Shown: positions 1 through 64,000 of the stretch, piece by piece
How the letters are laid out: the number at the start of each line of letters is the position of its first letter
Position numbering within the stretch: position 1 is the stretch's first letter
Source: an uncultured bacterium
GTDB taxonomy: Bacteria; Oederibacteriota; Oederibacteriia; Oederibacteriales; Oederibacteriaceae
DNA: 64,000 nt
Direction of reading: 5' to 3'
Assembly (NCBI GenBank): GCA_965112635.1
Contig: OZ218778.1
Location: 1,792,001-1,856,000 of the forward strand
Position numbers and translations under genes: made by a program
The notes under the pieces: generated by a model
Seen by the model: only the letters and a program-made list of their open reading frames with translations
Databases searched by the model: none
What the model was told of the DNA's origin: nothing

Positions 1-142
1 AGGAAGGTCCTCCGAGCAAGGAAAAGGCAGTACAAGCTCAAGCGGCTACGCAATAAATATACGACAGGGTTGCCGATACAATCAGTCTTTGAATTTGGTT
101 TTCTGCACACCTAAAGATGTGAGAGAATAAGTTAAGCCTATG

Positions 143-175
143 GGCGGGATACTTCCAGAAATGGATTGTCCCGCC
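143..175 (+). terminator. GC-rich hairpin upstream of ribD (possible terminator or attenuator)
   Basis: GGCGGGATA(143-151) pairs with TGTCCCGCC(167-175), with an inner TCCA-GAAA-TGGA tetraloop hairpin; only a weak T-rich tail follows. Confidence 0.35.
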
Positions 176-214
176 TTGCTGTTTCTACGGGGTGATTTTT
201 TTATGGAGAGTTTT

Positions 215-1309
215 ATGATGATGGACAGGACTTATATGACGCTGGCTCTGGACCTGGCCAAAAAAGGTCTGGGCCGGGTCAGCCCCAATCCCATGGTGGG
301 GGCTGTGGTCGTTAAAGACGGTTGCATCGTAGGCCAGGGTTTCCATCCCAAGGCCGGCATGCCTCACGCGGAGATCTACGCTCTCAAACAAGCCGGGAAT
401 AAGGCCAAAGGCGGCACCCTCTATGTGTCTTTGGAGCCCTGTAACCATGTGGGCAGAACGCCTCCTTGTACCCGGGCCATTCTTAAGAGCGGGGTAAAGA
501 AAGTGGTCGCTGCGATGGTGGACCCCAACCCGCTGGTTTCCGGAGCGGGCATCCGCAGGTTGAGAAAACACGGCCTCGAGGTCAAGGTGGGACTTTTAGA
601 AAAAGAAGCGAAAAGATTGAATGAAATTTTTATCCATTTCATCACGACCGGAGAACCTTTTGGCATTTTGAAGGTCGCCATGAGCCTGGACGGAAAGATA
701 GCCACGCGGTTTAAAGAGTCCCAATGGATCTCTGGCAGGGAGTCGCGCGTTAAAACCCATGAGTTAAGAGGTCTTGTTGATGCTATTATAGTGGGGGTGC
801 AAACGGTCGTGCATGATGATCCCCTTTTGATCCCCAGGTTGGCACCGAACCTGTCCAATCCCTGGAGGGTTATCGTGGACAGCGATGGCAGGACACCCCC
901 GAATTCCAAGATTTTAGAGCCGACCCGAGGTAAAAAAACCATCGTTGCGGTTAGCGAGAATGCGCGGGCTGATAATTTGAAGAAGCTCCAAAGAGCAGGT
1001 GCTGAAATCCTTCGGGTGCCCGCTTTAAATTACAGAGTCAGCCTGAAAGCCCTTATGTCCTTGCTGGGCAGTCGCGGCATCACCAGCGCTCTTTTTGAGG
1101 GAGGAAGCGAAATTTATGCTTCTGCTTTGGAGGGGAAAATCATCCAGAAGGTGGTTTGTTTCGTTGCTCCAGGATTGATAGGAGGCAAGGAGGCGCCTTC
1201 AGCCATCGGGGGGCAGGGGGTCGAACGCTTGAACCAAATGGTGAGGTTAAAATCGATGGAGGCTGTTCCGGTCGGAAAAGATCTTATGATCTCGGGTTAT
1301 ATAGAATAA
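215..1309 (+). CDS. ribD: Bifunctional diaminohydroxyphosphoribosylaminopyrimidine deaminase/reductase RibD
   Basis: PNPMVGAV, HAE and LEPCNH...PPC zinc-deaminase motifs plus a reductase domain (SLDGKIA, EGG); start moved to ATG 215 behind GGAG (ORF track begins at 140). Confidence 0.95.
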   Translation: MMMDRTYMTLALDLAKKGLGRVSPNPMVGAVVVKDGCIVGQGFHPKAGMPHAEIYALKQAGNKAKGGTLYVSLEPCNHVGRTPPCTRAILKSGVKKVVAAMVDPNPLVSGAGIRRLRKHGLEVKVGLLEKEAKRLNEIFIHFITTGEPFGILKVAMSLDGKIATRFKESQWISGRESRVKTHELRGLVDAIIVGVQTVVHDDPLLIPRLAPNLSNPWRVIVDSDGRTPPNSKILEPTRGKKTIVAVSENARADNLKKLQRAGAEILRVPALNYRVSLKALMSLLGSRGITSALFEGGSEIYASALEGKIIQKVVCFVAPGLIGGKEAPSAIGGQGVERLNQMVRLKSMEAVPVGKDLMISGYIE

Positions 1310-1318
1310 GGAGCCAAG

Positions 1319-1972
1319 ATGTTTACGGGAATCGTCGTCGAAGCAGGCGAGGTGCTTGAATATTCCAAGGGAAGAAGTATCCATAGGCTCAAAATAAAGG
1401 CCCGAGAGGTCCTGAAAAAAGCCAAGGTGGGTGATAGCGTGTCCATTAACGGCGTCTGTTTAACTATGGTCCGGACCGGCAAAGGATATTTTTATGTTGA
1501 GATGATGCCGGAGACGGTCAAAAGGTCCAATCTGGGAAATTTAAAAGTTAACGACAAGGTAAACCTTGAACCGGCTTTGCGCTCAGGGGACCCCCTGGGC
1601 GGTCATTTGGTGAGCGGGCACGTAGAAGAAATAGGCCGGCTGGGCAGGATCGTGCCTGAGGGCGATTCGATTCGGATGTTCATCGAGACCTCGGCATGGT
1701 TTTTGGGTTACGTGATCGCCAAAGGTTCGGTAGCTGTGGAAGGGATCAGTTTGACCGTTGTGTCCAAGGAAAGGAACGGTTTTTGGATCGCCTTGATCCC
1801 GCATACTTTAGCGGTGACCAACCTCTCCATCCTCAAGACAGGCGCTCTGGTCAATTTGGAAGCCGACCTGATCGGTAAATATGTCATCGAAGGCCTGAAG
1901 AGCTATATGGAAAAAGACAAGAAGCCGTCGAAAATAACAAAAGAGTATTTAAAATCAAAAGGTTTTTGCTAG
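1319..1972 (+). CDS. ribE: Riboflavin synthase (alpha chain)
   Basis: MFTGIV N-terminus, GDSVSINGVCLT, LGGHLVSGHV, VNLEAD. Confidence 0.96.
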   Translation: MFTGIVVEAGEVLEYSKGRSIHRLKIKAREVLKKAKVGDSVSINGVCLTMVRTGKGYFYVEMMPETVKRSNLGNLKVNDKVNLEPALRSGDPLGGHLVSGHVEEIGRLGRIVPEGDSIRMFIETSAWFLGYVIAKGSVAVEGISLTVVSKERNGFWIALIPHTLAVTNLSILKTGALVNLEADLIGKYVIEGLKSYMEKDKKPSKITKEYLKSKGFC

Positions 1973-1983
1973 AAAGCTGGGCG

Positions 1984-2445
1984 ATGGAAATCAGGGAAGT
2001 CAGATCAAAAGTAGATGCCGTCTTTACCAAACCGAAAAAGGATAAAAGTACGGTTATTGGAGCTTCTTCCGAAGGCAAGCAGTCTTTTGTGGAAGTCGTA
2101 GACGACAGGGACAAGGAATACAGAAAAAGGGAGTTCGAGGAACTGATCATAGATATAGACAAAAGCAGCAAAAGATTCCTGGCCCGTCCAGGCACCGAGG
2201 AATTCAATGAATACAAGCGCCTGGTCAAAGCTTTTTTGGAGAAAGTCGTATCAAAGGGCTTTGAGGTCATAAGAAGCGGCATGGAGGAAAAGTCCAAGAA
2301 AAAGGGGATTTATGCCGTGATCATTCAAATAGACCAGAAAATCGTAGAGCTGGGTGAGCAGGTGGTCAAATTTCAGAAGCCAGTCCTGAAATTAGCTGCC
2401 AAGGTCAACGAGATCCGGGGACTTTTGGCCGACATTTATCGATGA
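1984..2445 (+). CDS. YaaR/DUF327 family protein
   Basis: [10 protein letters not shown]...IDQKIVEL...[10 protein letters not shown] pattern typical of DUF327; start codon uncertain (1966 or 1984). Confidence 0.75.
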
Positions 2446-2458
2446 TTTATCAGGGGGA

Positions 2459-3685
2459 GTGAACGAAAAAATGCCCAAAAAAGTCTTTTGTGATGTCCAG
2501 GAGGCTATCAGGGAGATTGGCGTTGGCAGCATGATCATCGTGACCGACGACCATCGGAGAGAGAACGAAGGCGACCTGATCATGGCCGCGGAAAAGGTCA
2601 CTCCCCAGAGCATCAATTATATGGCAAAACACGGCCGGGGGTTGATTTGTGTCGCGGTCAAGGGTGAGAGGCTCGATGATTTGCAAATCCAGCCCATGGT
2701 CTCCCAGCCCACAGCCCGTATGAAGACCGCGTTCACGGTTTCTATTGACGCCAAGCAGGGAACCACTACGGGTATCTCTGCCCATGACAGGGCCTTGACG
2801 ATTAAAAAGATCATTGACCACCGGGCCAAGCCCGAGGATTTTCTAAAACCCGGGCACATCTTTCCTTTAAGGGCCATGGAAGGCGGGGTGTTACGGAGGG
2901 CCGGCCATACCGAAGCCTCCGTGGACCTGGCACAGCTGGCAAATCTTTATCCCGCGGGGGTCCTTTGCGAGATCATGAACGCAGACGGCAGTATGGCCCG
3001 ACTGAAGCAACTGGTACCCTTTGCCAAGAAGCATGGTTTAAAAATATTGACCGTGGCTGACCTTATCAAATACAGGAGGTCCTGCGAGAGACAAGTCCAT
3101 GCCATGGCCGCAACCATGCTTCCTACCAAAAACGGGGATTTCAAGATCGTACTTTATGGCAACACCCTGGACAGCATCCAGCACGTTGCCTTGGTGAAAG
3201 GCGATGTGAAAGGCAAAAAGAACGTCCTGGTCCGCGTACACTCTGAGTGTTTGACCGGCGACCTCTTTGGCTCCCAGAGATGTGAGTGCGGCCAGCAGTT
3301 GGAACTTTCCCTGAAGCTTATCGCCAAGGAGAGGCAGGGAGTGCTGCTTTATTTGCGGCAGGAGGGGCGCGGCATAGGCCTGCTCAACAAGATCAAAGCG
3401 TACGAGTTGCAAGACAGAGGGCTGGATACCGTGGAAGCCAACGAAAAACTTGGTTACAGGGCTGACCTGCGGGATTATGGGATAGGCGCCCAAATACTTT
3501 CGGACCTGGGTTTGACCAGCATAAGGCTTCTGACGAATAATCCCCGGAAGATCATTGGTTTGGCAGGTTATGGGCTCAAGATCGTCAGGCGTGTTCCTAT
3601 AGAGATTAAGCCAAACCGTTTGAACAAGAAATATCTCTTGACCAAGAAAATTAAACTAGGACATTTGTTGAACCAGGTTGGATGA
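2459..3685 (+). CDS. ribBA: Bifunctional DHBP synthase / GTP cyclohydrolase II
   Basis: [51 protein letters not shown]. Confidence 0.97.
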
Positions 3686-3722
3686 TTGTGCAAAGGAAAA
3701 AAAGTTAAGCAAAGGAGTCCTT

Positions 3723-4190
3723 ATGAAAACCATAGAAGGGAATTTTGTAGGGAAGGGAAGGAAATTCGCCATTGTAGTGGCCAGATTCAATGAATTCCTG
3801 ACCAAACAGCTCTTGGAGGGGGCTTTGGAGGGTTTGAGGAGGCACGAAGTGGCTGAAAAAAACATCACGGTGGCCTGGGTGCCGGGTAGTTTTGAAATTC
3901 CGGTCACCGCTTTGTCTCTGGCGAAGACCAGGCAATACGATGCTATTATTTGCCTGGGCGCGGTCATTAGGGGAGAGACGCCGCATTTTGAGCATGTATC
4001 CAGAGAGGCAGCCAGCGGCATCAACCAGGTGGGTTTGATGACCGGATTGCCAGTCATTTTTGGAGTGCTTACTACGGATAATCTCGAGCAGGCCGTAGAT
4101 AGAGCTGGCGTAAAAGCCGGCAACAAAGGTTTTGAGGCTGCCCTGACAGCTTTGGCTATGGCAGACGTGATAAAGCAAATAAAAACCTAG
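3723..4190 (+). CDS. ribH: 6,7-dimethyl-8-ribityllumazine synthase
   Basis: ARFN, VPGSFEIP, GAVIRGETPHF, GNKG; ATG 3723 behind AAGGAG. Confidence 0.97.
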   Translation: MKTIEGNFVGKGRKFAIVVARFNEFLTKQLLEGALEGLRRHEVAEKNITVAWVPGSFEIPVTALSLAKTRQYDAIICLGAVIRGETPHFEHVSREAASGINQVGLMTGLPVIFGVLTTDNLEQAVDRAGVKAGNKGFEAALTALAMADVIKQIKT

Positions 4191-4194
4191 ATGG

Positions 4195-4644
4195 ATGGTT
4201 AGAGCGATGACCAAGGCAAAAAAAACAATAGAATCCAGAAGAAGAAGCCGAGAAATTGCTTTGCAGATGCTTTTCCAGGCTGAAGTAGGGAAGTGCTCCT
4301 TAGAGGAAATGGCGGATGGTTTCTTAGAGCAGCAGTCTCTTGGAGAGAAAAGCAGGTCGTTTTCACTGGAGTTGACCAAAGGGACTCTTGATCATCTTGA
4401 AGAAATCGACAGTTTGCTCGCAGAGGCCATCAAAAATTGGAATCTGCTTAATGTGGCAGCGGTTGACCGAAATATCATGAGATTAGCCTGTTATGAGTTT
4501 TTGTATTGCGATGACATCCCCGCAAAAGTATCCCTAAACGAAGCCATCGAATTGGCCAAGAAATTCAGCTCTCCCCAATCCAGCGGATTTGTTAATGGAA
4601 TCTTAGATAAGATACAGGCCAAAGTCCCTAAAAAGGCCGTGTGA
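4195..4644 (+). CDS. nusB: Transcription antitermination factor NusB
   Basis: RRRSREIALQMLFQ, VDRNIMRLA, NEAIELAKKFS, FVNGILD; ribH-nusB synteny. Confidence 0.95.
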   Translation: MVRAMTKAKKTIESRRRSREIALQMLFQAEVGKCSLEEMADGFLEQQSLGEKSRSFSLELTKGTLDHLEEIDSLLAEAIKNWNLLNVAAVDRNIMRLACYEFLYCDDIPAKVSLNEAIELAKKFSSPQSSGFVNGILDKIQAKVPKKAV

Positions 4645-4683
4645 TCTATTTATTGCCACAAATGCTGGTCACGGCTAAGTTTA

Positions 4684-4712
4684 TTGACATATTCCTTTTA
4701 AAATGATAGGAT
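4684..4712 (+). promoter_or_regulatory. sigma70-type promoter for infC-rpmI-rplT
   Basis: TTGACA(4684-4689)-17 bp-TAGGAT(4707-4712) with an extended -10 TG. Confidence 0.6.
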
Positions 4713-4771
4713 TTTCCTACTTTTTTCAAGATTTTTGGGAAAGCAAAACAATTTAACGAAGGGAGACCCAT

Positions 4772-5338
4772 ATTTTTAAGGAATTAAGGGCCAATAAGCA
4801 GATCCATGCGCCAAAAGTTTTGGTCATCGACGAAGAAGGTGAAAAGTTGGGGATTATGACCGTTGACGAAGGGATCACGGCAGCAATTGCTAGTGGTCTA
4901 GACCTGGTAGAAGTTGGGCAGGATAAAGATATCCCCACTTGCCGTATCATGAATTATGGGAAGTTCAGATACGAAAGACATAAAAAAGACAAGGACGCCA
5001 AGAAAAAGCAGAAAATTGTTTTGATCAAAGAGATCAAATTAAGGCCGAAGATTGACAAACACGACTATGAAACTAAGATGCGCCATATCAGGGAATTCAT
5101 CGAATTTGGCCATAAAGTCAGATTGACGATCATGTTTAGAGGAAGGGAAATGGATCATGTTGAGATCGGCGCCAATCTTTTAGAGAGGGCCATCCAGGAT
5201 CTCAACGGGATCGCGGTATTGGAAAGTAGGTCCTCGATGCAAGATAATAATTTAGCGGTATTACTAGCTCCAAAATTGGTCAAAGAGGAAAAAAATGCCA
5301 AAGTTAAAGACCAGCAAGTCAGCAGCGAAAAGGTTTAG
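4772..5338 (+). CDS. infC: Translation initiation factor IF-3, non-canonical ATT start
   Basis: In-frame ATT at 4772 lies 6 nt after GGGAG and gives (M)FKELRANKQIHAPKVLVIDEEG; LDLVEV, CRIMNYGKFRYE, KEIKLRPKIDKHD, FRGRE. Confidence 0.95.
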   Translation: MFKELRANKQIHAPKVLVIDEEGEKLGIMTVDEGITAAIASGLDLVEVGQDKDIPTCRIMNYGKFRYERHKKDKDAKKKQKIVLIKEIKLRPKIDKHDYETKMRHIREFIEFGHKVRLTIMFRGREMDHVEIGANLLERAIQDLNGIAVLESRSSMQDNNLAVLLAPKLVKEEKNAKVKDQQVSSEKV

Positions 5339-5495
5339 CTTTACCGGCTCAGGCAAAATCAAACACAAGAACGCATTTGCGCGTCATAAATTGGAGGCAA
5401 AGAATATCGCGAGACGGAGGAGGCTGAGAAAGCTGGGATTTGTGCATGAGACCAACGCAAGGGCCATTGCAAGGTTGTTGCCTTACAAAAATTAA
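5295..5495 (+). CDS. rpmI: 50S ribosomal protein L35
   Basis: MPKLKTSKSAAKRFSFTGSGK; infC-rpmI-rplT synteny. Confidence 0.96.
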   Translation: MPKLKTSKSAAKRFSFTGSGKIKHKNAFARHKLEAKNIARRRRLRKLGFVHETNARAIARLLPYKN

Positions 5496-5528
5496 TTTTT
5501 TTAAAATCTCGTATATCTAGGAGGATAG

Positions 5529-5891
5529 GTGGCAAGGGTAAAAGGCGGAATGACCGCTAGAAAACACAAGAGAAAAGTCTTCAAGCTGGCCAAGGGGAAC
5601 TGGGGTGGACGCAAGAACAGGAACCGGATGGCCCAAGAGACAGTACAAAAAGGCCTGGCCTATGCCCATAGGGATCGGCGCCAAAGGAAAAGGGAATTCA
5701 GGAAAATGTGGATCGCGCGGCTTAATGCTGCTGCCAGAATTCACGGTTTGTCCTACAGCCGTTTGATTGACGGCCTGACCAAAGCCAAAGTGGCCATTAA
5801 CAGAAAAATGTTGGCCGAGTTGGCGATTCACGACAGCCAGGTTTTCGGCCAGGTCGTTGATGTGGCCAAGAAACAGCTGAGCAAAGCCTAA
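5529..5891 (+). CDS. rplT: 50S ribosomal protein L20
   Basis: MARVKGG...YAHRDRRQRKREFRKMWIARLNAAAR...NRKMLAELA; GTG start after AGGAGG. Confidence 0.97.
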   Translation: MARVKGGMTARKHKRKVFKLAKGNWGGRKNRNRMAQETVQKGLAYAHRDRRQRKREFRKMWIARLNAAARIHGLSYSRLIDGLTKAKVAINRKMLAELAIHDSQVFGQVVDVAKKQLSKA

Positions 5892-5932
5892 ATTGACCTA
5901 GAGTAAAGATCGCAGGGTTACTACTGAAAGAA

Positions 5933-6781
5933 ATGACAAGAAAAGTGAGTGGCGGAAAAATAACACCCATAACCTCCTTCCACAATTCCCGCATCAAATT
6001 TATCAGGTCCCTTCATGAGACTTCGGTGAGGAAAGGCTCAAAAAAATATTTCGTCGAGGGTTTGAAGCTTTGCCAAGATGCCATTCTATCGGAAGCGGCC
6101 ATCGATTTTTGTCTGGTCAATTCCTCCTTTGAGACGACCGCTGAAGGCAAAGACTTTTTATCCCAAGTTGCCAGGAAAAAGATTGAGGTAGCCCAAGTTA
6201 CGGACGATTTATACAAAAAAATCAGCGACCTTGAAAACCCCCAAGGCGTCTTGTGTGTGGCTAACCAACCGGAAGCCTCCTTGGAGACTTTGGCTGGCCA
6301 CAAAGGACCGTTGCGCTTTATTTTTGCCGAAAAGGTCCAGGACCCAGGCAATATAGGTGCTATTTTGAGGACCATCGAAGCCTTGGGCGCGAGCGGCCTG
6401 GTAATTTCCGGTGGCGGGGTGGATGTCTTTCACCCTAAAGTGGTAAGGAGCTCCATGGGGGCCATTTTTAGATGTCCTATTTTTGAGGCAGAAAATCTCA
6501 GAGATTGGCTGGATCAATCTAAAAAATTTAGAGTTAAGATGCAAGTAGTTGCAGCGGATAGTAGTGCTAAAAAAGAGTTATTTCAGATTAACTTCAGCAT
6601 TTGCAGTACTATTGTCATCGGGTCTGAAGGGCAGGGATTGTCTAGAGAATCACTTTCACTTTCTGATGAAATCATAAGGATACCGATGGCAGGTAAAGCA
6701 GAGTCTTTAAATGTCGCTGTGGCCACCGGGATCCTGTTATTTTGTGCCTGCACTAATGTAATGAGACCTAAAAAATATTAA
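5933..6781 (+). CDS. TrmH/SpoU family RNA 2'-O-methyltransferase
   Basis: QDPGNIGAILRT, VIGSEGQG and IPMAGKAESLNVAVA SPOUT motifs. Confidence 0.92.
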   Translation: MTRKVSGGKITPITSFHNSRIKFIRSLHETSVRKGSKKYFVEGLKLCQDAILSEAAIDFCLVNSSFETTAEGKDFLSQVARKKIEVAQVTDDLYKKISDLENPQGVLCVANQPEASLETLAGHKGPLRFIFAEKVQDPGNIGAILRTIEALGASGLVISGGGVDVFHPKVVRSSMGAIFRCPIFEAENLRDWLDQSKKFRVKMQVVAADSSAKKELFQINFSICSTIVIGSEGQGLSRESLSLSDEIIRIPMAGKAESLNVAVATGILLFCACTNVMRPKKY

Positions 6782-6835
6782 AAACCTTCTTTTCACCTTA
6801 TTTTTTCAGCACTTTTTGACCTTTTGCTGCTCACA

Positions 6836-6864
6836 TTGACAGGTCCCAATAGCGGTGCTATAGT
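6836..6864 (+). promoter_or_regulatory. sigma70-type promoter
   Basis: TTGACA(6836-6841)-17 bp-TATAGT(6859-6864) with an extended -10 TG. Confidence 0.6.
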
Positions 6865-6915
6865 TACGCTACAAAACTTTAGGGAACGAGGTACGAAATT
6901 ATGCGGAGGCCAAGC

Positions 6916-7095
6916 GTGATAGAGCCCGAATTAAAACAAGAGAGTGATTTTATGTGGAAATTATTTGAACAAACGGGTTCTGTTGGTGTTTTTCTGGTTT
7001 ATAAGCAGACCCAGAAGAATATTGATACTTTTGAAAAAGCAAAAAAACAAATTCTCAAAATAATGGAGTTCGATTTTAGAGAAACAGAGTTTTAA
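6916..7095 (+). CDS. Small YqzL-like protein
   Basis: FMWKLFEQTGSVGVFLVYKQ resembles the YqzL motif (W..F..TG....YL.YK); GTG 6916 follows GGAGG (alternative ATG 6901). Confidence 0.6.
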   Translation: MIEPELKQESDFMWKLFEQTGSVGVFLVYKQTQKNIDTFEKAKKQILKIMEFDFRETEF

Positions 7096-7116
7096 GCTTA
7101 TATAACTTATGTATTT

Positions 7117-7164
7117 TCAATTAAAAAAGTTTATATCCCCGGGGGTATAAACTTTTTTTATTGA
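7117..7164. terminator. Long near-perfect inverted repeat, probable bidirectional intrinsic terminator
   Basis: TCAAT-T-AAAAAAGTTTATA-TCCCCGGGGG-TATAAACTTTTTT-T-ATTGA: a perfect 13-bp arm pair with A/T tracts on both sides. Confidence 0.65.
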
Positions 7165-7286
7165 CTACAGCTCGAATTCCGGCAAGTATATTGTTGATTA
7201 AAATATTGTAATTAATAAAAAAGCAGTTAGGTGTTGATGAGTTATTCAAAAGCGTTACCAAACTACTTAAAAAAGAAGATAAACTT

Positions 7287-8264
7287 ATGAGAGAGAATAT
7301 TCAGAAGCTTGAGGCAGAAGCTGGGGCAGGAATTCAAAAGGCTGTAAGTCTCGAGGAATTGCAAAAGCTACGTGTCCATTATTTAGGTAAAAAAGGTCAA
7401 GTCACCGAGTTGCTCCATTCCCTTAAAGATCTTTCCATAGAAGAAAAAAAGGAGATTGGTGCTTTAGTCAATGCCCTTAGGGATAAAATTGAAAGTTTTA
7501 TCGCTCAAAAGTCTGACCAGCTGGCTTCAAGCGATTCCCAGACCCTTAAGAACAGGGTCGATATCACATTGCCGGCCGCCCTGCCTCCGACGGGGAGGTT
7601 GCATCCTTTGACCCAGATATTATTGGAGATGCAGGAGTTCTTTGAGGCATTGGGGTTTGAGGTTGCTGAGGGCCCTGAAATCGAGACAGATTACTATAAT
7701 TTTGAAGCCCTCAATATTCCTGCCCACCATCCTGCCAGGGATCTCTGGGATACTTTTTACCTTTCGGAAAACCTGTTGCTAAGAACCCATACTTCGCCTG
7801 TGCAAATCCATTTTATGGAAAAGAAAAAACCTCCTTTTCGTTTGATTGTTCCAGGACGTTGTTACCGCAGGGACCAAGTAGACGCCAGCCATTTGCCGAT
7901 TTTCCACCAGCTAGAAGGGTTAGTGGTGGACCGGGATATCCAGTTCTCCCACCTTAAGGGGGTTTTGGAGGCTTTTGTGCACCATATGTTCGGGAAACAC
8001 CGAGCCGTCCGTTTTTTGCCCAGCTTTTTCCCGTTTACCGAACCAAGTGCTGAAATGGGAGTGGAATGGGAAAGTGGCTGGTTGGAGATCATGGGTTGCG
8101 GCATGGTCCATCCAAAGGTGTTGAGCCGGATGGGAATAGACCCTGAGCAATGGAGCGGTTTTGCTTTTGGAATGGGGATAGACAGGATTACCATGCTCAA
8201 ATATGGGATCCCTGATATGAGGCTTTTATTCGAGAACCACAAATTGTTTTTAAAACAATTTTAA
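7287..8264 (+). CDS. pheS: Phenylalanine--tRNA ligase alpha subunit
   Basis: NFEALNIPAHHPARD, LLRTHTSPVQ, FHQLEGL, FPFTEPSAE, GFAFGMG. Confidence 0.98.
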   Translation: MRENIQKLEAEAGAGIQKAVSLEELQKLRVHYLGKKGQVTELLHSLKDLSIEEKKEIGALVNALRDKIESFIAQKSDQLASSDSQTLKNRVDITLPAALPPTGRLHPLTQILLEMQEFFEALGFEVAEGPEIETDYYNFEALNIPAHHPARDLWDTFYLSENLLLRTHTSPVQIHFMEKKKPPFRLIVPGRCYRRDQVDASHLPIFHQLEGLVVDRDIQFSHLKGVLEAFVHHMFGKHRAVRFLPSFFPFTEPSAEMGVEWESGWLEIMGCGMVHPKVLSRMGIDPEQWSGFAFGMGIDRITMLKYGIPDMRLLFENHKLFLKQF

Positions 8265-8274
8265 CGAGGATGTT

Positions 8275-10650
8275 ATGAGAGTTTCCTTTGAGTGGTTAAA
8301 AGAGCTGGTTTCTTTAACCTGCTCTCCCGAGGAGCTGGCAGGCTTGTTTCCCCATCTGGGGCTCGGGGTGGAAAAGGTCATAAAATTGGGCGAAAGTCTG
8401 GACAAGGTCGTTGTTGGCCAGATCTTGGAGATCAAGCCCCATCCGGGAGCTGACCGTTTGGTGTTATGCCAAGTAAACGTCGGCACTGCCAATAATCTTG
8501 CTATCGTTTGCGGGGCAAAGAACATGCAAGTCCATGATAAAGTACCCGTCGCCCTGGAGGGTGCGGAACTGCCCGGAGGGATTAAGATTAAGCGTTCCAA
8601 GATTAGGGGCGAAGAGTCGGAAGGGATGTTATGCTCAGCCAAGGAGTTGGGTTTGAGCGAGGATGCTCAGGGTGTCCTTATCCTCAAGGATGGTAAGCTG
8701 GGTGATGATATAAAGGAGACGCTAGGACTTCATGATGTTATCTTTGATCTGGAAGTGACTCCCAACAGGCCGGATTATCTGGGGGTCGTTGGTATTGCCA
8801 GAGAATTGGCTGCGTTCTTTAAATTACCCCTTAAAATGCCTATATTTTTGGTATCGGAATCGAATAAAAAGGCTTCAGAGGCAGCTCGCGTTATGATCGA
8901 GGACCCCGACCTTTGCAGACGATATGCTGCCAGGGTGATCAGTAACATTAAGATTGGGCCGTCTCCGGAATGGTTGTGCCGACGCTTGGAAGCCGTTGGA
9001 CTCAGAAGCGTTAATAGCGTGGTGGATGTGACCAATCTTGTGCTTTTTGAATGGGGACATCCTCTGCATGCCTTTGATTACAACAAGGTCAAAGACCACC
9101 AGATCGTGGTGAGGCGTGCTAAAAAGGGTGAAAAGTTATCACTTTTAGATCAGTCCACCAAGGAGTTAAATCCACAGGTTTTAGTCATTGCTGACAGCCA
9201 AAATCCCTTGGCTCTGGCGGGTATCATGGGAGGGACAGAATCCGCTGTCAGCGACTCTACGGAGCAGATTTTGTTAGAAAGCGCTTATTTTAACCCGGCC
9301 ACGATACGCAAAACCTCAAAGAGCCTCGGGGTAAGTTCAGATTCCTCTTATCGGTTCGAGAGGGGCGCAGACCCGGAGGGCCTTATCGAAGCTCTGGACA
9401 GAGCCGCCAGGTTGATCCAGGAAATTGCAGGAGGAGAAATTTACCAGGGCAGAGTGGATTGTTATCCGCAGAAATTTGCAAGGAAGACCATTAGCCTCCG
9501 GGTAGGCAGAGCCAATGCATTCCTGGGTGTCCAGCTGGCCAGTGAAGAGGCGCAAGATATCTTAAAAAGACTTTCTTATAAAGTCAGCGGTAAGGACCCC
9601 TTAAAAGTTGAGGTTCCAAGCTTCCGCCGAGATATCACCGAAGAGATCGACCTGGTCGAGGATATAGCCCAGCTTTACGGTTATGGCCGCATCCCAACTT
9701 CTTTGCCACGCACTTTTTTGTTAGAGAAGGATCTGAGGAATCCGGTCTATATTGATATTAGGATCAAAAGGCAATTAGCTTCCTATGGTTTGTTTGAGGT
9801 CGTCAGTGGAAGTTTAATATACTCCAAAAGGATAGAATCTCTGGCCGATAGCGGGGAAATTGTGAAGATCAAAAATCCTTTAACAGAAGACCGCGATGCC
9901 CTGCGGCCAAATTTATTGGTCTGCTTATTGGACGACTTGGCCCTCAACGCTCGGCAAGACCAAGCGAACCTGGGAATCTTCGAACTGGGAAAAGTCTTTT
10001 CAGCAGGCCAACCGATTCCCCGTGAAAGAAAGAAAATGGGTATCGCGCTCATGGGATTCCAGGAGAGGGGGGAGGGAGTAGCCTATAAGGATGGAGATTA
10101 TTTTACTCTAAAAGGAATGATTGAGAACCTATTGGGTTTCCTCGGCCTCCAAGAGGTAGCCTTTCAAGAGTGCAAGAATCCCTGGTTTCTTCCGGTCTGT
10201 TCAGCGGAAATTGTTGTGAAAGGCAAAAAGATGGGAGTACTTGGAGAAATTCCCCAATCTTTGCTGCGCAAAAATGATATCAAGAAAAGGGTATTCTTTA
10301 GTGAGATAGATTTAGAAGAGATTTATTCTATGGTAAACTTTAACAAGGTTTTCAAGGGCTGGCCTAAATTTCCTTGCGTCAAGCGCGATGTCGCCGTTGT
10401 GGTTCCAAAGGACTTGCCAGCGGCCCGTGTCCTTGATTTAATTAAAACCGAAGGGTCTCCTCTTGTTGAAGAAGTGTCATTGTTTGACGTGTATGAGGGC
10501 GCATCCATACCTGAGGATAAGAAAAGCCTAGCTTTTGCTATTTCATACCGTTCAAAAGAGCGGACCCTTACGGATGCAGAGGTAAATCAGAAACACGATC
10601 TTATCGTTAATAAAGTTAAAGAGAAGTTTCAGGCTCAGATTAGGGTCTAG
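8275..10650 (+). CDS. pheT: Phenylalanine--tRNA ligase beta subunit
   Basis: HPGADRL, IVCGAKN, SEGMLCSAKELG, TPNRPD, YRFERG, and a C-terminal FDX-ACB domain (LFDVYEG...KKSLAF...ERTLTD). Confidence 0.98.
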   Translation: MRVSFEWLKELVSLTCSPEELAGLFPHLGLGVEKVIKLGESLDKVVVGQILEIKPHPGADRLVLCQVNVGTANNLAIVCGAKNMQVHDKVPVALEGAELPGGIKIKRSKIRGEESEGMLCSAKELGLSEDAQGVLILKDGKLGDDIKETLGLHDVIFDLEVTPNRPDYLGVVGIARELAAFFKLPLKMPIFLVSESNKKASEAARVMIEDPDLCRRYAARVISNIKIGPSPEWLCRRLEAVGLRSVNSVVDVTNLVLFEWGHPLHAFDYNKVKDHQIVVRRAKKGEKLSLLDQSTKELNPQVLVIADSQNPLALAGIMGGTESAVSDSTEQILLESAYFNPATIRKTSKSLGVSSDSSYRFERGADPEGLIEALDRAARLIQEIAGGEIYQGRVDCYPQKFARKTISLRVGRANAFLGVQLASEEAQDILKRLSYKVSGKDPLKVEVPSFRRDITEEIDLVEDIAQLYGYGRIPTSLPRTFLLEKDLRNPVYIDIRIKRQLASYGLFEVVSGSLIYSKRIESLADSGEIVKIKNPLTEDRDALRPNLLVCLLDDLALNARQDQANLGIFELGKVFSAGQPIPRERKKMGIALMGFQERGEGVAYKDGDYFTLKGMIENLLGFLGLQEVAFQECKNPWFLPVCSAEIVVKGKKMGVLGEIPQSLLRKNDIKKRVFFSEIDLEEIYSMVNFNKVFKGWPKFPCVKRDVAVVVPKDLPAARVLDLIKTEGSPLVEEVSLFDVYEGASIPEDKKSLAFAISYRSKERTLTDAEVNQKHDLIVNKVKEKFQAQIRV

Positions 10651-10688
10651 GCATTAGGATGAGGGATCATCTCGTTGAATAGGAGGTT

Positions 10689-11024
10689 ATGGGGATGTGG
10701 CAGAAGTTTGAAGAGCAGCTGCAAGAGCTGTTTGACAAAATTGAACAGTTAAAAAAAGAGAATGACAGCCTAAAAAATGACGCGATGAGAGCCAAGGCTT
10801 CCCTGAACGAGAAAGATCAACTTCTGGAAACAAGCATGACGGAGATAGAGGAGAAGATTAAAATCCTGGAAGAGTCGAACGAGATGCTCAGCAGAGAGAA
10901 AGCAGGTCTGGAAAGAAAAAGTTTGGAAATGGGCAAAAGGCAAGATAGGGCAAAAGAAAAGATTGATGCCTTAATTTCCCACCTCAATGAACTGACCCAA
11001 GAAAGGCGAGAAGAAAATGTCTGA
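10689..11024 (+). CDS. Coiled-coil protein, ZapB-like
   Basis: Continuous heptad-rich sequence located between pheT and zapA, the usual zapB position. Confidence 0.55.
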   Translation: MGMWQKFEEQLQELFDKIEQLKKENDSLKNDAMRAKASLNEKDQLLETSMTEIEEKIKILEESNEMLSREKAGLERKSLEMGKRQDRAKEKIDALISHLNELTQERREENV

Positions 11025-11469
11025 ATCCAGGCCTTCCGTACGGGTGAACATTTTTAATAAGGAATATTTGATCAAAGGGGACGCGGACGTCGAATACATA
11101 GAAAGCTTAGCTAGGTATGTGGACGCGAAAATGCGGGAGATCGCCGGGAGCACAACCCTTTCTTCAGAGTTGAAGGTTTCCATTTTGGCGGCTGTGAATA
11201 TCACCGATGAACTCCACCGCCTGAAGAAAGAACATAAGACAGAGATTGAACGGCTGAAAACATCTTATGAAAAACAGAAGGAAACGTTGGCCCTTGAACT
11301 GGAAGAACAAAAGGACCGGCTCATGAAAAGCCTGGAGGAGGGCCATGAGAAAAAGGTGGAAGATCTTGTTGGCCTAAAAGAGAAAGAAAAGAATGAGTTG
11401 ATGGAAGGGATTCAGAAGAAGATAGATATCCTGACAAATTTAATCGATGAAAAATTGGATACACTATAA
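11017..11469 (+). CDS. zapA: Cell division protein ZapA with C-terminal coiled-coil extension
   Basis: VNIFNKEYLIK...LARYVDAKMREI...ILAAVNITDEL. Confidence 0.88.
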   Translation: MSESRPSVRVNIFNKEYLIKGDADVEYIESLARYVDAKMREIAGSTTLSSELKVSILAAVNITDELHRLKKEHKTEIERLKTSYEKQKETLALELEEQKDRLMKSLEEGHEKKVEDLVGLKEKEKNELMEGIQKKIDILTNLIDEKLDTL

Positions 11470-11552
11470 TTTTGTCTTCTTAAATTTAAGTTTGACGACG
11501 CGTTTTCATTCTAATCAACATTGAGTCGACCGCTTGTTTTCATTTGTTCGGG

Positions 11553-11561
11553 TGCTATAAT
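11553..11561 (+). promoter_or_regulatory. Extended -10 promoter for 6S RNA
   Basis: TGCTATAAT about 10 nt upstream of the RNA closing stem. Confidence 0.6.
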
Positions 11562-11570
11562 TTAATCATA

Positions 11571-11759
11571 AAAATTCCCTGCGGTGTTCGTGATGAAATG
11601 ACGAGTTTTGAGCCAACACCTTTTTGGAAGGGACCCGACCTCTAAAAGCAGTGTGCATACCTTGACTCAGGTTGAGGCAGCCTAATGCTTTTTCGGGGGT
11701 ACCCACTTATTCATTAAGGTTCAAAAACCAAGTTTCACACGGCACAGGTGGGGAATTTT
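11571..11759 (+). ncRNA. ssrS: 6S RNA
   Basis: About 190 nt intergenic; closing stem AAAATTCCC...GGGAATTTT, 5' CCCTGCGGTGTTCG, internal TTTTGAGCC/GGTTCAAAA pairing; zapA upstream and 5-FTHF cyclo-ligase downstream match known 6S synteny. Confidence 0.85.
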
Positions 11760-11775
11760 TATTTTGGGGAAAGAC

Positions 11776-13143
11776 ATGGACCTTTTTGACAAGGAAGCCT
11801 TTATAAACAAAAACCCAGCCCGAGAACTTATCCCATCCAAGGACGCCCCATTAGCGAAAAGAATCTGTCCGGTGGATTTGGCTGACCTAGTGGGACAACC
11901 CCATTTGCTGGGGGAAGGCAAATTACTTCGCAGGCTTATCGAGTCAGACCGCCTCGTCTCCATCATCCTTTATGGACCTCCGGGCACAGGAAAGACCGCA
12001 TTGTGTAACGTGATTGCGCACAGGACCGGCGCTTACGTAGAACGGCTCAACGCCACTTTGGCGGGTGTTGAGGAGGTGCGGAACATTATCAGGGCCGCCA
12101 AAGAGCGGGCCCAATACTCATCTCAAAGAACCATCCTGTTCGTCGATGAAATACACCGTTTTAATAAAGCCCAGCAGGACGCTTTTTTGCCTGATGTCGA
12201 AGGAGGCACTATTATTCTGCTGGGTTGCACGACCCAAAACCCATTTTTTTCGATCAACCCGGCCTTACTTTCGAGGTCTCAGATATTTGAGTTCAAACCA
12301 CTGTCAGAGGGCGAGCTTAGATCCATCATTCAAAAAGCCTTAAGAGACAAAGAGAATGGGCTGGGAAATCTCAATATCAAGATCCAAGAGGAAGCGATAC
12401 GGCATTTGCTAACCGGAACAGAAGGGGACGCCAGACAATTGTTAAACGCCTTGGAGGTAGGTACCCTGACGACTGATCCTGACAAGGATGGACGGATTTA
12501 TATAACAGTGGCCGTGGCCGAGGAGTGCCTTCAGAAGAAAAGGGTGATCTATGACAGCAATGAGGACTCACATTACGACACCATCTCGGCCTTTATTAAA
12601 AGTTTGAGAGGTTCTGATCCGGACGCTGCCTTGTATTGGATGGCGAAGATGCTTTATGCGGGCGAGGATCCCCGTTTTATAGCCAGGCGCCTGGTCATTG
12701 CCGCTGCCGAAGATGTGGGGAATGCCGATCCAAGAGCCTTGCAGGTAGCGACCGCGGCTTTTCAGGCCCTGGAGTGGATAGGACTTCCGGAGGCCAGGAT
12801 CCCGTTGGCCCAAGCTGTCACCTACATCGCCTGTGCCCCCAAAAGCAATGCGTCATGCGTGGGGATTGATAGGGCCTGGAAAGATGTTTCTGAAAAGCCC
12901 CTATTGTCGGTGCCCAATCATCTCAGGGATGCCCATTATAAAGGAGCGAAAAAATTGGGCAGAGGGGAGGGGTATATTTATCCCCATGAAGACCCCTTGG
13001 GTTATGTTGAACAAAACTATTTGCCAGAGAAGAAAACGTATTATGTACCCAAAGAGGTCGGATATGAAAGTATCTTGAAAAAGAGATTAGAAGATATCAA
13101 GAAATATACAAAATCGAAGAATAAACAGGAAGAAGTGAAATGA
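11776..13143 (+). CDS. rarA: Replication-associated recombination protein A (AAA+ ATPase, MgsA/RarA)
   Basis: [49 protein letters not shown]. Confidence 0.95.
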
Positions 13144-13733
13144 CTAAAGAAAAGCTTAGACAAAAAATGCTGGCTCTTAGGTTAAATCAGATTCCTTTAA
13201 CCAAGAAGCGCAAAAGCCTTCTTGTTTCCAAGAATTTATTCAGTCTTTCTTGTTACAGCGAGTCGCGGAATATCATGGTTTATTTTGATTTTAAGGGTGA
13301 AATCAATACAGGTCTGATCATACAGGAAGCATTGAAAGAGGGTAAGAAAGTTCTTTTTCCAGATATAATCCCAAAAACAAGAAAACTAAATGTTTTTGAG
13401 TTGAGGAATTTTAAAAAAGGATTTAAAAAGGGCTATTTTGGCATTCCAGAACCTGTTCAAATGTCCAAAAGGGTTTTTCCGTATTCGAAGATAGATATTG
13501 TTTTAGTTCCCGGAATTGCTTTTGATTATAAGGGTTTCCGAATAGGTTTTGGAGGTGGTTATTACGACCGTTTTCTCAGATTATTACCCAAAAGAGCTAT
13601 AAAAGTCGGGTTGGCTTATGACTGGCAATTGGTTCAAAGAGTTAGCCATGAAAAGCACGATATTTGTTTAGATTTATTAGTCACTAATGAGCAAATCGTT
13701 ATTATTAACAAGGCAATGCTAAAAAACCTTTAA
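13140..13733 (+). CDS. 5-formyltetrahydrofolate cyclo-ligase
   Basis: GIPEP, DIVLVPGIAFD..GFRIGFGGGYYDR, HDICLD. Confidence 0.95.
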   Translation: MTKEKLRQKMLALRLNQIPLTKKRKSLLVSKNLFSLSCYSESRNIMVYFDFKGEINTGLIIQEALKEGKKVLFPDIIPKTRKLNVFELRNFKKGFKKGYFGIPEPVQMSKRVFPYSKIDIVLVPGIAFDYKGFRIGFGGGYYDRFLRLLPKRAIKVGLAYDWQLVQRVSHEKHDICLDLLVTNEQIVIINKAMLKNL

Positions 13734-13747
13734 TTTCCTTGCAAAAG

Positions 13748-13775
13748 TTGACTTCACTAAGGTATTTGCTATAAT
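13748..13775 (+). promoter_or_regulatory. sigma70-type promoter for HU
   Basis: TTGACT-16 bp-TATAAT with an extended -10 TG. Confidence 0.6.
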
Positions 13776-13813
13776 TCACCATCATTTTCAAATTTAATAA
13801 AAGGGGAGGATAT

Positions 13814-14086
13814 ATGACTAAAAGTGAGTTGCACAAGAGTATCGCTGAGGATGTCAACCTCAAGAAAAGCGATATTCAAAGGGTGATGGAGTCCTTAAAT
13901 AAGCATATCTACAATACCCTTAAAAAAGAAAGGAAATGCAAATTAGACGGCCTGGGAATCTTTGCCGTTAAAGATAGAAAAGCCCGCCAAGCCAGAAATC
14001 CTAAAACGGGTGAAATCGTCAATGTTCCGGCCAAAACAGTTGTGAAATTCAGGGTTGGGAAAGACCTCAAAGCCGTAGTTCTTTAA
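13814..14086 (+). CDS. hup: HU family DNA-binding protein
   Basis: MTKSEL...GLGIF...RKARQARNPKTGE...VKFRVGKDLK; strong GGGGAGG RBS. Confidence 0.93.
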   Translation: MTKSELHKSIAEDVNLKKSDIQRVMESLNKHIYNTLKKERKCKLDGLGIFAVKDRKARQARNPKTGEIVNVPAKTVVKFRVGKDLKAVVL

Positions 14087-14225
14087 TTAAATAGGCCTTG
14101 CCAATTCAGAACTTTTAACAGCAAGTATTTTTGATCGTTTTTGGCTTAAGAATATTTATAAAAGTGAGGCAACTTTAAGAGGGACATTTGTCCATTTTTC
14201 TCAAAGTTGAATTTACAGCAAATTC

Positions 14226-14267
14226 ATAGCCCTATTTCCTGCTTGTCCTGGGAAATAGGGCTATTTT
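14226..14267 (+). terminator. Intrinsic terminator after HU / before proB
   Basis: 14-bp perfect stem ATAGCCCTATTTCC / GGAAATAGGGCTAT followed by TTT. Confidence 0.7.
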
Positions 14268-14306
14268 GTAATAATTGATTGTAATTATTAGGAAAAGGGT
14301 ATTCCT

Positions 14307-15434
14307 ATGGTCGAATTGAAGGAAACTTTAAATCAGGTTGAGCGGATTGTTATCAAAATTGGGTCTAGTTTACTGGCTAGCCATGAAGGCGGCCTGCACA
14401 AAAAATATATCCAGAATATTACAGACGATATATCAGCCCTGAAACAATCCTGTAAAGAAATTATCCTCGTTACTTCCGGGGCTATTGGTACAGGCATGGT
14501 GAGGCTGGGATTAACAAAAAGGCCTATCACTATCCCGGAAAAACAAGCGGTCGCTGCGGTTGGACAATGTTTGCTTATGAAAGAGTATGAAGAAGCTTTT
14601 AGACAACATGGTTATTTTGTGGGGCAATTGCTTCTGACCGCAGAAGATCTTTCCGATCGCCAGCGATACGCCAACGCCAGGCAAACCCTGTTGACCCTTC
14701 TAGGCAAAGGCATTGTTCCCATCATTAACGAGAATGACACGGTGGCTGTTGACGAGATAAAGTTCGGGGACAACGACCGGCTTTCGGCCCTGGTGACCAA
14801 TCTCGTTGGAGCCCATCTGCTTATCGTTCTTACGGATGTAGACGGATTTTATACCAGCGACCCCAGAAAGGACAAAAAAGCCTTGCCGATTCCCGTCGTG
14901 AATAAGATTACCCCTGAGCTTATGGCCCAGGCCGGAGGGACTGGTTCTTCTCACGGGACCGGAGGGATGACCACAAAGCTTTTGGCTGCCCAAATCGTCA
15001 ACCAAGCTGGGGTAGGAATGGTCATTGCCAACGGTTTGAAGCCAAAAATACTGTTAGAAATTTTCAGGGGAGAGAGGTGCGGGACCTTCTTTGCTCCAAC
15101 TGGAGATCGCATGGCTGGCCGAAAAAGGTGGATCGCTTTTTCCAAGAAAACCTCAGGAACCCTCACGGTTGACGAGGGGGCCAAGGAGGTTTTACGCTTT
15201 AAGGGTAAAAGCCTACTCCCTTCAGGTATCGTGAAAATAGAGGGAGACTTTGGCTTTGGCGATGCAGTCAATATCGTTTCCACGGAAGGCAATATTTTTG
15301 CGGTCGGTATGGTTAAATACAGTTCTATGGAGTTGGAAAAAATCAAAGGCAAACAGACCAAGGACATCGCCGGGATCTTGGGGCAGAAATTTTATGATGA
15401 AGTTGTCCACAGGGACGATCTGGTTATTTTGTAG
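14307..15434 (+). CDS. proB: Glutamate 5-kinase with PUA domain
   Basis: IKIGSS, AAVGQ, PIINENDTV, FGDNDRLSA, GTGGMTTKL, C-terminal PUA domain (VHRDDLV). Confidence 0.97.
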   Translation: MVELKETLNQVERIVIKIGSSLLASHEGGLHKKYIQNITDDISALKQSCKEIILVTSGAIGTGMVRLGLTKRPITIPEKQAVAAVGQCLLMKEYEEAFRQHGYFVGQLLLTAEDLSDRQRYANARQTLLTLLGKGIVPIINENDTVAVDEIKFGDNDRLSALVTNLVGAHLLIVLTDVDGFYTSDPRKDKKALPIPVVNKITPELMAQAGGTGSSHGTGGMTTKLLAAQIVNQAGVGMVIANGLKPKILLEIFRGERCGTFFAPTGDRMAGRKRWIAFSKKTSGTLTVDEGAKEVLRFKGKSLLPSGIVKIEGDFGFGDAVNIVSTEGNIFAVGMVKYSSMELEKIKGKQTKDIAGILGQKFYDEVVHRDDLVIL

Positions 15435-15483
15435 TTGGGAATTACACTCTTCCGGTGGTGGGTAAAATGATAAGGAATAATCC

Positions 15484-16743
15484 ATGACAGTTAAACAAAT
15501 GGTTTTGAAAAGAGCCCAGGAGGCAAAGCAGGCCAGTCCGACCTTGGCCAAATTATCCAGTGGGGTAAAGAACAAAGTCCTTGCGGCCATGGCCGATGCG
15601 TTAGAGCACCAGAAGGGCAAGATCCTAGAAGCCAACCAGAAGGATATCAAGGCAGCCGTGGGCCGCAAGCTATCCAAAGCACTCATCGACCGCTTGACTC
15701 TAAATAGCGAACGCATCAAGTCCATGGGCGAGAGTTTGATGACCATAAAGTCCCTGGCGGACCCTGTGGGGGAAATCGTAAAAATTTGGCGCCGGCCCAA
15801 CGGGCTTCAAGTGGGGCGGATGAGGGTCCCTCTGGGGGTAGTCGGAATCGTTTATGAGTCCAGGCCTAACGTCACCGTGGACGTGGCTGGCCTGTGTTTA
15901 AAATCAGGCAATGCCGTGGTCCTGAGAGGGGGTTCCGAAGCGTTTGGCAGCAATAAAGTCTTGGCCGAAATCCTCCAGGACGCCCTTAGAAAAGAAAATC
16001 TGCCGGCGGGCAGCGTCAGCTTTATCGAAAGCGTGGACCGCCAGGCTGTGGTGGAGATGCTCCGTCTGCGTTCTTTGATCGATGTGATCATCCCGCGGGG
16101 AGGCAGGCAACTTAATGATTTCGTTTCTACCCACAGCCTTGTACCGGTGATCCGCCACGACATCGGGAACTGCCACGTTTTTATCGACTCAGACGCGGAC
16201 CTGGAAATGGCCGAAAAGATATCTTTTAACGCAAAAGTCCAGCGTCCCGGAGTTTGTAACGCCATGGAAACTCTTTTAGTCCACAAGAATATTGCCAAGA
16301 AGTTTTTGCCGAAAATGGTCAGAAAGTATCAACAGGCCGGAGTGGAGATCCGGGGCGATGATGCTGTCCGAAAATATTGCCGCGGGATCCAGCGAGCCAC
16401 AGAGAAGGATTGGTACACGGAATATCTGGATCTCATTCTGGCGGTCAAGGTGGTCGCGAATATTGATGAGGCTATGGCCCATATCGCCAAATATGGTTCT
16501 AGCCATACGGAGGCTATTGTCACTCGGACCTATGAGCATGCCCAAAGGTTCCTGAGAGAGGTTGACTCAGCCTGCGTGATGGTCAATGCTTCCACCAGGT
16601 TTACGGACGGCGGACAATTTGGCCTTGGTGCTGAAATGGGGATCAGCACCCAGAAGTTGCATGCCCGGGGGCCAATGGCCTTGGAAGAATTAACTTGTCT
16701 GAAATACATAGTCTATGGGAACGGCCAGATCAGGGAGTCGTGA
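15484..16743 (+). CDS. proA: Gamma-glutamyl phosphate reductase
   Basis: IVYESRPNVT, IPRGG, CNAMETLL, NASTRFTDG, GISTQKLHARGP. Confidence 0.97.
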   Translation: MTVKQMVLKRAQEAKQASPTLAKLSSGVKNKVLAAMADALEHQKGKILEANQKDIKAAVGRKLSKALIDRLTLNSERIKSMGESLMTIKSLADPVGEIVKIWRRPNGLQVGRMRVPLGVVGIVYESRPNVTVDVAGLCLKSGNAVVLRGGSEAFGSNKVLAEILQDALRKENLPAGSVSFIESVDRQAVVEMLRLRSLIDVIIPRGGRQLNDFVSTHSLVPVIRHDIGNCHVFIDSDADLEMAEKISFNAKVQRPGVCNAMETLLVHKNIAKKFLPKMVRKYQQAGVEIRGDDAVRKYCRGIQRATEKDWYTEYLDLILAVKVVANIDEAMAHIAKYGSSHTEAIVTRTYEHAQRFLREVDSACVMVNASTRFTDGGQFGLGAEMGISTQKLHARGPMALEELTCLKYIVYGNGQIRES

Positions 16744-16757
16744 CCGCAAAGGACAAT

Positions 16758-17384
16758 ATGATCAGTCACCGGGGATCCGTGGGGATATTTGGAGGGACAT
16801 TCAATCCAATCCATCTGGGCCATTTGCTGGTCGCCCAGGAAGTCAGGGAAAAATATGGTCTAAAACAGGTAGTTTTCATCCCTGTTTATTTGCCGCCCCA
16901 TAAGAGCGCTAAGGGTGTCATTGAGCCCAAGCACCGTCTCAATATGATTAAAAAAGCCATCCAGGGTAACCCCTATTTTAAAGTTTCAAACGTGGAAATC
17001 GCCAGGAAAGGAAAGTCATATACTTTCGATACTATTCAATTTTTTCGGCGTCGCCTAGGGAAGGGTGCGCCGCTTTTCTTTATCACCGGTTCAGATGCCC
17101 TTAATACCCTGCATCATTGGTATAAGATTGAGCAGCTGCTGGCGCTGTGCCAGTTCATTATTGTACCCAGGCCGGGGCATCCCATGCCTCCGGCGAAAAG
17201 GTTTCTCGCCCAGCGTTTATTTAGCAAGAAGATGCTGGAAAGGATCCATTACACCAAACTCAAAGTCGTGGATATCTCTTCATCTGAAATAAGAAGGATG
17301 GTCCGGGACAAGAGAGATGTTTCCTATCTTGTCTCAAAGCCGATCGCAGATTATATGAAGAGCCATCAGCTCTATAAAAATTAA
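16758..17384 (+). CDS. nadD: Nicotinate-nucleotide adenylyltransferase
   Basis: GIFGGTFNPIHLGH, PPHK, SYTFDT, FITGSD, ISSSEIR; start could be GTG 16740. Confidence 0.95.
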   Translation: MISHRGSVGIFGGTFNPIHLGHLLVAQEVREKYGLKQVVFIPVYLPPHKSAKGVIEPKHRLNMIKKAIQGNPYFKVSNVEIARKGKSYTFDTIQFFRRRLGKGAPLFFITGSDALNTLHHWYKIEQLLALCQFIIVPRPGHPMPPAKRFLAQRLFSKKMLERIHYTKLKVVDISSSEIRRMVRDKRDVSYLVSKPIADYMKSHQLYKN

Positions 17385-17394
17385 GTCAAGCGAG

Positions 17395-17763
17395 GTGATC
17401 GCCGTTAGAAGCAAGCCCGTCAATCAAGAATTGGTGACCACGGTCCTTAAAGCCACTGACGATAAGCAAGCCCATGATGTTGTGCTTTTAGATGTCAGAA
17501 AATTGACCTATTTGACCGACTACCTGCTTATTTGCCATGGCCATGCCAGGACCCATATTCAAGCCATAGCCGATGAATTAAGGACCAAGCTCAAAGCGAT
17601 GGGGCTGGGTTATGGGAGGATGGAGCGGGACAAGGGAGAAACCTGGATCCTGTTGGATTTTAACGAAATTATTTGCCATATTTTTTCAAAGGAAGCTAGG
17701 GAGTTCTATGCTCTGGAGAAGTTTTGGGATGAAGCTCATAAAATCAATGGTAGGATACATTAA
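17395..17763 (+). CDS. rsfS: Ribosome silencing factor RsfS (Iojap)
   Basis: DKQAHDVVLLD, TDYLLIC, WILLDF, REFYALEKFW; nadD-rsfS synteny. Confidence 0.93.
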   Translation: MIAVRSKPVNQELVTTVLKATDDKQAHDVVLLDVRKLTYLTDYLLICHGHARTHIQAIADELRTKLKAMGLGYGRMERDKGETWILLDFNEIICHIFSKEAREFYALEKFWDEAHKINGRIH

Positions 17764-17795
17764 TGAATTATGATTCTATTTTCAGGGGGTGGAGC

Positions 17796-18548
17796 ATGAG
17801 GCAGATAAAGGTCGTATCCATATTTTTGTTGATGGCAGTCCTTTTAGGGGGGCTTGTCCCAGTATCCGTTTTTGGCAAGGATGAAGACACGAAGCGTGTA
17901 GCCACAAATTTGTATGTCGTGGATATCCCTACTGCGAACACTTTATTAAGGGGCACTTATGATGCCTTTGCCAGGTTGTACGCTCCCGACGGCATTGTCG
18001 GTAGGTTTGTGATAGCCTTGAACGACCAGTTTCTTTTTGGTGGCGGTATCAACATGGAAAATATCATTGGTTCGGGGGATGTCCAGGCCCAAACTCCGCG
18101 TTTTATAGCTAAATGGAGAATTATTGCGGAGGATAAAAATATCCCTGCCTGCGCCATAGGTTATGATGGGTTGGGTTATGGTGACTATAATTCTGATTCT
18201 GGGGTTTGGCAGCACAAGCAAAAAGGTTTTTATGGCGCAGTGACCAAAGAGTTCAGTAGTTTTGGAATCTTCCAATTGACGTGTGGAATGAGCAGGGTGG
18301 ATAGTCGTGTTTATGACCCCCAGCGGGATATCACGGCATTTGCGGGTCTGGCTGCGGCTATTATCAAAGAAGTAGCTCTAAATGTGGAATATGATGATTG
18401 GTTTAATACTCAGGGCGGAGAATTTAATGTCGGGCTTGGTTATAATTTTGACCCTGCCATGAAGCTGGAATTTGATCTCGAGGATATCGGAAGAGCCGGG
18501 GATTCCCTGGAGCGCACTTTAAAGATCGAATATTGCAATTACATTTAG
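17796..18548 (+). CDS. Secreted, probable outer-membrane beta-barrel (YjbH-domain-like)
   Basis: Signal peptide, VDIPTANTL..G motif, alternating beta-strand pattern (GFYGAVTK, LNVEYD, FNVGLGY); ATG 17796 after GGTGGAG (alternative 17763). Confidence 0.55.
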   Translation: MRQIKVVSIFLLMAVLLGGLVPVSVFGKDEDTKRVATNLYVVDIPTANTLLRGTYDAFARLYAPDGIVGRFVIALNDQFLFGGGINMENIIGSGDVQAQTPRFIAKWRIIAEDKNIPACAIGYDGLGYGDYNSDSGVWQHKQKGFYGAVTKEFSSFGIFQLTCGMSRVDSRVYDPQRDITAFAGLAAAIIKEVALNVEYDDWFNTQGGEFNVGLGYNFDPAMKLEFDLEDIGRAGDSLERTLKIEYCNYI

Positions 18549-18608
18549 TGGCGAGATTTTCCCATATTTACAACCATTCTTGCTCTTTTTGTATTTTTAG
18601 CTACTTCG

Positions 18609-18637
18609 TTGACAAACGGTATTATGACAAGTAATAT
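18609..18637 (+). promoter_or_regulatory. sigma70-type promoter heading the motor locus
   Basis: TTGACA(18609-18614)-17 bp-TAATAT(18632-18637). Confidence 0.55.
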
Positions 18638-18735
18638 TCATTCAATACAGTAATTCATATTGTAAAATCAGCGTTTTCTGTTGTTTGGTTGAGTGCGTGG
18701 GGAAGTATTTTCCCTGAAAAAATAAAAAAGGGAAA

Positions 18736-19095
18736 GTGAAGGGCGTGAAAAAAGCTGATGAAATCAAAAGACCTCTGAGTTTTGCGACAGGCGAAAAACG
18801 AGAGGCCTTTAGTGCTTTGATCAGGCTTCTCCAAAATGGCGACTGTACTCCTGAAGAACTCACCAAGTATATACTTTCCCAAAAGCAATCTCAGGAACAA
18901 TCCGAAGAAACAGAAATCCCCGCTTCCCGGACATTCCATTTTGGATCCGATTATAGGACTAAAGAGCGAGCCTTTACTCATTTTGAGCATATGCCCCGGA
19001 TGGCCAAGCCAAAAGTTAATTATTTCAACTGGACGGTATTCTTCTTCTTTCTTTTCATGACCATCTTTATACTTCGCAATTTTATTTTTCGATGA
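18736..19095 (+). CDS. Hypothetical small membrane protein with one C-terminal TM helix
   Basis: GTG after AAGGG; hydrophobic WTVFFFFLFMTIFIL; first gene of the motor operon. Confidence 0.5.
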   Translation: MKGVKKADEIKRPLSFATGEKREAFSALIRLLQNGDCTPEELTKYILSQKQSQEQSEETEIPASRTFHFGSDYRTKERAFTHFEHMPRMAKPKVNYFNWTVFFFFLFMTIFILRNFIFR

Positions 19096-19105
19096 GGATA
19101 AAACA

Positions 19106-20770
19106 GTGAGCTTTATCAAAGATTGTGACAACTGGCTGCGCTTGGGAAAAATGCTTACAGGCTGGTTGTTGTTTGTGAGCATTTTCTTTATGACCAGCAT
19201 CTACGCTTTGGACTTAACCCATGGTGACCTGTTGGTCGGAAAGTTGCAATATGAAAGGGAATTAGAAAGAAGGATACAGTCCATATTGATCTCCACGGTT
19301 GGTCCTCAAAAGGCGAAAGTTTCGGTGACCCTGGAGGTCAACAGCGAAGTCGTCTCCAGCAAGGAGGAAACAATCCATTCCGAGACCACCAGCCAGACCA
19401 TTGTATTGAGCAACGGCATCCAAGAGGAGAACTTTGACAATCCTGAGGCGGGGACGGGTGGTCCAGGCAAGGAAGGCAGCGCCAATCAGGCTAGCAGCAA
19501 TGTCTTGGAAGAAACCCGGACCACCAAAGAAACCTTGTCGATGCCTTCCAATTTGATCAAAAAGCTGTCTATCTCTTTGTTGATCAGCGACAAGGTCCCT
19601 GATGCTCTTATCGAAAAAGCCAAGACCATCATTATGGAAGCAGTCAGTTTTAATGCCGACAGGGGGGACCAGCTATCTTTACAAAAGGTCACCTTTATTT
19701 CCGGTGCCGCAGGGGAGATGGAGCAGATCCAGGACCAAAAACAGACAGCGGATTTCTGGCTTGCTTTAACCCGGTATGCCTTGAGCTTGATCTTGGGGGT
19801 CGCTTTCCTTTTGTTTTTGTTCAGTTTGTTAAATACTTTCCGTACCCTGAAACAGGCTGAGATCAATGTGTCCGCTCAGGCCATAGCCGCCAAGGCAGCC
19901 CCTGCCGAAGGCGAGGTCGCAGGACCGGCCGGGGCCACGGCGATCCCGGCTGCGGGATTTGCTGCCGTAGGTGTCCCCGGCACAATGCTTCCCGGGATGC
20001 CTATGGGAATGCCTGGAACGATCACGGTTGGACCCCAGCGCTTCGCTTTCCTCCAGGAGAAGAATTCCAGGGCTCTTCTGCATTTGATCCAAAAAGAGCC
20101 GATCCAAACTATTGCTTTAGTGCTTTCCTATATTACCCCAGAGCAGGCAGCCGGGATCTTGCAGTCCCTCCCAGGGGAGATCCAAAGCCAGGTCGCCTCT
20201 AGGATCTCTACGATCAGTGAAATGTCACCGACGGAAGTGAACAGAATCGAGCAGGATATCAAAGAGAAGATCGATTATGTGGTGGGGGGCAGGGATTCCC
20301 TGGTCAATATCATCCAGAGCATGGGTCCCGATGGAATGAAGGCTATCATCGGCAATCTTGACAGGAGCAATCCAAAGCTGGCCGGTGAATTGAGGCCTTC
20401 ACTATTTACTTTCGATGATGTCCTCCTGTTGGATAGTTTTGCGATCCAGCAAGTTGTCAGGCAACTGAGCATTCCGGAACTGGCCATCGCTTTAAAAAAT
20501 GCCAGCGAAGAGATAAAGAACAAGGTTTTTGGGGCCTTGGCTGAGGGTGCCGCCCAGTTGCTCAGGCAGGAACTGGAGTTGATGAGGCCGCTGCCCGCTC
20601 GGCGCTATATAGAAGCGCAGCGTAAATTTATTCAGGCGGTAAGGATACTTGAACAACAGGGCGTAATCTTTGTGCAGAGAGAAGAATCGACTCCTTCCTC
20701 AGTCGGCGGCAACGACCTGGGTGGTGGGCCTGGTTTAGGGCCCGATTCTCCTTTGGCGCCGATGACCTAG
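19106..20770 (+). CDS. FliF C-terminal (ring-building) domain / FliG middle+C-terminal domain fusion
   Basis: N-terminal signal/TM; FliF-like YERELERRIQSIL..VG..AKVSV, IKKLSISLLI and AVSFNADRGDQL; one TM; FliG-like EPIQTIALVLSY, GG, LFTFDD, LAIALK and EAQRKFIQAVRILEQQG; alternative start ATG 19151. Confidence 0.82.
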   Translation: MSFIKDCDNWLRLGKMLTGWLLFVSIFFMTSIYALDLTHGDLLVGKLQYERELERRIQSILISTVGPQKAKVSVTLEVNSEVVSSKEETIHSETTSQTIVLSNGIQEENFDNPEAGTGGPGKEGSANQASSNVLEETRTTKETLSMPSNLIKKLSISLLISDKVPDALIEKAKTIIMEAVSFNADRGDQLSLQKVTFISGAAGEMEQIQDQKQTADFWLALTRYALSLILGVAFLLFLFSLLNTFRTLKQAEINVSAQAIAAKAAPAEGEVAGPAGATAIPAAGFAAVGVPGTMLPGMPMGMPGTITVGPQRFAFLQEKNSRALLHLIQKEPIQTIALVLSYITPEQAAGILQSLPGEIQSQVASRISTISEMSPTEVNRIEQDIKEKIDYVVGGRDSLVNIIQSMGPDGMKAIIGNLDRSNPKLAGELRPSLFTFDDVLLLDSFAIQQVVRQLSIPELAIALKNASEEIKNKVFGALAEGAAQLLRQELELMRPLPARRYIEAQRKFIQAVRILEQQGVIFVQREESTPSSVGGNDLGGGPGLGPDSPLAPMT

Positions 20771-20824
20771 GAAGCCGCTGCGGCGTCAGATTGACACTAA
20801 AACCAAGTTTGGAGCATATCAATA

Positions 20825-21589
20825 ATGGATAAGATGTCATTGTTTGGCTATGTCTTTGGTGTCGGTATATTCCTGCTGGGTATGCACCAGGGCGGGACGA
20901 CCAGCCTTTTCTTGAATGAGCACGCGGTGGTCCTCGTGCTGGGGGGTACCTTTGCCGCTGTCATGATCAGTTCCAGTTTTGAACAGACGGTCGTCGCGTT
21001 TAAATCCCTCAAAATATTGTTTTACCCCAAGAAGTATATGCCTGCTCAAGAAATCATCGATGTGATGGTAGGCTTGGCTGAGAAGGCCAGAAGGGATGGA
21101 GTGGGTTCTCTGCCCGAGGAGGCAAAAAAATATAATGAGCCCTTTCTTTCCAACTCGGTTCAGCTAGTGGCGGACGGTTTGCCTTCTGCAACGGTCCAGG
21201 AGATCATTGAAATGGAGATCAATAATACCCGGGACCGCCATAAGGAGAACAGCAATTTCTACCGTGTGGCCGGTATCTACGGCCCCATGTTCGGTCTATT
21301 AGGAACTTTGATCGGCATCGTCCAGGTGCTGAGGAATATTGGGGGGGACCCGACCACAGTGGGTCCGGCCATGGCTGTTGCCATTACGACGGCTTTTTAC
21401 GGGATATTTCTGGCGAACTTTGTGTGTATGCCCATCGCCAATAAACTGAAATTAAGATCAGATGAAGAACTCGCTTTAAAAGAACTTACCATCGTTGGTC
21501 TTATTGCCATCGAATCCGGAGACCTACCCTTGGTTGTGCGGAGAAAGATGGAGACTTTTCTGTCCTATTCCCAGAAAAAAAAGAAATAA
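20825..21589 (+). CDS. motA: Flagellar-type stator protein MotA/PomA
   Basis: VLGGTFAA, ARRDG, GPMFGLLGTLIGIV, GPAMAVAITTAFYG, PIANKLK. Confidence 0.92.
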   Translation: MDKMSLFGYVFGVGIFLLGMHQGGTTSLFLNEHAVVLVLGGTFAAVMISSSFEQTVVAFKSLKILFYPKKYMPAQEIIDVMVGLAEKARRDGVGSLPEEAKKYNEPFLSNSVQLVADGLPSATVQEIIEMEINNTRDRHKENSNFYRVAGIYGPMFGLLGTLIGIVQVLRNIGGDPTTVGPAMAVAITTAFYGIFLANFVCMPIANKLKLRSDEELALKELTIVGLIAIESGDLPLVVRRKMETFLSYSQKKKK

Positions 21590-21659
21590 AAAGCCGTTCA
21601 TTTGTTGACCGGGAAAGCGAAGCAATGCTTCATCCCTCGAAGGGATAAAGGAATCTGCC

Positions 21660-22355
21660 ATGGCCATCAGAAAAAGACCTCCTGAAGATATCGAATCCCT
21701 TATGCATCGCGGGACGCAATGGATCATTGTTTATGGCGACCTGATGTCCTATTTGATGATATTTTTCCTTATCTTGTTCGCATTTGCCTCGGCCAAAAAA
21801 GGGAATTTCGTGGAATCCCTCAAGGGAATTGAAAAAACCTTCGGGCAAAAAGAGAAGAAGATGTCCCAGGAGGCGATGAAAGAGGTTCAGGTCCAATCCG
21901 AGATACAAAGTTTTCTGGTCGCGCAAAACCTGACCCAAGTTGCCCGCGTGGTCATGACCGAACAAGATCTAAAAGTTATATTGACCAGCCCAGTGCTTTT
22001 TCCGTCCGGCTCGGCAGAGTTGCATCGCAAATCTTACGGTATTTTGCATACTATAGCCCAATCTATGAAAGATATGCCGAACTATGTCACGGTTGAGGGC
22101 TTCACGGATAATGTCCCAATTCATTCAGCCAAATACAGTTCCAACTGGGAATTGTCCGCGGCGCGAGCCATGCAAGTTGTCAAATACTTTATTGAAGAGG
22201 AGAAAATCTCTCCCACTCAGATCTCCTTCACGGGGTATGGCGAGTACCAGCCGGAATATACCAATGACACCGAAGAACACCGGGGATTGAATAGAAGGAT
22301 CGAGATTATCATCCACCGCATTTTGGTCCCCGTCACGGCAACAAAAAAATCGTGA
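21660..22355 (+). CDS. motB: Flagellar-type stator protein MotB (OmpA-like peptidoglycan-binding domain)
   Basis: WIIVYGDLMSYLMIFF with the conserved Asp; LFPSGSA, VEGFTDNVPI, SNWELSAARA, GYGEYQP, NRRIEI. Confidence 0.92.
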   Translation: MAIRKRPPEDIESLMHRGTQWIIVYGDLMSYLMIFFLILFAFASAKKGNFVESLKGIEKTFGQKEKKMSQEAMKEVQVQSEIQSFLVAQNLTQVARVVMTEQDLKVILTSPVLFPSGSAELHRKSYGILHTIAQSMKDMPNYVTVEGFTDNVPIHSAKYSSNWELSAARAMQVVKYFIEEEKISPTQISFTGYGEYQPEYTNDTEEHRGLNRRIEIIIHRILVPVTATKKS

Positions 22356-22371
22356 GAATGAGGGCGGGATT

Positions 22372-23862
22372 TTGAGAATAATCATATGGGTCCTAGCCGC
22401 TTTGATCGTGGGGGGTGCCGGTCTTGCGGCGGCCCAGGAAGCCCAGATGCCCAGCGCCGACATCTTTGTCCACGGTAATCTGGGGCAGCAAAAGATCGGG
22501 AATACGATCGTCATCCAATGCGATGTCTTTAACACGGGGCCTGTGGCGCATTTTTTCCCGGTCTCCGTGAAATTAATGAACGCTGCCGATAACATCGTCC
22601 TGCCGTTCCAGTCCATTTATTTAAAACCCGGGCAGTTCGGCACCTTGACTTTCAATTATGCCTTAAAACCCGACAGCACGAGCCTCGGCCTTTATGCGGT
22701 GGAGGGCAGTGTTTGGCAGGTTCAGGGGCCTAAAAAACGCCTGTCCCTCAAAACCGATACCCAAATCTTTGAGGTGGTGTTGGGTGAAGTTATGAAAAGT
22801 GTCGTCCTGGAAAATTTAACGCTCAAGGGGAAGGTCGTGGGAGGCTCCACGGTGTCTTTGAAATGCCTGGTCCGCAACACCGGCAAGGTTTCCTATACCT
22901 TCCCCGTGAGCGTTAATTTGAGCGGGAGCGATGGGCCTTTTATCGCACCGGTCAAGACCGTGACCCTGGGGCCCAAAAAGAACCAGGGCCTTTCTTTTGA
23001 TGTCAAAATACCCGCTGAAGGGATAGAGCCTAACGCGGTTTTGAGGGTCGTCGCCTGGGATAGGAAGGACGAGAAGGGAAAGTTGCTCATGCCTTACGCT
23101 GACGCCGTCATATCCTTGGAGACAGCCAGCCAGACCTCGGTGGAGGCGTCTTTTGACGGCGAGATAGGGGACCAGCCCCGGGGCAAGACGTTTACTATTG
23201 CTTGCAAGATTAAAAATAACGGCGGCACCCGATTTGAGTTCCCCGTCAAGCTGGATATTTTAGATTCTTCTGATGAACTGGTCGCGACCCCTAAACCTAA
23301 AAAAGTCCTTTTAAAACCAGGGGAAACGAAAAGGATCGGCTTCAGCACCGCGATCAAAGAGGTGGGTGCTTACCAAGCTGTGGTGAGTGTTTGGAAAGAA
23401 AGACGCGGACCCGACAGTTTTGTCGATAAGCTTACGGAGGAGGAACAGAATTTTTCGATTGCCAACGAAGCCACAGGAGGGGCTGAGCAGCAGGGGATGG
23501 ACCTCGGAGTCGGCGAGACCCCTTCCGTGGCCCCGCCTGCGGTGAAATTGATGGACATCATGCTGGCAACATCCCAGGACCAAAAAACACCGGTCAAGGC
23601 CCAGGTGTCCGATAAATTGGGGGCGGTTTCCTGCCGCCTCTATTACCGCCTGAGCACCGAAACAAATCCTGATTTTGTGGAGATGAACCTTTTTTCTGGA
23701 GATGCCAAGAGTGGAGTATGGGTGGGCGAGGTGGATCTCTCCAGACTTTCTGGAAAAATAATTTTTTACGCGGAAGCGGCCAATACAGAGTCCGTGCTAG
23801 GTCGATCCAAAGAATACAGTATTGCCAAGATGGCTACTCCGAAAAACAAACCCAATAAATGA
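22372..23862 (+). CDS. Secreted protein with three tandem Ig-like (CARDB/NEW3-like) repeats and a C-terminal Ig domain
   Basis: Signal peptide ending AAA-QEA; three repeats of C.V.N.G....FPV and L.PG....F. Confidence 0.65.
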   Translation: MRIIIWVLAALIVGGAGLAAAQEAQMPSADIFVHGNLGQQKIGNTIVIQCDVFNTGPVAHFFPVSVKLMNAADNIVLPFQSIYLKPGQFGTLTFNYALKPDSTSLGLYAVEGSVWQVQGPKKRLSLKTDTQIFEVVLGEVMKSVVLENLTLKGKVVGGSTVSLKCLVRNTGKVSYTFPVSVNLSGSDGPFIAPVKTVTLGPKKNQGLSFDVKIPAEGIEPNAVLRVVAWDRKDEKGKLLMPYADAVISLETASQTSVEASFDGEIGDQPRGKTFTIACKIKNNGGTRFEFPVKLDILDSSDELVATPKPKKVLLKPGETKRIGFSTAIKEVGAYQAVVSVWKERRGPDSFVDKLTEEEQNFSIANEATGGAEQQGMDLGVGETPSVAPPAVKLMDIMLATSQDQKTPVKAQVSDKLGAVSCRLYYRLSTETNPDFVEMNLFSGDAKSGVWVGEVDLSRLSGKIIFYAEAANTESVLGRSKEYSIAKMATPKNKPNK

Positions 23863-23902
23863 TCCGGAATCAGGATACAGGCATCGGCCTTAGGGGTGAA
23901 TC

Positions 23903-24580
23903 ATGAAGACAAGGTCAAAAAATATTTCAATGGAATTATCAATCAGCCTTTGTTTTCTTGTTTTGTTCTGCTTGTCCGCAGAGCTATGGGGCGCCCAGCC
24001 CAGCGCGACACCATTTTCCCCGCAGTCGGATAATGACTACGAACAAAATTACAACGAAGCGATGTCCTTTTACAATGCGGGATTGTTGGATAAGGCCAAG
24101 GCCAGCTTTCAAAAGGTGATCAAGATAAGACCAACGGCCGGAGCCTATCATTATCTGGGCATGATCAGCCAAAAAAAGAACCAGGTCAAAGACGCCATCT
24201 GGCAATGGAAGCAGGCTTTAAACTTGGAGCCGCGACTGGCTGTGGTCTGTTTTAATATCGGGTTGGCTTATGGTTCGTTGAAGCAAGTGGACGAACAGAT
24301 TAAATGGTATAAAAAGGCAGTGGCTTTAAATCCGAAATATTCAAAAGCATGGAACAATCTCGGTTCAGTGTATCTTGAGAAGAAGAGGACCACCGATGCA
24401 TTAAATGCCTTTAGGACCTCGTTGAAAACCAATCCCCATTATGCTGTGGCCGCGGAGAATCTGGCCCTGGTCTATGAAAAGATGGGTCGTCACATTGAAG
24501 CCAAGAAGGAATGGAAATACGCCGCTTCGATAGAGACGAGGCCTGAGTGGAAAAAGGTTTTGGCAGCCAGAGCCAAGTAA
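23903..24580 (+). CDS. Secreted tetratricopeptide repeat protein
   Basis: Signal peptide; about 5 TPRs (AYHYLG, FNIGLAY, AWNNLGSVY, ENLALVY). Confidence 0.85.
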   Translation: MKTRSKNISMELSISLCFLVLFCLSAELWGAQPSATPFSPQSDNDYEQNYNEAMSFYNAGLLDKAKASFQKVIKIRPTAGAYHYLGMISQKKNQVKDAIWQWKQALNLEPRLAVVCFNIGLAYGSLKQVDEQIKWYKKAVALNPKYSKAWNNLGSVYLEKKRTTDALNAFRTSLKTNPHYAVAAENLALVYEKMGRHIEAKKEWKYAASIETRPEWKKVLAARAK

Positions 24581-24667
24581 TGAGCTAGCTAGATTCCTTT
24601 GGTTTTATCCTTTCAATTTTGTTTTTCCTTTATTTACAACCCTTTTATTAAATCCTTTTCTTAAATT

Positions 24668-24683
24668 TGTGACCAAAATCACA
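24668..24683. promoter_or_regulatory. CRP/FNR-family-like operator
   Basis: TGTGA-CCAAAA-TCACA matches the TGTGA-N6-TCACA consensus and sits in an AT-rich intergenic region upstream of the PorV-like gene. Confidence 0.5.
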
Positions 24684-24832
24684 CCAAAAAAGTGAAGAAA
24701 TCAAGGGAATTATCCTGGTTTATCCGCTAAAATTTCCTATAACAATTTATAAAAAATCGAAAAAGCCGGCCCAATGCGCGAGCTTGGGTGGGAAAACTAT
24801 CCTCCTATAATTTAGGAACAAGGGGTATACCG

Positions 24833-25768
24833 GTGGCTGATATACATAAAGAAAAAGATATTCTTCTTTTACCCCTTCTCATTACTTTTCTTGCCCTGAC
24901 TTGCCTCATCTTCATCCCTGTCCTCGTGTCCGCTGAAGGAAATACTGCCGCTCAATTTTTAAAGATCCCTATCTCAGCCCGTCCAGCCGCCATGACTGCT
25001 TTTGGAGCCGTCTCTGACGACGTGAACGCCTTGCTTTATAACCCGGCCGGCTTATCCCAATTGTCCCAAAACGAGTTCTCCCTCTCCTATGTTAAATATT
25101 TCACCGACACAAACATGGCATTTTTGGGACTGGCTGTCCCGCTCGCGCACATCGGCACTTTTGGTCTTGGCGTCACATACCTGAGCGTCCTGAATATTGA
25201 CGCCAGGGACGCGCAGGAGAACCAGGCCGGAAGTTTTGGGAGCACGGATTGGGCCGTCACTTTGTCCTACGCCAAGGAAAACCTATGGGGCAACCTGAAT
25301 GCAGGGGCAAGCCTTAAGGTGGTGGGGGAGACTATCGATGCCACAAGCGCAAACGGGCTGGCCGGCGATGTGGGGGTCCTTTGGATCGGTAAAGAGCCGA
25401 GGGCTTCGATAGGACTGGAAGTGGAAAATGTCGGGACCGGCCTGCAATTCATCAATGTCAGTGATCCCTTACCCTTGGGAGTTGTTCTATCAGGTGCTTA
25501 CTGGCCAGTGGAACAGATAGTCGTCGGTACGGATGTGGACATGTATGTGCTGGAGAACAAGACCTATGTGTCCCTGGGCGGGGAAGACTGGCTGACCAAA
25601 GAGTTCGCTCTCAGGCTTGGTTACAAGTTCGGGACCGATCTGGGCCCGCTTTCCGGTTTGACCGGTGGGATAGGGCTGGCCATGGCGGGTTACAGCGTGG
25701 ACTATGCCGCTGGAGATGCCGGAGACCTGGGCACACTGCACCGGGTTTCTTTGGGAATAAAATTTTGA
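24833..25768 (+). CDS. PorV/PorQ-family (FadL-like) outer-membrane beta-barrel
   Basis: AQFLKIPISARPAAM..AF.AVSDDVNALLYNPAGL signature, NVGT, DPLP, LRLGY, DYA, LGTLHRVSLGIKF with a C-terminal Phe; start at 24788 or 24833. Confidence 0.85.
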   Translation: MADIHKEKDILLLPLLITFLALTCLIFIPVLVSAEGNTAAQFLKIPISARPAAMTAFGAVSDDVNALLYNPAGLSQLSQNEFSLSYVKYFTDTNMAFLGLAVPLAHIGTFGLGVTYLSVLNIDARDAQENQAGSFGSTDWAVTLSYAKENLWGNLNAGASLKVVGETIDATSANGLAGDVGVLWIGKEPRASIGLEVENVGTGLQFINVSDPLPLGVVLSGAYWPVEQIVVGTDVDMYVLENKTYVSLGGEDWLTKEFALRLGYKFGTDLGPLSGLTGGIGLAMAGYSVDYAAGDAGDLGTLHRVSLGIKF

Positions 25769-25781
25769 AAGGGCAGGCTGA

Positions 25782-28700
25782 ATGAAGCTGGAAGGCATGT
25801 TAAAAAAAATAGGGAAGGCGGTCGTCCTGGCTCTGGTCCTGGGCCTGGGGATGATGCCTTTGGCCTATGCCGGCACCCGCATCAAAACCGTGGAATTTTT
25901 CCTGGGCCAGTATGAGATGGGGCAGGTCAATCTTATCCCTGCCCTTGAGTTTGACACCCCGTCCAAAACCATCGCCCTTCCAGAATCCTCTATTGTTGTC
26001 CGTTCAGCCTGGGTGGACATGCATTTTGTCAGCCAGGATCAAACCAATTTTGAAGCCAATTTTACCGCTGTCACCTTGACGGCAGGCTCTGCGATAGGTT
26101 TTGCCAGCACCAGCAAATTCGCCGCGGCGACAGACAGCCATGATAATGCTTATCATGTGAGATATGACTTTACTTCGGCCCTGCAAACTTTGACCACCGG
26201 CCAATGGAATACTGGTCAAAGTGTTCAGGCCAAGATCAAATTTTTTGCCGCTACCAATTTCCATGCGGTCAAGCTGTATATCACCTATGAGTATGATGAT
26301 ACTTCCGCCACCCAGCTAAAAACCGTCAGATTCCCCCTGGATTCTATGGTGGGAGATTTGACCGTAGCTGACCTTCCTTGTACCGTGATGATCCCTCCAG
26401 CGGAAAGAAGTTCCCCGGGATACAGCTTGAAAGACGCCTGGTTCGAAGTGCACGGGCAGATGGATTATATCTCCGGTGCCATGACCGTAACCGCCCAGAT
26501 CTACCAGAGCGGCACTCCCCAGGGGTCTCCTTCCCAGGGAGGCTGTATCCCTTTGATCACCGGGAACGCTAATTTTGAGTGGACTTATTTTTACGATAAT
26601 ACAGCCAACCTGGCTCTGGATGGCACAACCCAAAGCCTGCGTTTAACGGCCAAGATGGGCAGTTTCCTGCATCCGGGCGGAGAACTGGTGGTCACTTACC
26701 AGGCCACCAATGATGTTATGGGCGCCTTAAAGACCGTGGAAATACCCCTGGCCCAGGGAGTTCTGGCCAATCAAGGTCCTGCCACTTTTACAATTCTGAA
26801 TTATCTCCAGGATAGCGGGGCCAACATACAAAAAATGTGGGCCAGGGTCAGAGGCGTCTGCAATGTGAACACTTATTCGGCCATTACTATTACCGGTGTG
26901 GCCAATGGCACACCAACGGGTCAGTTTGCTTATGAAATGTTTAGTTCCGGCGGCGGTTCAGATACCATGAATGAATACGAACTCATTTATGAAATGACCC
27001 AGCCCTATGCCAACCCCATGACCGTGACCCTGACCGCTACCGGCGGCTCCTCGCCCAGCGCTGTCCTGCTGATAACCTATGGTTGGAATAAGAACCAGAA
27101 TGGACATGAGTTCAAGACGCACCGGCAGCTGATAGGACAGGAAACCAGCCCTTTCCTGTCCGGGACAGTGGGAAATGTGACCGTTTATGCCCCTGAAACT
27201 AATACCAAAACCAAACAGGCTGCTTACGCGGATTGGACCTATTTTGCCGATGCCAATTCTACCAACTGGTGGGTCAGCACTACCATATCCGCGGGTTCGG
27301 GTATGGCCCCAGCTTATGCCGCATTAGACAACAGCTATAAACAGACAGAAGGGATCAACCCAGACCTGAGTAGTGCTGTTTCTGTTTTGAATGCTTCCAA
27401 TGGTCCTTATAGTTTTAATAGGAGCGGCTTTGTCATCGGTATGATGGGCGGGGATATGATCGTGACTTATGATGTAGCTTTCCCCACTTCCACCCCAACA
27501 AGTACGCCCCCGCCGTCAACGTCAACTCCCACTACTTCTCCGACCCGGACGGCTACGGTTACGCCAACTGGAACGGCAACAACAACACCTACATCCACCT
27601 CTACTAGAACTGCCACTAATACGGTTACTCCAACTTCCACATCGACAACCACCGTTACACTGAGTCAAACAGCTTCGGTCACTCCCAGCCTGACAATCAC
27701 TCCCACTGGAACCCAGACACTCACGCAGACCTATACCGCCGGTCCCAGCCAGACGGCTACAATGACCCCTACGAGCACAACCACGATGACGGTAACAGCA
27801 ACCCCTTCAGCAACGTTGACTATGACTACCACAGTCACGCAGACAGCCACACCGAATGGCGGCGGGACGACGATGCTGGATGCGATGACTGGGTTCAGCC
27901 TAGGTAGCGACCCGTGCGGCTACTTTCCTTTGCCAAGTGGTTCCATTACTCTTTCTAAAAATTCCAGTAACTATTACGATTGTTGCAATTCTTTACAAAT
28001 ATCCAACCTTACAAGCACTGGTACTATGGTGCAGATAAAAGTTGAAGATATCACAGGTTCTCCCCAGGATTGGTCCTGTTATTCATCCGTGTCTTTTTGG
28101 ATAATGGCAACTACTTCCGGGGTGCAATATCGGATTGGTTTAAGAGACAACTCCAGTAACTGGACTTGGTCAAGCACCAGTCCGCTTACTTGTCCAACCA
28201 GCTGGACGCAAGTAACCGTCCAGTTGCAAATGTTGGGAAATCCTACCGGATACGACGGATTTAAAAGCGGTTACCTAGGCCCTAATGACTTTAGCCAACT
28301 AACTTGCGTGGAAATCGAATGTGATACGGCCAATGCGACCATACTAATGAATGACCTGGCGTTAGAAGGTAGTCCCTGCACACCTTCTCCCACGCCGTCT
28401 GGGTCGACCTATACTTATTCCTATACCTATACTTACACAACACCGCCGACCAACACCAATACCAATACTCCCACGCCTAGCAGCGCCACCTTGTACCTGT
28501 TGAATACGACAACGGGTGATTCCAGTTTGTGGTATATGGACAAAACCAACCCGTCGCCCTCCACGGATACCACCACAATTCTTTCCACGGGGACCACGGC
28601 GGCTGGTAACTATTTCCTCGTTGAGCCTGGTGTGGCCAATTCCACCTCTTCAGGCACTGTTCTTCCCACTACTTTCAGCCAGATGGGCTGGAGAAGTCCA

Positions 28701-31700
28701 AATACTTCAGGCGGGACCATTTCAGCAGGGAACTGGACCGTTAATGTGAGCCTGACCAATAAGGCGGCCAGGTCCCACAAAGGATATGTCTGGGTCAGGT
28801 TCTGGAAGAGTTCCAACCCTGACGGCAGTGCAGCCACGGCTCTCAGCCCCTGGAACGAAAGCCCGAATCTGCTCAGTTTTCCTGCCTCGGTGACCACACT
28901 AGCGGATACTTTCAACGTTTCCATGCCGCTGGTGACCCTAAATAACGAATACCTTTTTGCGGAATACCTCTGGTTGATACAGACCGCGGGCCTTTCCAAT
29001 ACAGGGTTAAAATTTGTGGCCAATGAGGCCACCGGAGAGACCCTAGTTCTACCGGGATTTATTACTTTTACCCAGACCCCTACGCTGACTATGACGCCTA
29101 CGGTTACCGCGACACCCGGGGGCGGCTCTCAGGTTTTTTATAACGGCGAGCCGGGGGGAGGATTTAGCGATGCAGATTGCGGCGGTGCCTGTGATTATAT
29201 TGACACGGGTGGCGGCCATGGTGGAGCGGTCACTGAGGACGGAGCCAGTGCACATTCCGGATCCTATGGTTTTGATTTTACCTATAATACTAGTGCTGCG
29301 GATACAGATGGTTACTTTTCCTGGACCTGGACGACCAACTATCCCAGCAGGGCCATCAACATCAACTCCTACGATACCGTGTCTTTCTGGATAAAATCGA
29401 ACAGCACCAGGAACACAGATACTCTCTTCTTTTATTTGTTTGACATTAACAATGTGGCCACGAGCTCCCTGGATATTGAGCCATATATCGCTGGAGGGGG
29501 GCCTGTCAATCTTTCGTGGAAACAGGTCTCCATACCCCTTTGGGCGTTTACTTATGGCACTTTTAATAAAACCCAAGCCGCGGGTTTTGAAATAGACCTC
29601 AGCGACTCCGCCCTCACCGGGCCGGTGACCCTGCATATGGATGACGGATATTTCATGTTCTCCGGAGTGGGCACTCCCACCACTACACCCACACCAACGG
29701 CCACACCGAATGGCAGTTGCCCTAATAACCCCGCAATGTCAAATATCAGCATAGGGGTTGGTTCGGGGTATTCCAACTATAATGCCGGAACCTATACTGT
29801 CAATGGAATGGGCAATGGTGTTACAAATAGCGCTGATTCGTTCGACCTGGATTATCTAAGCGTTACGGGAAACAGTATTACGATGGTAGCCAGGGTGACG
29901 GGGGCTACTTATAACTCCGGCATCACAATCAGAAATAGCACCGGCAACGCCGCGGCCTTGGTCGCGCTGTCCATGAATAACAGCGGCATGCTTTACTGTT
30001 TATACCGGTACAACGACGGTATGGTAGCCAATAGCACTTATTATGGAACATATTCCTTCCCTTACTACCTTAAGATCATCCGCTATGGAAGCAGTAATTT
30101 TGATCTCCAGATATCAGCGGATGGCAACACTTGGAATGAGTTGACTTTTCTGAACGGGGTATCTTTAGGCAGTACGGTTGCTGTGGGACTCGAGACCTGG
30201 GATGGCACTGACACGGTCACGGCCACCGGAACTTTTGATAATGTTTGTATTCAAAGCTCCGGGGGGGTCAGTACCCCAACCTATACCCAGACCCTGACAC
30301 CCACGCCATCAGGACCGACCAATACTATTACCAATACCTTTACTATTACCAATACGATTACCCCTTCCTTTACCCCTGTGGGAGCGACCTATACCAACAC
30401 CCCCGTTTCCTGCGGGTGGTCCGAGGCGTTGCTGAGCCCGGCTGAACAGCCCTGGCAGTCGGGATACAACGATACGCAGCCTGGCACCAACGCTCCTTAT
30501 CCAGTTGCCGGGGTAGCCAACCTGGGGCAGGGGATAGCCAATTTCGGCTGCGGCCAGGGCTATATTGCCACCAATTCGGACCAGGATGTCTACCAGTTCC
30601 GCATTCTGAGCTCGGACATCAATAACGGCACCTGCACCAATATGCTTAAGATAGTTTTCACTCCCCCGTCCACTAGTGATAGTTATTATTGTAATCTTTA
30701 TCACTGGAGCGGCTCTTCCTGGCAATCTTCGAATAGCCACAGCGGGGGCAGTGCCATGACCTTTTATTGCGATCTGTCCGCGGGCGGGAACCAGGATTTT
30801 TATATGGTCATCGGCAGCCAAAGCGGTTCCGACCAAGGTCATCCCTATGTGGTCCAGATGTCTATGTTGCAAACCGGGACTATCAGCGGCGTAGTGACGG
30901 CCGTTGGCGTGGGGGCTTCTGGGTCAAGCGGCATTGGAGTCTCGGCATGCGATTCTCAGAGCAATAGTTTTGGCGGGAGCTCCACGAACTCCTCAGGGGC
31001 CTACACGGTCCGTGTGCCAATCAATACGACGGTTTCCAAGATTACCGCGACGCGCGGATGGTACTACGGATGCGCCAGTGACTGGTCCTATGGAACTTCG
31101 GTACTTAACTACGGCGCCGGGGAGGTACTGGCCTCTCAGTGCCAAAGTCTGACCAACCAAAATTTCAATGTTTATCCTGACGCGATCTTAAAAGGAAATA
31201 TAACAGGGCTGACCAACGGGACCAGTATCAATATGAAGATCAGTGACCCCTATGGCTCCAATTTTTCAAATTACGTGCAATTTAACTATAATTCTTCCGC
31301 CCCGACCTATTATGAGATCCACAACGCCATGCCGCGCACCTATGATCTATCCGTTTATCCCAGCGATGCTACTAAAGCCCCGCTGTTCTTCCATAATATA
31401 ACCGTCACGGATGGCTTGCAGACCACCCAGAACTGGAACTTTATCTCGGGCGGCAGCATCAGCGGGACGATCTCGCCGACGGATCCCGGCGTGGAGGTAG
31501 ACTTTTACGAGGGAGGGACCAATTTTTCAGGGGATCCCATTTATACGACCAGGACCGCTTCTGGTGCTTCCTACTTTATGACCAATATGCAACCGGGTAG
31601 TTATGATATAAAGCTCAGCTCCGGTGGTGGTGGCCCGGCACCCTTTTACGCCTATAACTCAATACCCGTGACCAATGGCAACAACACCAACCAGCCGATC

Positions 31701-34700
31701 ACCGGCCTGAACGGCAATAGCACCATTTCCGGCCAGGTCTTTGACACCGCAGGTTATGGAGCCGGGAACCTTACCCTCATAGGATACAGGGTCGGAGATA
31801 ACGTCATGCAGTTGGCTATCCCTATGATGATGGTAACTCCGGTAGGGTCGGCTTCACCTTATACCTATACTTTGCCAGTGGATACCACTTATGGGGGCTC
31901 GTGGAACATTGCGTTGATTGCCAATTTGCAATCCAATAGCTGGCCGACCTTCCTGGACGCCCTTGCTAATGTTCCAGCAGGATCCACAGGCCAGAATCTT
32001 ACCACTAACGGGGGACACAAAATTTCCGGAATGGTATTAGTAGGGGGGCAGACTTTTAGCCAGCTCGGTTATTTAAATAACAGCAGTAATTTACCTGTTT
32101 TTATTTTTAATTCCAGCAATGTTTGGCGTGACGGAAACAGCCTGGACTCGTTGGGTAACTATATTTCACACCAGCTTCCTGACGGAACTTATACCCTGAA
32201 GCTTAACCAGAGATTTTTGAGTACTGCCCAGATCAGTCCGACCCTTGCGGGCGTTGACCTCTACAATCAGAACTTTAACCTTACCGTGGATCCCACACAG
32301 GATATCTTTTATCCCTATGCCAGCCAGCTCTATCCGGCCAACAATATGACCATTCTCAACAGCCAGCCGACCATCAGCGCGTCTCTGTCCGATGGGACGC
32401 TGGGCACTGCTATCCAGAACATCTCGACCAAAATAGACGGCGGCACGGTGGGGAATACTTTCAATTCCGGCGTGGTGAGCTTTAGCCCGGCTGCGGCTCT
32501 TTCCGGCGGGTCTCACAGTGCTGAGGTCAAGTTCAGTGATTCCGCCAGCCCTTCAGCCCACAGCCAGGATGAGGTCTGGACCTTCAGTATTGCCACCTCC
32601 ACCAACACCCCTTCTTCCACGCTGACCTCTACGATGACACAAACGCCGACACCCTTGCCTACACCCGTTTTCACCAGTATCAACGGCGGGCCCAGCGCGT
32701 TCCTGGGCGAGGGTGCCACTGCCCAGACCATAACTATTGTCGGAAACAATTTTGGAGGAACCATCGGGTCAGTAAGTTTCAGCGGGGCTGGTGTCACAGT
32801 GACCAGCTATCCAGCCTGGAACAACACTACTATCACTTTATCCGTCAATGTGGATACCTATGCTCCCACCAACACCATTCCCGACCGATTTCTCACTATT
32901 GTCAACGGGTCCAACGGCGGCTCCGCGATGACGGGAAATGTGTTTTATGTGGTGCCCCGGCCCAATGCCAGCATTACCACATTCATGTATCCTTCCAACC
33001 TGGGTCAGGGAGCTGTAAACGCTACCATCGATATCTTTGACCCCTCAGGATATTTCGGGTCAACTCCGGGCTCGCTCCTGCTGGATGCTCCCGGCCATAC
33101 CAATATCACCTCGTACAGCATTCAGGCGTGGGACAGTCATTCCATCACCATGACCGCCAGCGCTAGCAGCAGCGCTATTCCAGGCGACTATGGACTGACC
33201 ATCACCGCCTCTTCGGCCAGCGGATCCGGTATTGGTGTGTTTAATTGGTTCTCAGTTGTGCCCGGCCCCGTGGTCAACAGTGTTTCCACCACATCCAACC
33301 TCAACTATCTGGGCCAGGGCGCAGTCAATCAGATTGTGAATGTCTATGGCGCTGGGTTTGGGGCTAGCCGTGGGACAAGCGGGTCAGTCAGTTTCAGTGG
33401 GCCCGGTATTACAGTAAACGGATATCCAAGCTGGAGCGATAGTCAGATACAGGTCAATGTATCTGTTGCGCTAAATGCTTGGACCACATCCCGGACGGTC
33501 ACCGTGGTGAACGGCCTGAACTACGGCCAGGTAACCACGGGCAATATATTCAGCGTATCTCCTTCCCCCAATTCGTTCGGTTTCACGGTGATGACCCCTC
33601 CCGGCTTGTTCCAAGGGGCTAGCAACGTGACCATCAATCTCTATGACCCCAATGCGACTTTTGGGACCGCTCCTGGTTTGCTGCTGCTGGATAGCGCCAG
33701 CGGTAATGCCAACATTACCTCTTATAGCCCCAATATGTGGAGCGCTAATTCCATTACCCTGACCGCCAGCGTGAGCAGTACTGCCGCCTTTGGGTACTAT
33801 GCCCTGACCATCACGGCGAATGTCGGTAACGGGTCCGGTGTCGGGGCTTTCAACGGGTTCCGCATCATCCCGTCGTCCACGGCTACAGCCACGGCAACGG
33901 CGACGGCAACCAGCACCGCCACCGTGACGACCACGGCCACGCAGACAGCCACCCAGACGGCGACCCAGACGGCCACCAATACCGCCACAACCACAGCAAC
34001 TAGCACGGCTTCTAGTACGGCTACCAATACGGCGACCCAGTCTGCCACAGCTACGAGCACGGCAGCATTCACAGGGACCTATACAGCTACGGGCACGGCT
34101 ACCCAGACTGCCACGAATACAAACACCGAGACCGCGACCAGCACAGCAACAAATACGGAGACCCAGAGTGCCACTAATACGGCTTCCCAAACAGCATCCC
34201 AGACCGTGACCCTGACGGCTACAAATACAGCTACGAATTCAGCGACGGCCACGGCCACCAATACGGTGACGCAGACCGCCACAGCCACTGGCACGGCAGC
34301 ATTCACAGGGACCTATACAGCTACGGGCACGGCTACTCAGACTGCCACGAATACAAACACCGAGACCGCGACCAGCACAGCAACAAATACGGCTACCCAG
34401 ACGGCCTCCCAGACGACCACTCAGACCACCACGGCAACGGGCACGGCAGCATTCACAGGGACCTATACGGCCACAGGAACGGCTACCCAGACGGTTACGA
34501 ATACGGACACCCAGACTGGGACCAGCACAGCTACAAATACGGCTACCCAAACCTCCAGCCAGACGGCTTCCCAAACAGCATCCCAGACCACAACCCAGAC
34601 GGCCACCAATACCATAACGAATACAGCTACGGCCACAGTCACCAGCACGATCACACAGACCGCCACAGCCACGGACACGGCAGCATTTACAGGGACCTAT

Positions 34701-37004
34701 TCAGCTACGAGCACGGCTACCCAGACGGTTACAAATACAGCCACCCAGACAGCGACCAGTACGGCGACGAATTCAGCGACTGAAACGGTTACCGGCACGA
34801 TCACCCAAACCGCCACAGCCACCAATACCATAACGAATACTGCGACGGCCACGGCGACCAGCACGATTACCCAGACCACCACAGCCACGAATACGGCTGT
34901 ATTCACAGGGACCAATACGGATACGAGTACGGCTACCCTGACGGTCACCAATACGGATAGCCAGACGGCTACGGCTACAGCCACCCAGTCGGCTACCGCC
35001 ACGACCACGGCAACGGCGACCTATACCGGGACCATTACCAACACGGCTACGGAAACCGCGACCGCGACCCTGACGCTCTCCACCACCGAGACTGCCACCT
35101 CGTCCTTGACCCAGACGATTACGCTGACTGCTACCGCCACCAACACGGCCACCGAGACTATGACCACCACGGCAACCCTGACCTCCACGGTAACAGGGTC
35201 CCAGACCGTGACCGCTACGGAAACCCTGACCGCTACGATCACTTTGACCTTTACGGACACGCCAGTCAATACCGGCACAGCCACCGTGACCGCGACCTAT
35301 ACGGCGACCAATACGGTCAGCCCGTCTGCGACATACACCGCGACTGTGACGGCATCGGGCAGCCCTACAGTCACGGCGACCATAACCCAGACCATGACCC
35401 AGACCATGACGATGACCGTTTCGCCGACAGCGACTGATTCAGGCACTCCGACCATAACCAATACCCAGAGCCAGACCGCCACCATCACTCTGACCTCTAC
35501 CGTGACTTTGACGGGCACCCAGACACAAACACCCTCCCAGACCTTTACCCCGGGCGGGTCCACAGCGCCGGGAGGATTGACCATCACCGCCCAGCTCAAT
35601 CAGGAAATTGACCTCAAATGGAATGCCGCGATACAGGGTTATTACCGCATCACCAACTATAAGATTTATAGGAACGTTGGAGTGCCGGGTCCGCCTTGGC
35701 TGAACTCTTTCCAGGTCAACTCAACACAATTGTCCTATCAGGACCACAACGTGACGAACGGGACCCTTTATTACTACACCGTGGCTGCGGTAGACAGTCA
35801 ACTTAACGAAGTGGCAGCATTCCCCGTCTATGGGACGCCGCAAAATATCGTTGATCCCGCTCAAAATCTTGCGGCTTCCTGCGGGAGCGGCGGCATTACC
35901 CTTACCTGGAACGAGCCCTATGGGGGCAGCAGAACATTGAACTATTTCAATGTATTCCGTTCAACCACTCCGGGGGGGCCATATCCCATTACCGTAACAG
36001 CGGTTACTTATACTTCAGCAGGCTATGCCGATTCTTGCCTGGATCCCTACGCTCCCAACGGGATGACCATTTATTACATTGTGATTACGTATGATAATGC
36101 CGGTAATCCCAGCACAGGGTCCAACGAAGCCAGCGTGGTCAACACCAAATCTTTGGATGGCTATGTTTACAAAACCGACGGGAGTACTCCGATTTCAGCA
36201 GTTTCTGTTTACGCCTATCTGAACGGCTTGCAGCAGAGTGTGGCCACGACGGATGTTACAGGTTATTACTCGTTCTTTAACCTGTCCGACGGGATCTATA
36301 GTGTCCAGGCTTCAGCCAGCACTTTGGAAGGGATATTGAGTTCGGCTTACCAGCCGGCTGCCACAGGCATGTCCGGGTTTAACTTTACCCTGGAGGTCAA
36401 CTATGTACTGAGCGTGGTGAGCGGGGCGTTGGATATGAAATCAGCCAAGGCCAAAGCCGCGTCCATTACAGCCATTCACACCTATGCCGCGGAAGGAAGC
36501 TGGATAGAATTATGGCAGAACGGCCGGTCCCTGGTTAGGGTCAACACAGACCCCAATGGGAACTTCACCATACCCAACCTGCTTTCCGGGATGTACCAGG
36601 TCAGGGGATACTATAACGGGGTGGAGGTGGTCACCCAGACCGTGACTCTGCATGCCGGCGAGCGTCTGGCTTTGAACCTCAACGGGGTCAACGGCGTGCC
36701 AGATGACCAGGTTTACGTGTTCCCCAACCCCGCCAAGACAGGCAGCGCGACCTTCAGGTTCCAGGTAGGCTTTACAAACTACGATATATCGCTGAAGATA
36801 TTCACGCTGGCCGGCGATATGGTCAGGGAGTTCACGAACACGGATATCAGCTGCAACACGACCGATTGCAGGGTCAAGTGGGACCTCACCGACGAGCAGC
36901 ACAAGGCAGTCGCCAGTGGCGTTTATTTCTATGTCCTGAAAGTGAAGGACTTGGATACCAATAACCTCTACACGGTGGTCAAGAAAGTGGCTGTGATAAA
37001 GTAA
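25782..37004 (+). CDS. 3740-aa multidomain surface/adhesin-like protein with a T9SS-type-A/FlgD-Ig-like C-terminal domain
   Basis: Signal peptide; four N-terminal repeats; CBM-like and lectin-like domains; PPC-like, carboxypeptidase-regulatory-like, IPT/TIG and FN3 domains; a Thr-X stalk; CTD VFPNP...IFTLAG.MVRE...WD.TDE....VASGVYFY...KKVAVIK. Confidence 0.85.
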   Translation: MKLEGMLKKIGKAVVLALVLGLGMMPLAYAGTRIKTVEFFLGQYEMGQVNLIPALEFDTPSKTIALPESSIVVRSAWVDMHFVSQDQTNFEANFTAVTLTAGSAIGFASTSKFAAATDSHDNAYHVRYDFTSALQTLTTGQWNTGQSVQAKIKFFAATNFHAVKLYITYEYDDTSATQLKTVRFPLDSMVGDLTVADLPCTVMIPPAERSSPGYSLKDAWFEVHGQMDYISGAMTVTAQIYQSGTPQGSPSQGGCIPLITGNANFEWTYFYDNTANLALDGTTQSLRLTAKMGSFLHPGGELVVTYQATNDVMGALKTVEIPLAQGVLANQGPATFTILNYLQDSGANIQKMWARVRGVCNVNTYSAITITGVANGTPTGQFAYEMFSSGGGSDTMNEYELIYEMTQPYANPMTVTLTATGGSSPSAVLLITYGWNKNQNGHEFKTHRQLIGQETSPFLSGTVGNVTVYAPETNTKTKQAAYADWTYFADANSTNWWVSTTISAGSGMAPAYAALDNSYKQTEGINPDLSSAVSVLNASNGPYSFNRSGFVIGMMGGDMIVTYDVAFPTSTPTSTPPPSTSTPTTSPTRTATVTPTGTATTTPTSTSTRTATNTVTPTSTSTTTVTLSQTASVTPSLTITPTGTQTLTQTYTAGPSQTATMTPTSTTTMTVTATPSATLTMTTTVTQTATPNGGGTTMLDAMTGFSLGSDPCGYFPLPSGSITLSKNSSNYYDCCNSLQISNLTSTGTMVQIKVEDITGSPQDWSCYSSVSFWIMATTSGVQYRIGLRDNSSNWTWSSTSPLTCPTSWTQVTVQLQMLGNPTGYDGFKSGYLGPNDFSQLTCVEIECDTANATILMNDLALEGSPCTPSPTPSGSTYTYSYTYTYTTPPTNTNTNTPTPSSATLYLLNTTTGDSSLWYMDKTNPSPSTDTTTILSTGTTAAGNYFLVEPGVANSTSSGTVLPTTFSQMGWRSPNTSGGTISAGNWTVNVSLTNKAARSHKGYVWVRFWKSSNPDGSAATALSPWNESPNLLSFPASVTTLADTFNVSMPLVTLNNEYLFAEYLWLIQTAGLSNTGLKFVANEATGETLVLPGFITFTQTPTLTMTPTVTATPGGGSQVFYNGEPGGGFSDADCGGACDYIDTGGGHGGAVTEDGASAHSGSYGFDFTYNTSAADTDGYFSWTWTTNYPSRAININSYDTVSFWIKSNSTRNTDTLFFYLFDINNVATSSLDIEPYIAGGGPVNLSWKQVSIPLWAFTYGTFNKTQAAGFEIDLSDSALTGPVTLHMDDGYFMFSGVGTPTTTPTPTATPNGSCPNNPAMSNISIGVGSGYSNYNAGTYTVNGMGNGVTNSADSFDLDYLSVTGNSITMVARVTGATYNSGITIRNSTGNAAALVALSMNNSGMLYCLYRYNDGMVANSTYYGTYSFPYYLKIIRYGSSNFDLQISADGNTWNELTFLNGVSLGSTVAVGLETWDGTDTVTATGTFDNVCIQSSGGVSTPTYTQTLTPTPSGPTNTITNTFTITNTITPSFTPVGATYTNTPVSCGWSEALLSPAEQPWQSGYNDTQPGTNAPYPVAGVANLGQGIANFGCGQGYIATNSDQDVYQFRILSSDINNGTCTNMLKIVFTPPSTSDSYYCNLYHWSGSSWQSSNSHSGGSAMTFYCDLSAGGNQDFYMVIGSQSGSDQGHPYVVQMSMLQTGTISGVVTAVGVGASGSSGIGVSACDSQSNSFGGSSTNSSGAYTVRVPINTTVSKITATRGWYYGCASDWSYGTSVLNYGAGEVLASQCQSLTNQNFNVYPDAILKGNITGLTNGTSINMKISDPYGSNFSNYVQFNYNSSAPTYYEIHNAMPRTYDLSVYPSDATKAPLFFHNITVTDGLQTTQNWNFISGGSISGTISPTDPGVEVDFYEGGTNFSGDPIYTTRTASGASYFMTNMQPGSYDIKLSSGGGGPAPFYAYNSIPVTNGNNTNQPITGLNGNSTISGQVFDTAGYGAGNLTLIGYRVGDNVMQLAIPMMMVTPVGSASPYTYTLPVDTTYGGSWNIALIANLQSNSWPTFLDALANVPAGSTGQNLTTNGGHKISGMVLVGGQTFSQLGYLNNSSNLPVFIFNSSNVWRDGNSLDSLGNYISHQLPDGTYTLKLNQRFLSTAQISPTLAGVDLYNQNFNLTVDPTQDIFYPYASQLYPANNMTILNSQPTISASLSDGTLGTAIQNISTKIDGGTVGNTFNSGVVSFSPAAALSGGSHSAEVKFSDSASPSAHSQDEVWTFSIATSTNTPSSTLTSTMTQTPTPLPTPVFTSINGGPSAFLGEGATAQTITIVGNNFGGTIGSVSFSGAGVTVTSYPAWNNTTITLSVNVDTYAPTNTIPDRFLTIVNGSNGGSAMTGNVFYVVPRPNASITTFMYPSNLGQGAVNATIDIFDPSGYFGSTPGSLLLDAPGHTNITSYSIQAWDSHSITMTASASSSAIPGDYGLTITASSASGSGIGVFNWFSVVPGPVVNSVSTTSNLNYLGQGAVNQIVNVYGAGFGASRGTSGSVSFSGPGITVNGYPSWSDSQIQVNVSVALNAWTTSRTVTVVNGLNYGQVTTGNIFSVSPSPNSFGFTVMTPPGLFQGASNVTINLYDPNATFGTAPGLLLLDSASGNANITSYSPNMWSANSITLTASVSSTAAFGYYALTITANVGNGSGVGAFNGFRIIPSSTATATATATATSTATVTTTATQTATQTATQTATNTATTTATSTASSTATNTATQSATATSTAAFTGTYTATGTATQTATNTNTETATSTATNTETQSATNTASQTASQTVTLTATNTATNSATATATNTVTQTATATGTAAFTGTYTATGTATQTATNTNTETATSTATNTATQTASQTTTQTTTATGTAAFTGTYTATGTATQTVTNTDTQTGTSTATNTATQTSSQTASQTASQTTTQTATNTITNTATATVTSTITQTATATDTAAFTGTYSATSTATQTVTNTATQTATSTATNSATETVTGTITQTATATNTITNTATATATSTITQTTTATNTAVFTGTNTDTSTATLTVTNTDSQTATATATQSATATTTATATYTGTITNTATETATATLTLSTTETATSSLTQTITLTATATNTATETMTTTATLTSTVTGSQTVTATETLTATITLTFTDTPVNTGTATVTATYTATNTVSPSATYTATVTASGSPTVTATITQTMTQTMTMTVSPTATDSGTPTITNTQSQTATITLTSTVTLTGTQTQTPSQTFTPGGSTAPGGLTITAQLNQEIDLKWNAAIQGYYRITNYKIYRNVGVPGPPWLNSFQVNSTQLSYQDHNVTNGTLYYYTVAAVDSQLNEVAAFPVYGTPQNIVDPAQNLAASCGSGGITLTWNEPYGGSRTLNYFNVFRSTTPGGPYPITVTAVTYTSAGYADSCLDPYAPNGMTIYYIVITYDNAGNPSTGSNEASVVNTKSLDGYVYKTDGSTPISAVSVYAYLNGLQQSVATTDVTGYYSFFNLSDGIYSVQASASTLEGILSSAYQPAATGMSGFNFTLEVNYVLSVVSGALDMKSAKAKAASITAIHTYAAEGSWIELWQNGRSLVRVNTDPNGNFTIPNLLSGMYQVRGYYNGVEVVTQTVTLHAGERLALNLNGVNGVPDDQVYVFPNPAKTGSATFRFQVGFTNYDISLKIFTLAGDMVREFTNTDISCNTTDCRVKWDLTDEQHKAVASGVYFYVLKVKDLDTNNLYTVVKKVAVIK
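33878..35550 (+). repeat. (Thr-X)n low-complexity coding repeat inside the 3740-aa protein
   Basis: About 550 codons of alternating ACN; recurring GCAGCATTCACAGGGACCTATAC (AAFTGTYT) units. Confidence 0.9.
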
Positions 37005-37053
37005 TGCCCTTAAAAAGGAAAGGGTCAGGAAGATGAGAATAAGGAGAGCTGGT

Positions 37054-39069
37054 ATGAAAAAAATCAGGATGGCCGGCTGGGGACTTTTGGCTTGGTTATG
37101 TTTGGCCGGACTTCTTCACGCTCAGACAGTGGTTACTGTTTCCAACCTGGCGACCATGGACAGCAACAATACTTACCGCACGACCTTTTCCAAGGGCGAG
37201 AACATCACCTTTCAGGTTAATGGATATTACAACGCGGTCACTTATTGCGCCTCCATAGGTTTTGCCTTTACCATCCAGGACCCCAATGCCAGGACCGTCC
37301 TGAGCCAGCAGGGAAATTCCGTCAGGGGGAACCTGGGGTATTCCGGACCCGTGGGTGCCAGTTTGTCCAACTTCCCCACTAATTCGTTCTTTACGGTCAG
37401 CGGGACTTATACTTTTACGGGCAAGGCCTCCGCTTACCATGTGCTGGACAACGCTGTCATGACCACGGTCAACCAGACCATGACTTTTAATATTACCTCG
37501 CCGCAAGTTTCGCTATCCTATCCTTTTAACGGCGCGCAGAACTTGGCAGACAACCCTTTGATATTCAGCTGGAGCGCATCCGGAGCGGTACAGTACGAGG
37601 TCCAGGTGGATATCAGCCAGGGGTTCAGCCAGCCTGTTTGGCAGTCCATCGTCTCGACCACCAGCGCTACCTACCCTCTTAACCCGCCGGCCAACCAGCA
37701 ACTAGTAGGAGGTACGATTTACTTCTGGAGGGTGCTGGCGCTCAATGCCGCTGGGGCAGTGGTCGCAACTTCCAGTCAGACCTACACCTTTACCAAGGCC
37801 CCTTCCCAGCAGACGCAGATAAGGGACATCGGCGTCATGGGGGTAGGCTTTCTCGACTGGACCGGCGCGTTATCGACCAGTGTAAATCTGCAGGCCAACC
37901 AATCCACCACTATTGCGGTGCAGGTGCAAAACAACGGCACCCAGACCGAAGTGAATGTTCCAGTCTATCTTTATTTGAACGGCAGGGCCTTGCCCATGCA
38001 GACCGTTTCCAGCCTGGCTTCAAATCAGAGCCAGTTCGTTTCCTTTGCCTATCAGTATGACGGCTCGGTGACCACCCTCAACGCTTCGGGAAGCGTTGAT
38101 TTTGCCGATGATAACCCTTCCAATAACCTCCTGACCAAAACCCTGTCCTTTAACCAGACCGCGGCCGGGACCGCAGGCACGGGTGGGCAGAGCGGGCCGG
38201 GCCAGGGCACTGCGGGCACGGGCGGGACCGGCCTGAGCGGAACAGCCGGGGTCACAGGAACCTATACCACAGGCAGTACCGGGACGACCATGACCGAACA
38301 GCAGGCCTGGGAAGTCATCAAGCAGTATGTGGGGGCCGGGGCTGGCGACCTGAGCGGGTATCAATACGCAGGGGTCCAGGGCGGGGATATTATTTCCCTT
38401 GCGCAGTCCCTGCAAGGCGGACAAAGCCAGGTCAGCGGCACTACGATGGTTTCCTCCGATAGTTCAGGAGCAGGGGTTTCTTACGCTTACACCCCTACGC
38501 CTTCTCCCACACTCGAGCCAACGCCCAATCCTTTGGCTAGTTTGCCTGCCGTACAGGCTGAGAATAAGGAGGCTCCTGTCATTGGATACGCGGAAACCAG
38601 CGGGTCTGTCCAGGTCAAAAGAGAAGGCTCTGACTGGCAGGGCCTCAGTAATAACTCCAATATTCAAGCAGGTGACCAAATCAGGACCTTGGCGGGAGGT
38701 CGCAGCACCATTTTTGGCCAAGATGGCATTAAAATGACCCTGTGGGAGAAAACCATTATTGACATTGACGTTGTCAAGAATAATGAGCAGGGCAAGACCG
38801 TAAAAAGTTTCAGGGTAGACAAGGGGAGCATGGAGGCGGACCTGCCAAAAGCCTCCAATACGGTTTATAAAGTTGAGTGTCCTTTGGGCATTCTAGATTG
38901 CGAAGAAGGTCTCGTTCAGTGTAAAGTCACGGATGCCCAGGACCTCTTCAGGTCCAAAAGAGGCAAGGTCTCGGTTTCTAACCTGATGGGCAAGGTCGAT
39001 GCCGAAGAGGGGAAGATCGTGGTTTTGACCAGCGGTAAAGCCCCCGTCATCTTTGAAGAAAAGAAGTAG
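37054..39069 (+). CDS. Secreted Ig/CARDB-domain protein with a C-terminal FecR domain
   Basis: Signal peptide (LHA-Q); CARDB-like VQNNGTQTE...DDNPSNN; Gly/Thr linker; FecR-like SGSVQVKR...GDQIRT....R; ATG 37054 after AAGGAG (alternative 37033). Confidence 0.7.
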   Translation: MKKIRMAGWGLLAWLCLAGLLHAQTVVTVSNLATMDSNNTYRTTFSKGENITFQVNGYYNAVTYCASIGFAFTIQDPNARTVLSQQGNSVRGNLGYSGPVGASLSNFPTNSFFTVSGTYTFTGKASAYHVLDNAVMTTVNQTMTFNITSPQVSLSYPFNGAQNLADNPLIFSWSASGAVQYEVQVDISQGFSQPVWQSIVSTTSATYPLNPPANQQLVGGTIYFWRVLALNAAGAVVATSSQTYTFTKAPSQQTQIRDIGVMGVGFLDWTGALSTSVNLQANQSTTIAVQVQNNGTQTEVNVPVYLYLNGRALPMQTVSSLASNQSQFVSFAYQYDGSVTTLNASGSVDFADDNPSNNLLTKTLSFNQTAAGTAGTGGQSGPGQGTAGTGGTGLSGTAGVTGTYTTGSTGTTMTEQQAWEVIKQYVGAGAGDLSGYQYAGVQGGDIISLAQSLQGGQSQVSGTTMVSSDSSGAGVSYAYTPTPSPTLEPTPNPLASLPAVQAENKEAPVIGYAETSGSVQVKREGSDWQGLSNNSNIQAGDQIRTLAGGRSTIFGQDGIKMTLWEKTIIDIDVVKNNEQGKTVKSFRVDKGSMEADLPKASNTVYKVECPLGILDCEEGLVQCKVTDAQDLFRSKRGKVSVSNLMGKVDAEEGKIVVLTSGKAPVIFEEKK

Positions 39070-39134
39070 CACTAAAAAACAGATGGTCATTAGCGGTCTG
39101 TGTATGGATAAAACTATTTAAAAGGAGGGGTTAG

Positions 39135-39879
39135 ATGAAAAAATTAAATAGAAAGGAAATGGCCTGGCTCTCAGTGGGGGTTGGGCGCGGTTTTATGCGG
39201 TTTAGCAGCCGTGTGCGTGATCCTGCCTTTAGCCGCCGCAAAAGCCGATTCGCCCATTGCCATTGTGACATTCTTGGCCGGGCCCGTGGATGTCCAGAAG
39301 GCGGGAGCCGTACAGTGGAATCCTCTAAGGCGTGGCGATTATCTCTATGAGGACCAGGTAGTCAAGACAGGCCGAAGGGCCCAAGTTGCTCTTTTTTATA
39401 CCGAGGGAACTGAGTTGAGGCTGAACGGAGACACAACCTTAAACGTGGGGACCAAGGAGAAAAAGGTCGTGTCCGCGGGGATGCAGGTAGTCCGTACCAT
39501 CAAACTTATGATCGGTGAGTTCTGGGGGCAGTTTGCCAAGACCTCTGACACCGGTGTTAGCTACGATATAAAAACCTCTTCCGCCGTGGCCGCGGTCAAA
39601 GGCACCAAGTTGGATTCTGAAGCACAATCCTCAGGCGCTTCAGCTTTTTCTGTGATGGAAGGATTGGTACAGGTCAGCAATAATTTGGGCAGCGTGAATG
39701 TCGGCGCGGGAATGAAAACCACCGTCCAAGCCGGCGGCGCGCCCACCGCACCCAAGTCGTTTGCCAGTCGTGCTGCATGGGAAGCAGGGATGAACGGGAA
39801 ATCTCCCAAAACATTGATCCTTAAGATCAAAGGAAAGGGTGGCGCGGAGAGAGAATTGAAAGTGTTCCTGCAAAAGTAA
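39135..39879 (+). CDS. Secreted FecR-domain protein with an apparent +1 frameshift near 39176-39180
   Basis: FecR motifs GPVDVQKAG, LYEDQVVKTG, AVAAVKGT and VMEGLVQV in the frame opening at 39181; the ATG with the strong RBS (39135) is in another frame. Confidence 0.7.
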
Positions 39880-39996
39880 TCCCAGGGAATAGGGCAGCTT
39901 TTTCGGCTGCCCCCCGGGTCCAGGTTTTGCGGGCGATGTTTTCCCCTCGAGGTTGGGGGGAGGGTAACTCTATGAAAATCAATACATATTACAGGA

Positions 39997-41947
39997 ATGC
40001 CATTGAAAAAAATGTTTGTTCAAAACATATTTCGAAAGATATTCATCAAACTTTTCGCAGGGGCCTTGCTGCTGTCAGTCCTCCTGTCTCCCCTGGAGAT
40101 GTGGGCGGCTGATTTTGCCAAAATCCTGCAAGCAGTCCCCGCGCCTAATCCCGTCAAAGCCGGGGATACGGTCAACTTCCAAGTGGTCATCAAGAACGTC
40201 GGGAATATAAACTGGCCAGCCGAGCAGTATTCCATCAAGGCGGAGATCTATTCCAAGGATAAAGAACTGATTCTGAATTCATCCGCCCTGGTCGGGCCTT
40301 TTGATACGGCGCCTGGAGAAACGGCCCTGCTCTACCTGCCATTCAACGTGCCGCAGGATTTTAAGGGTGAGTACTATTTCAAAATAGACCTGGACCATAA
40401 CGGCAATAGGGTGCTTACCAGTGATTTTTACAGTTTCCAAACCATTGCCGTAAACCAGGCTGAAGAGGAAGCTGTGCCTCCCTCTGTGCATTTCAGCGGT
40501 AACATCCTGGCCTCCTACAAGAACAGTTCCTTGACGAATTACTTGGGCAATATAACTCTCAACATGATGGGCCAGGTATTTCAAAAAACCGTCTCATTTA
40601 ATGGTTATGTAGATTACGACAAAACAGGCAATTATCAACTCACGCGCGGTCTTTTATCCTACTATGACGACTGGGGCGATCTTCAGTTGGGGGACGTGAC
40701 CCCTGAGCTTTCCTCGTTTACCTTGTCCAACCTGCTGATAAGAGGGGGCATGGCAGAGGTCCACACCAACAATAACTTATTTACCTGGACTGCGGTGGCT
40801 GCCCGTGTCAAATATCCCAGTGAGGGAACATCTTTGATAGCCGGGATCTATGCCCGTGATTTGTGGGGCGGCAGGGGAGCGGTGGACCTTCCTTTGTTCG
40901 GATTTGACACCATCTCCGGTGTTTCCTATTCCCATGCCTATGACGAACAGAATTCCATCAGCACCCCGGGTCCTGGAGTTTCACCCGTGGTGGACGACGT
41001 GTATGCCGTGGATACCACCTGGAAGCTTCCCAATGTGATCAAGATCACCGCGGAGGCAGCCCAAAGCCAATATAACCCCAATGCCTTAACAACAGGCGCC
41101 AATACGACCGATATCGCCTACCGGCTTAATACTACGACCCTTATTTCCTCCGCCACGGTCAACGTGGGCTACCGGAAGCGTGGGAACGAACTTTTATTCG
41201 CTGGGAAACCCGGCTAACGTGCCGGACAGAGCTGGTATTGAGTCTTCTTTGTTCTGGAACACTACTCCTTGGACCACCCTTACTGGAGTGTTCAACCAGT
41301 ACACCAATAATCTCGATCAAAATCCTCAGACCGTGACCACTACCAATGACGTGATGGGAGGCGGTCTGAACATCAATGTCACAGAATTTCCCATCCTGAG
41401 CTTAGGTTATAATCTCAATACTTTTGTAGGCCAGGATACCAAAGTTGTGGATAACGCCACCACCAGCATCAATGGGGGTCTTTCATATACTAAAAGCAAC
41501 CTCGGAGGCAACATATCCTACTCGTTATCCAATTTTGTGGACCAGACCCAGAATGCCAATAACCTGAACACTAGCAGCTTGAACCTTTCCTTAAATTCTA
41601 TTTGGTGGAATGTCCTGTCCTTGGCAGGGGGCGCTACGCAGACTTTGAGCACCAATGTCACCACCAATGATACAACCACGACGATCTCTTACAGTGTGAA
41701 TTCGAGCTACCAAATCGTTCCCAAGCAATACACGTTGAGCGCCTGGACCAGCATGACCCAGCGGAGCGATGGAATGAATACGGTCAATAATAACAACCTC
41801 TCTTGGAATCTGGAGGTAAGCGATCAGCTGAGCCCGACCGCAATGATCACCCTTGGATATTCTCTTACGCAATACTCTGATTCGATCACCAATTTGCTTT
41901 CATATAATGATAATGCTGTTAGCGCAAGGGCCAATATGGGTTTCTAA
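39997..41947 (+). pseudogene. Outer-membrane beta-barrel with an N-terminal Ig domain, split by a +1 frameshift at about 41173-41179 (ORFs 39997-41217 and 41180-41947)
   Basis: Joined reading is NVGYRK/VGTNFYSLGNP; the first half has the signal peptide and LGDVTPELSSFTLS, and the second half is amphipathic beta-strands ending in Phe; may be a sequencing error. Confidence 0.65.
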
Positions 41948-42048
41948 TTTTTCCACTTTTCGTATTTGACACTTCCCCGCAGATCCCTGATTTTTATTGA
42001 CCCAAAAAACCAGGCCGCTAATGCCCAATATTGCCTCCGGAATATTTA

Positions 42049-42057
42049 TGGTATAAT
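42049..42057 (+). promoter_or_regulatory. Extended -10 promoter for the oxidoreductase operon
   Basis: TGGTATAAT about 30 nt upstream of the GGAGG-GTG start. Confidence 0.5.
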
Positions 42058-42085
42058 TATTTTATTCCAGTTTGGAGGATTGATC

Positions 42086-42307
42086 GTGCCTAACCGTTTT
42101 AAAATCAAGGTAGACCCCATTTTTTGTAAATCCTGTGAGTTGTGCGTGGTGGCCTGCCCCAAGAAAATCATGAAAATATCAGATAAAAAGAACGACCGTG
42201 GTTTCAGCCTGGCCGTGTGCATGGATGAAGAGGCCTGCATAGGCTGTATGGCTTGCGCTGAAGTATGCCCGGATGTGGCCATAGAGATCATCCGGCTGGA
42301 GCCCTAA
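42086..42307 (+). CDS. 2x[4Fe-4S] ferredoxin, delta subunit of the 2-oxoacid:ferredoxin oxidoreductase
   Basis: CKSCELCVVACP and CIGCMACAEVCP; GTG 42086 after GGAGG. Confidence 0.92.
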   Translation: MPNRFKIKVDPIFCKSCELCVVACPKKIMKISDKKNDRGFSLAVCMDEEACIGCMACAEVCPDVAIEIIRLEP

Positions 42308-43402
42308 ATGGGTAAAAAAATCTTTATCAAGGGTAACGAGGCCATGGCTGAAGGAGCCATTTTGGCGGGTTGCAGGTACTATTTTGGATACCCCATAACC
42401 CCGCAAAACGAAGTTCCCGCCTACATGTCCCGGCGCATGCCTGAGGTCAGAGGGGTATTTTTGCAGGCTGAATCCGAACTGGCGGCCATCAATATGGTTC
42501 TGGGCGCTGCGGTGACCGGAGTGCGGGCCATGACCTCGTCCTCGTCACCGGGTATCTCGCTCATGCAGGAAGCCATCTCTTATATGGCTGGAATGGAGCT
42601 TCCTAGTGTGATCGCCAATGTGGTGCGGGGCGGCCCGGGTTTAGGTAATATCGCCCCTTCTCAGGCGGATTATTTCCAATCCACGCGGGGGGGTGGGCAT
42701 GGCGATTATCGGACCATCGTTTTGGCTCCCCATAACGTTCAAGAGCTGGTGGATCTGACCATGGATGCTTTTGACCTGGCCGATCTATACCGCAATCCGG
42801 TGCTGGTCCTTGCCGACGGTCTGCTGGGCCAAATGATGGAATCGGTTTATATGCCTGATCCGCAGGAGGAACGGAAAAACAGCTGGCTGGCCGGCAGGAA
42901 ACTGCCGCCCAAGACCTGGGCTTTGACAGGCGCCAAGGGGCGGCCAGCCCAATTCATCAGGTCATTGCTCATGGCCCAGGGAGCGTTGGAAAAACACAAT
43001 GTTCACCTGGCGCAAAAGTATGCCGATATTGAAAAAACAGAGCAAAAGGCAGAACTGACCGGAGACACAGACCCCCAGATAGTCATTGCCGCCTATGGTT
43101 CATCAGCGCGCATTGCCAAAGGCGCCCTCAAACTTTTGCAAGCCAGGGGCGTCAAGGCCACTTTGTTCAGGCCCATTTCCCTCTGGCCCTTTCCTATGCA
43201 AATGATGGCCGGACTGGCCAAACGGGTCGATAGGTTTTTGGTGGTGGAGATGAGTTCGGGCCAGCTCATCGAGGATATAAAACTGGGTGTGGCGCAGGAA
43301 AAAAGTTTGAAACAGGTAAGGATCAACCTGCTGGCCCGTCCGGGCGGAGGTGTCCCTTCGCCTGAGGAGATCGCCGATAAGGCGCAAGAGGTGTTGAGAT
43401 GA
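42308..43402 (+). CDS. vorB: 2-oxoacid (2-ketoisovalerate-type):ferredoxin oxidoreductase alpha subunit
   Basis: KGNEAMAEGAI, FGYPITPQNE, QAESELAAINM, SSSSPGISL, RGGPGLG, GGGHGDY. Confidence 0.9.
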   Translation: MGKKIFIKGNEAMAEGAILAGCRYYFGYPITPQNEVPAYMSRRMPEVRGVFLQAESELAAINMVLGAAVTGVRAMTSSSSPGISLMQEAISYMAGMELPSVIANVVRGGPGLGNIAPSQADYFQSTRGGGHGDYRTIVLAPHNVQELVDLTMDAFDLADLYRNPVLVLADGLLGQMMESVYMPDPQEERKNSWLAGRKLPPKTWALTGAKGRPAQFIRSLLMAQGALEKHNVHLAQKYADIEKTEQKAELTGDTDPQIVIAAYGSSARIAKGALKLLQARGVKATLFRPISLWPFPMQMMAGLAKRVDRFLVVEMSSGQLIEDIKLGVAQEKSLKQVRINLLARPGGGVPSPEEIADKAQEVLR

Positions 43403-44148
43403 GCGAAAAAACCATTTTTTCCCGCACCAAGGGGTTGAAACCCGCGGCCAATATTTATTGCCCTGGTTGCGGGCATGGGGTGGCGCACCGGATCCTGACC
43501 GAAGTGGTGGAGGAGGCCAAGGCCCTGGACCGCACCATTGCCGTGGCTCCTGTAGGCTGCGCGGTCTATGGGTATGATTATTGGAATTTTGATACCACCG
43601 AGGCTCCCCATGGCCGGACGCCGGCCGTGGCCACGGCCATCAAGCGCGTGCTCCCGGACCGTTTGGTGATCTCTTACCAAGGGGACGGAGATCTGGCCGC
43701 TATCGGCATGGGTGAGATCGTGCATGCCGCCGGGCGCGGGGAACTGATCACCGTCATTTTTATCAATAATATCAACTACGGAATGACCGGGGGCCAGATG
43801 GCACCCACGACATTACTGGGCCAAAAAACAGCTACCACTCCCGCAGGCCGCAAGAGCGAGGAAGCCGGGTTCCCTTTCAAGATGGTGGAATTTTTGTCCC
43901 AACTGCCGGGCGTGAAATACGCGGCACGCGGGGCCATGCACAAACAAAATTTGATAAGGACTGCCAAGTCCTATATCAAACGGGCCATCAGCGTCCAAGA
44001 GGCCAAGTCCGGTTTTTCCATCGTGGAATTGCTTTCCCTGTGCCCGGCCAATTGGGGGTTGGACCCGGCCAGTGCCGCGAAAAAGGTAGATGAAATCTTG
44101 GTGCCGTTTTATCCTTTGGGCGTGGTCAAGGACGAGGGGCCTAAATAA
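43399..44148 (+). CDS. 2-oxoacid:ferredoxin oxidoreductase beta subunit (TPP-binding)
   Basis: YCPGCGHG, VGC, HGR, YQGDGDLAAIG, YGMTGGQMAPTT, CP.NWG. Confidence 0.92.
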   Translation: MSEKTIFSRTKGLKPAANIYCPGCGHGVAHRILTEVVEEAKALDRTIAVAPVGCAVYGYDYWNFDTTEAPHGRTPAVATAIKRVLPDRLVISYQGDGDLAAIGMGEIVHAAGRGELITVIFINNINYGMTGGQMAPTTLLGQKTATTPAGRKSEEAGFPFKMVEFLSQLPGVKYAARGAMHKQNLIRTAKSYIKRAISVQEAKSGFSIVELLSLCPANWGLDPASAAKKVDEILVPFYPLGVVKDEGPK

Positions 44149-44163
44149 TGAGGAGCATTTCGG

Positions 44164-44709
44164 ATGTTGACTGAAATATCTATCGCGGGGTCCGGCGGGC
44201 AGGGTATACAGTTCATTGGACAGCTGTTGGCCAAGGCGGCAACCCGGCAGGGGTTGATCGCCACCTATGTACCGTCCTATGGAGCGGAGCGCCGGGGTGG
44301 TCCTTCTTTTTGTTCGGTGGTTATTGGCGATAGCGAGATTTTTTCCCCTGTTTTTATCCAAGCCGATGTGCTGCTGGCCTTGGACCAGCGGGGCAGGGAA
44401 CAGGGCTCTTCCATGGTCAAATCAAATGGTTTGATCCTTGTAAACCAGGACTTGGCTGGAACAGCGGTTCCCGGAGAAAAGGGAAGAGTGGTCGCGTTGC
44501 ACGCCACCCAAATGGCGGATGAACTGGGTCCCAGCGGCCCAATGAATTTGATCATGGCAGCGGCCTATGTGGGAGTCAGCGGGATAATAAACCCGCAAGG
44601 GTTGGAAGAAGAGTTAAGGGAAGTTACTGCCAAGAAACCCCAGCTGTTAACTTTAAATCTTGGAGCATTGGCTCAAGGTTTGAAATGGGGACAAGAACAC
44701 AAAAAATAA
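44164..44709 (+). CDS. 2-oxoacid:ferredoxin oxidoreductase gamma subunit
   Basis: IAGSGGQGI, PSYGAERRGG. Confidence 0.9.
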   Translation: MLTEISIAGSGGQGIQFIGQLLAKAATRQGLIATYVPSYGAERRGGPSFCSVVIGDSEIFSPVFIQADVLLALDQRGREQGSSMVKSNGLILVNQDLAGTAVPGEKGRVVALHATQMADELGPSGPMNLIMAAAYVGVSGIINPQGLEEELREVTAKKPQLLTLNLGALAQGLKWGQEHKK

Positions 44710-44756
44710 TTATCATGAACAAACCCACCGAGACCGTTTTTTTAAGGGTGATACCA

Positions 44757-44957
44757 ATGAAAGTCAAACTCAATGGTAAGGAACAGGTCATTGAAGATGG
44801 CATGACGGTACTCCAGCTGATGCAAAAAAATGGAGTAACAAGTCCAGGGGTCGCCGTTGCTTGTAATAGTGAGGTGGTGCACCAAAAAAATTTAGGTAGA
44901 GTTTTACTTAAAGAAGGGGACGAGATAGAAATTATCCACGCTGTAGGCGGCGGGTAG
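44757..44957 (+). CDS. thiS: Sulfur carrier protein ThiS
   Basis: 66 aa, MKVKLNG...VAVACNSEVV...GDEIEIIHAVGGG ending in di-Gly. Confidence 0.93.
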   Translation: MKVKLNGKEQVIEDGMTVLQLMQKNGVTSPGVAVACNSEVVHQKNLGRVLLKEGDEIEIIHAVGGG

Positions 44958-44986
44958 TTCTACCGAGTTTCAAGGAGGGTAGATAA

Positions 44987-45799
44987 GTGTCTGGCAATCC
45001 AAGAGAACCACAAGGTGGCAAAGCGGATAAGCCCCTGAAAATAGGGGGCAACTCCTTTAATTCCAGGCTTATTTTGGGAACAGGAAAATACAAAACATTT
45101 GAAGAAATGGCTGCAGCCCATGAAGCAAGTGGAACTGAACTGGTGACCGTGGCCATTCGCAGGATCAATTTGGATGACAAGTCGGGGAAGGCCCTTCTTG
45201 ATTTCATTGACCTGAAAAAACGGAAAATATTACCCAACACCGCTGCCTGTTATACGGCCAAGGACGCTATCCTGACCGCGCGGTTGGCGCGAGAGGCTCT
45301 CAAGACAAATTTGATCAAACTGGAAGTGATTGGAGACGAAAAAACACTATTCCCTGATGGTCCAGCGTTGCTGGAAGCAGCTAAAGTCCTGGTCAAGGAG
45401 GGATTTGTGGTCCTGCCCTATACCATGGATGATCCGGTCCTCTGTAAAAAACTGGAGGAAGCCGGATGCGCTGCGGTCATGCCGCTTGGCGCTCCCATCG
45501 GTTCTGGGCTGGGGATAAGAAATCCGTACAACATACGCATCATCATGGAAACTGTCAAGGTTCCGGTGATCGTGGATGCCGGAGTGGGGACAGCTTCGGA
45601 TGCGGCACTGGCCATGGAACTGGGTTGCGATGCTGTGCTAATGAATACCGCCGTGGCCCAAGCCAAGGAACCGGTCAGGATGGCGGAGGCCATGAAAAAA
45701 GCCGTTGAGGCGGGAAGGTTAGCCTATCTCTCCGGGCGCATACCCAAAAAATTATACGCGACAGCTTCCAGTCCGCTTTCGGATGTGATCGGTAGTTAA
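44987..45799 (+). CDS. thiG: Thiazole synthase
   Basis: [48 protein letters not shown]. Confidence 0.97.
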
Positions 45800-45824
45800 A
45801 AAATGGCGGCAAGGAAAAATAAAT

Positions 45825-46448
45825 TTGGTAGATTTTAAATTTTATCTGATCACAGACAGCCAAAAATGTGTGGCTAGGACTTTAGAGCAGACATTAGAAG
45901 AGGCTTGCGCTGCCGGTGTGAGGGCGATACAAATAAGAGAAAAAAGCATTGGTTCTGAAAGAGTTCTTGATCTCACTCAAAAACTGAAAAGTATCCTGCC
46001 CAAAGAAACTTTGCTGTTCGTCAACGACCGACCTGACATCGCCATCATGACCGGTATTTCTGGAGTGCATCTTTCATCCAAGAGTCCATCGGCAGAGATC
46101 GTCAGAGAAAAATATCCACAAAAAAAATTGATAATTGGAAGATCCACTCATTCTTTAGAAGAGGTCAGAGGGGCTGAACAACAGGGAGTTGATTTTGTAG
46201 TTTATGGACCGGTGTATGACACTCCTTCCAAAAGGTTATACGGACCTCCGATAGGAGTCAAGGCGCTAGGTGAGGCTGCTAGAAAAAGTAAAGTCCCGAT
46301 TTTTGCTCTGGGAGGGGTGACATCGGCGCGGGTGAAAGAATGTTTGGATGCAGGAGCTCACGGAGTTGCGGTCATCTCGGCTATCATGGCAGCATCTTCG
46401 GTCAAAGAGACGGTGAATGATTTCAATAAAACATTGGGGCAGTTATAA
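45825..46448 (+). CDS. thiE: Thiamine-phosphate synthase ThiE / TenI family
   Basis: IQIREK, VNDRPD, GVHL, GRSTHS, GPVYDTPSK, ALGGV, GVAVISAI; ThiE versus TenI cannot be resolved by eye. Confidence 0.8.
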   Translation: MVDFKFYLITDSQKCVARTLEQTLEEACAAGVRAIQIREKSIGSERVLDLTQKLKSILPKETLLFVNDRPDIAIMTGISGVHLSSKSPSAEIVREKYPQKKLIIGRSTHSLEEVRGAEQQGVDFVVYGPVYDTPSKRLYGPPIGVKALGEAARKSKVPIFALGGVTSARVKECLDAGAHGVAVISAIMAASSVKETVNDFNKTLGQL

Positions 46449-46487
46449 TCTCTAAACAAAAGTTTGTGTATAGGAGAGGGTTTAAAG

Positions 46488-47951
46488 GTGAGAAAAACTC
46501 TTTTTGTTTTATTGTCCATTTTATTGTTTTATTCAAGTCCGATCAGAGCAGTAGATTTCCAGCCCTATCAGGTTCCTGGCCAGGACATCATTGTTAGGCC
46601 TGAATCCGAGAGACCTTTTAAAAGAGTGGTCATAGGGCTGGAACCCAATAAAACCAGCTATTTTATGCTTCCCAAGACAGACGAGTTTGATGTCAAGGCA
46701 ACCAATGAACAAATTGAATATTTAAGGCGGCAGGTCTACTGGCTGAACTATGAACTGACCCACGGACAAATATTCAGACACATGCCGGATTACACACATT
46801 TTTTTGTAGCTATCCCGGACCCCAAATATGTTCACGAATCCCCTGGGAATGAGCAAGAAGAATTCATTGATTACTTGAAAACCAGGGCTCGATGGAACGA
46901 TAAGAAGATAAAAGACAGGGTTAGTTTTTGTAAAATACCCATGACCCTAGTTTATCCCCAGGATATGGCTGAACCAGTTGGGACTGACAGCAAAGGCCGT
47001 TTGGTTCTTGGAATTGGAATGGATTATGACAGATGGTATTACGAACCTCTGAAAGTTCTTCTGAAATATTTTTCCGATGATTTCCAATTTGTAAAATTAA
47101 ACGGGAAAAATAATGAGGAGATCAATACCGAAGGCGGGGATATTAATTTAACCTGGCTTCCTGAGGGGAAAGTTGGTTTGTTGATCGGCTACCACCGAGT
47201 TCTTCGATATATTCAGCACAAGACCGGAATGGATATGAGGGGACAAAAAGTTGATGCTGCTTTGATCGAAGAGGCACGCAAAGCTTTTCAGGATGCTTTT
47301 TTTGGTGTCGAGGTAATTATCGTGGGGGAGGACCTCCTGCGTAAACCTTTAATTGTGAACGATGAGCTTTTTCATCTGGATATGATCGTTAACCTTGTCA
47401 AATCTGGGGATAAGACCCTGGCATTTATACCTACCTATCTCGTTTCTCCCGTGGATGCGATCACACATGTTCATCTCTCTGATGTGGTACGGGATAGGAT
47501 ACAAAAAGTTTACGACATTTGTGCAGCGCAACTAAAGAAAAGAGGTTTCAAGGTAATCAGACTGCCTTTTGCAGACCATCCGGTCCGCAATCCTGTCAAT
47601 GTAGGAAAGTTTATTAATCCCGAAGATGGCAAACCCTATGTCCTGCTCGGTAAATACCCATATCACTTTGCCCTTTCTGATGGATCCATTCCGCAGTTTG
47701 AACTTCAAGCAGGTTTTGATGCATTAACCTTGATCGTTGACAAGTGGAGACAGGACCCTTCAGGTTCAAATTGGCAGGAAGTACAGAAATATTTCGATGA
47801 AATTTGGAAAATGATGGATGATATTCCTCAAAAAAAGAACCCATTATTTGACAGGCAGGCTGAGATCTATAAGTTGCACGGTATTTCCGTGATAGGTGTC
47901 CCGATTTTCCCGACCGGGGATGGCGGTTTGCATTGTCTTTTATTGAAATAA
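46488..47951 (+). CDS. Secreted pentein-superfamily enzyme (agmatine/peptidyl-arginine deiminase-like)
   Basis: Signal peptide (GTG 46488 after AGGAGAGG); motifs YPQD, EGGDI, FHLD and GGLHC in the order typical of guanidino-modifying enzymes. Confidence 0.6.
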   Translation: MRKTLFVLLSILLFYSSPIRAVDFQPYQVPGQDIIVRPESERPFKRVVIGLEPNKTSYFMLPKTDEFDVKATNEQIEYLRRQVYWLNYELTHGQIFRHMPDYTHFFVAIPDPKYVHESPGNEQEEFIDYLKTRARWNDKKIKDRVSFCKIPMTLVYPQDMAEPVGTDSKGRLVLGIGMDYDRWYYEPLKVLLKYFSDDFQFVKLNGKNNEEINTEGGDINLTWLPEGKVGLLIGYHRVLRYIQHKTGMDMRGQKVDAALIEEARKAFQDAFFGVEVIIVGEDLLRKPLIVNDELFHLDMIVNLVKSGDKTLAFIPTYLVSPVDAITHVHLSDVVRDRIQKVYDICAAQLKKRGFKVIRLPFADHPVRNPVNVGKFINPEDGKPYVLLGKYPYHFALSDGSIPQFELQAGFDALTLIVDKWRQDPSGSNWQEVQKYFDEIWKMMDDIPQKKNPLFDRQAEIYKLHGISVIGVPIFPTGDGGLHCLLLK

Positions 47952-48235
47952 AAATATAACTTTGTTGCGCTAACGTAACTCTACAGATCCCAACAAACCT
48001 CAAAAATAGAACTATCCAAATATTAAACCTCGGTAATTTGTATAGTAACTCTTTATAAAACAACATAAAAGGTCGCAGCATGTATCCTGTAAACTATCCC
48101 TATAAATGTAATAAAATAGATAGCAAAGAAGGGGATAATGGATATAATAAATGCTAGTGCAATAAAATAATCTAAAAAAACCAACAAAAAAATTAATAAA
48201 TAATTGCGAAATAATTAATTTAAACCGGAGTCACC

Positions 48236-51200
48236 ATGAGTTTGTGGGGCAGAAGGTTTGACAAAGAAGACAAAATAATATTTTGGATTACATTTTCAAT
48301 ATTATTTTGTCTTTTCTTTTTTTGGCTTGTCTTTTTTATGCCTGGTCCAGAACATGAGATTCCCCAATATGTTTACGCGGCAGGTACAAACACCGCTACT
48401 GCGACCGCAACCAGGACAGCTACGAAAACTGCAACGCAGACAGCTACGAGTACTATAACCAAGACGGCTACGAGCACGGCTACTAATACCGTGACAAACA
48501 CAGCGACAAGTTCAGCGACGCGGACATCGACCCAGACTGCCACTGCAACCGCCACGCAGACCTATTCTCAAACTGCAACCGTTACCAGGACAGCTACGAA
48601 TACGGCAACTAACACTGCTACAAATACAGCTACCCAGACGTCGACTCAAACTGCCACTGCAACCGCCACGCAGACCTATTCTCAAACTGCAACCGTTACC
48701 AGGACAGCTACGAATACGGCAACTAACACTGCTACAAATACAGCTACCCAGACGTCGACTCAAACTGCCACTCCAACCGCCACTCAGACCTATTCTCAAA
48801 CTGCAACCATTACTAGGACGGCTACGAACACGTCTACTAACACCGCTACAAATACAGCCACTAATACTGCAACGAATACTTCCACAAGTTCAGCGACGCG
48901 GACATCGACTCAAACAGCGACAAGTACAGCTACTAATACGATGACAGGCACAGGGTCAGCGACCAATACGGCAACCAATACCGCAACCAACACCGCTACA
49001 AATACAGCGACCCGGACATCGACCCAGACTGCCACTGCAACCGCCACTCAGACCTATTCTCAAACTGCAACCATTACTAGGACGGCTACGAACACGTCTA
49101 CCAACACCGCTACGAATACGGCCACTAATACTGCAACGAATACTTCCACAAGTTCAGCGACGCGGACATCGACTCAAACGGCGACAAGTACAGCTACTAA
49201 TACAGTGACAGGCACAGGGTCAGCGACTAATACATCAACAAGTACCGCAACAAATACGGCGACAAGCACAACAACCAATACGGTGACGAATACTGCAACT
49301 AACACAACCACAAACACTACCACCCAAACAGCTACGCAAACTGCTACGAACACGGTAACTAATTCAGCTACCAACACTGCCACCCAGACAGCGACCAATA
49401 CAGCTTCCCAGACGGCAACGCAAACAGCCACAAACACGGAAACGCAAACGGCTACTCAGACAGCTACTCAGACCGCGACAGCGACAGCAACGGTAACAGG
49501 ATCAGTGACGAATACATCAACGCAAACAACCACAAATACAGCCACGAATACCGCGACCAATACGGAAACCCAGACATTAACCTCGACTATTACTGCCACT
49601 GTTACTTCAACGGTAACGGCAACAAACACGGCCAGTCAAACAGCAACAAACACATCCACAAATACCATGACGAATACGGAGACCCAGACAATAACCTCGA
49701 CTATTACTGCCACTGCTACTTCAACGTTGACTGCAACAAACACAGCCACTCAAACAACAACAAATACAGCCACGAATACTGCATCGAATACGGCGACCAA
49801 TACGGTTACGAATACAACCACAAACACGGCGACCAGCACGGCGACGTATACGGCTACTAGTACGATTACCCTGACCATTACGGCAACAGCAACATCTACG
49901 GCTACAGCAACAAATACCCCCACCAACACCGCGACTAATACTGCAACTAGGACAGCTACGAGTACAATAACCCGGACGGCTACGAGCACGGCTACCGCAA
50001 CAAGTACATCTACTCGGACAGCAACAAATACAGCCACGAATACTGCGACGAATACAGCGACAAGTACGGCGACCAGAACGATTACTTTGACCGCTACGGC
50101 CACAGCTACAAATACTGCAACACGGACAGCTACGAGCACGGCTACCGCAACAAGTACATCTACTCGGACAGCAACACAGACAGCCACCAATACGGTTACG
50201 AATACAGCGACAAATACTGCAACAAGGACTGCTACGAGCACGGCTACCGCAACAAGCACATCTACTCGGACGGCAACCCAGACAGCTACCAATACGGCAA
50301 CCCAGACAGCTACCAATACGGCTACCCAGACAGCAACTCAAACTGCCACTGCAACTGCCACGCAGACCTATTCTCAGACTGCAACCGTTACCAGGACGGC
50401 CTCTAATACGGCTACTAACACTGCGACAAATACAGCTACCCAGACAGCAACTCAAACTGCCACTGCAACTGCCACGCAGACCTATTCTCAAACTGCAACC
50501 GTTACCAGGACGGCCACGAATACGGCTACGAACACTGCTACCAACACAGCCACTAACACGGCCAGCAACACAACTACTCTGACAGCGACTTCAACTGCTA
50601 CTACTACAGCTACAACTACGGTTACGGCCACCAATACGGCCTCTAATACTGCAACTAACACAGCTACAAACACAGCTACAAACACAGCCACCAATACAGC
50701 TACGAACACAGCAACTCAAACTGCCACTGCAACTGCCACGCAGACCTATTCTCAAACTGCAACCGTTACCAGGACGGCCACGAATACGGCTACGAACACT
50801 GCTACCAATACAGTTACTCAGACGGCGACAATTACAGCTACCCAGACAGCAACTCAAACTGCCACTGCAACTGCCACGCAGACCTATTCTCAAACTGCAA
50901 CCGTTACCAGGACGGCCACGAATACGGCTACTAACACTGCTACCAATACAGCTACTCGGACAGCGACCTCAACGGCTACCGTTACAGCCACATCTACGGT
51001 TACAGCCACAAATACCGCCACGAACACAGCCACGGCTACAGCTACGCAGACCTATACTTTGACCAACACCGCTACAGCTACATCCACGAACACAAACACG
51101 CAGACGGCTACCAGCACGGCCACTTACACGCTAACCAGCACCGCTACCGCCACGGCCACGCAGACCTACACGTTGACTAATACAGCTACCGTTACATCCA

Positions 51201-54200
51201 CGAATACGAACACGCAGACGGCTACGAGCACGCAGACCTATACTTTAACTAACACAGCCACCGCCACGGCCACGAACACGAACACGCGGACAGCTACCAG
51301 CACGGCCACTTACACACTAACCAGCACAGCCACGGCTTCGGCTACACAGACCTACACGTTGTCCAACACCGCTACCGCTACAGCCACGAATACGAACACG
51401 CGGACAGCCACGAGCACAGCGACCTGTACGTTGACCAGCACAGCCACCGCCACGGCTACGCAGACCTATACTTTAACTAACACCGCTACCGCCACGGCCA
51501 CGAATACGAATACGCGGACGACTACCAGCACGGGGACCTATACGCTAACCTTCACGGCAACCGCCACGGCTACGCAGACCTATTCTTTGACCAACACAGC
51601 TACCGCTACGGCCACGAATACGAATACACAGACGGCCACGAGCACGGCTACCTATACTTTGACCAGCACCGCCACGGCTACGCAGACTTATTCTTTGACC
51701 AACACAGCTACCGCTACGGCCACGAATACGAATACGCGGACGGCTACCAGCACAGCTACCTATACTTTGACCAGCACAGCTACGGCCACCGCAACGCAGA
51801 CCTATACTTTAACTAACACCGCTACCGCCACGGCCACACAGACCTATTCTTTGACCAACACAGCCACCGCCACGGCCACGAACACGAACACGCGGACAGC
51901 TACCAGCACGGCCACTTACACACTAACCAGCACAGCCACGGCTTCGGCTACACAGACCTACACGTTGTCCAACACCGCTACCGCTACAGCCACGAATACG
52001 AACACGCGGACAGCCACGAGCACAGCGACCTGTACGTTGACCAGCACAGCCACCGCCACGGCTACGCAGACCTATACTTTAACTAACACCGCTACCGCCA
52101 CGGCCACACAGACCTATTCTTTGACCAACACGGCTACCGCTACATTCACGAATACGAACACACAGACCGCTACGAGCACGGCGACCTATACGCTAACCAG
52201 CACAGCCACGGCTACAGCTACGCAGACCTATACTTTGACCAACACCGCTACAGCTACAGCCACGAACACAAACACGCAGACGGCTACCAGCACGGCCACT
52301 TACACGCTAACCAGCACCGCTACCGCCACGGCTACGCAGACCTATACTTTAACTAACACCGCTACCGCCACGGCCACGCAGACCTATACTTTAACTAACA
52401 CCGCTACCGCCACGGCCACGCAGACCTATACTTTAACTAACACCGCTACCGCCACGGCCACACAGACCTATTCTTTGACCAACACGGCTACCGCTACATT
52501 CACGAATACGAATACACAGACCGCTACGAGCACGGCCACTTATACGCTAACCAGCACTGCTACCGCCACGGCTACGCAGACCTATTCTTTGACCAATACA
52601 GCTACTGTCACGAATACAAATACGCGAACGGCTACGAGCACAGCTACCTATACTTTGACCAGCACAGCTACGGCCACCGCAACGCAGACCTATACCTTGA
52701 CCAACACCGCTACAGCTACGACTACGAACACGAACACGCAGACGGCTACGAGTACGGCCACTTATACGCTAACCAGCACAGCCACGACCACCGCTACGCA
52801 GACCTATTCTTTGTCCAACACCGCTACCGCTACAGCCACGAATACGAACACGCGGACAGCCACAAGCACAGCGACCTGTACGTTGACCAGCACAGCCACC
52901 GCCACGGCCACGCAGACCTATACTTTAACTAACACCGCTACCGCCACGGCCACACAGACCTATTCTTTGACCAATACAGCTACTGTCACGAATACAAATA
53001 CGCGAACGGCTACGAGCACAGCTACCTATACTTTGACCAGCACAGCTACGGCCACCGCAACGCAGACCTATACCTTGACCAACACCGCTACAGCTACGAC
53101 TACGAACACGAACACGCAGACGGCTACGAGTACGGCCACTTATACGCTAACCTCCACGGCCACAGCTACGCAGACCTACACCTTGACCAGTACCGTTACT
53201 GCCACGGCCACGAATACGAATACGCAGACAGCTACGAGCACGGCCACCTATACGCTAACCAGTACAGCAACCGCTACGATCACGAATACGAACACGCGGA
53301 CGGCTACCAGCACGGCGACCTATACGCTAACCAGCACTGCTACCGCCACGGCTACGCAGACCTATTCTTTGACCAATACAGCTACTGTCACGAATACAAA
53401 TACGCGAACGGCTACCAGCACAGCTACCTATACTTTGACCAGCACAGCTACCGCCACGGCCACACAGACCTATTCTTTGACCAACACGGCTACCGCTACA
53501 TTCACGAATACGAATACACAGACCGCTACGAGCACGGCGACCTATACGCTAACCAGCACAGCCACGGCTACAGCTACGCAGACCTATACTTTGACCAACA
53601 CCGCTACAGCTACGGCCACGAACACAAACACGCAGACGGCTACGAGCACGCAGACCTATACGCTAACCAGCACAGCCACGGCTACAGCTACGCAGACCTA
53701 TACTTTGACCAACACCGCTACAGCTACATCCACGAACACAAACACGCAGACGGCTACCAGCACGGCCACTTACACGCTAACCAGCACCGCTACCGCCACG
53801 GCCACGCAGACCTACACGTTGACTAATACAGCTACCGTTACATCCACGAATACGAACACCCAGACCGCTACCGCCACGGCCACACAGACCTATTCTTTGA
53901 CCAACACAGCTACAGCTACGGCCACGAACACAAACACGCGGACAGCTACCAGCACGGCCACTTACACGCTAACCAGCACCGCTACCGCCACGGCCACGCA
54001 GACCTATACTTTAACTAACACCGCTACAGCTACGGTTACGAATACAAACACGCGGACGGCCACAAGCACGGCTACCTATACTTTGACCAGCACCGCTACA
54101 GCTACGAATACGGCCACGAACACGGCTACCAATACGGCTACTAGCACAGCTACAAATACGGCCACCCAGACGGCGACCTCAACCGCTACCGCCACAGCTA

Positions 54201-57200
54201 CATCTACGGTTACCGCCACCAATACGGCCACCAGCACTACTACCAGCACAGCAACTAATACGACTACCAACACAGCTACTAATACAGCCACCCAGACCGC
54301 TACCGCCACGGCCACACGGACCTATTCTTTGACCAACACAGCTACGAACACAGCTACACCAACGCTGACCTCAACTACTACCGCAACAGCTACATCTACG
54401 GTTACAGCGACCAATACGACAACGAATACTGCAACAAATACGGCTACGAACACAACTACTCAGACAGCGACCTCAACTACTACTGCCACAGCTACATCCA
54501 CGATTACAGCGACCAGCACGGCTACTAATACGGCCACTAACACAGCAACCAATACTGGGACAAATACTGCCACGAATACTGTTACCCAGACGATGACCGC
54601 AACTATTACTGTCACAGCTACATCTACAGCTTCAGCCACCAATTCGGCTACGAACACAGCTACTAACACGGCGACTAATACGGCCACGAACACGGCTACA
54701 AATACTGCCACGAATACAGCCACCCAGACGGCGACCTCAACTGCTACCGCCACAGCTACATCTACGGTTACCGCCACCAATACGGCCACCAGCACTACTA
54801 CCAGCACAGCAACTAATACGACTACCAACACAGCTACTAATACAGCCACCCAGACCGCTACCGCCACGGCCACACAGACCTATTCTTTGACTAACACAGC
54901 TACCGCTACATCCACGAACACAAACACGCAGACGGCCACAAGCACGGCCACTTACACGCTAACCAGCACAGCTACGGCCACCGCTACGCAGACCTATACT
55001 TTGACCAGCACCGCTACAGCTACGGTTACGAATACAAACACGCGGACGGCCACAAGCACGGCTACCAATACGGCTACTAGCACAGCTACAAATACGGCCA
55101 CCAACACAGCTACGAACACAGCTACACCAACGCTGACCTCAACTACTACCGCAACAGCTACATCTACGGTTACAGCGACCAATACGACAACGAATACTGC
55201 AACAAATACGGCTACGAACACAACTACTCAGACAGCGACCTCAACTACTACTGCCACAGCTACATCCACGATTACAGCGACCAGCACGGCTACTAATACG
55301 GCCACTAACACAGCAACCAATACTGGGACAAATACTGCCACGAATACTGTTACCCAGACGATGACCGCAACTATTACTGTCACAGCTACATCTACAGCTT
55401 CAGCCACCAATTCGGCTACGAACACAGCTACTAACACGGCGACTAATACGGCCACGAACACGGCTACAAATACTGCCACGAATACAGCCACCCAGACGGC
55501 GACCTCAACTGCTACCGCCACAGCTACATCTACGGTTACCGCCACCAATACGGCCACCAGCACTACTACCAGCACAGCAACTAATACGACTACCAACACA
55601 GCTACTAATACAGCCACCCAGACCGCTACCGCCACGGCCACACAGACCTATTCTTTGACCAACACAGCTACAGCTACGGTTACGAATACAAACACGCGGA
55701 CGGCCACAAGCACGGCTACCAATACGGCTACTAGCACAGCTACAAATACGGCCACCAACACAGCTACGAACACAGCTACACCAACGCTGACCTCAACTAC
55801 TACCGCCACAGCTACATCTACGGTTACAGCGACCAATACTTCTACGAATACAGCTACTAATACGCCCACCAATACAGCTACTTGGACTGCGACCCCAACC
55901 GCCACTGCCACATCAACATCTACAGTTACAGACACCAGTACAGCTACTTATACTGGGACAAATACGGCTACGAACACCACTACCAATACGGCCACTAACA
56001 CGGCAACCAACACAGCGACGAATACAGCTACAAGTACGGCAACCAGCACGAGTACCACGACAAATACGGTAACGAATACAGTTACTAACACAGCCACAAA
56101 TACGGTTACTTGGACAATGACTAATACGGCTACCAACACAGCTACAAATACAGCCACCCAGACGGCGACCTCAACTGCTACCGCCACAGCTACATCTACG
56201 GTTACAGCGACCAATACGACAACGAATACTGCAACAAATACCGCAACGAACACAACTACTCAGACAGCGACCTCAACTACTACTGCCACAGCTACATCCA
56301 CGATTACAGCGACCAGCACGGCTACTAATACGGCCACTAAAACAGCAACCAATACTGGGACAAATACTGCCACGAATACTGTTACCCAGACGATGACCGC
56401 AACTATTACTGTCACAGCTACATCTACGGTTACCGCAACCAATACGGCCACAAACACAGCTACGAATACGGCTTCTCAGACAACAACAGCAACAACTACT
56501 ACTACAGCTACCAATACAGCTACTAATACGTCCACCAATACTGCTACTTGGACTGCGACCCTAACTGCCACTGCCACGTTAACATCTACAGTTACGGCCA
56601 CCAGTACAGCTACTTATACTGGGACAAATACGGCTACGAACACCGCTACCAATACAGCTACTTGGACAGCAACTAATACGGCCACCAACACAGCTACGAA
56701 CACAAATACTCAGACAGCGACCTCAACTGCTACTGCCACGGCTACGTCTACTAATACAGTAACCAATACGACAACCAATACGGCCACAAATACTGCAACA
56801 AATACATCCACGATTACAGCTACCCAGACGGCAACAACAACTGCTACTGCCACTGCTACATCTACGGTTACAGCTACCAATACAGCTACTGATACGACAA
56901 CGAATACGGCCACAAATACGACTACGAACACCACTACCAATACGGTTACTAACACGGCAACAAATACAGCGACGAATACGGCTACCAGTACGGCAACCAG
57001 TACGAGTACCACTACGAACACAGCCACGAACACAGCCACTAATACTGCGACAAATACAGGCACAAATACTGCTACCCAGACGATGACATCAACTGTTACT
57101 GCCACAGCTACATCTACTGCTACAACTACCAATACGGCGACCAGCACGGCAACTAATACAGCTACGAATACAGCTTCTCAGACAGCAACCGCAACCCCTA

Positions 57201-60200
57201 CCGCCACAGCTACGGCTTCTAATACAACAACCAATACTGCAACAAATACTGTCACTACCACGACTACCAACACGGCCACTACTACAGTTACCAATACGGC
57301 TACAAATACCACTACAGATACGGCAACTAATACGACTACCAGCACAGCTACAAACACAGCAACTCAGACTTCTACGAACACCACTACCAGCACAGCTACA
57401 AATACGGTTACAAATACGGCTACTTCTACAATAACCAACACAGCTTCGAGTACCGCTACAAACACAACAACTAATACGATTACCAATACTGCTACAAACA
57501 CAGCGACTCAGACTGTGACGAACACGGCTACCATTACAGCTACAAGCACGACTACAAACACAGCTACGAACACGGCAACTAGCACTGCGACAAATACAGC
57601 GACGAATACAGCTACAAGTACTGCAACAAGTACGAGTTCCGCTACCAATACAGCTACCAACACTGCTACAAATACCGTCACTAATACTGCTACGAACACG
57701 GCAACCAATACTGCGACAAATACAACGACGATTACAGCTACCCAGACGGCGACCTTAACTACTACTACCACAGCTACATCTACGGTTACGGCAACCAACA
57801 CGGCTTCTAATACAACAACAAATACTGCTACCAGCACGGCCACTAATACGGCAACAAATACTGCTACAAATACTGCCACGAATACTGCTACACAGACGGC
57901 GAGCTCAACTGTTACTGCCACAGCGACAGCTACATTGACAGCGACCAACACAACCACAAACACGACTTCCAATACAACTACGAACTCAGACACTCCAACA
58001 GCTACGAACACCGCTACCATTACAGTTACCAGTACGGCCACTAATACTATGACTAATACATCAACTAGTACTGGCACGAATACCAATACAACAACCCAAA
58101 CAACCACGAACACAACAACAAATACGGCTACTTGGACGGCGACTATTACTCCTACTAATACCACCACGAACACAGCTACAAACACGACTACAAACACAAC
58201 CACGAACACAGCAACTAACACTGCGACAATTACTTCAACTACTACCACTACCAATACTGCCACCAATACGGTTACTAACACTGCAAGCAATACTGCTACA
58301 AATACAGCGACGATTACTGCTACCCAGACGGCGACCTCAACTGCTACCGCCACAGCTACATCTACGGTTACAGCGACCATCACAACTACTAACACGACTA
58401 CGAATACCGCTACGAACACGACCACTAATACAGCTACCAATACAGCGACCAATACGGCTACGAATACCGCCACGAATACAACAACTAATACGACTACCAA
58501 TACAGCTTCAAACACGGCAACCCAGACGGCTACGAACACCGCTACTATTACCTCTACAAACACGACTACAAACACAGCCACCAACACGGAAACTAACACT
58601 GTGACTATTACTTCAACTACTACCGCTACCAATACTGCCACCAACACCGCGACGAGTACTGCAACTAATACAGCTACAAACACGACCACGGGAACCGTAA
58701 CAAATACTGCAACCAACACAGCGACTCAGACGGCTACGAGCACCACTACAAATACAGCTACCAATACGGCCACCAATACTGTGACCAATACATCAACTAG
58801 TACAGGTACGAATACCGATACGGCAACCCAAACAACTACGAATACAACAACAAATACGGCGACTTGGACGGCGACTAATACTCCTACTAATACCATCACG
58901 AACACTTCCACTAACACGACTACAAATACCACAACAAATACTGCAACTAATACGGTAACGAACACAAATACGATCACGAATACAGCGACCCAGACGATTA
59001 CCAATACTGTGACCAGTACAACAACAAGCACCACGACTTATACAACAACGAACACGAGCACCAGCACTAACACGGCGACTCAAACCGCAACGAATACAAC
59101 TACAAGCACTGTTACAAATACAAGCACCCAAACAGCGACAAATACGACTACTCAGACCGCCACTCAAACAGCAACTCAGACAGAGACAGTTACTGCAACC
59201 GACACGGCAACTCAAACTGCCACCCAGACAATCACTCAGACAGCGTCAAGTACGGAGACCGTCACGAATACCACCACAGCAACCAGCACGACTACGACAA
59301 CCAATACAACTACTGCAACTTGTTCGTCTACCTTGACCGCAACTCCTACAGTGACCAGCACGTTGACAACGACCTTTACGGGGACAAGTTCAGCAACTCA
59401 AACGGCGACTGCAACTAGTACAAATACGAATACGAATACTGCAACAGGCACTACGACCAATACGGAAACTAATACAGCTACTCAGACTGCTTCGAGTACC
59501 GTGACAACAACTGGCACGCCGACGAATACGGTTACCTCGACAGCCACTATTTCCCTTACATTCACAAATACAGTGACTCAAACCACAACAGCTACGGCTA
59601 CTTTGACGGTTACGACTACTACTACAAGTACAATTACAAATACTGCCACCACCACCAATACGGAGACATCGACATCTACCAGCACGACCACTGGTTCGGA
59701 GACTGCTACAAGTTCCGCGACAACGACGCCCACTAATACTGGTACCTCAACCACTACCGCAACGGAAACGATTACCGCTACTATAACTTGTACATTTACC
59801 GAAACTTACACGGAAACTAGCACATCAACTAATACAGCTACTCCTACAAATACCTGCACTGTAACTGTGACTACAACTTCAACTGAAACTATGACTTCCA
59901 CCTGTTCTTACACTGCCACTTTGACAGATACAGTGACTTTAACTTGGACTGAAACAGCAACTTGTACTGAGACGGCAACCTGGACTGAAACAAGTTCACC
60001 AACAGCAACTGCCACGATCACGCTGACCCCAACCTCGACTCAGACAGGGACCCAAACGGCGACTCAGACTGATACGCAATCTGCAACCTCTACGGGCACC
60101 CCAACAAGCACTAACACAGTTTCGAATACAGTGACCCAGACAAGTACCAGCACTTTAACTTCAACGTTGTCATCTACCGGAACGACCACATCAACTGGGA

Positions 60201-61780
60201 CAATAACGAGCACGGGAACAATGACTATGACAGCGACTAATACAGGTACAGTGACGTTGAGTTCTACCTCAACCAATACCCCCACTCCAACTCCAACAAG
60301 TAGTGCCACCAATACGATTACGCTGACTTATACTCAAACTAAGACTGGCACCGTCACCACTACAGCAACACAAACAGCAACGGTGACCACGACAGGCACC
60401 ATCACCCTTACCTTTACACAAACGGCTACATCTACGATGACCGCCACGACGACCATGACAGCAACGATCACCCTGACCAGTACTATTACTTTGACTTTTA
60501 CGCAGACGGCAACAGCTACTAACACGGCAACGATCACTCTGACTTTCACGAGCACCAATTCTGCTACAAACACTGATACAGCATCTAGGACGAGCACCGC
60601 CACCATGACAGCGACTATTACTCTGACCCCAACTATCACCCAGACACCTACAACAACTACTACATATTCTTTGACCCTAACTCCGAGTTTAACCTTTACT
60701 TATTTGCCTTCTTCTACCCAAACCATGACAAGCACCATTAGCCCAACTTCATCCAAAACACCAACAATCACTTTGACATTTACCCAATCCTTAACAACGA
60801 CTAATACCGGTACCGTGACGGTTACCATGACCATCACTACTACCGGGACCATAACGGCTACCTCCACTTCAACACAAACTTATTCGAGGACGGCGACTAT
60901 CACCCTCACTGCCACAATTTCCAATACGCCCTCTCAAACCCTAACGCTTACAATTACAACCACCTCGTCCCTCACGCCTACTTCGACTAACACCAGTACA
61001 GCAACAAGGACTGCGACAGTTACCGCGACGAGCATTGGAACCTCTACCCAAACATGGACCTTAACCACCACTCTGACCCTAACCTATACTCCCACTACCA
61101 CTATGACCATTACGCTCACCACGACCCCTACGACGACTCCAACGCCCTCACTTACCCTAACCAGCACCTATTCAGTCACGTCTTCCCAAACCTTCACTGC
61201 TAGCACGACCTTCACGATCACTCCCACCCCTGGACCTTCTACTCTAACGGTCCAGGTTTTGGATGCGTTTGATGAACTGAGGTTGTCTGGGGCCACGGTT
61301 TCTATCACAGGGCCTTCAGGAACGCTAACTGGCAGTACGGATGGACGGGGGAATGTTACCTTTAACGGACTAGTCTTTGGGTCATATACCGTAAGTGCTT
61401 CAATGACCGGCTATAATGGATCTTCAGGGAATGCTGTGCTAGCTCAACTAAATAATAGTTTGTTGATACGGCTCTACACGCAGTACAAGTCCAGTGTCCC
61501 TTATCTGACCAAGAACATAATCAACCCACTGAAAAATGAGAGCCTTGAGATCGGATGTCTGCTTACTCAGAAAGAGCACGTTTTGATCAAGATATTTACC
61601 CTTTCTGGCGGGGCAGAGATCATCACTCTTGTTGATCAGGACATTAGTCAGGGTCGCTATGCTGTAGAATGGTTCGGCAAAACCATTAATGGTGACACTG
61701 TGGGCAATGGGATTTATATAGTCTTTATTCAACTCGGGACTGACAGGTTCATCAAGAAAGTCGCTGTAGTTAAGCAATAA
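48236..61780 (+). CDS. 4514-aa (Thr-X)n giant surface protein with carboxypeptidase-regulatory-like and FlgD-Ig/T9SS-like C-terminal domains
   Basis: Uninterrupted ORF, GGAG RBS, hydrophobic N-terminus ending VYA-AG, about 4280 aa of Thr-X, then GATVSI..TDGRG..F.GL..GSYTVSAS..GY and the CTD NIINP...IKIFTLSG...W.GK...GD.VGNGIY...KKVAVVK. Confidence 0.88.
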   Translation: MSLWGRRFDKEDKIIFWITFSILFCLFFFWLVFFMPGPEHEIPQYVYAAGTNTATATATRTATKTATQTATSTITKTATSTATNTVTNTATSSATRTSTQTATATATQTYSQTATVTRTATNTATNTATNTATQTSTQTATATATQTYSQTATVTRTATNTATNTATNTATQTSTQTATPTATQTYSQTATITRTATNTSTNTATNTATNTATNTSTSSATRTSTQTATSTATNTMTGTGSATNTATNTATNTATNTATRTSTQTATATATQTYSQTATITRTATNTSTNTATNTATNTATNTSTSSATRTSTQTATSTATNTVTGTGSATNTSTSTATNTATSTTTNTVTNTATNTTTNTTTQTATQTATNTVTNSATNTATQTATNTASQTATQTATNTETQTATQTATQTATATATVTGSVTNTSTQTTTNTATNTATNTETQTLTSTITATVTSTVTATNTASQTATNTSTNTMTNTETQTITSTITATATSTLTATNTATQTTTNTATNTASNTATNTVTNTTTNTATSTATYTATSTITLTITATATSTATATNTPTNTATNTATRTATSTITRTATSTATATSTSTRTATNTATNTATNTATSTATRTITLTATATATNTATRTATSTATATSTSTRTATQTATNTVTNTATNTATRTATSTATATSTSTRTATQTATNTATQTATNTATQTATQTATATATQTYSQTATVTRTASNTATNTATNTATQTATQTATATATQTYSQTATVTRTATNTATNTATNTATNTASNTTTLTATSTATTTATTTVTATNTASNTATNTATNTATNTATNTATNTATQTATATATQTYSQTATVTRTATNTATNTATNTVTQTATITATQTATQTATATATQTYSQTATVTRTATNTATNTATNTATRTATSTATVTATSTVTATNTATNTATATATQTYTLTNTATATSTNTNTQTATSTATYTLTSTATATATQTYTLTNTATVTSTNTNTQTATSTQTYTLTNTATATATNTNTRTATSTATYTLTSTATASATQTYTLSNTATATATNTNTRTATSTATCTLTSTATATATQTYTLTNTATATATNTNTRTTTSTGTYTLTFTATATATQTYSLTNTATATATNTNTQTATSTATYTLTSTATATQTYSLTNTATATATNTNTRTATSTATYTLTSTATATATQTYTLTNTATATATQTYSLTNTATATATNTNTRTATSTATYTLTSTATASATQTYTLSNTATATATNTNTRTATSTATCTLTSTATATATQTYTLTNTATATATQTYSLTNTATATFTNTNTQTATSTATYTLTSTATATATQTYTLTNTATATATNTNTQTATSTATYTLTSTATATATQTYTLTNTATATATQTYTLTNTATATATQTYTLTNTATATATQTYSLTNTATATFTNTNTQTATSTATYTLTSTATATATQTYSLTNTATVTNTNTRTATSTATYTLTSTATATATQTYTLTNTATATTTNTNTQTATSTATYTLTSTATTTATQTYSLSNTATATATNTNTRTATSTATCTLTSTATATATQTYTLTNTATATATQTYSLTNTATVTNTNTRTATSTATYTLTSTATATATQTYTLTNTATATTTNTNTQTATSTATYTLTSTATATQTYTLTSTVTATATNTNTQTATSTATYTLTSTATATITNTNTRTATSTATYTLTSTATATATQTYSLTNTATVTNTNTRTATSTATYTLTSTATATATQTYSLTNTATATFTNTNTQTATSTATYTLTSTATATATQTYTLTNTATATATNTNTQTATSTQTYTLTSTATATATQTYTLTNTATATSTNTNTQTATSTATYTLTSTATATATQTYTLTNTATVTSTNTNTQTATATATQTYSLTNTATATATNTNTRTATSTATYTLTSTATATATQTYTLTNTATATVTNTNTRTATSTATYTLTSTATATNTATNTATNTATSTATNTATQTATSTATATATSTVTATNTATSTTTSTATNTTTNTATNTATQTATATATRTYSLTNTATNTATPTLTSTTTATATSTVTATNTTTNTATNTATNTTTQTATSTTTATATSTITATSTATNTATNTATNTGTNTATNTVTQTMTATITVTATSTASATNSATNTATNTATNTATNTATNTATNTATQTATSTATATATSTVTATNTATSTTTSTATNTTTNTATNTATQTATATATQTYSLTNTATATSTNTNTQTATSTATYTLTSTATATATQTYTLTSTATATVTNTNTRTATSTATNTATSTATNTATNTATNTATPTLTSTTTATATSTVTATNTTTNTATNTATNTTTQTATSTTTATATSTITATSTATNTATNTATNTGTNTATNTVTQTMTATITVTATSTASATNSATNTATNTATNTATNTATNTATNTATQTATSTATATATSTVTATNTATSTTTSTATNTTTNTATNTATQTATATATQTYSLTNTATATVTNTNTRTATSTATNTATSTATNTATNTATNTATPTLTSTTTATATSTVTATNTSTNTATNTPTNTATWTATPTATATSTSTVTDTSTATYTGTNTATNTTTNTATNTATNTATNTATSTATSTSTTTNTVTNTVTNTATNTVTWTMTNTATNTATNTATQTATSTATATATSTVTATNTTTNTATNTATNTTTQTATSTTTATATSTITATSTATNTATKTATNTGTNTATNTVTQTMTATITVTATSTVTATNTATNTATNTASQTTTATTTTTATNTATNTSTNTATWTATLTATATLTSTVTATSTATYTGTNTATNTATNTATWTATNTATNTATNTNTQTATSTATATATSTNTVTNTTTNTATNTATNTSTITATQTATTTATATATSTVTATNTATDTTTNTATNTTTNTTTNTVTNTATNTATNTATSTATSTSTTTNTATNTATNTATNTGTNTATQTMTSTVTATATSTATTTNTATSTATNTATNTASQTATATPTATATASNTTTNTATNTVTTTTTNTATTTVTNTATNTTTDTATNTTTSTATNTATQTSTNTTTSTATNTVTNTATSTITNTASSTATNTTTNTITNTATNTATQTVTNTATITATSTTTNTATNTATSTATNTATNTATSTATSTSSATNTATNTATNTVTNTATNTATNTATNTTTITATQTATLTTTTTATSTVTATNTASNTTTNTATSTATNTATNTATNTATNTATQTASSTVTATATATLTATNTTTNTTSNTTTNSDTPTATNTATITVTSTATNTMTNTSTSTGTNTNTTTQTTTNTTTNTATWTATITPTNTTTNTATNTTTNTTTNTATNTATITSTTTTTNTATNTVTNTASNTATNTATITATQTATSTATATATSTVTATITTTNTTTNTATNTTTNTATNTATNTATNTATNTTTNTTTNTASNTATQTATNTATITSTNTTTNTATNTETNTVTITSTTTATNTATNTATSTATNTATNTTTGTVTNTATNTATQTATSTTTNTATNTATNTVTNTSTSTGTNTDTATQTTTNTTTNTATWTATNTPTNTITNTSTNTTTNTTTNTATNTVTNTNTITNTATQTITNTVTSTTTSTTTYTTTNTSTSTNTATQTATNTTTSTVTNTSTQTATNTTTQTATQTATQTETVTATDTATQTATQTITQTASSTETVTNTTTATSTTTTTNTTTATCSSTLTATPTVTSTLTTTFTGTSSATQTATATSTNTNTNTATGTTTNTETNTATQTASSTVTTTGTPTNTVTSTATISLTFTNTVTQTTTATATLTVTTTTTSTITNTATTTNTETSTSTSTTTGSETATSSATTTPTNTGTSTTTATETITATITCTFTETYTETSTSTNTATPTNTCTVTVTTTSTETMTSTCSYTATLTDTVTLTWTETATCTETATWTETSSPTATATITLTPTSTQTGTQTATQTDTQSATSTGTPTSTNTVSNTVTQTSTSTLTSTLSSTGTTTSTGTITSTGTMTMTATNTGTVTLSSTSTNTPTPTPTSSATNTITLTYTQTKTGTVTTTATQTATVTTTGTITLTFTQTATSTMTATTTMTATITLTSTITLTFTQTATATNTATITLTFTSTNSATNTDTASRTSTATMTATITLTPTITQTPTTTTTYSLTLTPSLTFTYLPSSTQTMTSTISPTSSKTPTITLTFTQSLTTTNTGTVTVTMTITTTGTITATSTSTQTYSRTATITLTATISNTPSQTLTLTITTTSSLTPTSTNTSTATRTATVTATSIGTSTQTWTLTTTLTLTYTPTTTMTITLTTTPTTTPTPSLTLTSTYSVTSSQTFTASTTFTITPTPGPSTLTVQVLDAFDELRLSGATVSITGPSGTLTGSTDGRGNVTFNGLVFGSYTVSASMTGYNGSSGNAVLAQLNNSLLIRLYTQYKSSVPYLTKNIINPLKNESLEIGCLLTQKEHVLIKIFTLSGGAEIITLVDQDISQGRYAVEWFGKTINGDTVGNGIYIVFIQLGTDRFIKKVAVVKQ
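48384..61230 (+). repeat. About 12.8 kb ACN-NNN coding repeat array with nested tandem and block duplications
   Basis: 114-bp units near 48530-48870; three 42-bp units at 52334-52459; a block of about 560 bp at 54332-54891 repeated at 55100-55659. Confidence 0.92.
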
Positions 61781-61836
61781 ATACACATGATTTTCGGTTG
61801 TTTTATCTGGGAGGAACAGTTGAAAGGCTGGCTTAA

Positions 61837-62232
61837 ATGAACTGGAAAAAGGTTGTTCTTTGTATTTTTATTACCCTTTTCTCCTTATGGGGCAATCTTG
61901 CATTCAGCCAAGGCATTCCATGGCTGGACCAAGATGGGTTGTTTCTGGGCCATAACAAGATCAATCCGCTGAATCATGAGTCTGTATCTGTTGTCTATCA
62001 TTTGGCGCAGGACACCCATGTGGTCATAAAAATTTATGATCTTTCCGGCCAGAAACTTATCAGGACATTAGTGGACGGGAATTTTGGAGGGAGTTGGTCA
62101 TACCAAGTTTTTTGGGATGGCACCAGTAGAAGTGGAGATGTTGTTGGAAATGGTATTTACGTCATTCAGTTAGTAACCAAAAGTGTAAATATACTCAAAT
62201 TCATTGCCGTGGTTAAAACCACAGGCAGTTAA
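61837..62232 (+). CDS. Small secreted stand-alone FlgD-Ig/T9SS-CTD-like protein
   Basis: Signal peptide (AFS-Q) followed only by NKINPL...IKIYDLSG..IRTLVDG...WDG....GDVVGNGIY...IAVVK. Confidence 0.78.
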   Translation: MNWKKVVLCIFITLFSLWGNLAFSQGIPWLDQDGLFLGHNKINPLNHESVSVVYHLAQDTHVVIKIYDLSGQKLIRTLVDGNFGGSWSYQVFWDGTSRSGDVVGNGIYVIQLVTKSVNILKFIAVVKTTGS

Positions 62233-62238
62233 AGGGGG

Positions 62239-63891
62239 GTGGGTAGGGTGCAAATCTTTATGGTTGGTTTGGTCATTCTGTTGATGTGGGCGCCCAATGT
62301 TTTTGGCACGGCTTTTGGAACCACGGGCCAAAATTTTCTAACCATTGGCGTTGGTGCAAGGCCGACGGCGATGGGAGGGGCTTTCGTCGGTCTAGCTGAC
62401 GACCCTGATGCGATCCACTGGAACCCAGCTGGTTTGATTAATCTTGAAGACTATGAAATTTCCCTGATGCATAGCGCTCTCATCGGAGACGTCAGCTATG
62501 ATACCGTTTCCTACGCCCAGCCCATAGCTGTTGATTATGGTTATATTGGAGCCGGCATTGCCTATTTAGGTGTCCCCCCGTTTGATAATACCGTTGGTCG
62601 CGAAAACTCGATCTCTGCCCATAATTTCCTGTTAGACATTGCCTATGCGAATCGATTGAGCGATATGTTTGATATAGGCAATCCAATCGGCCGGCGTTTA
62701 AGTTTGGGACTAGGTATAAAATGGATCAATTTTTCGATCGATAACTTGGTGAGTTATAATGACGTGGCCTTCGATGTTGGCACCTATTTCATCACTCCCT
62801 GGGAACCGTTAACTCTGGGCGCGAGTTTGCAAAATTTAGGTATTTCTCTGGACCCTGCCGCTGTTTCAGACCCACTGCCTTTGACCTTTAGATGCGGAGC
62901 GTGTGTCCACATTGCAGACCTATCTATGCAGCTTGACCTGATCCAGCAAGTGGATAATGACGCCGTGATAGGATGGGGAACAGAATATAATTTCCAGGAT
63001 TTATTGTTCCTAAGGGGTGGTTATGCGATTGGCGGGCCTTCTCTAAACGGGTTGTCCGGGATAACATGCGGTGCCGGATGGAGGATGAGGTCCTTTGAGT
63101 TTGATTATACCTTTGTACCTATGGGGGAGTTGGGCGCCACCCACCGTTTTTCTCTTAACGTTTCCTTTGAACAGGAGCTCAAAGAATTACGTAAGAATCT
63201 GGCCGTGGAATCCAAAGACAAGGTCCAAAAAGATGAAATCATTGCTTTATATAAGAAGGGCAATGAATTCTATTATCAGGGGAACTACACTCAAGCTTTG
63301 GATGCCTGGCAGCAGATCCTGATCGTGGACCCGAAAAATCAAAAAGCGCAGGAAAGAATCACTTTTACCACGAACCTTTTGAACAAGAAGTTCACGGAAA
63401 ACGAAGCAACGCAGTATTATGAACAGGGAATGAGTGATTATTCGGCTGGTGACTACGAAAAGGCTTTGGAACAATGGGCTAGTGTCCAAAAGATAGTTCC
63501 CGATTACTTGAATATAAAGGAGATGATAAGTAAGGCAGAGGCGAAGTTGGCTGAAAAGAGAGTCGACAGGGCTGGAGTGGGTCCTTTGCTTGAAGCTGCT
63601 CGTACTTCCTATAAACAAGGGCAACTGCTGGATGCCGTCAAAGATTGGAGAAAAGTTTTAGAAGCAAATCCTCAAAATCAGGAAGCCCTGAAGTCGTTAA
63701 AGGATGCTAATGCGGAGATTTTAAACTTGGCAAAGAAAACCTATGATAAGGGGTTAGAATTTTACACCAATGGGGATTACGATAATGCCATTGCCACCTG
63801 GAAAAATGTGGTAATACTTCAGCCTGATCACCCAACCGTATTGGGTGATATTGAGAGAGCCCAGAAAGAGGTAAATTCGTTGAAAAAATAA
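62239..63891 (+). CDS. PorV/PorQ-family barrel fused to C-terminal TPR repeats
   Basis: FLTIGVGARPTAMGGAFVGLADDPDAIHWNPAGL, DPLP, LRGGY, DYTFVPMGELGATHRFSL, then about four TPR-like units (Y.KG..FY..G.Y..A...W). Confidence 0.85.
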   Translation: MGRVQIFMVGLVILLMWAPNVFGTAFGTTGQNFLTIGVGARPTAMGGAFVGLADDPDAIHWNPAGLINLEDYEISLMHSALIGDVSYDTVSYAQPIAVDYGYIGAGIAYLGVPPFDNTVGRENSISAHNFLLDIAYANRLSDMFDIGNPIGRRLSLGLGIKWINFSIDNLVSYNDVAFDVGTYFITPWEPLTLGASLQNLGISLDPAAVSDPLPLTFRCGACVHIADLSMQLDLIQQVDNDAVIGWGTEYNFQDLLFLRGGYAIGGPSLNGLSGITCGAGWRMRSFEFDYTFVPMGELGATHRFSLNVSFEQELKELRKNLAVESKDKVQKDEIIALYKKGNEFYYQGNYTQALDAWQQILIVDPKNQKAQERITFTTNLLNKKFTENEATQYYEQGMSDYSAGDYEKALEQWASVQKIVPDYLNIKEMISKAEAKLAEKRVDRAGVGPLLEAARTSYKQGQLLDAVKDWRKVLEANPQNQEALKSLKDANAEILNLAKKTYDKGLEFYTNGDYDNAIATWKNVVILQPDHPTVLGDIERAQKEVNSLKK

Positions 63892-63940
63892 GAATCATTA
63901 ACTTATCTCAGAGCCAAAAACGGTAATAATATCTATATAT

Positions 63941-63969
63941 TTGACAATTAAAATTTGGATAGGTAGACT
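63941..63969 (+). promoter_or_regulatory. sigma70-type promoter for the next gene (ATG at 63998, runs out of the window)
   Basis: TTGACA-17 bp-TAGACT, then GAGG and ATG at 63998. Confidence 0.55.
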
Positions 63970-64000
63970 TTCAACCAAATGGTGAGGATAAGTAAATATG

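What the first reader, a model, noticed from the sequence alone, without database searches (positions are those of the whole stretch)
18609..41947. Candidate new system: an orphan FliFG-MotA-MotB motor co-located with a PorV/CTD (T9SS-like) export cassette and a giant adhesin
Seen: one co-oriented block running small TM protein, FliF-C/FliG fusion, motA, motB, Ig-repeat protein, TPR, PorV-like barrel, 3740-aa CTD-bearing protein, two FecR-domain proteins, large OM barrel. The window has no flagellin, hook, rod, FlhAB/FliPQR/FliI, FliM/N or che genes, and no gldL/gldM/gldK/gldN/sprA. The block opens with a sigma70-like promoter rather than a sigma28-like one. Established: in Bacteroidota the T9SS is energised by GldLM, a 5:2 ion-driven motor analogous to MotAB; PorV shuttles CTD cargo; and the giant adhesin SprB is moved by that motor. 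Inference: a stripped-down flagellar rotor and stator may have been repurposed to power secretion or surface movement of CTD-tagged giant proteins, giving a hybrid flagellar-motor/T9SS-like machine. Gene adjacency is the only link visible here.
Basis: partly seen in the sequence, partly recalled or inferred. Interest (0 to 1): 0.9.

Follow-up and report, generated by a model that had tools for sequence, protein, structure and literature searches.

The report
Flagellum-less rotor-stator motor beside PorV/CTD genes
A stripped-down flagellar rotor protein and its ion-driven stator sit next to outer-membrane secretion-type genes and a giant surface protein, which suggests a rotary motor reused for something other than swimming.

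Summary
The described genes are there. Gene 19106-20770 encodes TM1, a periplasmic FliF RBM3/collar-like domain, TM2, then FliG middle and C-terminal domains. It lacks FliF RBM1/2 and a separate FliG N domain. PomA/MotA-type and MotB-type stator genes follow, then a TPR protein, a PorV/PorQ-family barrel and a 3740-aa protein with a T9SS-type C-terminal domain.

This "mini-FliFG" is a large uncultured family, with at least 76 further 50%-identity clusters. It forms one side of a well-supported branch against sampled ordinary FliG. The arginine matching E. coli FliG R281 is replaced (Gly in 68 of 77) and the FliM-binding motif is degraded.

In one distant clade of six genomes (27-29% identity to the window protein), a PorV-like barrel-TPR gene lies directly upstream in 6 of 6 loci. 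A CTD protein precedes that gene in 4 of 4 testable loci, and motA follows the fusion in 5 of 5. All five genes tested show dN/dS of 0.06-0.22.

A flagellum-independent rotor-stator module is well supported (about 0.85). Coupling to PorV/CTD cargo rests on two independent lineages only (about 0.45). I could not test whether the genome lacks flagellar or gldKLMN genes. A 2022 preprint notes unexplained motAB/fliG in flagellum-less Elusimicrobiota.

The parts
18736..19095 (+). Small protein (119 aa) with a C-terminal hydrophobic helix. Its stop lies 10 nt before the fusion gene. Membership is uncertain.
   Evidence: No family in Pfam, NCBIfam or PADLOC. No counterpart in loci L001-L006.
19106..20770 (+). 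Mini-FliF-FliG fusion (554 aa): TM1 (17-35), periplasmic FliF RBM3/collar-like domain, TM2 (224-242), linker, FliG middle and C-terminal domains. Proposed rotor ring.
   Evidence: Pfam. TM windows. AF2 model with mean pLDDT 77.8. Foldseek matches FliG MC (1lkv, 5.9e-14) and FliF RBM3/collar rings (7bk0, 8ftf, 6sd1; about 1e-4; TM on target 0.36-0.58). PDB sequence alignment.
20825..21589 (+). MotA/PomA-type stator A subunit (254 aa).
   Evidence: The best PDB sequences are all flagellar stators (9lu9 6.4e-42, 8ucs, 6ysf, 8brd). R89 and E99 are invariant in 5 of 5 cassette MotA proteins. No ZorA match.
21660..22355 (+). MotB-type stator B subunit (231 aa): TM with Asp27, plug, OmpA-like peptidoglycan-binding domain.
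   Evidence: Asp27 aligns with the TM Asp of the MotB chain of 6ysf/8ucs.
22372..23862 (+). Exported protein (496 aa) with weak Ig-like/CARDB repeats, 16 nt after motB. Role unknown. Not conserved in related loci.
23903..24580 (+). Exported TPR protein (225 aa). With the next gene it may be the split form of the barrel-TPR fusions seen elsewhere (inference).
   Evidence: No BLAST match at 1e-4 to the TPR parts of the locus proteins.
24788..25768 (+). PorV/PorQ-family outer-membrane barrel (326 aa as listed; the true start may be later).
   Evidence: NF033709 157 bits, cutoff 90. The PorV and PorQ equivalog models are below cutoff. 27-28% identical over the full length to the barrel parts of the locus proteins. 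Alternative starts listed.
25782..37004 (+). Giant Thr/Ser-rich surface protein (3740 aa) with signal peptide and T9SS type-A-like C-terminal domain. Starts 13 nt after the barrel gene.
37033..41947 (+). CARDB+FecR protein, FecR protein, and an unassigned protein split by a frame change near 41175-41185. Probably not part of the motor system.
   Evidence: No counterparts in L001-L006.
48236..63891 (+). Second cargo module outside the given span: a 4514-aa protein (48% Thr) with a CTD-like end, a 131-aa CTD protein, and a PorV-family barrel fused to TPR (550 aa).
   Evidence: Same pairing as the 'small CTD + barrel-TPR' pair in L002 and L003.

Best explanation
Genes 19106-22355 encode a flagellum-independent rotary module.

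1. The mini-FliFG protein keeps only the ring-forming RBM3/collar part of FliF, flanked by two membrane helices, and the FliG middle and C-terminal domains.
2. I infer that it assembles into a membrane ring that shows FliG C domains to the cytoplasm and an S-ring-like collar to the periplasm.
3. PomAB-type MotA5B2 units, fixed to peptidoglycan by MotB, would use ion flow to turn this ring.
4. There is no RBM1/2, no FliG N domain and no intact FliM-binding motif. The ring therefore cannot house a type III export gate or a switch complex, and it builds no rod or filament.
5. Most likely output (inference, about 0.45): the periplasmic face of the ring engages the long helical/TPR arm of PorV/PorP-like outer-membrane barrels. 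These barrels hold proteins with a T9SS-type C-terminal domain. Motor work would then be spent on exporting, positioning or moving giant surface adhesins, much as GldLM does for SprB in Bacteroidota.

Shown: domain architecture, fold, family size, purifying selection, and recurrent gene order in two lineages. Inferred: ring assembly, rotation, and the coupling.
For: Architecture and fold.

Stator features:
- The best PDB matches are all flagellar stators.
- The MotA Arg/Glu pair is kept.
- MotB has a plug, a TM Asp and an OmpA-like domain.

A real family, not a one-off:
- The exhaustive profile search gave 12,172 hits at E<=1e-3. Of the 150 listed, I took the 76 with one matched stretch spanning almost the whole profile.
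- With the window protein, 77 of 77 carry FliG_C, 74 of 77 FliG_M and 47 of 77 YscJ_FliF_C. PF01514 (RBM1/2) is not among the 25 listed of 28 families matched.
- Of the first 60 family proteins scanned (those listed first, filtered only by list order), 59 show a hydrophobic window between residues 52 and 280, about where TM2 is expected. 41 of the 60 also show one starting within their first 36 residues.

Separate from ordinary FliG:
- 79 mini-fusions lie on one side of a branch (SH-aLRT 97) from 21 FliG of ordinary length or other fusions and 3 full-length FliF-FliG fusions.

Family-specific changes:
- The residue matching E. coli FliG R281 is Gly in 68 of 77 and never Arg or Lys.
- The residue matching D289 is Glu in 57 of 77.
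- The EHPQR His and Arg are not kept.

Purifying selection in the related clade: dN/dS is 0.16-0.19 (fusion), 0.06 (MotA), 0.12-0.22 (two MotB) and 0.09-0.11 (barrel-TPR).

Linkage in the related clade:
- Barrel-TPR directly upstream of the fusion in 6 of 6 loci.
- motA after it in 5 of 5 loci that reach that far.
- Two motB in 4 of 4.
- A CTD protein upstream of the barrel-TPR in 4 of 4.
- In the window the same four kinds of gene lie within 7 kb, in a different order.

The barrel-TPR model (pLDDT 68.7) shows a barrel of 14 beta-strands, a 56-residue helix, then helical repeats out to residue 841. Its best PDB match is a chain of the T9SS translocon entry 6h3i, and 8gl6 also matches.

The protein atlas finds both families most often in Elusimicrobiota. 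A preprint reports motAB and fliG in Elusimicrobiota without flagellar structural genes.
Against: - Coupling rests on gene order in only two independent lineages. The six loci are one clade, 72-89% identical to each other.
- PorV-like barrel genes are dense here: two per 64 kb in the window and two per 16-18 kb in L002 and L003. Seven of the ten nearest atlas clusters of the barrel-TPR protein name Elusimicrobiota as commonest phylum. Chance adjacency is therefore plausible.
- The window's TPR protein shows no detectable similarity to the TPR parts of the locus proteins.
- 29 of 77 family members carry a TPR extension after FliG_C, where it would be cytoplasmic. The coupling model does not explain this.
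- In the related clade the genes right after the stator are a histidine kinase, a receiver-GGDEF protein and two receiver proteins. These point to signalling rather than secretion.
- Loss of the R281-equivalent charge could mean altered or lost stator docking.
- Absence of flagellar and gldKLMN genes from this genome was not testable.
- Ring formation and rotation are untested.
Confidence: 0.45

Rival explanations
1. The rotor-stator module is real and independent of flagella, but its nearness to PorV/CTD genes is incidental. Its output lies elsewhere: surface or load sensing that feeds c-di-GMP and phosphorelay signalling, support of type IV pilus-based movement, or general envelope energisation of the Tol/Ton kind.
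For: - In 4 of 4 related loci the stator genes are followed by a dCache histidine kinase, a REC-REC-GGDEF protein and two multi-receiver proteins.
- PorV-like barrel genes are frequent in these genomes.
- 29 of 77 family members carry a cytoplasmic TPR tail that could dock cytoplasmic partners.
- The preprint suggests a possible link to twitching and calls the role unclear.
Against: - Barrel-TPR sits immediately upstream in 6 of 6 loci, and a PorV barrel lies within three genes of the stator in the window despite 27-29% identity and a different gene order.
- No signalling genes adjoin the motor in the window.
Confidence: 0.3
2. The genes are part of, or a leftover from, an ordinary flagellum whose other genes lie elsewhere in the 2.9-Mb genome.
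For: - FliG MC and MotAB are close to flagellar proteins in sequence and fold.
- The rest of the genome could not be inspected.
- Natural full-length FliF-FliG fusions exist: P0092, P0115, P0163.
Against: - RBM1/2 is absent and there is no separate FliG N domain.
- The FliM-binding motif is degraded.
- The family falls on one side of a branch, apart from sampled ordinary FliG and from the full-length fusions.
- Reading frames are intact, with dN/dS 0.06-0.22 in six species.
- No flagellar gene lies in the 64-kb window or in the 5-18 kb held for each related locus.
- The literature reports fliG and motAB without flagellar structural genes in Elusimicrobiota.
Confidence: 0.1
3. A Zorya-like anti-phage system built on a MotAB-type ion channel.
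For: MotB matches ZorB models (best 74.6 bits).
Against: - No ZorA match for MotA, and no other PADLOC match among the 12 block proteins scanned.
- MotB scores far higher with flagellar MotB/MotD models (162.5 bits).
- A FliG rotor partner is present.
Confidence: 0.02

Closest known systems
Flagellar MS-ring/FliG rotor with MotAB or PomAB stator
   Same: - RBM3/collar fold.
- FliG middle and C-terminal domains with the Gly-Gly linker (Gly 74 and 73 of 77).
- Acidic residue at the position matching E. coli FliG D289.
- Four-TM MotA with a conserved Arg/Glu pair.
- MotB with plug, TM Asp and OmpA-like anchor.

The E. coli MotA R90/E98 and FliG D289/R281 pairing is taken from the abstract of PMC7564593 (listing). 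Mapping it onto this alignment is from recall.
   Different: - No RBM1/2 and no separate FliG N domain.
- FliF and FliG are one chain.
- The R281-equivalent is Gly, and the EHPQR motif is degraded.
- No fliM/N, export gate, rod, hook or filament genes nearby.
- Falls on its own side of a well-supported branch in the FliG MC tree.
[quoted passage not shown]
   Same: An ion-driven inner-membrane motor encoded beside outer-membrane PorV-family proteins and CTD-bearing giant surface proteins. The proposed work is the same. (Abstracts of PMC8986121 and PMC5562754, listings.)
   Different: - No GldL/GldM homologue in the window or loci.
- The stator here is the flagellar type and has a separate ring-forming rotor.
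- Coupling to the outer membrane would be through the barrel's own TPR arm rather than through GldM and the GldKN ring (inference).
Cargo and cognate PorP/SprF-like or PorV-like barrel gene pairs of the T9SS
   Same: A CTD-bearing cargo gene lies next to a PorV/PorP-family barrel gene. The locus barrels also match the PorP/SprF model at E of 1e-10 to 1e-6. (Abstracts of PMC9143113 and PMC12618676, listing.)
   Different: - The barrels are fused to about 500 residues of helical/TPR repeats, or are accompanied by a TPR protein.
- The window cargo has a type-A-like rather than a type-B CTD.
- The lineage is not shown to be Bacteroidota.
Orphan motAB/fliG of flagellum-less Elusimicrobiota (bioRxiv 10.1101/2022.07.08.499144)
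   Same: Probably the same genes: motAB and fliG homologues without flagellar structural genes, with the role called unclear (passages read). The atlas puts the fused architecture most often in Elusimicrobiota.
   Different: - The passages read do not describe the FliF-RBM3 fusion or the family-specific residue changes. The terms searched would not have found a mention of PorV-like or CTD genes, and I did not read the whole paper.
- I could not confirm that their fliG genes belong to this family. The supplement is closed.
AglRQS-Glt gliding machinery of Myxococcus (recalled, not tested)
   Same: A MotAB/TolQR-type motor that drives outer-membrane adhesion complexes which include TPR lipoproteins. 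The window TPR protein gives weak sub-threshold matches to the Tgl and GltE models.
   Different: No FliG-type rotor in that system. The stator there is the Tol/Exb type, not the flagellar type.

Membership tests
Canonical flagellar FliF (MS ring) | RBM1/RBM2 region (Pfam PF01514 YscJ_FliF) that surrounds the export gate | tested here: not met
   No PF01514 match in the window protein. PF01514 is not among the 25 listed of 28 families matched by the 77 family members. The TIGR00206 fliF model matched only positions 241-340, at 37 bits against a cutoff of 129.75.
Canonical flagellar FliF (MS ring) | RBM3/collar ring-building domain between two membrane helices | tested here: met
   PF08345 44.4 bits, cutoff 23.8. 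Foldseek matches FliF RBM3/S-ring entries at about 1e-4. TM windows at 17-35 and 224-242. Ring assembly itself was not tested.
Canonical FliG | Three domains, including a FliG N domain that binds the FliF C-terminus; score above the equivalog cutoff | tested here: not met
   The only FliG_N match (28.4 bits) lies at 333-421, over the middle domain. TIGR00207 scores 151.8 bits against a cutoff of 226.7 and covers model positions 111-331 only.
Canonical FliG | EHPQR motif of the middle domain (FliM binding; motif name from the abstract of PMC6290876, listing) | tested here: not met
   Aligned to T. maritima FliG, the window has E-P-I-Q where that protein has E-H-P-Q. Family columns: Glu 64 of 77; the His column is mostly Pro, Ser or Thr (51 of 77 among the five commonest letters, none of them His); the Arg column is Arg in 9 of 77.
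Canonical FliG | Charged torque-helix residues that meet MotA (E. coli R281, D288, D289) | tested here: inconclusive
   D289-equivalent: Glu in 57 of 77. D288-equivalent: Glu 47, Gln 30. R281-equivalent: Gly in 68 of 77 and never Arg or Lys. The position mapping is from recall plus the alignment.
Flagellar-type MotAB/PomAB stator | MotA with four TM helices and a cytoplasmic Arg/Glu pair; MotB with TM Asp, plug and OmpA-like domain; closest relatives are flagellar stators | tested here: met
   NCBIfam equivalog cutoffs are not reached (184 vs 341 for PomA; 162.5 vs 283 for MotD), so it is a divergent member. TolQ and ExbB models score only 23 and 17 bits.
Type IX secretion system | PorV/PorQ-family outer-membrane barrel | tested here: met
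   Window 24788-25768 scores 157 bits and 62239-63891 scores 161.5 bits, cutoff 90. The PorV and PorQ equivalog models are below cutoff. Locus barrels score 52-70 bits, below cutoff but covering almost the whole model (positions 6-9 to 325-326 of 326). The best structural match of the locus barrel model is T9SS translocon entry 6h3i.
Type IX secretion system | C-terminal sorting domain on cargo | tested here: met
   Last 150 aa of the 3740-aa protein: TIGR04183 23.4 bits (cutoff 23), PorU-CTD region 6.9e-13, PorZ 5.2e-10. This is marginal; the whole-protein scan was below cutoff. Locus CTD proteins: CHU_C 32-38 bits, cutoff 27.
Type IX secretion system | Core machinery GldK/L/M/N (PorK/L/M/N) and SprA/Sov | not testable with these tools
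   None in the 64-kb window or in the loci.
Zorya defence system | ZorA and ZorB together with ZorC/D or ZorE | tested here: not met
   ZorB-type matches for MotB only. No ZorA and no other PADLOC family among 12 proteins.

The most novel reading that the evidence does not exclude
A second, independently built motor-driven surface machine. A ring of mini-FliF-FliG subunits, spun by flagellar-type stators, would act with no rod, hook or export gate. It would pass torque through the periplasmic helical/TPR arm of PorV/PorP-like barrels, and so export or drag CTD-tagged giant adhesins over the cell surface. This would give flagellum-less diderms such as free-living Elusimicrobiota a rotary, T9SS-like secretion or gliding apparatus.
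Probability: 0.3. Interest if true: 0.95.

Novelty: new variant of a known kind. Interest (0 to 1): 0.78.

Why it matters
**Portable torque unit.** It would show that the flagellar rotor-stator pair can work outside a flagellum. [quoted passage not shown] This family offers a concrete, testable answer to that question.

**Origin of the flagellum.** A minimal ring plus stator with no export apparatus is the kind of intermediate, or derivative, that such scenarios need.

**Energy for outer-membrane transport.** It points to how diderms outside Bacteroidota that carry T9SS-type cargo might power outer-membrane processes.

**Flagellum-less magnetotactic bacteria.** It is a candidate for the unexplained motility apparatus of flagellum-less magnetotactic Elusimicrobiota.

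**A defined object to study.** The protein is small enough (about 550 aa) to express and image as a ring.

Tried and rejected
1. Complex prediction of the periplasmic RBM3-like domain (residues 36-223, 77-row alignment) with the mature TPR protein 23903-24580 gave no verdict: scores 0.00 and 0.01 against a mark of 0.32. It counts neither for nor against binding.
2. The search for related loci with the 77-row and 14-row alignments failed because no stretch was conserved enough. The 4-row alignment worked. It found only one related clade plus one ordinary spirochaete FliG locus (L007), and not the window's own genome.
3. The word-based protein search found only 3 full-length relatives, and with the 77-row profile nothing new. 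The exhaustive search was needed to see the family.
4. A cluster look-up of 10 family proteins gave no organism names.
5. Taxonomy from PheS failed. The best hit is 59% identical and the next about 55%, from mixed phyla. The phylum is unresolved.
6. Zorya was rejected.
7. No sigma-28-like promoter beyond chance. Promoter and terminator scans gave no usable operon boundaries.
8. Literature searches found no paper among those listed that describes a FliF-RBM3/FliG fusion family or links FliG to PorV. Of the 134 papers holding both 'flig...' and 'porv', the 10 listed were irrelevant, or were T9SS papers in which 'flig' occurs only once.
9. From the 150 listed hits I used 76 and dropped 74. The dropped ones were hits matched in two stretches or only from about profile position 150 onward, short fragments, and FliG proteins of ordinary length. 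Sixteen of them were scanned separately.


Full report
**What is in the sequence**

Their family assignments hold.

- Gene 19106-20770 (554 aa) matches the C-terminal FliF model PF08345 over residues 61-197. It matches FliG_M over 322-392 and FliG_C over 417-521, all above the Pfam cutoffs.
- motA (20825-21589) and motB (21660-22355) follow. MotB has a plug and an OmpA-like domain.
- Next come an exported protein with only sub-threshold Ig-like matches, an exported TPR protein, and a PorV/PorQ-family barrel (NF033709 157 bits, cutoff 90).
- Then comes a 3740-aa Thr/Ser-rich protein. Its last 150 residues, scanned alone, just reach the T9SS type-A sorting-domain cutoff (23.4 vs 23). They also match the C-terminal ends of the PorU and PorZ models.
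- No flagellar structural, export, switch or chemotaxis family, and no GldK/L/M/N or SprA family, matched any of the 42 ORFs of 110 aa or more scanned with Pfam or the 17 scanned with NCBIfam.

Three cautions apply.

- Every gene with a family match in the 64 kb is on the + strand, so co-orientation carries no information.
- The 'large barrel' at 39997-41947 has no family match and is split by a frame change near 41175-41185.
- The promoter-like site at 18609 is one of 18 such sites in 8.5 kb, against about 9 expected by chance.

**The fusion protein**

- Hydrophobic windows lie at 17-35 and 224-242.
- An AlphaFold2 model built on 77 family sequences has a mean pLDDT of 77.8. Low confidence is confined to 94-132, 259-303 and the tail.
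- Foldseek matches the cytoplasmic half to FliG middle and C-terminal domain structures (1lkv, 5.9e-14).
- It matches the periplasmic half to the RBM3/collar region of Salmonella and Vibrio FliF rings (7bk0, 8ftf, 6sd1; about 1e-4; TM-score on the target 0.36-0.58).
- In solved FliF rings, as I recall them, the counterpart of the poorly modelled 94-132 segment would be the collar hairpin, ordered only in the assembled ring. This is inference; I did not check which residues one search aligned.
- The protein has no PF01514 region (RBM1/2). Its only FliG_N match lies over the middle domain.

It is therefore TM1, RBM3/collar, TM2, linker and FliG MC in one chain.

**The stator**

- MotA's ten PDB sequence matches are all flagellar stator A subunits (best 6.4e-42). 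TolQ and ExbB models score about 20 bits.
- An Arg (R89) and a Glu (E99) in the cytoplasmic loop are invariant in the 5 cassette MotA proteins I could align.
- MotB Asp27 aligns with the membrane Asp of the MotB chain of 6ysf.
- PADLOC gives ZorB-type matches for MotB only, and no ZorA match.

**A family, not a one-off**

- The word-indexed search found only three full-length relatives.
- The exhaustive profile search found 12,172 proteins at E<=1e-3, mostly ordinary FliG.
- Among the 150 best, I took the 76 matched in one stretch over nearly the whole profile and dropped 74.
- Of the resulting 77 sequences, 77 carry FliG_C, 74 FliG_M and 47 PF08345. Twenty-nine also carry TPR repeats, at the C-terminus in the members whose alignment I inspected.
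- Of the first 60 family proteins scanned (those listed first, filtered only by list order), 59 show a hydrophobic window between residues 52 and 280, about where TM2 is expected. 41 of the 60 also show one starting within their first 36 residues.
- In a tree of the FliG MC region (103 rows), the 79 mini-fusions fall on one side of a branch with SH-aLRT 97.
- The other side holds 21 FliG proteins of ordinary length or with other fusions, and 3 natural full-length FliF-FliG fusions. The tree is unrooted and the ordinary FliG sample is small and biased.

Family columns show what has changed.

- The residue I map to E. coli FliG R281 is Gly in 68 of 77 and never basic.
- The D289 position is Glu in 57 of 77.
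- The Gly-Gly linker is kept in 74 and 73 of 77.
- The His and Arg of the FliM-binding EHPQR motif are not kept.

The MotA R90/E98 to FliG D289/R281 pairing and the motif name come from abstracts seen in a listing (PMC7564593, PMC6290876). The mapping of positions is mine, from the T. maritima alignment and from recall.

**Does the neighbourhood recur?**

The window's own genome was not found. The six fusion proteins are 72-89% identical to each other and 27-29% identical to the window protein. They count as one independent lineage.

Within that clade the gene order is constant:

- a fibronectin-type protein with a T9SS C-terminal domain (present in 4 of 4 loci with upstream DNA);
- an ~840-aa protein whose first ~320 residues match the PorV/PorQ family model almost end to end (52-59 bits, below the cutoff of 90), with TPR repeats making up the rest (6 of 6, directly upstream of the fusion);
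- the fusion itself;
- motA (5 of 5 loci that reach that far);
- two motB paralogues (4 of 4);
- a dCache histidine kinase, a receiver-GGDEF protein and two multi-receiver proteins (4 of 4);
- in the two loci that reach far enough, a small CTD protein and another barrel-TPR gene.

The fusion, motA, both motB genes and the barrel-TPR gene have dN/dS of 0.06-0.22 in pairwise comparisons.

A model of the barrel-TPR protein (pLDDT 68.7, moderate) shows a barrel of 14 beta-strands, then a 56-residue helix, then helical repeats to residue 841. Its best structural match is a 345-residue chain of the T9SS translocon entry 6h3i, followed by FadL-type barrels. From recall, that chain is PorV.

The window holds the same four kinds of gene within 7 kb, in a different order. 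The TPR and the barrel are separate genes here, with the giant cargo gene 13 nt after the barrel. A second cargo module lies at 48236-63891: a 4514-aa protein, a small CTD protein and a barrel-TPR fusion.

**How strong is the link?**

- It rests on two independent lineages.
- PorV-like barrel genes are frequent in these genomes. There are two in this window and two in each of L002 and L003.
- Seven of the ten nearest atlas clusters of the barrel-TPR protein name Elusimicrobiota as commonest phylum.
- The Ig-like, FecR and split-barrel genes of the window have no counterpart in the loci.
- In the related clade the genes after the stator point to signalling.
- The one complex prediction I ran gave no verdict and is not evidence either way.

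**Who carries it?**

- PheS is at most 59% identical to anything in the protein collection, with mixed phyla at about 55%. The window comes from a poorly sampled, deep lineage.
- The window protein's own entry in the protein collection gives 2,876,006 bases as its longest contig.
- The atlas finds the fused architecture, and separately the barrel-TPR architecture, most often in Elusimicrobiota. The fused architecture also appears with Balneolota, Bdellovibrionota, Bacteroidota and Thermodesulfobacteriota as commonest phylum. The barrel-TPR architecture also appears with Zixibacteria, Eisenbacteria and Calditrichota. These are leads, not ranges.
- The related MAG records are titled 'Clostridia bacterium'. 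That fits poorly with outer-membrane barrels and T9SS-type signals (inference).
- A preprint states that free-living Elusimicrobiota, including two magnetotactic ones, lack flagellar structural genes yet have numerous motAB, flbD and fliG homologues. It calls their role unclear (10.1101/2022.07.08.499144; passages read).
- A survey of 11,365 genomes reports rotor proteins without filament proteins in 11% of species it classed as non-motile. It raises the possibility of another function (PMC12199754; passages read).
- None of the listed papers from eight searches describes the RBM3-FliG fusion or its link to PorV-like genes.

**Most likely mechanism**

Shown:
- a membrane protein with a ring-building periplasmic domain and a torque-receiving FliG C domain;
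- a flagellar-type stator encoded beside it in every locus that reaches that far;
- purifying selection;
- loss of the parts that serve type III export and switching.

Inferred:
- The protein forms a ring that MotA5B2 units turn.
- The work is delivered in the periplasm, because nothing in the cytoplasm or the axial direction remains.
- The best candidate receiver is the helical/TPR arm of the PorV/PorP-like barrel that holds a CTD-bearing surface protein.

This would make the system work like GldLM with SprB. It is not a member of the T9SS motor family.

My estimates are about 0.85 for an autonomous rotor-stator module, about 0.45 for coupling to PorV/CTD proteins, and about 0.3 for the full reading in which it drives export or surface movement of giant adhesins.

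**What stayed unchecked**

- The rest of the source genome.
- The supplement of the Elusimicrobiota preprint.
- Any experimental property.

Noticed in passing
window 48236-61780: A 4514-aa ORF that is 48% threonine (with Ala 16%, Asn 9.5%), built of short Thr-X repeats, with an N-terminal hydrophobic segment and a CTD-like end. It explains the extreme GC and AT skew of 48-60 kb. It looks like a mucin-like surface fibril.
   Followed up: partly
window 39997-41947: Two overlapping ORFs (406 and 255 aa, no family) read as one protein if the frame shifts near 41175-41185. This is either a sequencing error or a genuine frameshift.
   Followed up: partly
window 11573-11758: 6S RNA (RF00013, 92.7 bits), between the zapA-like gene and the mgsA-like ATPase gene.
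   Followed up: no
window 1-64000: All genes with family matches lie on the + strand over the full 64 kb. No tRNA genes were found.
   Followed up: no
L002 7676-9088; L003 8839-10343; L004 5555-7022; L005 5361-6806: The related clade has one motA followed by two motB paralogues, each with plug and OmpA-like domain. Both are under purifying selection.
   Followed up: partly
L002 9197-14787 and the same genes in L003-L005: A dCache histidine kinase, a REC-REC-GGDEF protein and two multi-receiver proteins follow the stator genes. This suggests phosphorelay or c-di-GMP control of the motor, or signalling by it.
   Followed up: partly
family proteins P0024, P0025, P0029-P0032, P0034 and others (29 of 77): Many mini-FliFG proteins carry a TPR extension after FliG_C, where it would be cytoplasmic. 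Others (P0003, P0004, P0022, L001-L005) end in a third hydrophobic helix.
   Followed up: partly
proteins P0083, P0092, P0115, P0163, P0122: Other natural FliG fusions turned up: full-length FliF-FliG (with and without FliG_N), FliM-DUF4116-FliG, and FliG-PilZ.
   Followed up: partly
L001, L003-L006 record titles: MAGs titled 'Clostridia bacterium' encode PorV-like outer-membrane barrels and T9SS-type C-terminal domains, so the label is doubtful.
   Followed up: no
window 7287-8264: PheS is only 59% identical to its nearest relative among 5.8 billion clusters, so the organism belongs to a poorly sampled deep lineage.
   Followed up: partly

Follow-up and report, generated by a model that had tools for sequence, protein, structure and literature searches.

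A natural FliF-FliG fusion encoded beside MotA and MotB: a candidate rotor subunit of a flagellum-free motor

Background

Can a rotor of the flagellar type exist apart from the export machine? To our knowledge, the flagellar motor has always been described as a rotor around a type III export machine. The question is raised by one gene (positions 19,106 to 20,770) in a 64,000-nt stretch of DNA from an uncultured bacterium, hereafter the window, which a sequence-only reading took to be a natural FliF-FliG fusion and a minimal one-polypeptide rotor. The analysis reported here leads us to think it probable, though well short of certain, that this protein is the one-polypeptide rotor subunit of a flagellum-free motor without export-gate housing, the output of which may be a T9SS-like surface apparatus.

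Results

Reading frame and domain architecture

The gene and its parts were delimited as follows (window coordinates, strand, description, basis).

19106..20770, +, fusion gene, 554 aa: FliF RBM3/collar, TM helix, linker, FliG_M and FliG_C (ORF, domain searches, alignments)
19094..19098, +, Shine-Dalgarno-like GAGGA with a 7-nt spacer to GTG 19106 (sequence)
19106..19207, +, residues 1-34: positively charged start, hydrophobic core at residues 17-35, I-Y-A before L35 (simple rules only)
19232..19711, +, FliF RBM3 plus beta-collar-type domain, predicted periplasmic, S-ring part, residues 43-202 (Pfam, hhalign, PDB profile)
19775..19831, +, presumably the sole TM helix, residues 224-242, equivalent to FliF TM2 (hydropathy 2.52; aligned with TM2 of full-length FliF-FliG fusions)
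19832..20041, +, Ala/Gly/Pro/Met-rich linker, residues 243-312, in place of the FliF tail and FliG_N (composition, family comparison)
20039..20281, +, FliG middle domain, residues 312-392, with E-P-I-Q...R at the EHPQR positions (Pfam, alignment)
20285..20290, +, Gly394-Gly395 hinge (G in 112 of 118 rows, either column)
20354..20680, +, FliG_C, residues 417-525, with the torque helix at 464-497 (Pfam, alignment)

The frame is open across 554 codons from a GTG start. GTG 19106 was judged a better start than ATG 19151 because the GAGGA motif stands at 7-nt spacing and the residues ahead of M16 align with the closest homologue, P0002; a start at ATG 19151 would give the identical hydrophobic segment. 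The sequence-only reading had proposed a cleavable signal peptide beginning at ATG 19151, of which the peptide is plausible by simple rules, while the start is better placed at the GTG. The N-terminus is likely a cleavable signal peptide, or else an N-terminal anchor: the putative cleavage site is I-Y-A/L, relatives show L-R-A/M and A-F-A/I, and the same simple rules find a small-x-small site past the hydrophobic core in 112 of 117 family members. The 558-nt gap upstream of the gene held no riboswitch or other Rfam family and a single, weak inverted repeat. Scans for promoters (13 promoter-like sites, 6.8 expected) and terminators (9 terminator-like sites, 10.2 expected) were uninformative.

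Pfam models matched the protein at residues 61-197 (YscJ_FliF_C, 44.4 bits, cut-off 23.8), 322-392 (FliG_M, 72.8 bits) and 417-521 (FliG_C, 100.6 bits). YscJ_FliF, the RBM1/2 model, gave no match at E<=1, whereas control FliFs scored 195-204 bits. A nominal FliG_N match (28.4 bits, cut-off 25) at residues 333-421 overlies FliG_M and was rejected as an additional domain, being an ARM cross-match; the genuine FliG_N of locus L001, used as a control, scored 107.6 bits on a separate stretch (residues 83-179). There is no room for FliG_N elsewhere in the fusion, as the linker is shorter than that domain needs, and the FliF tail that co-folds with FliG_N is likewise missing; in its place stands the low-complexity linker of 70 aa (A16, G10, P8). 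Hydropathy found two hydrophobic segments (residues 17-35 and 224-242). The order that had been read from the letters (signal/TM, ring-building C-terminal part of FliF, one TM helix, linker, FliG M and C domains, with neither RBM1/2 nor FliG_N) was thus borne out by Pfam, hhalign and hydropathy, and the HMM scan returned the three expected models, the FliG_N cross-match aside.

In profile-profile comparison (hhalign), the periplasmic part matched FliF-only columns with a probability of 98.6% (E 8e-16), residues 43-202 pairing with FliF columns 227-405 of 470; FliF similarity had been foreseen for residues ~40-200. Nothing in the periplasmic part aligned with FliF columns 1-226. The periplasmic domain alone retrieved 0 PDB sequences by phmmer, and a profile of six sequences retrieved seven, weakly, at E<=10. 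Five of these are FliF; the other two are SpoIIIAG (E 0.002) and a tRNA synthetase that is unrelated. Residues 312-525, the FliG part, aligned with the Thermotoga FliG-MC structure 1lkv at E 7.5e-40. Equivalog scores were low, with TIGR00206 (FliF) at 37.2 bits (cut-off 129.75) and TIGR00207 (FliG) at 151.8 bits (cut-off 226.7); the NCBIfam equivalog cut-offs for FliF, FliG, MotA and MotB were all missed by the window genes.

A family of relatives and its place in the FliG tree

A profile search returned 12,172 proteins at E<=1e-3, from which a working set of 166 was formed of the best 150 and the matches of an earlier search. The architecture is shared by 118 of the 166, counting the window protein and P0146, a misfit admitted to the alignment by the length and TM filter; all counts out of 118 below include both. 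It is common to at least 117 clusters at 50% identity. The fusion ORF with the architecture described is real: with colinear homologues in more than 100 protein clusters, it is neither chance nor an assembly artefact.

All 80 members scanned have FliG_C and FliG_M, and 49 of them have YscJ_FliF_C. YscJ_FliF was absent among the 25 of 27 families listed for these 80 members, which agrees with the earlier view that the export-gate housing is missing, as RBM1/2 is from the window protein. The linker has a median length of 56 aa (range 42-89). The word minimal was too strong for the family, since a C-terminal extension of at least 80 aa is present in 43 of 117 relatives and TPR in 31 of the 80 scanned members.

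The family is old and genuine. One split (SH-aLRT 97.3) divided 50 sampled family rows from 33 canonical FliGs, and a FastTree of all 165 rows supported the family split at 99, placing P0146 among the canonical rows. Beside canonical FliG branch the window protein and P0002 (support 89 with FastTree, 97 in the tree of 50 and 33 rows). Three predicted proteins from metagenome-derived collections, P0160, P0089 and P0112, are full-length FliF-FliG fusions that group with canonical FliG; no paper on them was found. Since P0089 and P0112 join FliF to FliG M-C with no FliG_N and keep the canonical residues, they support the suggestion that fusion makes FliG_N unnecessary.

A further profile query for homologous proteins added nothing new, and in a plasmid collection 187 records matched, of which 0 covered at least 80% of the query, all matches listed being ordinary fliG. 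The nearest Atlas clusters, reached through the homologues P0003 and P0002, have Elusimicrobiota as the commonest phylum recorded; Atlas rows also point, as leads only, to the often-flagellated Pseudomonadota, Balneolota and Thermodesulfobacteriota. Literature searches, outside subscription journals and preprint supplements, found no paper with a FliF(RBM3)-FliG(MC) architecture; they yielded laboratory fusions, a FliF-FliG_M fusion of Chlamydia and one preprint, which in its available part reports that free-living Elusimicrobiota carry motAB and fliG and no flagellar structural genes, a pattern that also suits the view that export-gate housing is missing.

Stator genes and the rotor-stator contact

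Two genes follow on the same strand, with gaps of 55 and 71 nt and no convincing terminator between.

20825..21589, +, MotA/PomA-type stator A subunit, 254 aa (Pfam MotA_ExbB, 94.4 bits)
21660..22355, +, MotB-type stator B subunit, 231 aa, with plug, channel Asp (Y-G-D-L-M-S) and OmpA-like peptidoglycan-binding domain (Pfam, NCBIfam, alignment)

By its profile matches the MotA is of the flagellar type, since its best models are PomA, MotA and MotP (E 1e-51 to 3e-54) and not TolQ/ExbB. These scores lie below the equivalog cut-offs, PomA being the best at 183.9 bits against 341; the match to the PDB MotA 9lu9 was at E 6e-42. The ZorA and ZorB proteins are also MotAB-like. A Zorya anti-phage system, which has a long-tailed ZorA together with ZorC/D or ZorE, was considered and rejected, as PADLOC gave no match for MotA or the fusion and MotB had only generic ZorB matches.

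The torque-helix columns were fixed by the canonical rows of the same alignment, with the charged residues numbered K264, R281, D288, D289 and R297, which we take to be the E. coli numbers. At these positions the window FliG_C reads K, G, Q, E and P. Of the 118 family rows, 112 retain the Gly-Gly hinge. K or R stands at the K264 position in 90, E or Q at D288 in 117 and E at D289 in 93; Arg281 is replaced by Gly in 103 rows (Arg in 2) and Arg297 by T, P or S in 96. Among the 48 'other' rows, canonical FliGs of the same alignment, the R281 column holds Arg in 30, and every full-length FliG of the alignment reads K-R-E/D-D/E. The EHPQR motif of FliG_M, presumably the FliM-binding surface, is degraded: the six commonest residues of its H column in the 118 rows are P (43), S (26), T (11), D (11), K (6) and E (6), with no His among them, and Arg160 is retained in 14, whereas canonical rows read EHPQR. 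As the window protein keeps three of the five residues (E, Q and R), it may still bind FliM in its host.

Positions equivalent to E. coli MotA R90 and E98 were assigned from their 8-residue spacing and are thus inferred. On that mapping the Arg of R90 is present in all four cognate MotAs compared, and the E98 position holds P in the window MotA and V, A and A in three relatives, with an invariant Glu two residues on. MotA E98 pairs with FliG R281 in the account given by the available part of the source. Because the E98 position is non-acidic and R281 has become Gly, both partners of this pair appear to have been replaced together. The residue constraint is consistent with a working rotor-stator contact.

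The same data bear on a non-rotating role, in which the protein would be a static scaffold or sensor on which MotAB performs PMF-dependent conformational work as in Tol/Ton, or would sequester or regulate stators. The flexible tether of 42-89 residues is an odd means of transferring torque across a membrane and counts against a rotor; the torque helix has lost three of its five classic charges, cytoplasmic TPR domains are added in many relatives, and a histidine kinase, an RR-GGDEF protein and further response regulators in MAG loci that hold relatives suggest signalling. Against this, MotB would be anchored to peptidoglycan like that of the flagellar stator, which leaves the MotA pentamer as the moving part; the pair of Arg (R90) and an acidic residue (D288/289) is conserved across the family together with the Gly-Gly hinge, and the FliG_C fold is present in 80 of 80 members. 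We regard a non-rotating role as unlikely.

Gene neighbourhood in the window and in MAG loci

The genes below lie downstream of motB and may point to what the proposed rotor drives.

22372..23862, +, secreted 496-aa protein, 17 nt past motB, with weak Ig-like/CARDB-like matches; candidate periplasmic partner (Pfam, NCBIfam)
23903..24580, +, 225-aa TPR protein with N-terminal signal-like segment (domain scan)
24788..25768, +, 326-aa outer-membrane barrel of the PorV/PorQ family (157.1 bits with NCBIfam NF033709, cut-off 90)
25782..37004, +, 3740-aa Thr/Ser-rich secreted protein with a T9SS-type C-terminal sorting domain at its end (C-terminal similarity)
37033..39069, +, secreted CARDB-domain protein, 678 aa (domain scan)
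48236..61780, +, 4514-aa protein, 48% Thr, with degenerate 114-nt repeats and a weak T9SS-CTD-like end (sequence, NCBIfam)
61837..62232, +, 131-aa protein with a T9SS type A sorting domain (TIGR04183, 25.7 bits, cut-off 23)
62239..63891, +, 550-aa fusion of a PorV/PorQ-family barrel with TPR repeats (NF033709, 161.5 bits)

The Ig-like 496-aa protein had no GldM/PorM family match. The last 134 aa of the 3740-aa protein are similar to the very C-terminal ends of PorU (E 7e-13), PorZ (E 4e-10) and an M6-like T9SS cargo; TIGR04183 scored 20.2 bits, below the cut-off of 23, and CHU_C gave E 0.007. None of GldL/PorL, GldM/PorM, PorK, PorN or SprA/Sov was found among the scanned ORFs of the 64-kb window, which belongs to a genome of 2.88 Mb. 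The sequence-only reading had not seen this T9SS-like neighbourhood.

Five MAG loci hold a full-length relative, and in every one CTD cargo comes first, then a PorV/PorP-like barrel with TPR, then the fusion gene; MotA, MotB and a second MotB come next in the three loci that reach far enough (L002, L005, L006). TIGR04131 scored 35.7 and 40.6 bits in these loci (cut-off 35), and the PorV_fam matches, at 52-70 bits, lie below their cut-off of 90. The barrels of the two clades (window and MAG) are homologous: the 326-aa barrel shares 28% identity across 323 aa with the barrel beside the fusion gene in L005, and the 842-aa gene that stands immediately ahead of the fusion in L002-L006 is colinear with the 550-aa barrel-TPR protein (BLASTP E 3e-22, 23% over 604 aa). 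Synteny is kept between clades with only 26-29% identity. The T9SS link comes from just two independent clades, the five MAG loci being mutual close relatives, and cargo/barrel pairs may be common in these genomes anyway. The 'Clostridia' label of the MAG records is at odds with their OmpA, PorV-like and T9SS-CTD genes and was given no weight. PheS shares 59% identity with its best non-self match and about 54% with many phyla, which favours no particular phylum.

The neighbourhood also bears on the possibility that the protein is part of a true flagellum, as a lineage-specific replacement or accessory rotor ring whose export gate is housed by another protein elsewhere. Every domain is flagellar in origin, the window protein and P0002 stand beside canonical FliG (89; 97) with the E, Q and R of EHPQR kept, natural full-length FliF-FliG fusions with canonical residues exist, and often-flagellated phyla are among the Atlas rows. 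RBM1/2 is missing, however; Pfam identified none of the 36 other large ORFs scanned in the 64-kb window as flagellar, the operon partners are T9SS-like and not flagellar, and the preprint portion cited above reports fliG and motAB, but no flagellar structural genes, from free-living members of the commonest phylum of the nearest Atlas clusters. A flagellar role therefore seems distinctly unlikely to us.

A last alternative holds that flagellar genes were lost and this one is their decaying remnant, or that an error of sequencing or assembly made the fusion. It would suit the low equivalog scores, the loss of several canonical motifs and the low-complexity linker, but is scarcely credible given 554 intact codons, the same colinear architecture with family-specific conserved residues in 117 clusters at <=50% identity, intact cognate MotAB and the synteny between distant clades.

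Discussion

The reading preferred here, a one-polypeptide rotor subunit of a flagellum-free motor, may be set out as follows. A Sec-type signal sequence would direct the FliF RBM3/beta-collar domain into the periplasm, where by homology it would oligomerise into an S-ring-like ring; a ring formed from an RBM3-type domain alone has a precedent in SpoIIIAG (5wc3). One TM helix per subunit would span the inner membrane, and a flexible tether of ~70 residues, in place of the FliF-tail/FliG_N joint, would hold FliG_M and FliG_C under it. The adjacent MotA and MotB would form peptidoglycan-anchored, ion-driven stator units, the MotA loops pushing on the torque helix of FliG_C by way of a charge interface that has been remodelled, as conserved and jointly changed residues suggest; like the ring, this contact is proposed by homology. 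With RBM1/RBM2 missing, the ring could not hold an export apparatus or build a rod. The turning periplasmic collar might instead serve the secretion, anchoring or movement of surface proteins, akin to GldLM in Bacteroidota, a role suggested by the PorV/PorQ-like barrels with TPR and the T9SS-type CTD cargo, giant proteins included.

A wider proposal, which we hold to be doubtful and offer tentatively, is that the family with its own MotAB is a third use of the flagellar rotor-stator principle: a T3SS-free inner-membrane rotary engine driving a T9SS-like surface-protein or gliding apparatus in unflagellated phyla, with Elusimicrobiota the commonest recorded. It would consist of exapted flagellar parts or be a surviving relative of a pre-export motor, and the window lineage, nearest to canonical FliG, would be the closest to that junction.

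If the rotor reading is true of this widespread, conserved protein, a torque-generating module can exist and be selected alone, without export-gate housing, which bears on how motor and secretion system came together. One protein with MotAB would also be a simpler rotor for structural and single-molecule work, and the module would account, in a testable way, for the fliG and motAB genes of unflagellated phyla, so far unexplained. If the link to the PorV-like barrels and giant CTD proteins holds, a new envelope-spanning machine that moves or exports surface proteins would be at hand.

Comparison with known systems

With flagellar FliF, FliG and MotA5B2 the window module shares the RBM3/beta-collar, TM2, FliG_M, the Gly-Gly hinge and the FliG_C torque helix, and its adjacent MotA and MotB likewise have the plug, channel Asp and peptidoglycan-binding domain. 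Flagellar FliF and FliG are two proteins, whereas the window encodes one polypeptide in which the FliF:FliG ratio is fixed at 1:1. Relative to FliF it lacks the tail and RBM1/RBM2, the region described as housing the export gate in the available text of PMC11739650, and probably has no lasting TM1 anchor, the counterpart of which looks like a cleavable signal peptide; relative to FliG it lacks FliG_N and Arg297, its EHPQR is degraded and Arg281 is Gly. The Glu98 position of MotA is non-acidic, and the scanned ORFs of the window include no flagellar neighbours.

Covalent FliF-FliG fusions made in the laboratory assemble into rings, according to the parts available of PMC6079021 and PMC11481574, and their subunits (Salmonella; Vibrio FliFG, PDB 8z4d, which was among the PDB matches of the window protein) are joined as in the window protein. 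Those fusions hold two complete proteins (945 aa in 8z4d) with a normal flagellum around them, whereas the window protein is natural, has 554 aa and lacks ~220 N-terminal FliF residues and the entire FliF-tail/FliG_N joint. The natural full-length fusions P0160, P0089 and P0112 are colinear with it from RBM3 through the end of FliG_C (463 aligned columns by hhalign), and P0089 and P0112 consist of complete FliF (RBM1-3) and FliG M-C, without FliG_N as in the window. They keep YscJ_FliF (195-204 bits), K-R-E-D/E and EHPQR, which the window protein does not.

Chlamydiaceae, bacteria without flagella, have a natural shortened FliF fused to a piece of FliG (Bergeron; bioRxiv 10.1101/023564). As far as the available part of that preprint goes, this protein of ~330 aa keeps RBM2, lacks the SpoIIIAG-like RBM3, has a FliG_M-like piece only, and is discussed with the injectisome and with no stator. 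The window protein holds the complementary parts (RBM3, FliG_M and FliG_C) and has its own MotAB; NCBIfam PRK05934 touches its residues 317-363 (E 4e-6, 26.2 against a cut-off of 297).

SpoIIIAG (PDB 5wc3), which is free of RBM1/2, is a domain of the RBM3 type in which a beta region is inserted, and it assembles into a large homo-oligomeric ring. It was the best PDB match of the periplasmic-domain profile (E 0.002; the entry holds 30 chains), and NCBIfam spore_III_AG touches window residues 48-98. It differs from the window protein in lacking both a FliG part and a stator, and belongs to Firmicutes sporulation.

GldLM/PorLM, the motor of type IX secretion and gliding, is in the available portions of PMC8986121 and PMC9389320 a PMF-driven inner-membrane motor, the mechanical work of which is transmitted across the periplasm to a surface-protein apparatus in the outer membrane. 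The window module would likewise be PMF-driven and pass work to a surface apparatus, and PorV/PorQ-family barrels and CTD cargo, giant proteins included, lie beside it. The two have no sequence relation, and whereas in current models the inner GldM dimer turns, in the window module the turning part would be a large FliG-type ring, with the B subunit fixed to the wall.

Domain content of the fusion protein

The open reading frame of the fusion gene is real and is followed on the same strand by two stator genes.

Fusion and stator genes
19106..20770, + strand: fusion gene, 554 aa, GTG start
20825..21589, + strand: motA, 55-nt gap after the fusion gene
21660..22355, + strand: motB, 71-nt gap after motA

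Pfam matches to YscJ_FliF_C (residues 61-197, E 3e-11, 44.4 bits), FliG_M (322-392, E 3e-20) and FliG_C (417-521, E 8e-29) lie in one polypeptide, in agreement with the sequence-only reading of a natural FliF-FliG fusion. That reading had also reported no FliF RBM1/2 and no FliG N-domain, and both statements held: the Pfam search gave no match to YscJ_FliF (RBM1/2), and the sole, nominal FliG_N match (333-421, 28.4 bits) overlaps FliG_M. The latter was read as an ARM-repeat cross-match, because the genuine FliG of a separate locus from the genome scan (L001) scored 107.6 bits for FliG_N on its own stretch, N-terminal to FliG_M. The NCBIfam fliG model matched residues 312-526 (151.8 bits, model positions 111-331 of 338) and the fliF model residues 46-141 (37.2 bits, positions 241-340 of 555), both far under the equivalog cut-offs. 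PDB matches by phmmer comprised 14 sequences, all FliG, led by Thermotoga FliG-MC (1lkv; E 7.5e-40, residues 312-525).

Hydropathy analysis gave two hydrophobic segments, at 17-35 and 224-242, the second separated from FliG_M by an Ala/Gly/Pro-rich stretch of 70 residues. GTG 19106 was preferred as the start over ATG 19151 because GAGGA stands 7 nt 5' of it and the residues preceding Met16 can be aligned with the nearest homologue; the hydrophobic segment is identical with either start. Upstream are a sigma-70-like site (TTGACA-17-TAATAT, 18609-18637) and, inside a 558-nt gap, a 119-aa ORF, possibly a gene, whose C-terminal tail is hydrophobic (18736-19095, +) and which ends 11 nt before the fusion gene; no family match was found for this ORF.

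Extent of the FliF portion

A profile of 118 relatives was colinear with natural full-length FliF-FliG fusions along 463 columns, from template column 232 onward, past the RBM1/RBM2 region. When the periplasmic part alone was aligned to FliF-only columns (hhalign), window residues 43-202 corresponded to columns 227-405 of 470 (probability 98.6%, E 8e-16). According to PMC6079021, Salmonella FliF has PF01514 at 33-221 and PF08345, a split RBM3 with an insert, at 253-437. A single-sequence PDB search with the periplasmic domain gave no match; a small profile of it gave seven sequences at E<=10, namely SpoIIIAG (E 0.002), five FliF (E 0.02 to 0.8) and, as the seventh, an unrelated synthetase. As aligned, the FliF part of the fusion is RBM3 only.

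Within the periplasmic domain, conservation is highest at a Pro-Gly in the collar insert, at the columns of window residues 117-118, which at least 90% of the family rows carry (consensus L-P-G-V-P) and which is not conserved in FliF; the window protein itself has Thr-Gly. This site may contact a periplasmic partner.

Family and distribution

A word-indexed search returned, apart from the query itself, only three proteins with this build (P0002, 56% identity; P0003 and P0004, 29%), and an exhaustive profile search returned 12,172 proteins at E<=1e-3, mostly ordinary FliG. From 166 proteins (the best 150 of the 12,172 plus the word-search matches), 118 rows were chosen that are 440-750 residues long and have a TM segment within 150-270; one of them, P0146, was a misfit by tree. 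A further 14 rows resemble fragments or other forms, 12 of them with Gly at the Arg281 column. Among the first 80 members, FliG_C and FliG_M were each found in 80, YscJ_FliF_C in 49 (E<=1e-3) and TPR_1 in 31, the TPR being C-terminal (profile positions 518-599). At least 80 residues extend beyond FliG_C in 43 of 117 members, and linkers span 42-89 residues (median 56). By simple rules, the N-termini of the 117 look like Sec signal peptides, with a strong hydrophobic core in 110, a net positive start in 106, a small-x-small site in 112 and a median uncharged run of 18 residues.

Trees were built on FliG-MC columns and are unrooted. FastTree (165 rows) separated 33 canonical FliG-like rows and P0146 from the other 131 with local support of 99. 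A quick IQ-TREE search of the 33 canonical rows with a subset of 50 family rows out of 117 (five chosen and 45 drawn at random) gave one split between family and canonical FliG (SH-aLRT 97.3), and the window protein and P0002 formed the first family branch next to the canonical side (support 97). P0003, P0004, P0019, P0023, P0059 and the proteins of five MAG loci (L002-L006) carry an extra hydrophobic helix at the extreme C-terminus, after FliG_C, which would re-attach the rotor domain to the membrane at its far end; the window protein has a Gly/Pro-rich tail instead.

The Atlas clusters reached through P0003 and P0002, of 51-247 members each, carry FliG_C, FliG_M and YscJ_FliF_C. The phyla recorded for them most often, to be read as leads only, were Elusimicrobiota, Cloacimonadota, Bdellovibrionota, Bacteroidota, Balneolota, Pseudomonadota and Thermodesulfobacteriota. 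Most free-living Elusimicrobiota are described in 10.1101/2022.07.08.499144 as having motAB and fliG homologues and no flagellar structural genes, the role being called unclear. The PheS of the window shares 59% identity with its best non-self match and about 54% with proteins of many phyla, and the organism belongs to a deep, poorly sampled lineage.

Stator proteins and the rotor-stator interface

The NCBIfam models that the window MotA matched best were PomA, MotA and MotP (E 1e-51 to 3e-54), against only 6e-5 and 4e-3 for TolQ and ExbB; it also matched the solved MotA 9lu9 in the PDB at E 6e-42. In MotB the plug scored 39.9 bits and the OmpA domain 74.6 bits, and the channel Asp is present. 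The window has this single MotB; tandem paralogues occur in L002 (5361-6806), L005 (8839-10343) and L006 (5555-7022), where the first retains the channel Asp (Y-S-D-L-M-T) and the second has Asn (Y-G-N-L-M-T) with plug and OmpA domain retained. The second could be a non-conducting partner or a stator regulator.

E. coli residue numbers were assigned to alignment columns from motif spacing and the usual numbering, and the canonical rows of the same alignment support the mapping. At the five charge columns those rows carry K, R, E/D, D/E, R, and their FliG_M motif is E-H-P-Q...R; the family deviates from them at every column compared.

Family residues at interface columns (118 rows)
K264: K or R in 90
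R281: Gly in 103, Arg in 2
D288: E in 64, Q in 53
D289: E in 93
R297: T, P or S in 96
R160 (EHPQR): Arg in 14
H126: the six commonest residues do not include His

In the window protein the charge columns are K, G, Q, E, P, and E-P-I-Q...R stands in the place of EHPQR. In all four cognate MotAs compared (window, L002, L005, L006) the Arg is retained, P, V, A and A occupy the Glu98 position, and a Glu that does not vary follows two residues further on. According to PMC12505986 and PMC7564593, MotA R90 pairs with FliG D288/D289 and MotA E98 with FliG R281 in E. coli. One salt-bridge pair is conserved and the other replaced on both partners; this pattern, while not proof, is as expected of a rotor-stator contact that works but has been remodelled.

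Gene neighbourhood

Genes downstream of motB, in order
Same strand: secreted protein, 496 aa, weak Ig-like matches
Same strand: TPR protein
Same strand: PorV/PorQ-family barrel, 157.1 bits (cut-off 90)
Same strand: 3740-aa protein, last 134 residues matching C-terminal sorting domains
Same strand: CARDB protein
48236-61780, + strand: 4514-aa protein, degenerate tandem repeats, 48% Thr, 16% Ala, 10% Asn
Further downstream: 131-aa protein, T9SS type A sorting domain, 25.7 bits (cut-off 23)
Further downstream: PorV-family barrel fused to TPR, 161.5 bits

For the 3740-aa protein the sorting-domain matches were to PorU, PorZ and a T9SS cargo, with E values from 7e-13 to 4e-10; its TIGR04183 score was 20.2 bits, slightly under the cut-off of 23. 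The make-up of the 4514-aa ORF, with a commonest repeat period of 114 nt and up to 16 copies, accounts for the extreme strand skews at 48236-61780; the C-terminus of the protein resembles a T9SS sorting domain only weakly.

The genome scan gave six loci, five with a full-length relative (26-29% identity). As far as the contigs reach, these five share one gene order.

Gene order at the MAG loci
1: cargo with T9SS type B or type A sorting domain
2: PorV/PorP-like barrel with TPR, 823-842 aa, E 1e-14 to 7e-16, under family cut-off
3: fusion gene
4: MotA, MotB, second MotB
5: histidine kinase, RR-GGDEF protein, further response regulators

The context evidence comes from two independent clades, and the barrels of the window and MAG clades are homologous (23% over 604 aa, E 3e-22; second pair 28% over 323 aa, E 1e-16). 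The MAG records are labelled Clostridia, yet encode OmpA-type MotB, PorV/PorP-like outer-membrane barrels and T9SS sorting domains; this content fits a diderm of another lineage, and the label may be wrong.

No GldL/M, PorK/N or SprA match was found within the 64-kb window. PorP-like barrels are reported to be bound by type B CTD proteins, among them the gliding adhesin SprB (PMC9143113), and the GldLM motor is described as powering T9SS secretion and SprB movement (PMC8986121). Because of the gene neighbourhood, a T9SS-like surface-protein apparatus is the leading, still tentative, candidate for the output of the module.

Other features of the window

A full-length 6S RNA (Rfam RF00013, 92.7 bits) lies at 11573-11758 (+), directly preceded by zapA (11017-11469) and followed by an MgsA-type AAA ATPase and then 5-formyltetrahydrofolate cyclo-ligase, an arrangement reminiscent of the E. 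coli order zapA-ssrS-ygfA. A DUF327 protein (93 bits; 1966-2445, +) sits within a riboflavin operon, between ribE and ribBA.

Interpretation

The domain content, intact stator genes, family-wide conservation and joint interface changes are best accounted for by a flagellum-independent rotor-stator without an export gate, in which the fusion protein would form a ring, rotate and pass torque through its tether. A non-rotating scaffold or sensor energised by MotAB is unlikely. That the protein is a special part of a true flagellum is slightly more doubtful; no flagellar gene was found by Pfam among the 36 other large window ORFs scanned. A relic or artefact is very improbable with the architecture kept across the family.

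Comparison with known fusions

Laboratory FliF-FliG fusions have been published for Salmonella and Vibrio. A full-text search, with subscription journals and preprint supplements outside its scope, turned up no publication describing the RBM3-TM-FliG_MC architecture, the natural full-length fusions P0160, P0089 and P0112, or P0080. P0160 joins a complete FliF to FliG N-M-C, and P0089 and P0112 join a complete FliF to FliG M-C without FliG_N. The torque-helix residues are canonical in each of the three, and the FliG_M motif is EHPQR in P0089 and P0112 and ERPQR in P0160. P0080 (996 aa) joins FliM, DUF4116 repeats and FliG M-C. The one natural fusion that the search did find is that of Chlamydiaceae. 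As described in 10.1101/023564, this protein (~330 aa) retains RBM2, lacks the SpoIIIAG-like domain and has a FliG_M-like end; on that description it and the window protein are complementary, each keeping parts that the other lacks.

Follow-up and report, generated by a model that had tools for sequence, protein, structure and literature searches.

The window analysed here (the whole stretch of DNA that was studied, 64 kb) contains, at 48236..61780 (+), an open frame of 4,514 codons encoding a 4,514-aa protein, hereafter referred to as the giant. The following features were assigned to this gene and to the region directly upstream:

47952..48235, + strand: AT-rich upstream region of 284 nt, with a GGAG ribosome-binding site at ~48227-48230
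48236..48379, + strand: N-terminus (residues 1-48) with a basic start and a 22-residue hydrophobic segment, then PGPEHEIPQYVYA followed by AG
48380..54382, + strand: Thr-X array part 1 (residues 49-2049), 38-aa units with 14-aa inserts, e.g., QTYTLTNTATATATNTNTRTATSTATYTLTSTATATAT
54383..57382, + strand: Thr-X array part 2 (residues ~2050-3049), a 256-aa superrepeat rich in (TNTA)n
57383..61240, + strand: Thr-X array part 3 (residues ~3050-4335), without detectable repeat but with a strict dyad
61241..61438, + strand: CarboxypepD_reg (prealbumin/Ig-like) domain, residues ~4336-4401 (PF13620, E 6.9e-9, 36.4 bits, cut-off 32.3)
61478..61780, + strand: T9SS type-A-like/FlgD_ig-like sorting domain, ending in KKVAVVKQ and the stop codon

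The Thr-X array occupied residues 49-4335 (4,287 aa), which, at 95.0% of the protein, agreed with an initial annotation that had described the 4,514 residues as ~95% strict (Thr-X)n. Computation of the positional parity of Thr along the ORF, as proposed in that annotation, revealed a constant phase: the 2,144 odd positions of the array held T in 2,054 cases, S in 86 (Thr:Ser 24:1), and another residue in only four (A49, L4157, I4267, and G4333). Between residues 51 and 4155, odd positions were exclusively T or S and the dyad phase did not shift once. At the DNA level, a pattern of 25 dyads (ACNNNN x24 + AC) gave 820 matches in the window, as compared to 0 in 100 shuffles. The X positions were mainly A, N, S, or Q, with beta-formers common and with 1.7% Pro and 1.5% Gly. 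Counts for the whole protein (55 Gly, 1.2%; 42 Pro, 0.9%; 107 D+E+K+R, 2.4%) matched the earlier remark that Gly, Pro, and charged residues are few. The array has a mass of ~446 kDa for its ~4,290 residues. Thr made up 48% of the protein, corresponding to 2,187 Thr per copy, against a share of 4.3% in 26 of the window's other genes, so that expression must burden the Thr supply. All four Thr codons were evenly used in the giant ORF, whereas 48% of the Thr codons in the 26 other genes were ACC; the even use may reflect this load on Thr supply.

The main repeat period was 38 aa, or 19 dyads, in residues 49-2049 and 256 aa in residues 2049-3049. No period was found in residues 3049-4335 (~1,290 aa), where identity at X positions was near the 0.175 background and the X positions grew more hydrophobic toward the C-terminal end. 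All 31 spacings of the motif QTY[TS]L[TS]NTAT (38, 36, 26, 24, 14, 98, 292, and 256 aa) were even, which bore out the previous observation that the repeat periods (14, 38, and 256 aa) are even and thereby preserve the dyad phase. Similarly, each of the 42 rows returned by Tandem Repeats Finder had a period that was a multiple of 6 nt, as did 159 of the 170 offsets in a self-BLAST of the repeat DNA. Among the Thr codons of compared 38-aa copies, 156 of 330 differed synonymously, while a changed residue was seen in 22 of 330. Because this divergence of Thr codons between copies is synonymous-only, it indicated selection on the protein; as judged from the sequence, selection acts on Thr and leaves X free. 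Genes rich in repeats are prone to misassembly, and the length of the array might in principle represent an assembly expansion, or the ORF a non-coding repeat that is open by chance. Several observations render such an artefact extremely unlikely. The best repeat pair showed 84% DNA identity over 1.2 kb (at a 768-nt offset), and self-comparison of the repeat DNA yielded zero copy pairs at 97% identity or higher, so that reads can distinguish the individual copies. Moreover, the final ~1,290 aa of the array are non-repetitive, the synonymous-only codon divergence speaks for selection on the protein, and the signal sequence, the ribosome-binding site, and two Pfam-recognisable C-terminal domains share the frame. 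The PheT of the window is also listed on a contig of 2,876,006 bp, suggestive of a contiguous assembly. With its ribosome-binding site, signal-like N-terminus, and recognised C-terminal domains, the giant gene is, by these sequence features, real.

Residues 1-48 would constitute a Sec signal peptide or a signal anchor. A putative cleavage site between VYA and AG was placed by the -3/-1 rule alone; cleavage is uncertain, given a hydrophobic segment of as many as 22 residues and a site 13 residues past it. No non-repeat region separates this putative signal from the Thr-X array. A promoter scan of the upstream region returned one weak sigma-70-like site (48139-48168), which did not exceed what shuffles yielded. 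The 495-aa secreted protein encoded further upstream (46464..47951) showed no match in Pfam, NCBIfam, or the PDB.

The two small C-terminal domains, which the initial annotation had singled out as the sole folded parts, were recognised as CarboxypepD_reg followed by a domain resembling FlgD_ig and Por_Secre_tail. Assignment of the latter to curated families was below threshold: PF13860 (E 2.9e-4) and PF18962 (E 0.015; 16 bits, cut-off 27) were both hit under their cut-offs, and TIGR04183 was not matched at E <= 0.01. The domain did match the C-terminus of PorZ (E 4.7e-4), and it aligned with the tails of the two other tail-bearing proteins of the window. A profile built from an alignment of 16 sequences, the giant's sorting domain included, matched PorU (6za2, E 5.1e-9), PorZ (5m11, E 5.3e-6), and a Por sorting domain (8glj_D, E 1.2e-4) in the PDB, and TIGR04183 was matched at E <= 0.01 by 14 of its 16 members. 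A phmmer search of the PDB with the C-terminal 193 aa, unlike the profile search, gave no useful match. Among longer proteins, the only homologues found with these 193 aa were CarboxypepD_reg-repeat proteins.

Genes for putative sorting components, a second giant, and a motor were detected elsewhere in the window:

61837..62232, + strand: 131-aa protein consisting of a signal peptide and a sorting domain only (TIGR04183, 25.7 bits, cut-off 23)
62239..63891, + strand: outer-membrane barrel of the PorV/PorQ family with TPR repeats fused at its C-terminus (NF033709, 161.5 bits, cut-off 90)
24788..25768, + strand: second PorV/PorQ-family gene (NF033709, 157.1 bits)
25782..37004, + strand: second giant protein, 3,740 aa, paired with the PorV/PorQ-family gene at 24788..25768
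19106..22355: motor genes, encoding a FliF_C-FliG fusion with two membrane segments, MotA, and MotB

The sorting domain of the 131-aa protein was 43% identical to that of the giant, and no terminator was found between the giant gene, the sorting-domain-only gene, and the adjacent PorV/PorQ-family gene. This arrangement is consistent with descriptions of PorV as a T9SS shuttle (PMC5562754) and of T9SS shuttle proteins as genetically linked to their cargo (PMC12618676). SprA/Sov, PorK/L/M/N, and PorU were all absent from the 64-kb window. The 3,740-aa protein combines a large head, short Thr-X linkers, a 560-aa Thr-X run, Fn3-like domains, and CarboxypepD_reg with a sorting domain of the giant's type.

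Gliding adhesins of Flavobacterium are moved by the T9SS motor, and the initial annotation had suggested that the Thr-X protein is a tether moved by a motor encoded upstream. A motor is indeed encoded upstream, at 19106..22355, and its cluster leads into genes for a PorV-like protein and another giant with a sorting domain. However, that cluster is contiguous, with only short gaps, with the PorV-like gene and the 25782..37004 giant and not with the Thr-X giant, from which it is separated by genes for a 2-oxoacid:ferredoxin oxidoreductase, ThiG, and ThiE and by the 284-nt promoter-like gap. Since the motor cluster joins the other giant and metabolic genes intervene, and with no motor-contact feature in the sequence of the Thr-X protein, the suggested tether was left unsupported, and a role as a tether or track element driven by a FliF/FliG-MotA-MotB motor is very unlikely.

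A search for similar ORFs, also proposed in the initial annotation, located Thr-X runs in many other proteins. Sixty large proteins were retrieved with the whole sequence, and 36 of them contained Thr-X runs of at least 200 aa. All 36 had 153 to several thousand non-repeat residues ahead of the run. The run ended within 200 aa of the C-terminus in 15 of these proteins, and in 8 it abutted a ~90-aa tail accepted by the end-motif pattern. Arrays of 200-916 aa were placed between large heads and a tail of the giant's type. An array of 3,702 aa occurred in an FCPU426 genome, whose giant contains (TVTQ)n and (TETA)n arrays, and Thr-X followed by FlgD_ig/Por_Secre_tail domains was seen at FCPU426 loci L013, L047, and L061 and at locus L045. 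In L047, X positions were V, Q, E, or A, and Glu accounted for a quarter of them (465 of 1,851), while X was mostly P in the shorter arrays. A scan of genomes with the Thr-X pattern identified at least 128 loci, of which the majority of those listed were TP-type runs of 50-100 aa; the contig of the window was not among the 128 listed. Among the best 150 representatives of the sorting-domain family, which were dominated by multi-domain proteins, a Thr-X run of 50 aa or more was present in a single one, which shows, at the sequence level, that members of this family do not generally carry the array. The earlier description of the giant as a stalk without a head was well supported, as its signal or anchor passes directly into the array, which is followed by an Ig-like and a T9SS-like sorting domain. 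No description of an alternating-Thr/Thr-X, giant dipeptide-repeat, or Thr-rich T9SS protein of this kind was found in the literature, and the available part of a preprint on giant genes (10.1101/2023.11.21.568195) makes no mention of such a protein.

Based on these features, the giant may be a secreted, surface-anchored headless stalk or brush that is sorted in a T9SS-like manner and probably modified on Thr, an interpretation that we favour tentatively and to which we assign a little under an even chance. The steps that we infer, from export and anchoring to extension, glycosylation, and coat function, would run as follows. As a cell-envelope protein, the giant would first be exported by Sec and then enter a T9SS-like sorting pathway, where recognition of its C-terminal sorting domain would fall to an outer-membrane protein of the PorV/PorQ family, the product of the second gene downstream being the most likely one. 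Its C-terminal end would stay at the cell surface, with the remainder pointing outward. A spacer module that measures 200-900 residues between anchor and head in relatives would here have become an uninterrupted polymer of ~4,290 residues and, because a head is absent, the polymer itself would be the product; the giant is apparently the spacer part of an adhesin, enlarged without the usual working head. A long, uncharged, hydroxyl-rich fibril of this type would form a brush or coat, contributing hydration, spacing, shielding, or weak multivalent adhesion. Modification, most likely O-glycosylation, would take place on the invariant Thr.

A mucin-like O-glycosylated filament, one of the possibilities raised in the initial annotation, is plausible from the sequence. 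No glycosyltransferase or oligosaccharyltransferase was found among 39 ORFs of the window that were scanned against Pfam. O-glycosylation in Bacteroidota has been reported to occur at the motif D(S/T)(A/I/L/V/M/T) (PMC11611037). With only 7 instances of this motif in 4,514 aa, the general O-glycosylation system of Bacteroidota, if present, was ruled out as the basis of the Thr array. Mucin-like (PTS) domains are Ser/Thr/Pro-rich, extended, and densely O-glycosylated; the giant, with 48% Thr, has only 0.9% Pro. More generally, the composition of the array, in which Pro, Gly, and charge are rare and beta-formers common, is atypical of known disordered stalks.

The main rival to the headless brush is a beta-rich fibre with a Thr face, to which structure predictions lent limited support. 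According to this alternative, the array would be a regular beta solenoid or ribbon of long strands and short turns with an all-Thr face, forming a rigid rod of ~50 nm that could bind an ordered surface (ice, mineral, or crystalline polysaccharide) or self-stack into a matrix. An AlphaFold2 model of residues 1000-1303, made without an alignment, was predicted to be ordered (mean pLDDT 77.8, pTM 0.81; mean pLDDT at least 66 in 4 of 5 models), with 16 strands of ~15 residues, turns of 3-4 residues, and a 19-residue period that equals half of the 38-aa repeat. A strand with two faces is characterised by strict alternation, and the preference for Thr over Ser at the fixed position, the rarity of Pro and Gly at X (unlike the Pro-rich shorter arrays), and a four-residue T-polar-T-apolar pattern common to (TNTA)n in the giant and (TVTQ)n/(TETA)n in the FCPU426 giant are also in line with such a fibre. 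However, the model had no structural match in the PDB (best E 1.2, TM <= 0.16), with ice-binding and curli chains appearing only at E > 1 and TM <= 0.1, and the best score for a 500-aa array segment in the ESM Atlas (0.84) was under the level that counts as more than a lead. Confidence also collapsed in a model of residues 4040-4514 (whole-model pLDDT 38; C-terminal domains uninformative), and because its 300-aa non-repetitive array portion scored only ~45, the confidence obtained for residues 1000-1303 may stem from internal repetition. A search for a hidden coil period in residues 3049-4335 revealed no 19- or 38-aa property period, and only a 4-aa one exceeded shuffles. Finally, X is unconserved across lineages, and the Glu residues at a quarter of the X positions of L047 would be hard to bury in a core. 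We consider a rod of this kind rather unlikely. The length of 1.4 micrometres given in the initial annotation applies to a fully extended chain only; a solenoid with 38 aa per coil would have a computed length of ~54 nm.

An extension of the modelled fold, in which the Thr-X polymer is a new protein material with ~15-residue strands, a 19-residue period, and an unbroken all-Thr face that no solved structure resembles, presented by T9SS-like display in a deep-branching lineage, appears improbable. If it were correct, the all-Thr face would be the active part and might, for instance, order water or ice or bind to a crystalline surface, and a headless 'threonine ribbon' class would begin with two members, the giant and the FCPU426 (TVTQ/TETA)n giant. 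The giant offers an extreme natural test of the function of low-complexity stalks: what is apparently an adhesin spacer on its own, ~4,290 residues long, with one residue type fixed by selection over 2,144 positions. Distinguishing between brush and ribbon would indicate the function of the shorter Thr-X arrays, which number in the hundreds in Chloroflexota, Binatia, FCPU426, Goldbacteria-like, and other uncultured lineages, would reveal how T9SS-like sorting tails work beyond Bacteroidota, and might provide a very simple repetitive biomaterial or surface-binding protein.

SprB of Flavobacterium johnsoniae is a giant T9SS surface adhesin. With such adhesins and other T9SS type A cargo, the giant shares a predicted Sec signal, a putative C-terminal beta-sandwich sorting domain, an adjoining shuttle or anchor gene of the PorV/PorQ/PorP kind, a very large size, and a surface filament that for the giant is predicted. 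It differs from them in that it has no functional head or Ig-repeat body, in its divergent sorting domain, which scored under curated cut-offs, and in its host, an organism that is not recognisably Bacteroidota. No database entry exceeded 46% identity to its PheT, and the few named matches were from Candidatus Poribacteria, at 44-45%. Beta-solenoids of the TxT type, as found in ice-binding and ice-nucleation proteins, have a fixed coil of 12-16 aa and turns that contain Gly or Cys. Thr on alternate positions of (here predicted) strands, even periods, and bacterial surface display (likewise predicted here) are common to both, whereas the giant has no constant coil, a 38-aa period in residues 49-2049 only, and no structural match.

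Serine-rich repeat glycoproteins (SRRPs) of Gram-positive bacteria such as PsrP, which is ~4,800 aa long, resemble the giant in their comparable length and in strict hydroxy-amino-acid-X dipeptides that extend over thousands of residues and form a stalk beside a surface anchor. In SRRPs, Ser-rich SX repeats flank a binding region, an LPXTG anchor is present, and genes for accessory SecA2/Y2 and Gtf lie close by (PMC6973325). In contrast, the giant has Thr in place of Ser, no binding region, and a diderm-type sorting tail; an LPXTG motif was absent from its sequence, as were SecA/SecY, accessory Sec, and Gtf genes from the 39 ORFs of the window. The Ser-Asp stalks of staphylococcal Sdr and Clf proteins likewise use a dipeptide repeat to separate the anchor from the remainder of the protein, and such stalks have been described as extended, compaction-resistant spacers (PMC10367597). 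They are highly charged and a few hundred residues long at most, whereas the array of the giant is nearly uncharged and more than 10 times longer. A widespread (T-X)n arrangement with a fixed Thr also occurs in the Pro-Thr linkers found in multidomain proteins, secreted glycoside hydrolases among them. Those linkers are short and Pro-rich and join two domains, whereas the array of the giant has little Pro, exceeds them 40-80-fold in length, and connects nothing.

The giant gene and the parts of its product are as follows:
48236..61780, + strand: giant ORF, 4,514 open codons
residues 1-48: basic stretch, 22-residue hydrophobic segment and possible VYA|AG cleavage site
directly after the array: CarboxypepD_reg domain (PF13620, E 6.9e-9)
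last 100 residues: domain weakly matching FlgD_ig and Por_Secre_tail, ending KKVAVVKQ

A parity check of residues 49-4335 found a hydroxy amino acid at 2,140 of 2,144 odd positions (Thr 2,054, Ser 86), with A49, L4157, I4267 and G4333 as the four exceptions and zero slips of phase, and thereby bore out the strict Thr dyad described in the initial annotation. The even positions are occupied by A (710), N (420), S (236), Q (153), T (114), L (103), V (87), Y (77) and I (56); the scarcity of Gly, Pro and charged residues noticed earlier was also confirmed (32, 36 and 71, respectively). A DNA pattern of 25 dyads (ACNNNN x24 + AC) matched 820 times in the window and 0 times in 100 shuffles. Residues 49-2049 show a 38-aa period with 14-aa inserts and residues 2049-3049 a 256-aa period, while residues 3049-4335 contain zero detectable repeat and an equally strict dyad. 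The even periods of 14, 38 and 256 aa proposed initially were correct, all 42 of 42 Tandem Repeats Finder rows having a period that is a multiple of 6 nt.

Self-comparison of the giant gene yielded a best repeat match of 84% over 1.2 kb and no repeat copies that were at least 97% identical; judged from their sequences, the copies are old. Comparison of copies offset by 38 aa showed synonymous differences at 156 of 330 Thr codons and a changed residue at 22 of 330; at the 256-aa offset these numbers were 22 of 140 and 1 of 140. This mostly synonymous divergence indicates purifying selection on Thr. An expansion introduced during assembly, which the initial annotation had named as a refuting outcome, was thus contradicted at the sequence level, and an artefactual origin of the array is scarcely credible in view of the divergence of the copies and the selection on their Thr codons. 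In addition, the PheT gene of the window is recorded on a 2.88 Mb contig, which suggests a contiguous assembly. Thr makes up 48% of the giant, as compared to 4.3% of the products of 26 other window genes, and its codons are evenly used (ACA 26%, ACC 25%, ACG 27%, ACT 22%); in the 26 other genes, ACC accounts for 48% of Thr codons. No tRNA genes were found within the window. A GGAG site precedes the ATG of the giant, after a 284-nt AT-rich gap.

The neighbouring features considered here are:
11573-11758: 6S RNA (RF00013, 92.7 bits), flanked by zapA and an MgsA-type AAA+ gene
19106..22355: FliF_C-FliG fusion, MotA and MotB
25782-37004: second giant, a 3,740-aa sorting-domain protein
39997-41947, + strand: two ORFs of 406 and 255 aa with a 38-nt overlap
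46464-47951: 495-aa protein with signal peptide, encoded immediately 5' of the giant gene
61837-62232: 131-aa protein, signal peptide plus T9SS type A sorting domain (TIGR04183 score exceeding the cut-off)
downstream of the giant: PorV/PorQ-family barrel fused to TPR repeats (NF033709, 161.5 bits)

The presence of two small C-terminal domains, as originally proposed, was confirmed by the CarboxypepD_reg match and the FlgD_ig/Por_Secre_tail-like domain that follows it. Several lines of support identify the latter as a putative sorting domain. It can be aligned with the tails of both other tail-bearing window proteins, with 43% identity to the 131-aa protein. When a profile of 16 tails was run against the PDB, its matches comprised the C-terminal domain of PorU (6za2, E 5.1e-9), that of PorZ (5m11, E 5.3e-6), a Por sorting domain (8glj_D, E 1.2e-4) and FlgD Ig-like domains. 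TIGR04183 was found at E <= 0.01 in 14 of these 16 tails, and the giant's own tail had no match at that threshold.

The gene for the 131-aa protein and then the PorV/PorQ-family gene lie 3' of the giant, the intergenic stretches measuring 56 and 6 nt, and no terminator was found between the giant and these two genes. In Bacteroidota, PorV is described as the shuttle for type A sorting domains (PMC5562754), and cargo-specific shuttles as often encoded beside their cargo (PMC12618676; PMC9143113). The 131-aa protein recalls PorA, a small Porphyromonas cargo whose sorting domain is described as binding PorV and signaling (PMC12152298), but PorA also has a body domain, whereas the 131-aa protein consists of a signal peptide and sorting domain only. 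A second, similar arrangement occurs at 24788..25768, where a PorV/PorQ-family gene directly precedes that of the 3,740-aa protein. The latter comprises, in order, a large non-repeat head, a 560-aa Thr-X run close to the C-terminus, Fn3-like domains, CarboxypepD_reg and a giant-type tail, with short Thr-X/Pro-Thr linkers joining its several non-repeat regions; its C-terminal module is 27% identical to that of the giant over 160 aa. It represents a 'headed' form of the giant's architecture in the same genome. The 495-aa protein had no Pfam, NCBIfam or PDB match. Its C-terminus (...GDGGLHCLLLK) may resemble the C-terminal catalytic-Cys motif of guanidino-group-modifying enzymes (agmatine/peptidyl-arginine deiminases).

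For PheT (8275-10650), elsewhere in the window, a comparison with 5.8 billion proteins gave no relative more than 46% identical, the few named near matches being from Candidatus Poribacteria (44-45%); the lineage appears to be deep-branching and poorly sampled. A 5-formyltetrahydrofolate cyclo-ligase gene comes next after the MgsA-type AAA+ gene. The 406- and 255-aa ORFs, which had no family match, may represent one frameshifted gene or two genes; the former has a signal peptide and the latter ends ...NMGF, as in outer-membrane barrels.

The segment 19106-25768 looks like a compact rotor-stator set, and no further flagellar genes were found in the window. In its 554-aa fusion protein, two membrane segments flank a FliF C-terminal ring domain, which is joined to the middle and C-terminal domains of FliG; the genes for MotA and MotB/OmpA come next, followed at gaps of 16-207 nt by those for a secreted protein with Ig repeats, a TPR protein, a PorV-like protein and the 3,740-aa protein. 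The earlier proposal that the 4,514-aa giant is a tether moved by this FliF/FliG-MotA-MotB motor was not sustained and is very improbable, since the motor genes are contiguous with the gene for the other giant and are separated from the 4,514-aa giant by oxidoreductase and thiamine genes.

Tentatively, and with a probability somewhat short of even, the giant is read as a headless stalk or brush that is exported in a T9SS-like manner and anchored by its C-terminus, with Thr residues that are probably O-glycosylated. An O-glycosylated filament had also been suggested initially; no glycosyltransferase was found among the 39 window ORFs scanned, and the Bacteroidota O-glycosylation motif, in the form described in PMC11611037, occurs only 7 times in the giant. 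An ordered, Thr-faced beta fibre, also suggested initially, is the less likely reading and rather doubtful. In its favour, AlphaFold2 modelled residues 1000-1303 alone (mean pLDDT 77.8, pTM 0.81) as 16 strands of ~15 residues with 3-4-residue turns and a 19-residue period, half that of the repeat, and the two giant arrays, in the window and at locus L047 of another genome, are Pro-poor and rich in beta-formers as compared to short linkers. However, a Foldseek search of the model against the PDB found nothing (best E 1.2, TM <= 0.16), and a model of the non-repetitive array end with both C-terminal domains had a pLDDT of 38. Moreover, when hydrophobic or turn-prone residues at the X positions of residues 3049-4335 were subjected to Fourier analysis, the sole signal had a 4-residue period (TNTA), with none near 19 or 38 aa. 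Thr is retained while X changes across lineages from A/N to V/Q/E to P, which points to Thr itself as the functional or modified residue and speaks against a conserved packed core. The proposed length of 1.4 micrometres stands for a fully extended chain (1.4-1.5 micrometres), but a solenoid with 38 aa per coil would measure about 54 nm.

The 25-dyad pattern, applied to 185,579 species genomes, yielded a sample of at least 128 loci. Among the matches listed, Pro-Thr runs 50-100 aa long and spread over many phyla are in the majority, and six loci contain runs of at least 640 aa. The outlier among them, L047 (CAWIXE010000003.1, 414005-425968), from a candidate division FCPU426 genome, is a second predicted giant Thr-X protein with quite different X residues. 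Its ORF of at least 3,987 aa is open at both locus ends and contains a run of 3,702 aa (T at 1,828, S at 22 and another residue at 1 of 1,851 fixed positions) in which V/A/I and Q/E take turns at X, giving (TVTQ)n and (TETA)n, with Pro at 13 X positions only; FlgD_ig/Por_Secre_tail domains follow the run, and its repeats too have diverged, none being at least 97% identical. At L008, L016-L018, L026, L072, L103 and L122 the pattern matched extended readings of the (Thr-His)n, (Thr-Arg)n or (Ser-Ser/Ala)n type; L008, L016-L018, L026 and L072 are from one Metamycoplasmataceae genome. These readings probably reflect simple hexanucleotide repeats in the DNA rather than Thr-X-type proteins.

In a whole-length search of proteins of 2,482-7,900 aa (1,360 candidates scored, 60 matches), 36 of 60 matches had Thr-X runs measuring 200 aa or more, up to 916 aa. 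In each of the 36, non-repeat sequence of 153 residues or more, usually running to thousands, preceded the run; the run ended within 200 aa of the C-terminus in 15 and abutted a ~90-aa tail (end-motif pattern accepted) in 8. One of the 60, from Candidatus Goldbacteria, is named T9SS type A sorting domain-containing protein by NCBI; a full-length scan of Thr-X-run proteins found TIGR04183 at E <= 0.001 in only 1 of 13. The tail family is very large, with 290,631 representatives at E <= 0.001. Since, in addition to these few tails, only 1 of its best 150 representatives had a Thr-X run 50 aa or longer, the combination of array and sorting tail is an architecture restricted to certain lineages and does not characterise the domain as such. 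The window's giant is the only headless case verified among these predicted proteins, the N-terminus of L047 falling outside its locus.

No description of a strict Thr-X giant was found in the literature searched. Gram-positive serine-rich repeat glycoproteins, with the architecture described in PMC6973325, and Ser-Asp stalks, as presented in PMC10367597, are near kinds whose defining features the giant lacks. T9SS cargo proteins and adhesins are likewise a near kind, whose defining features it shares only in part.
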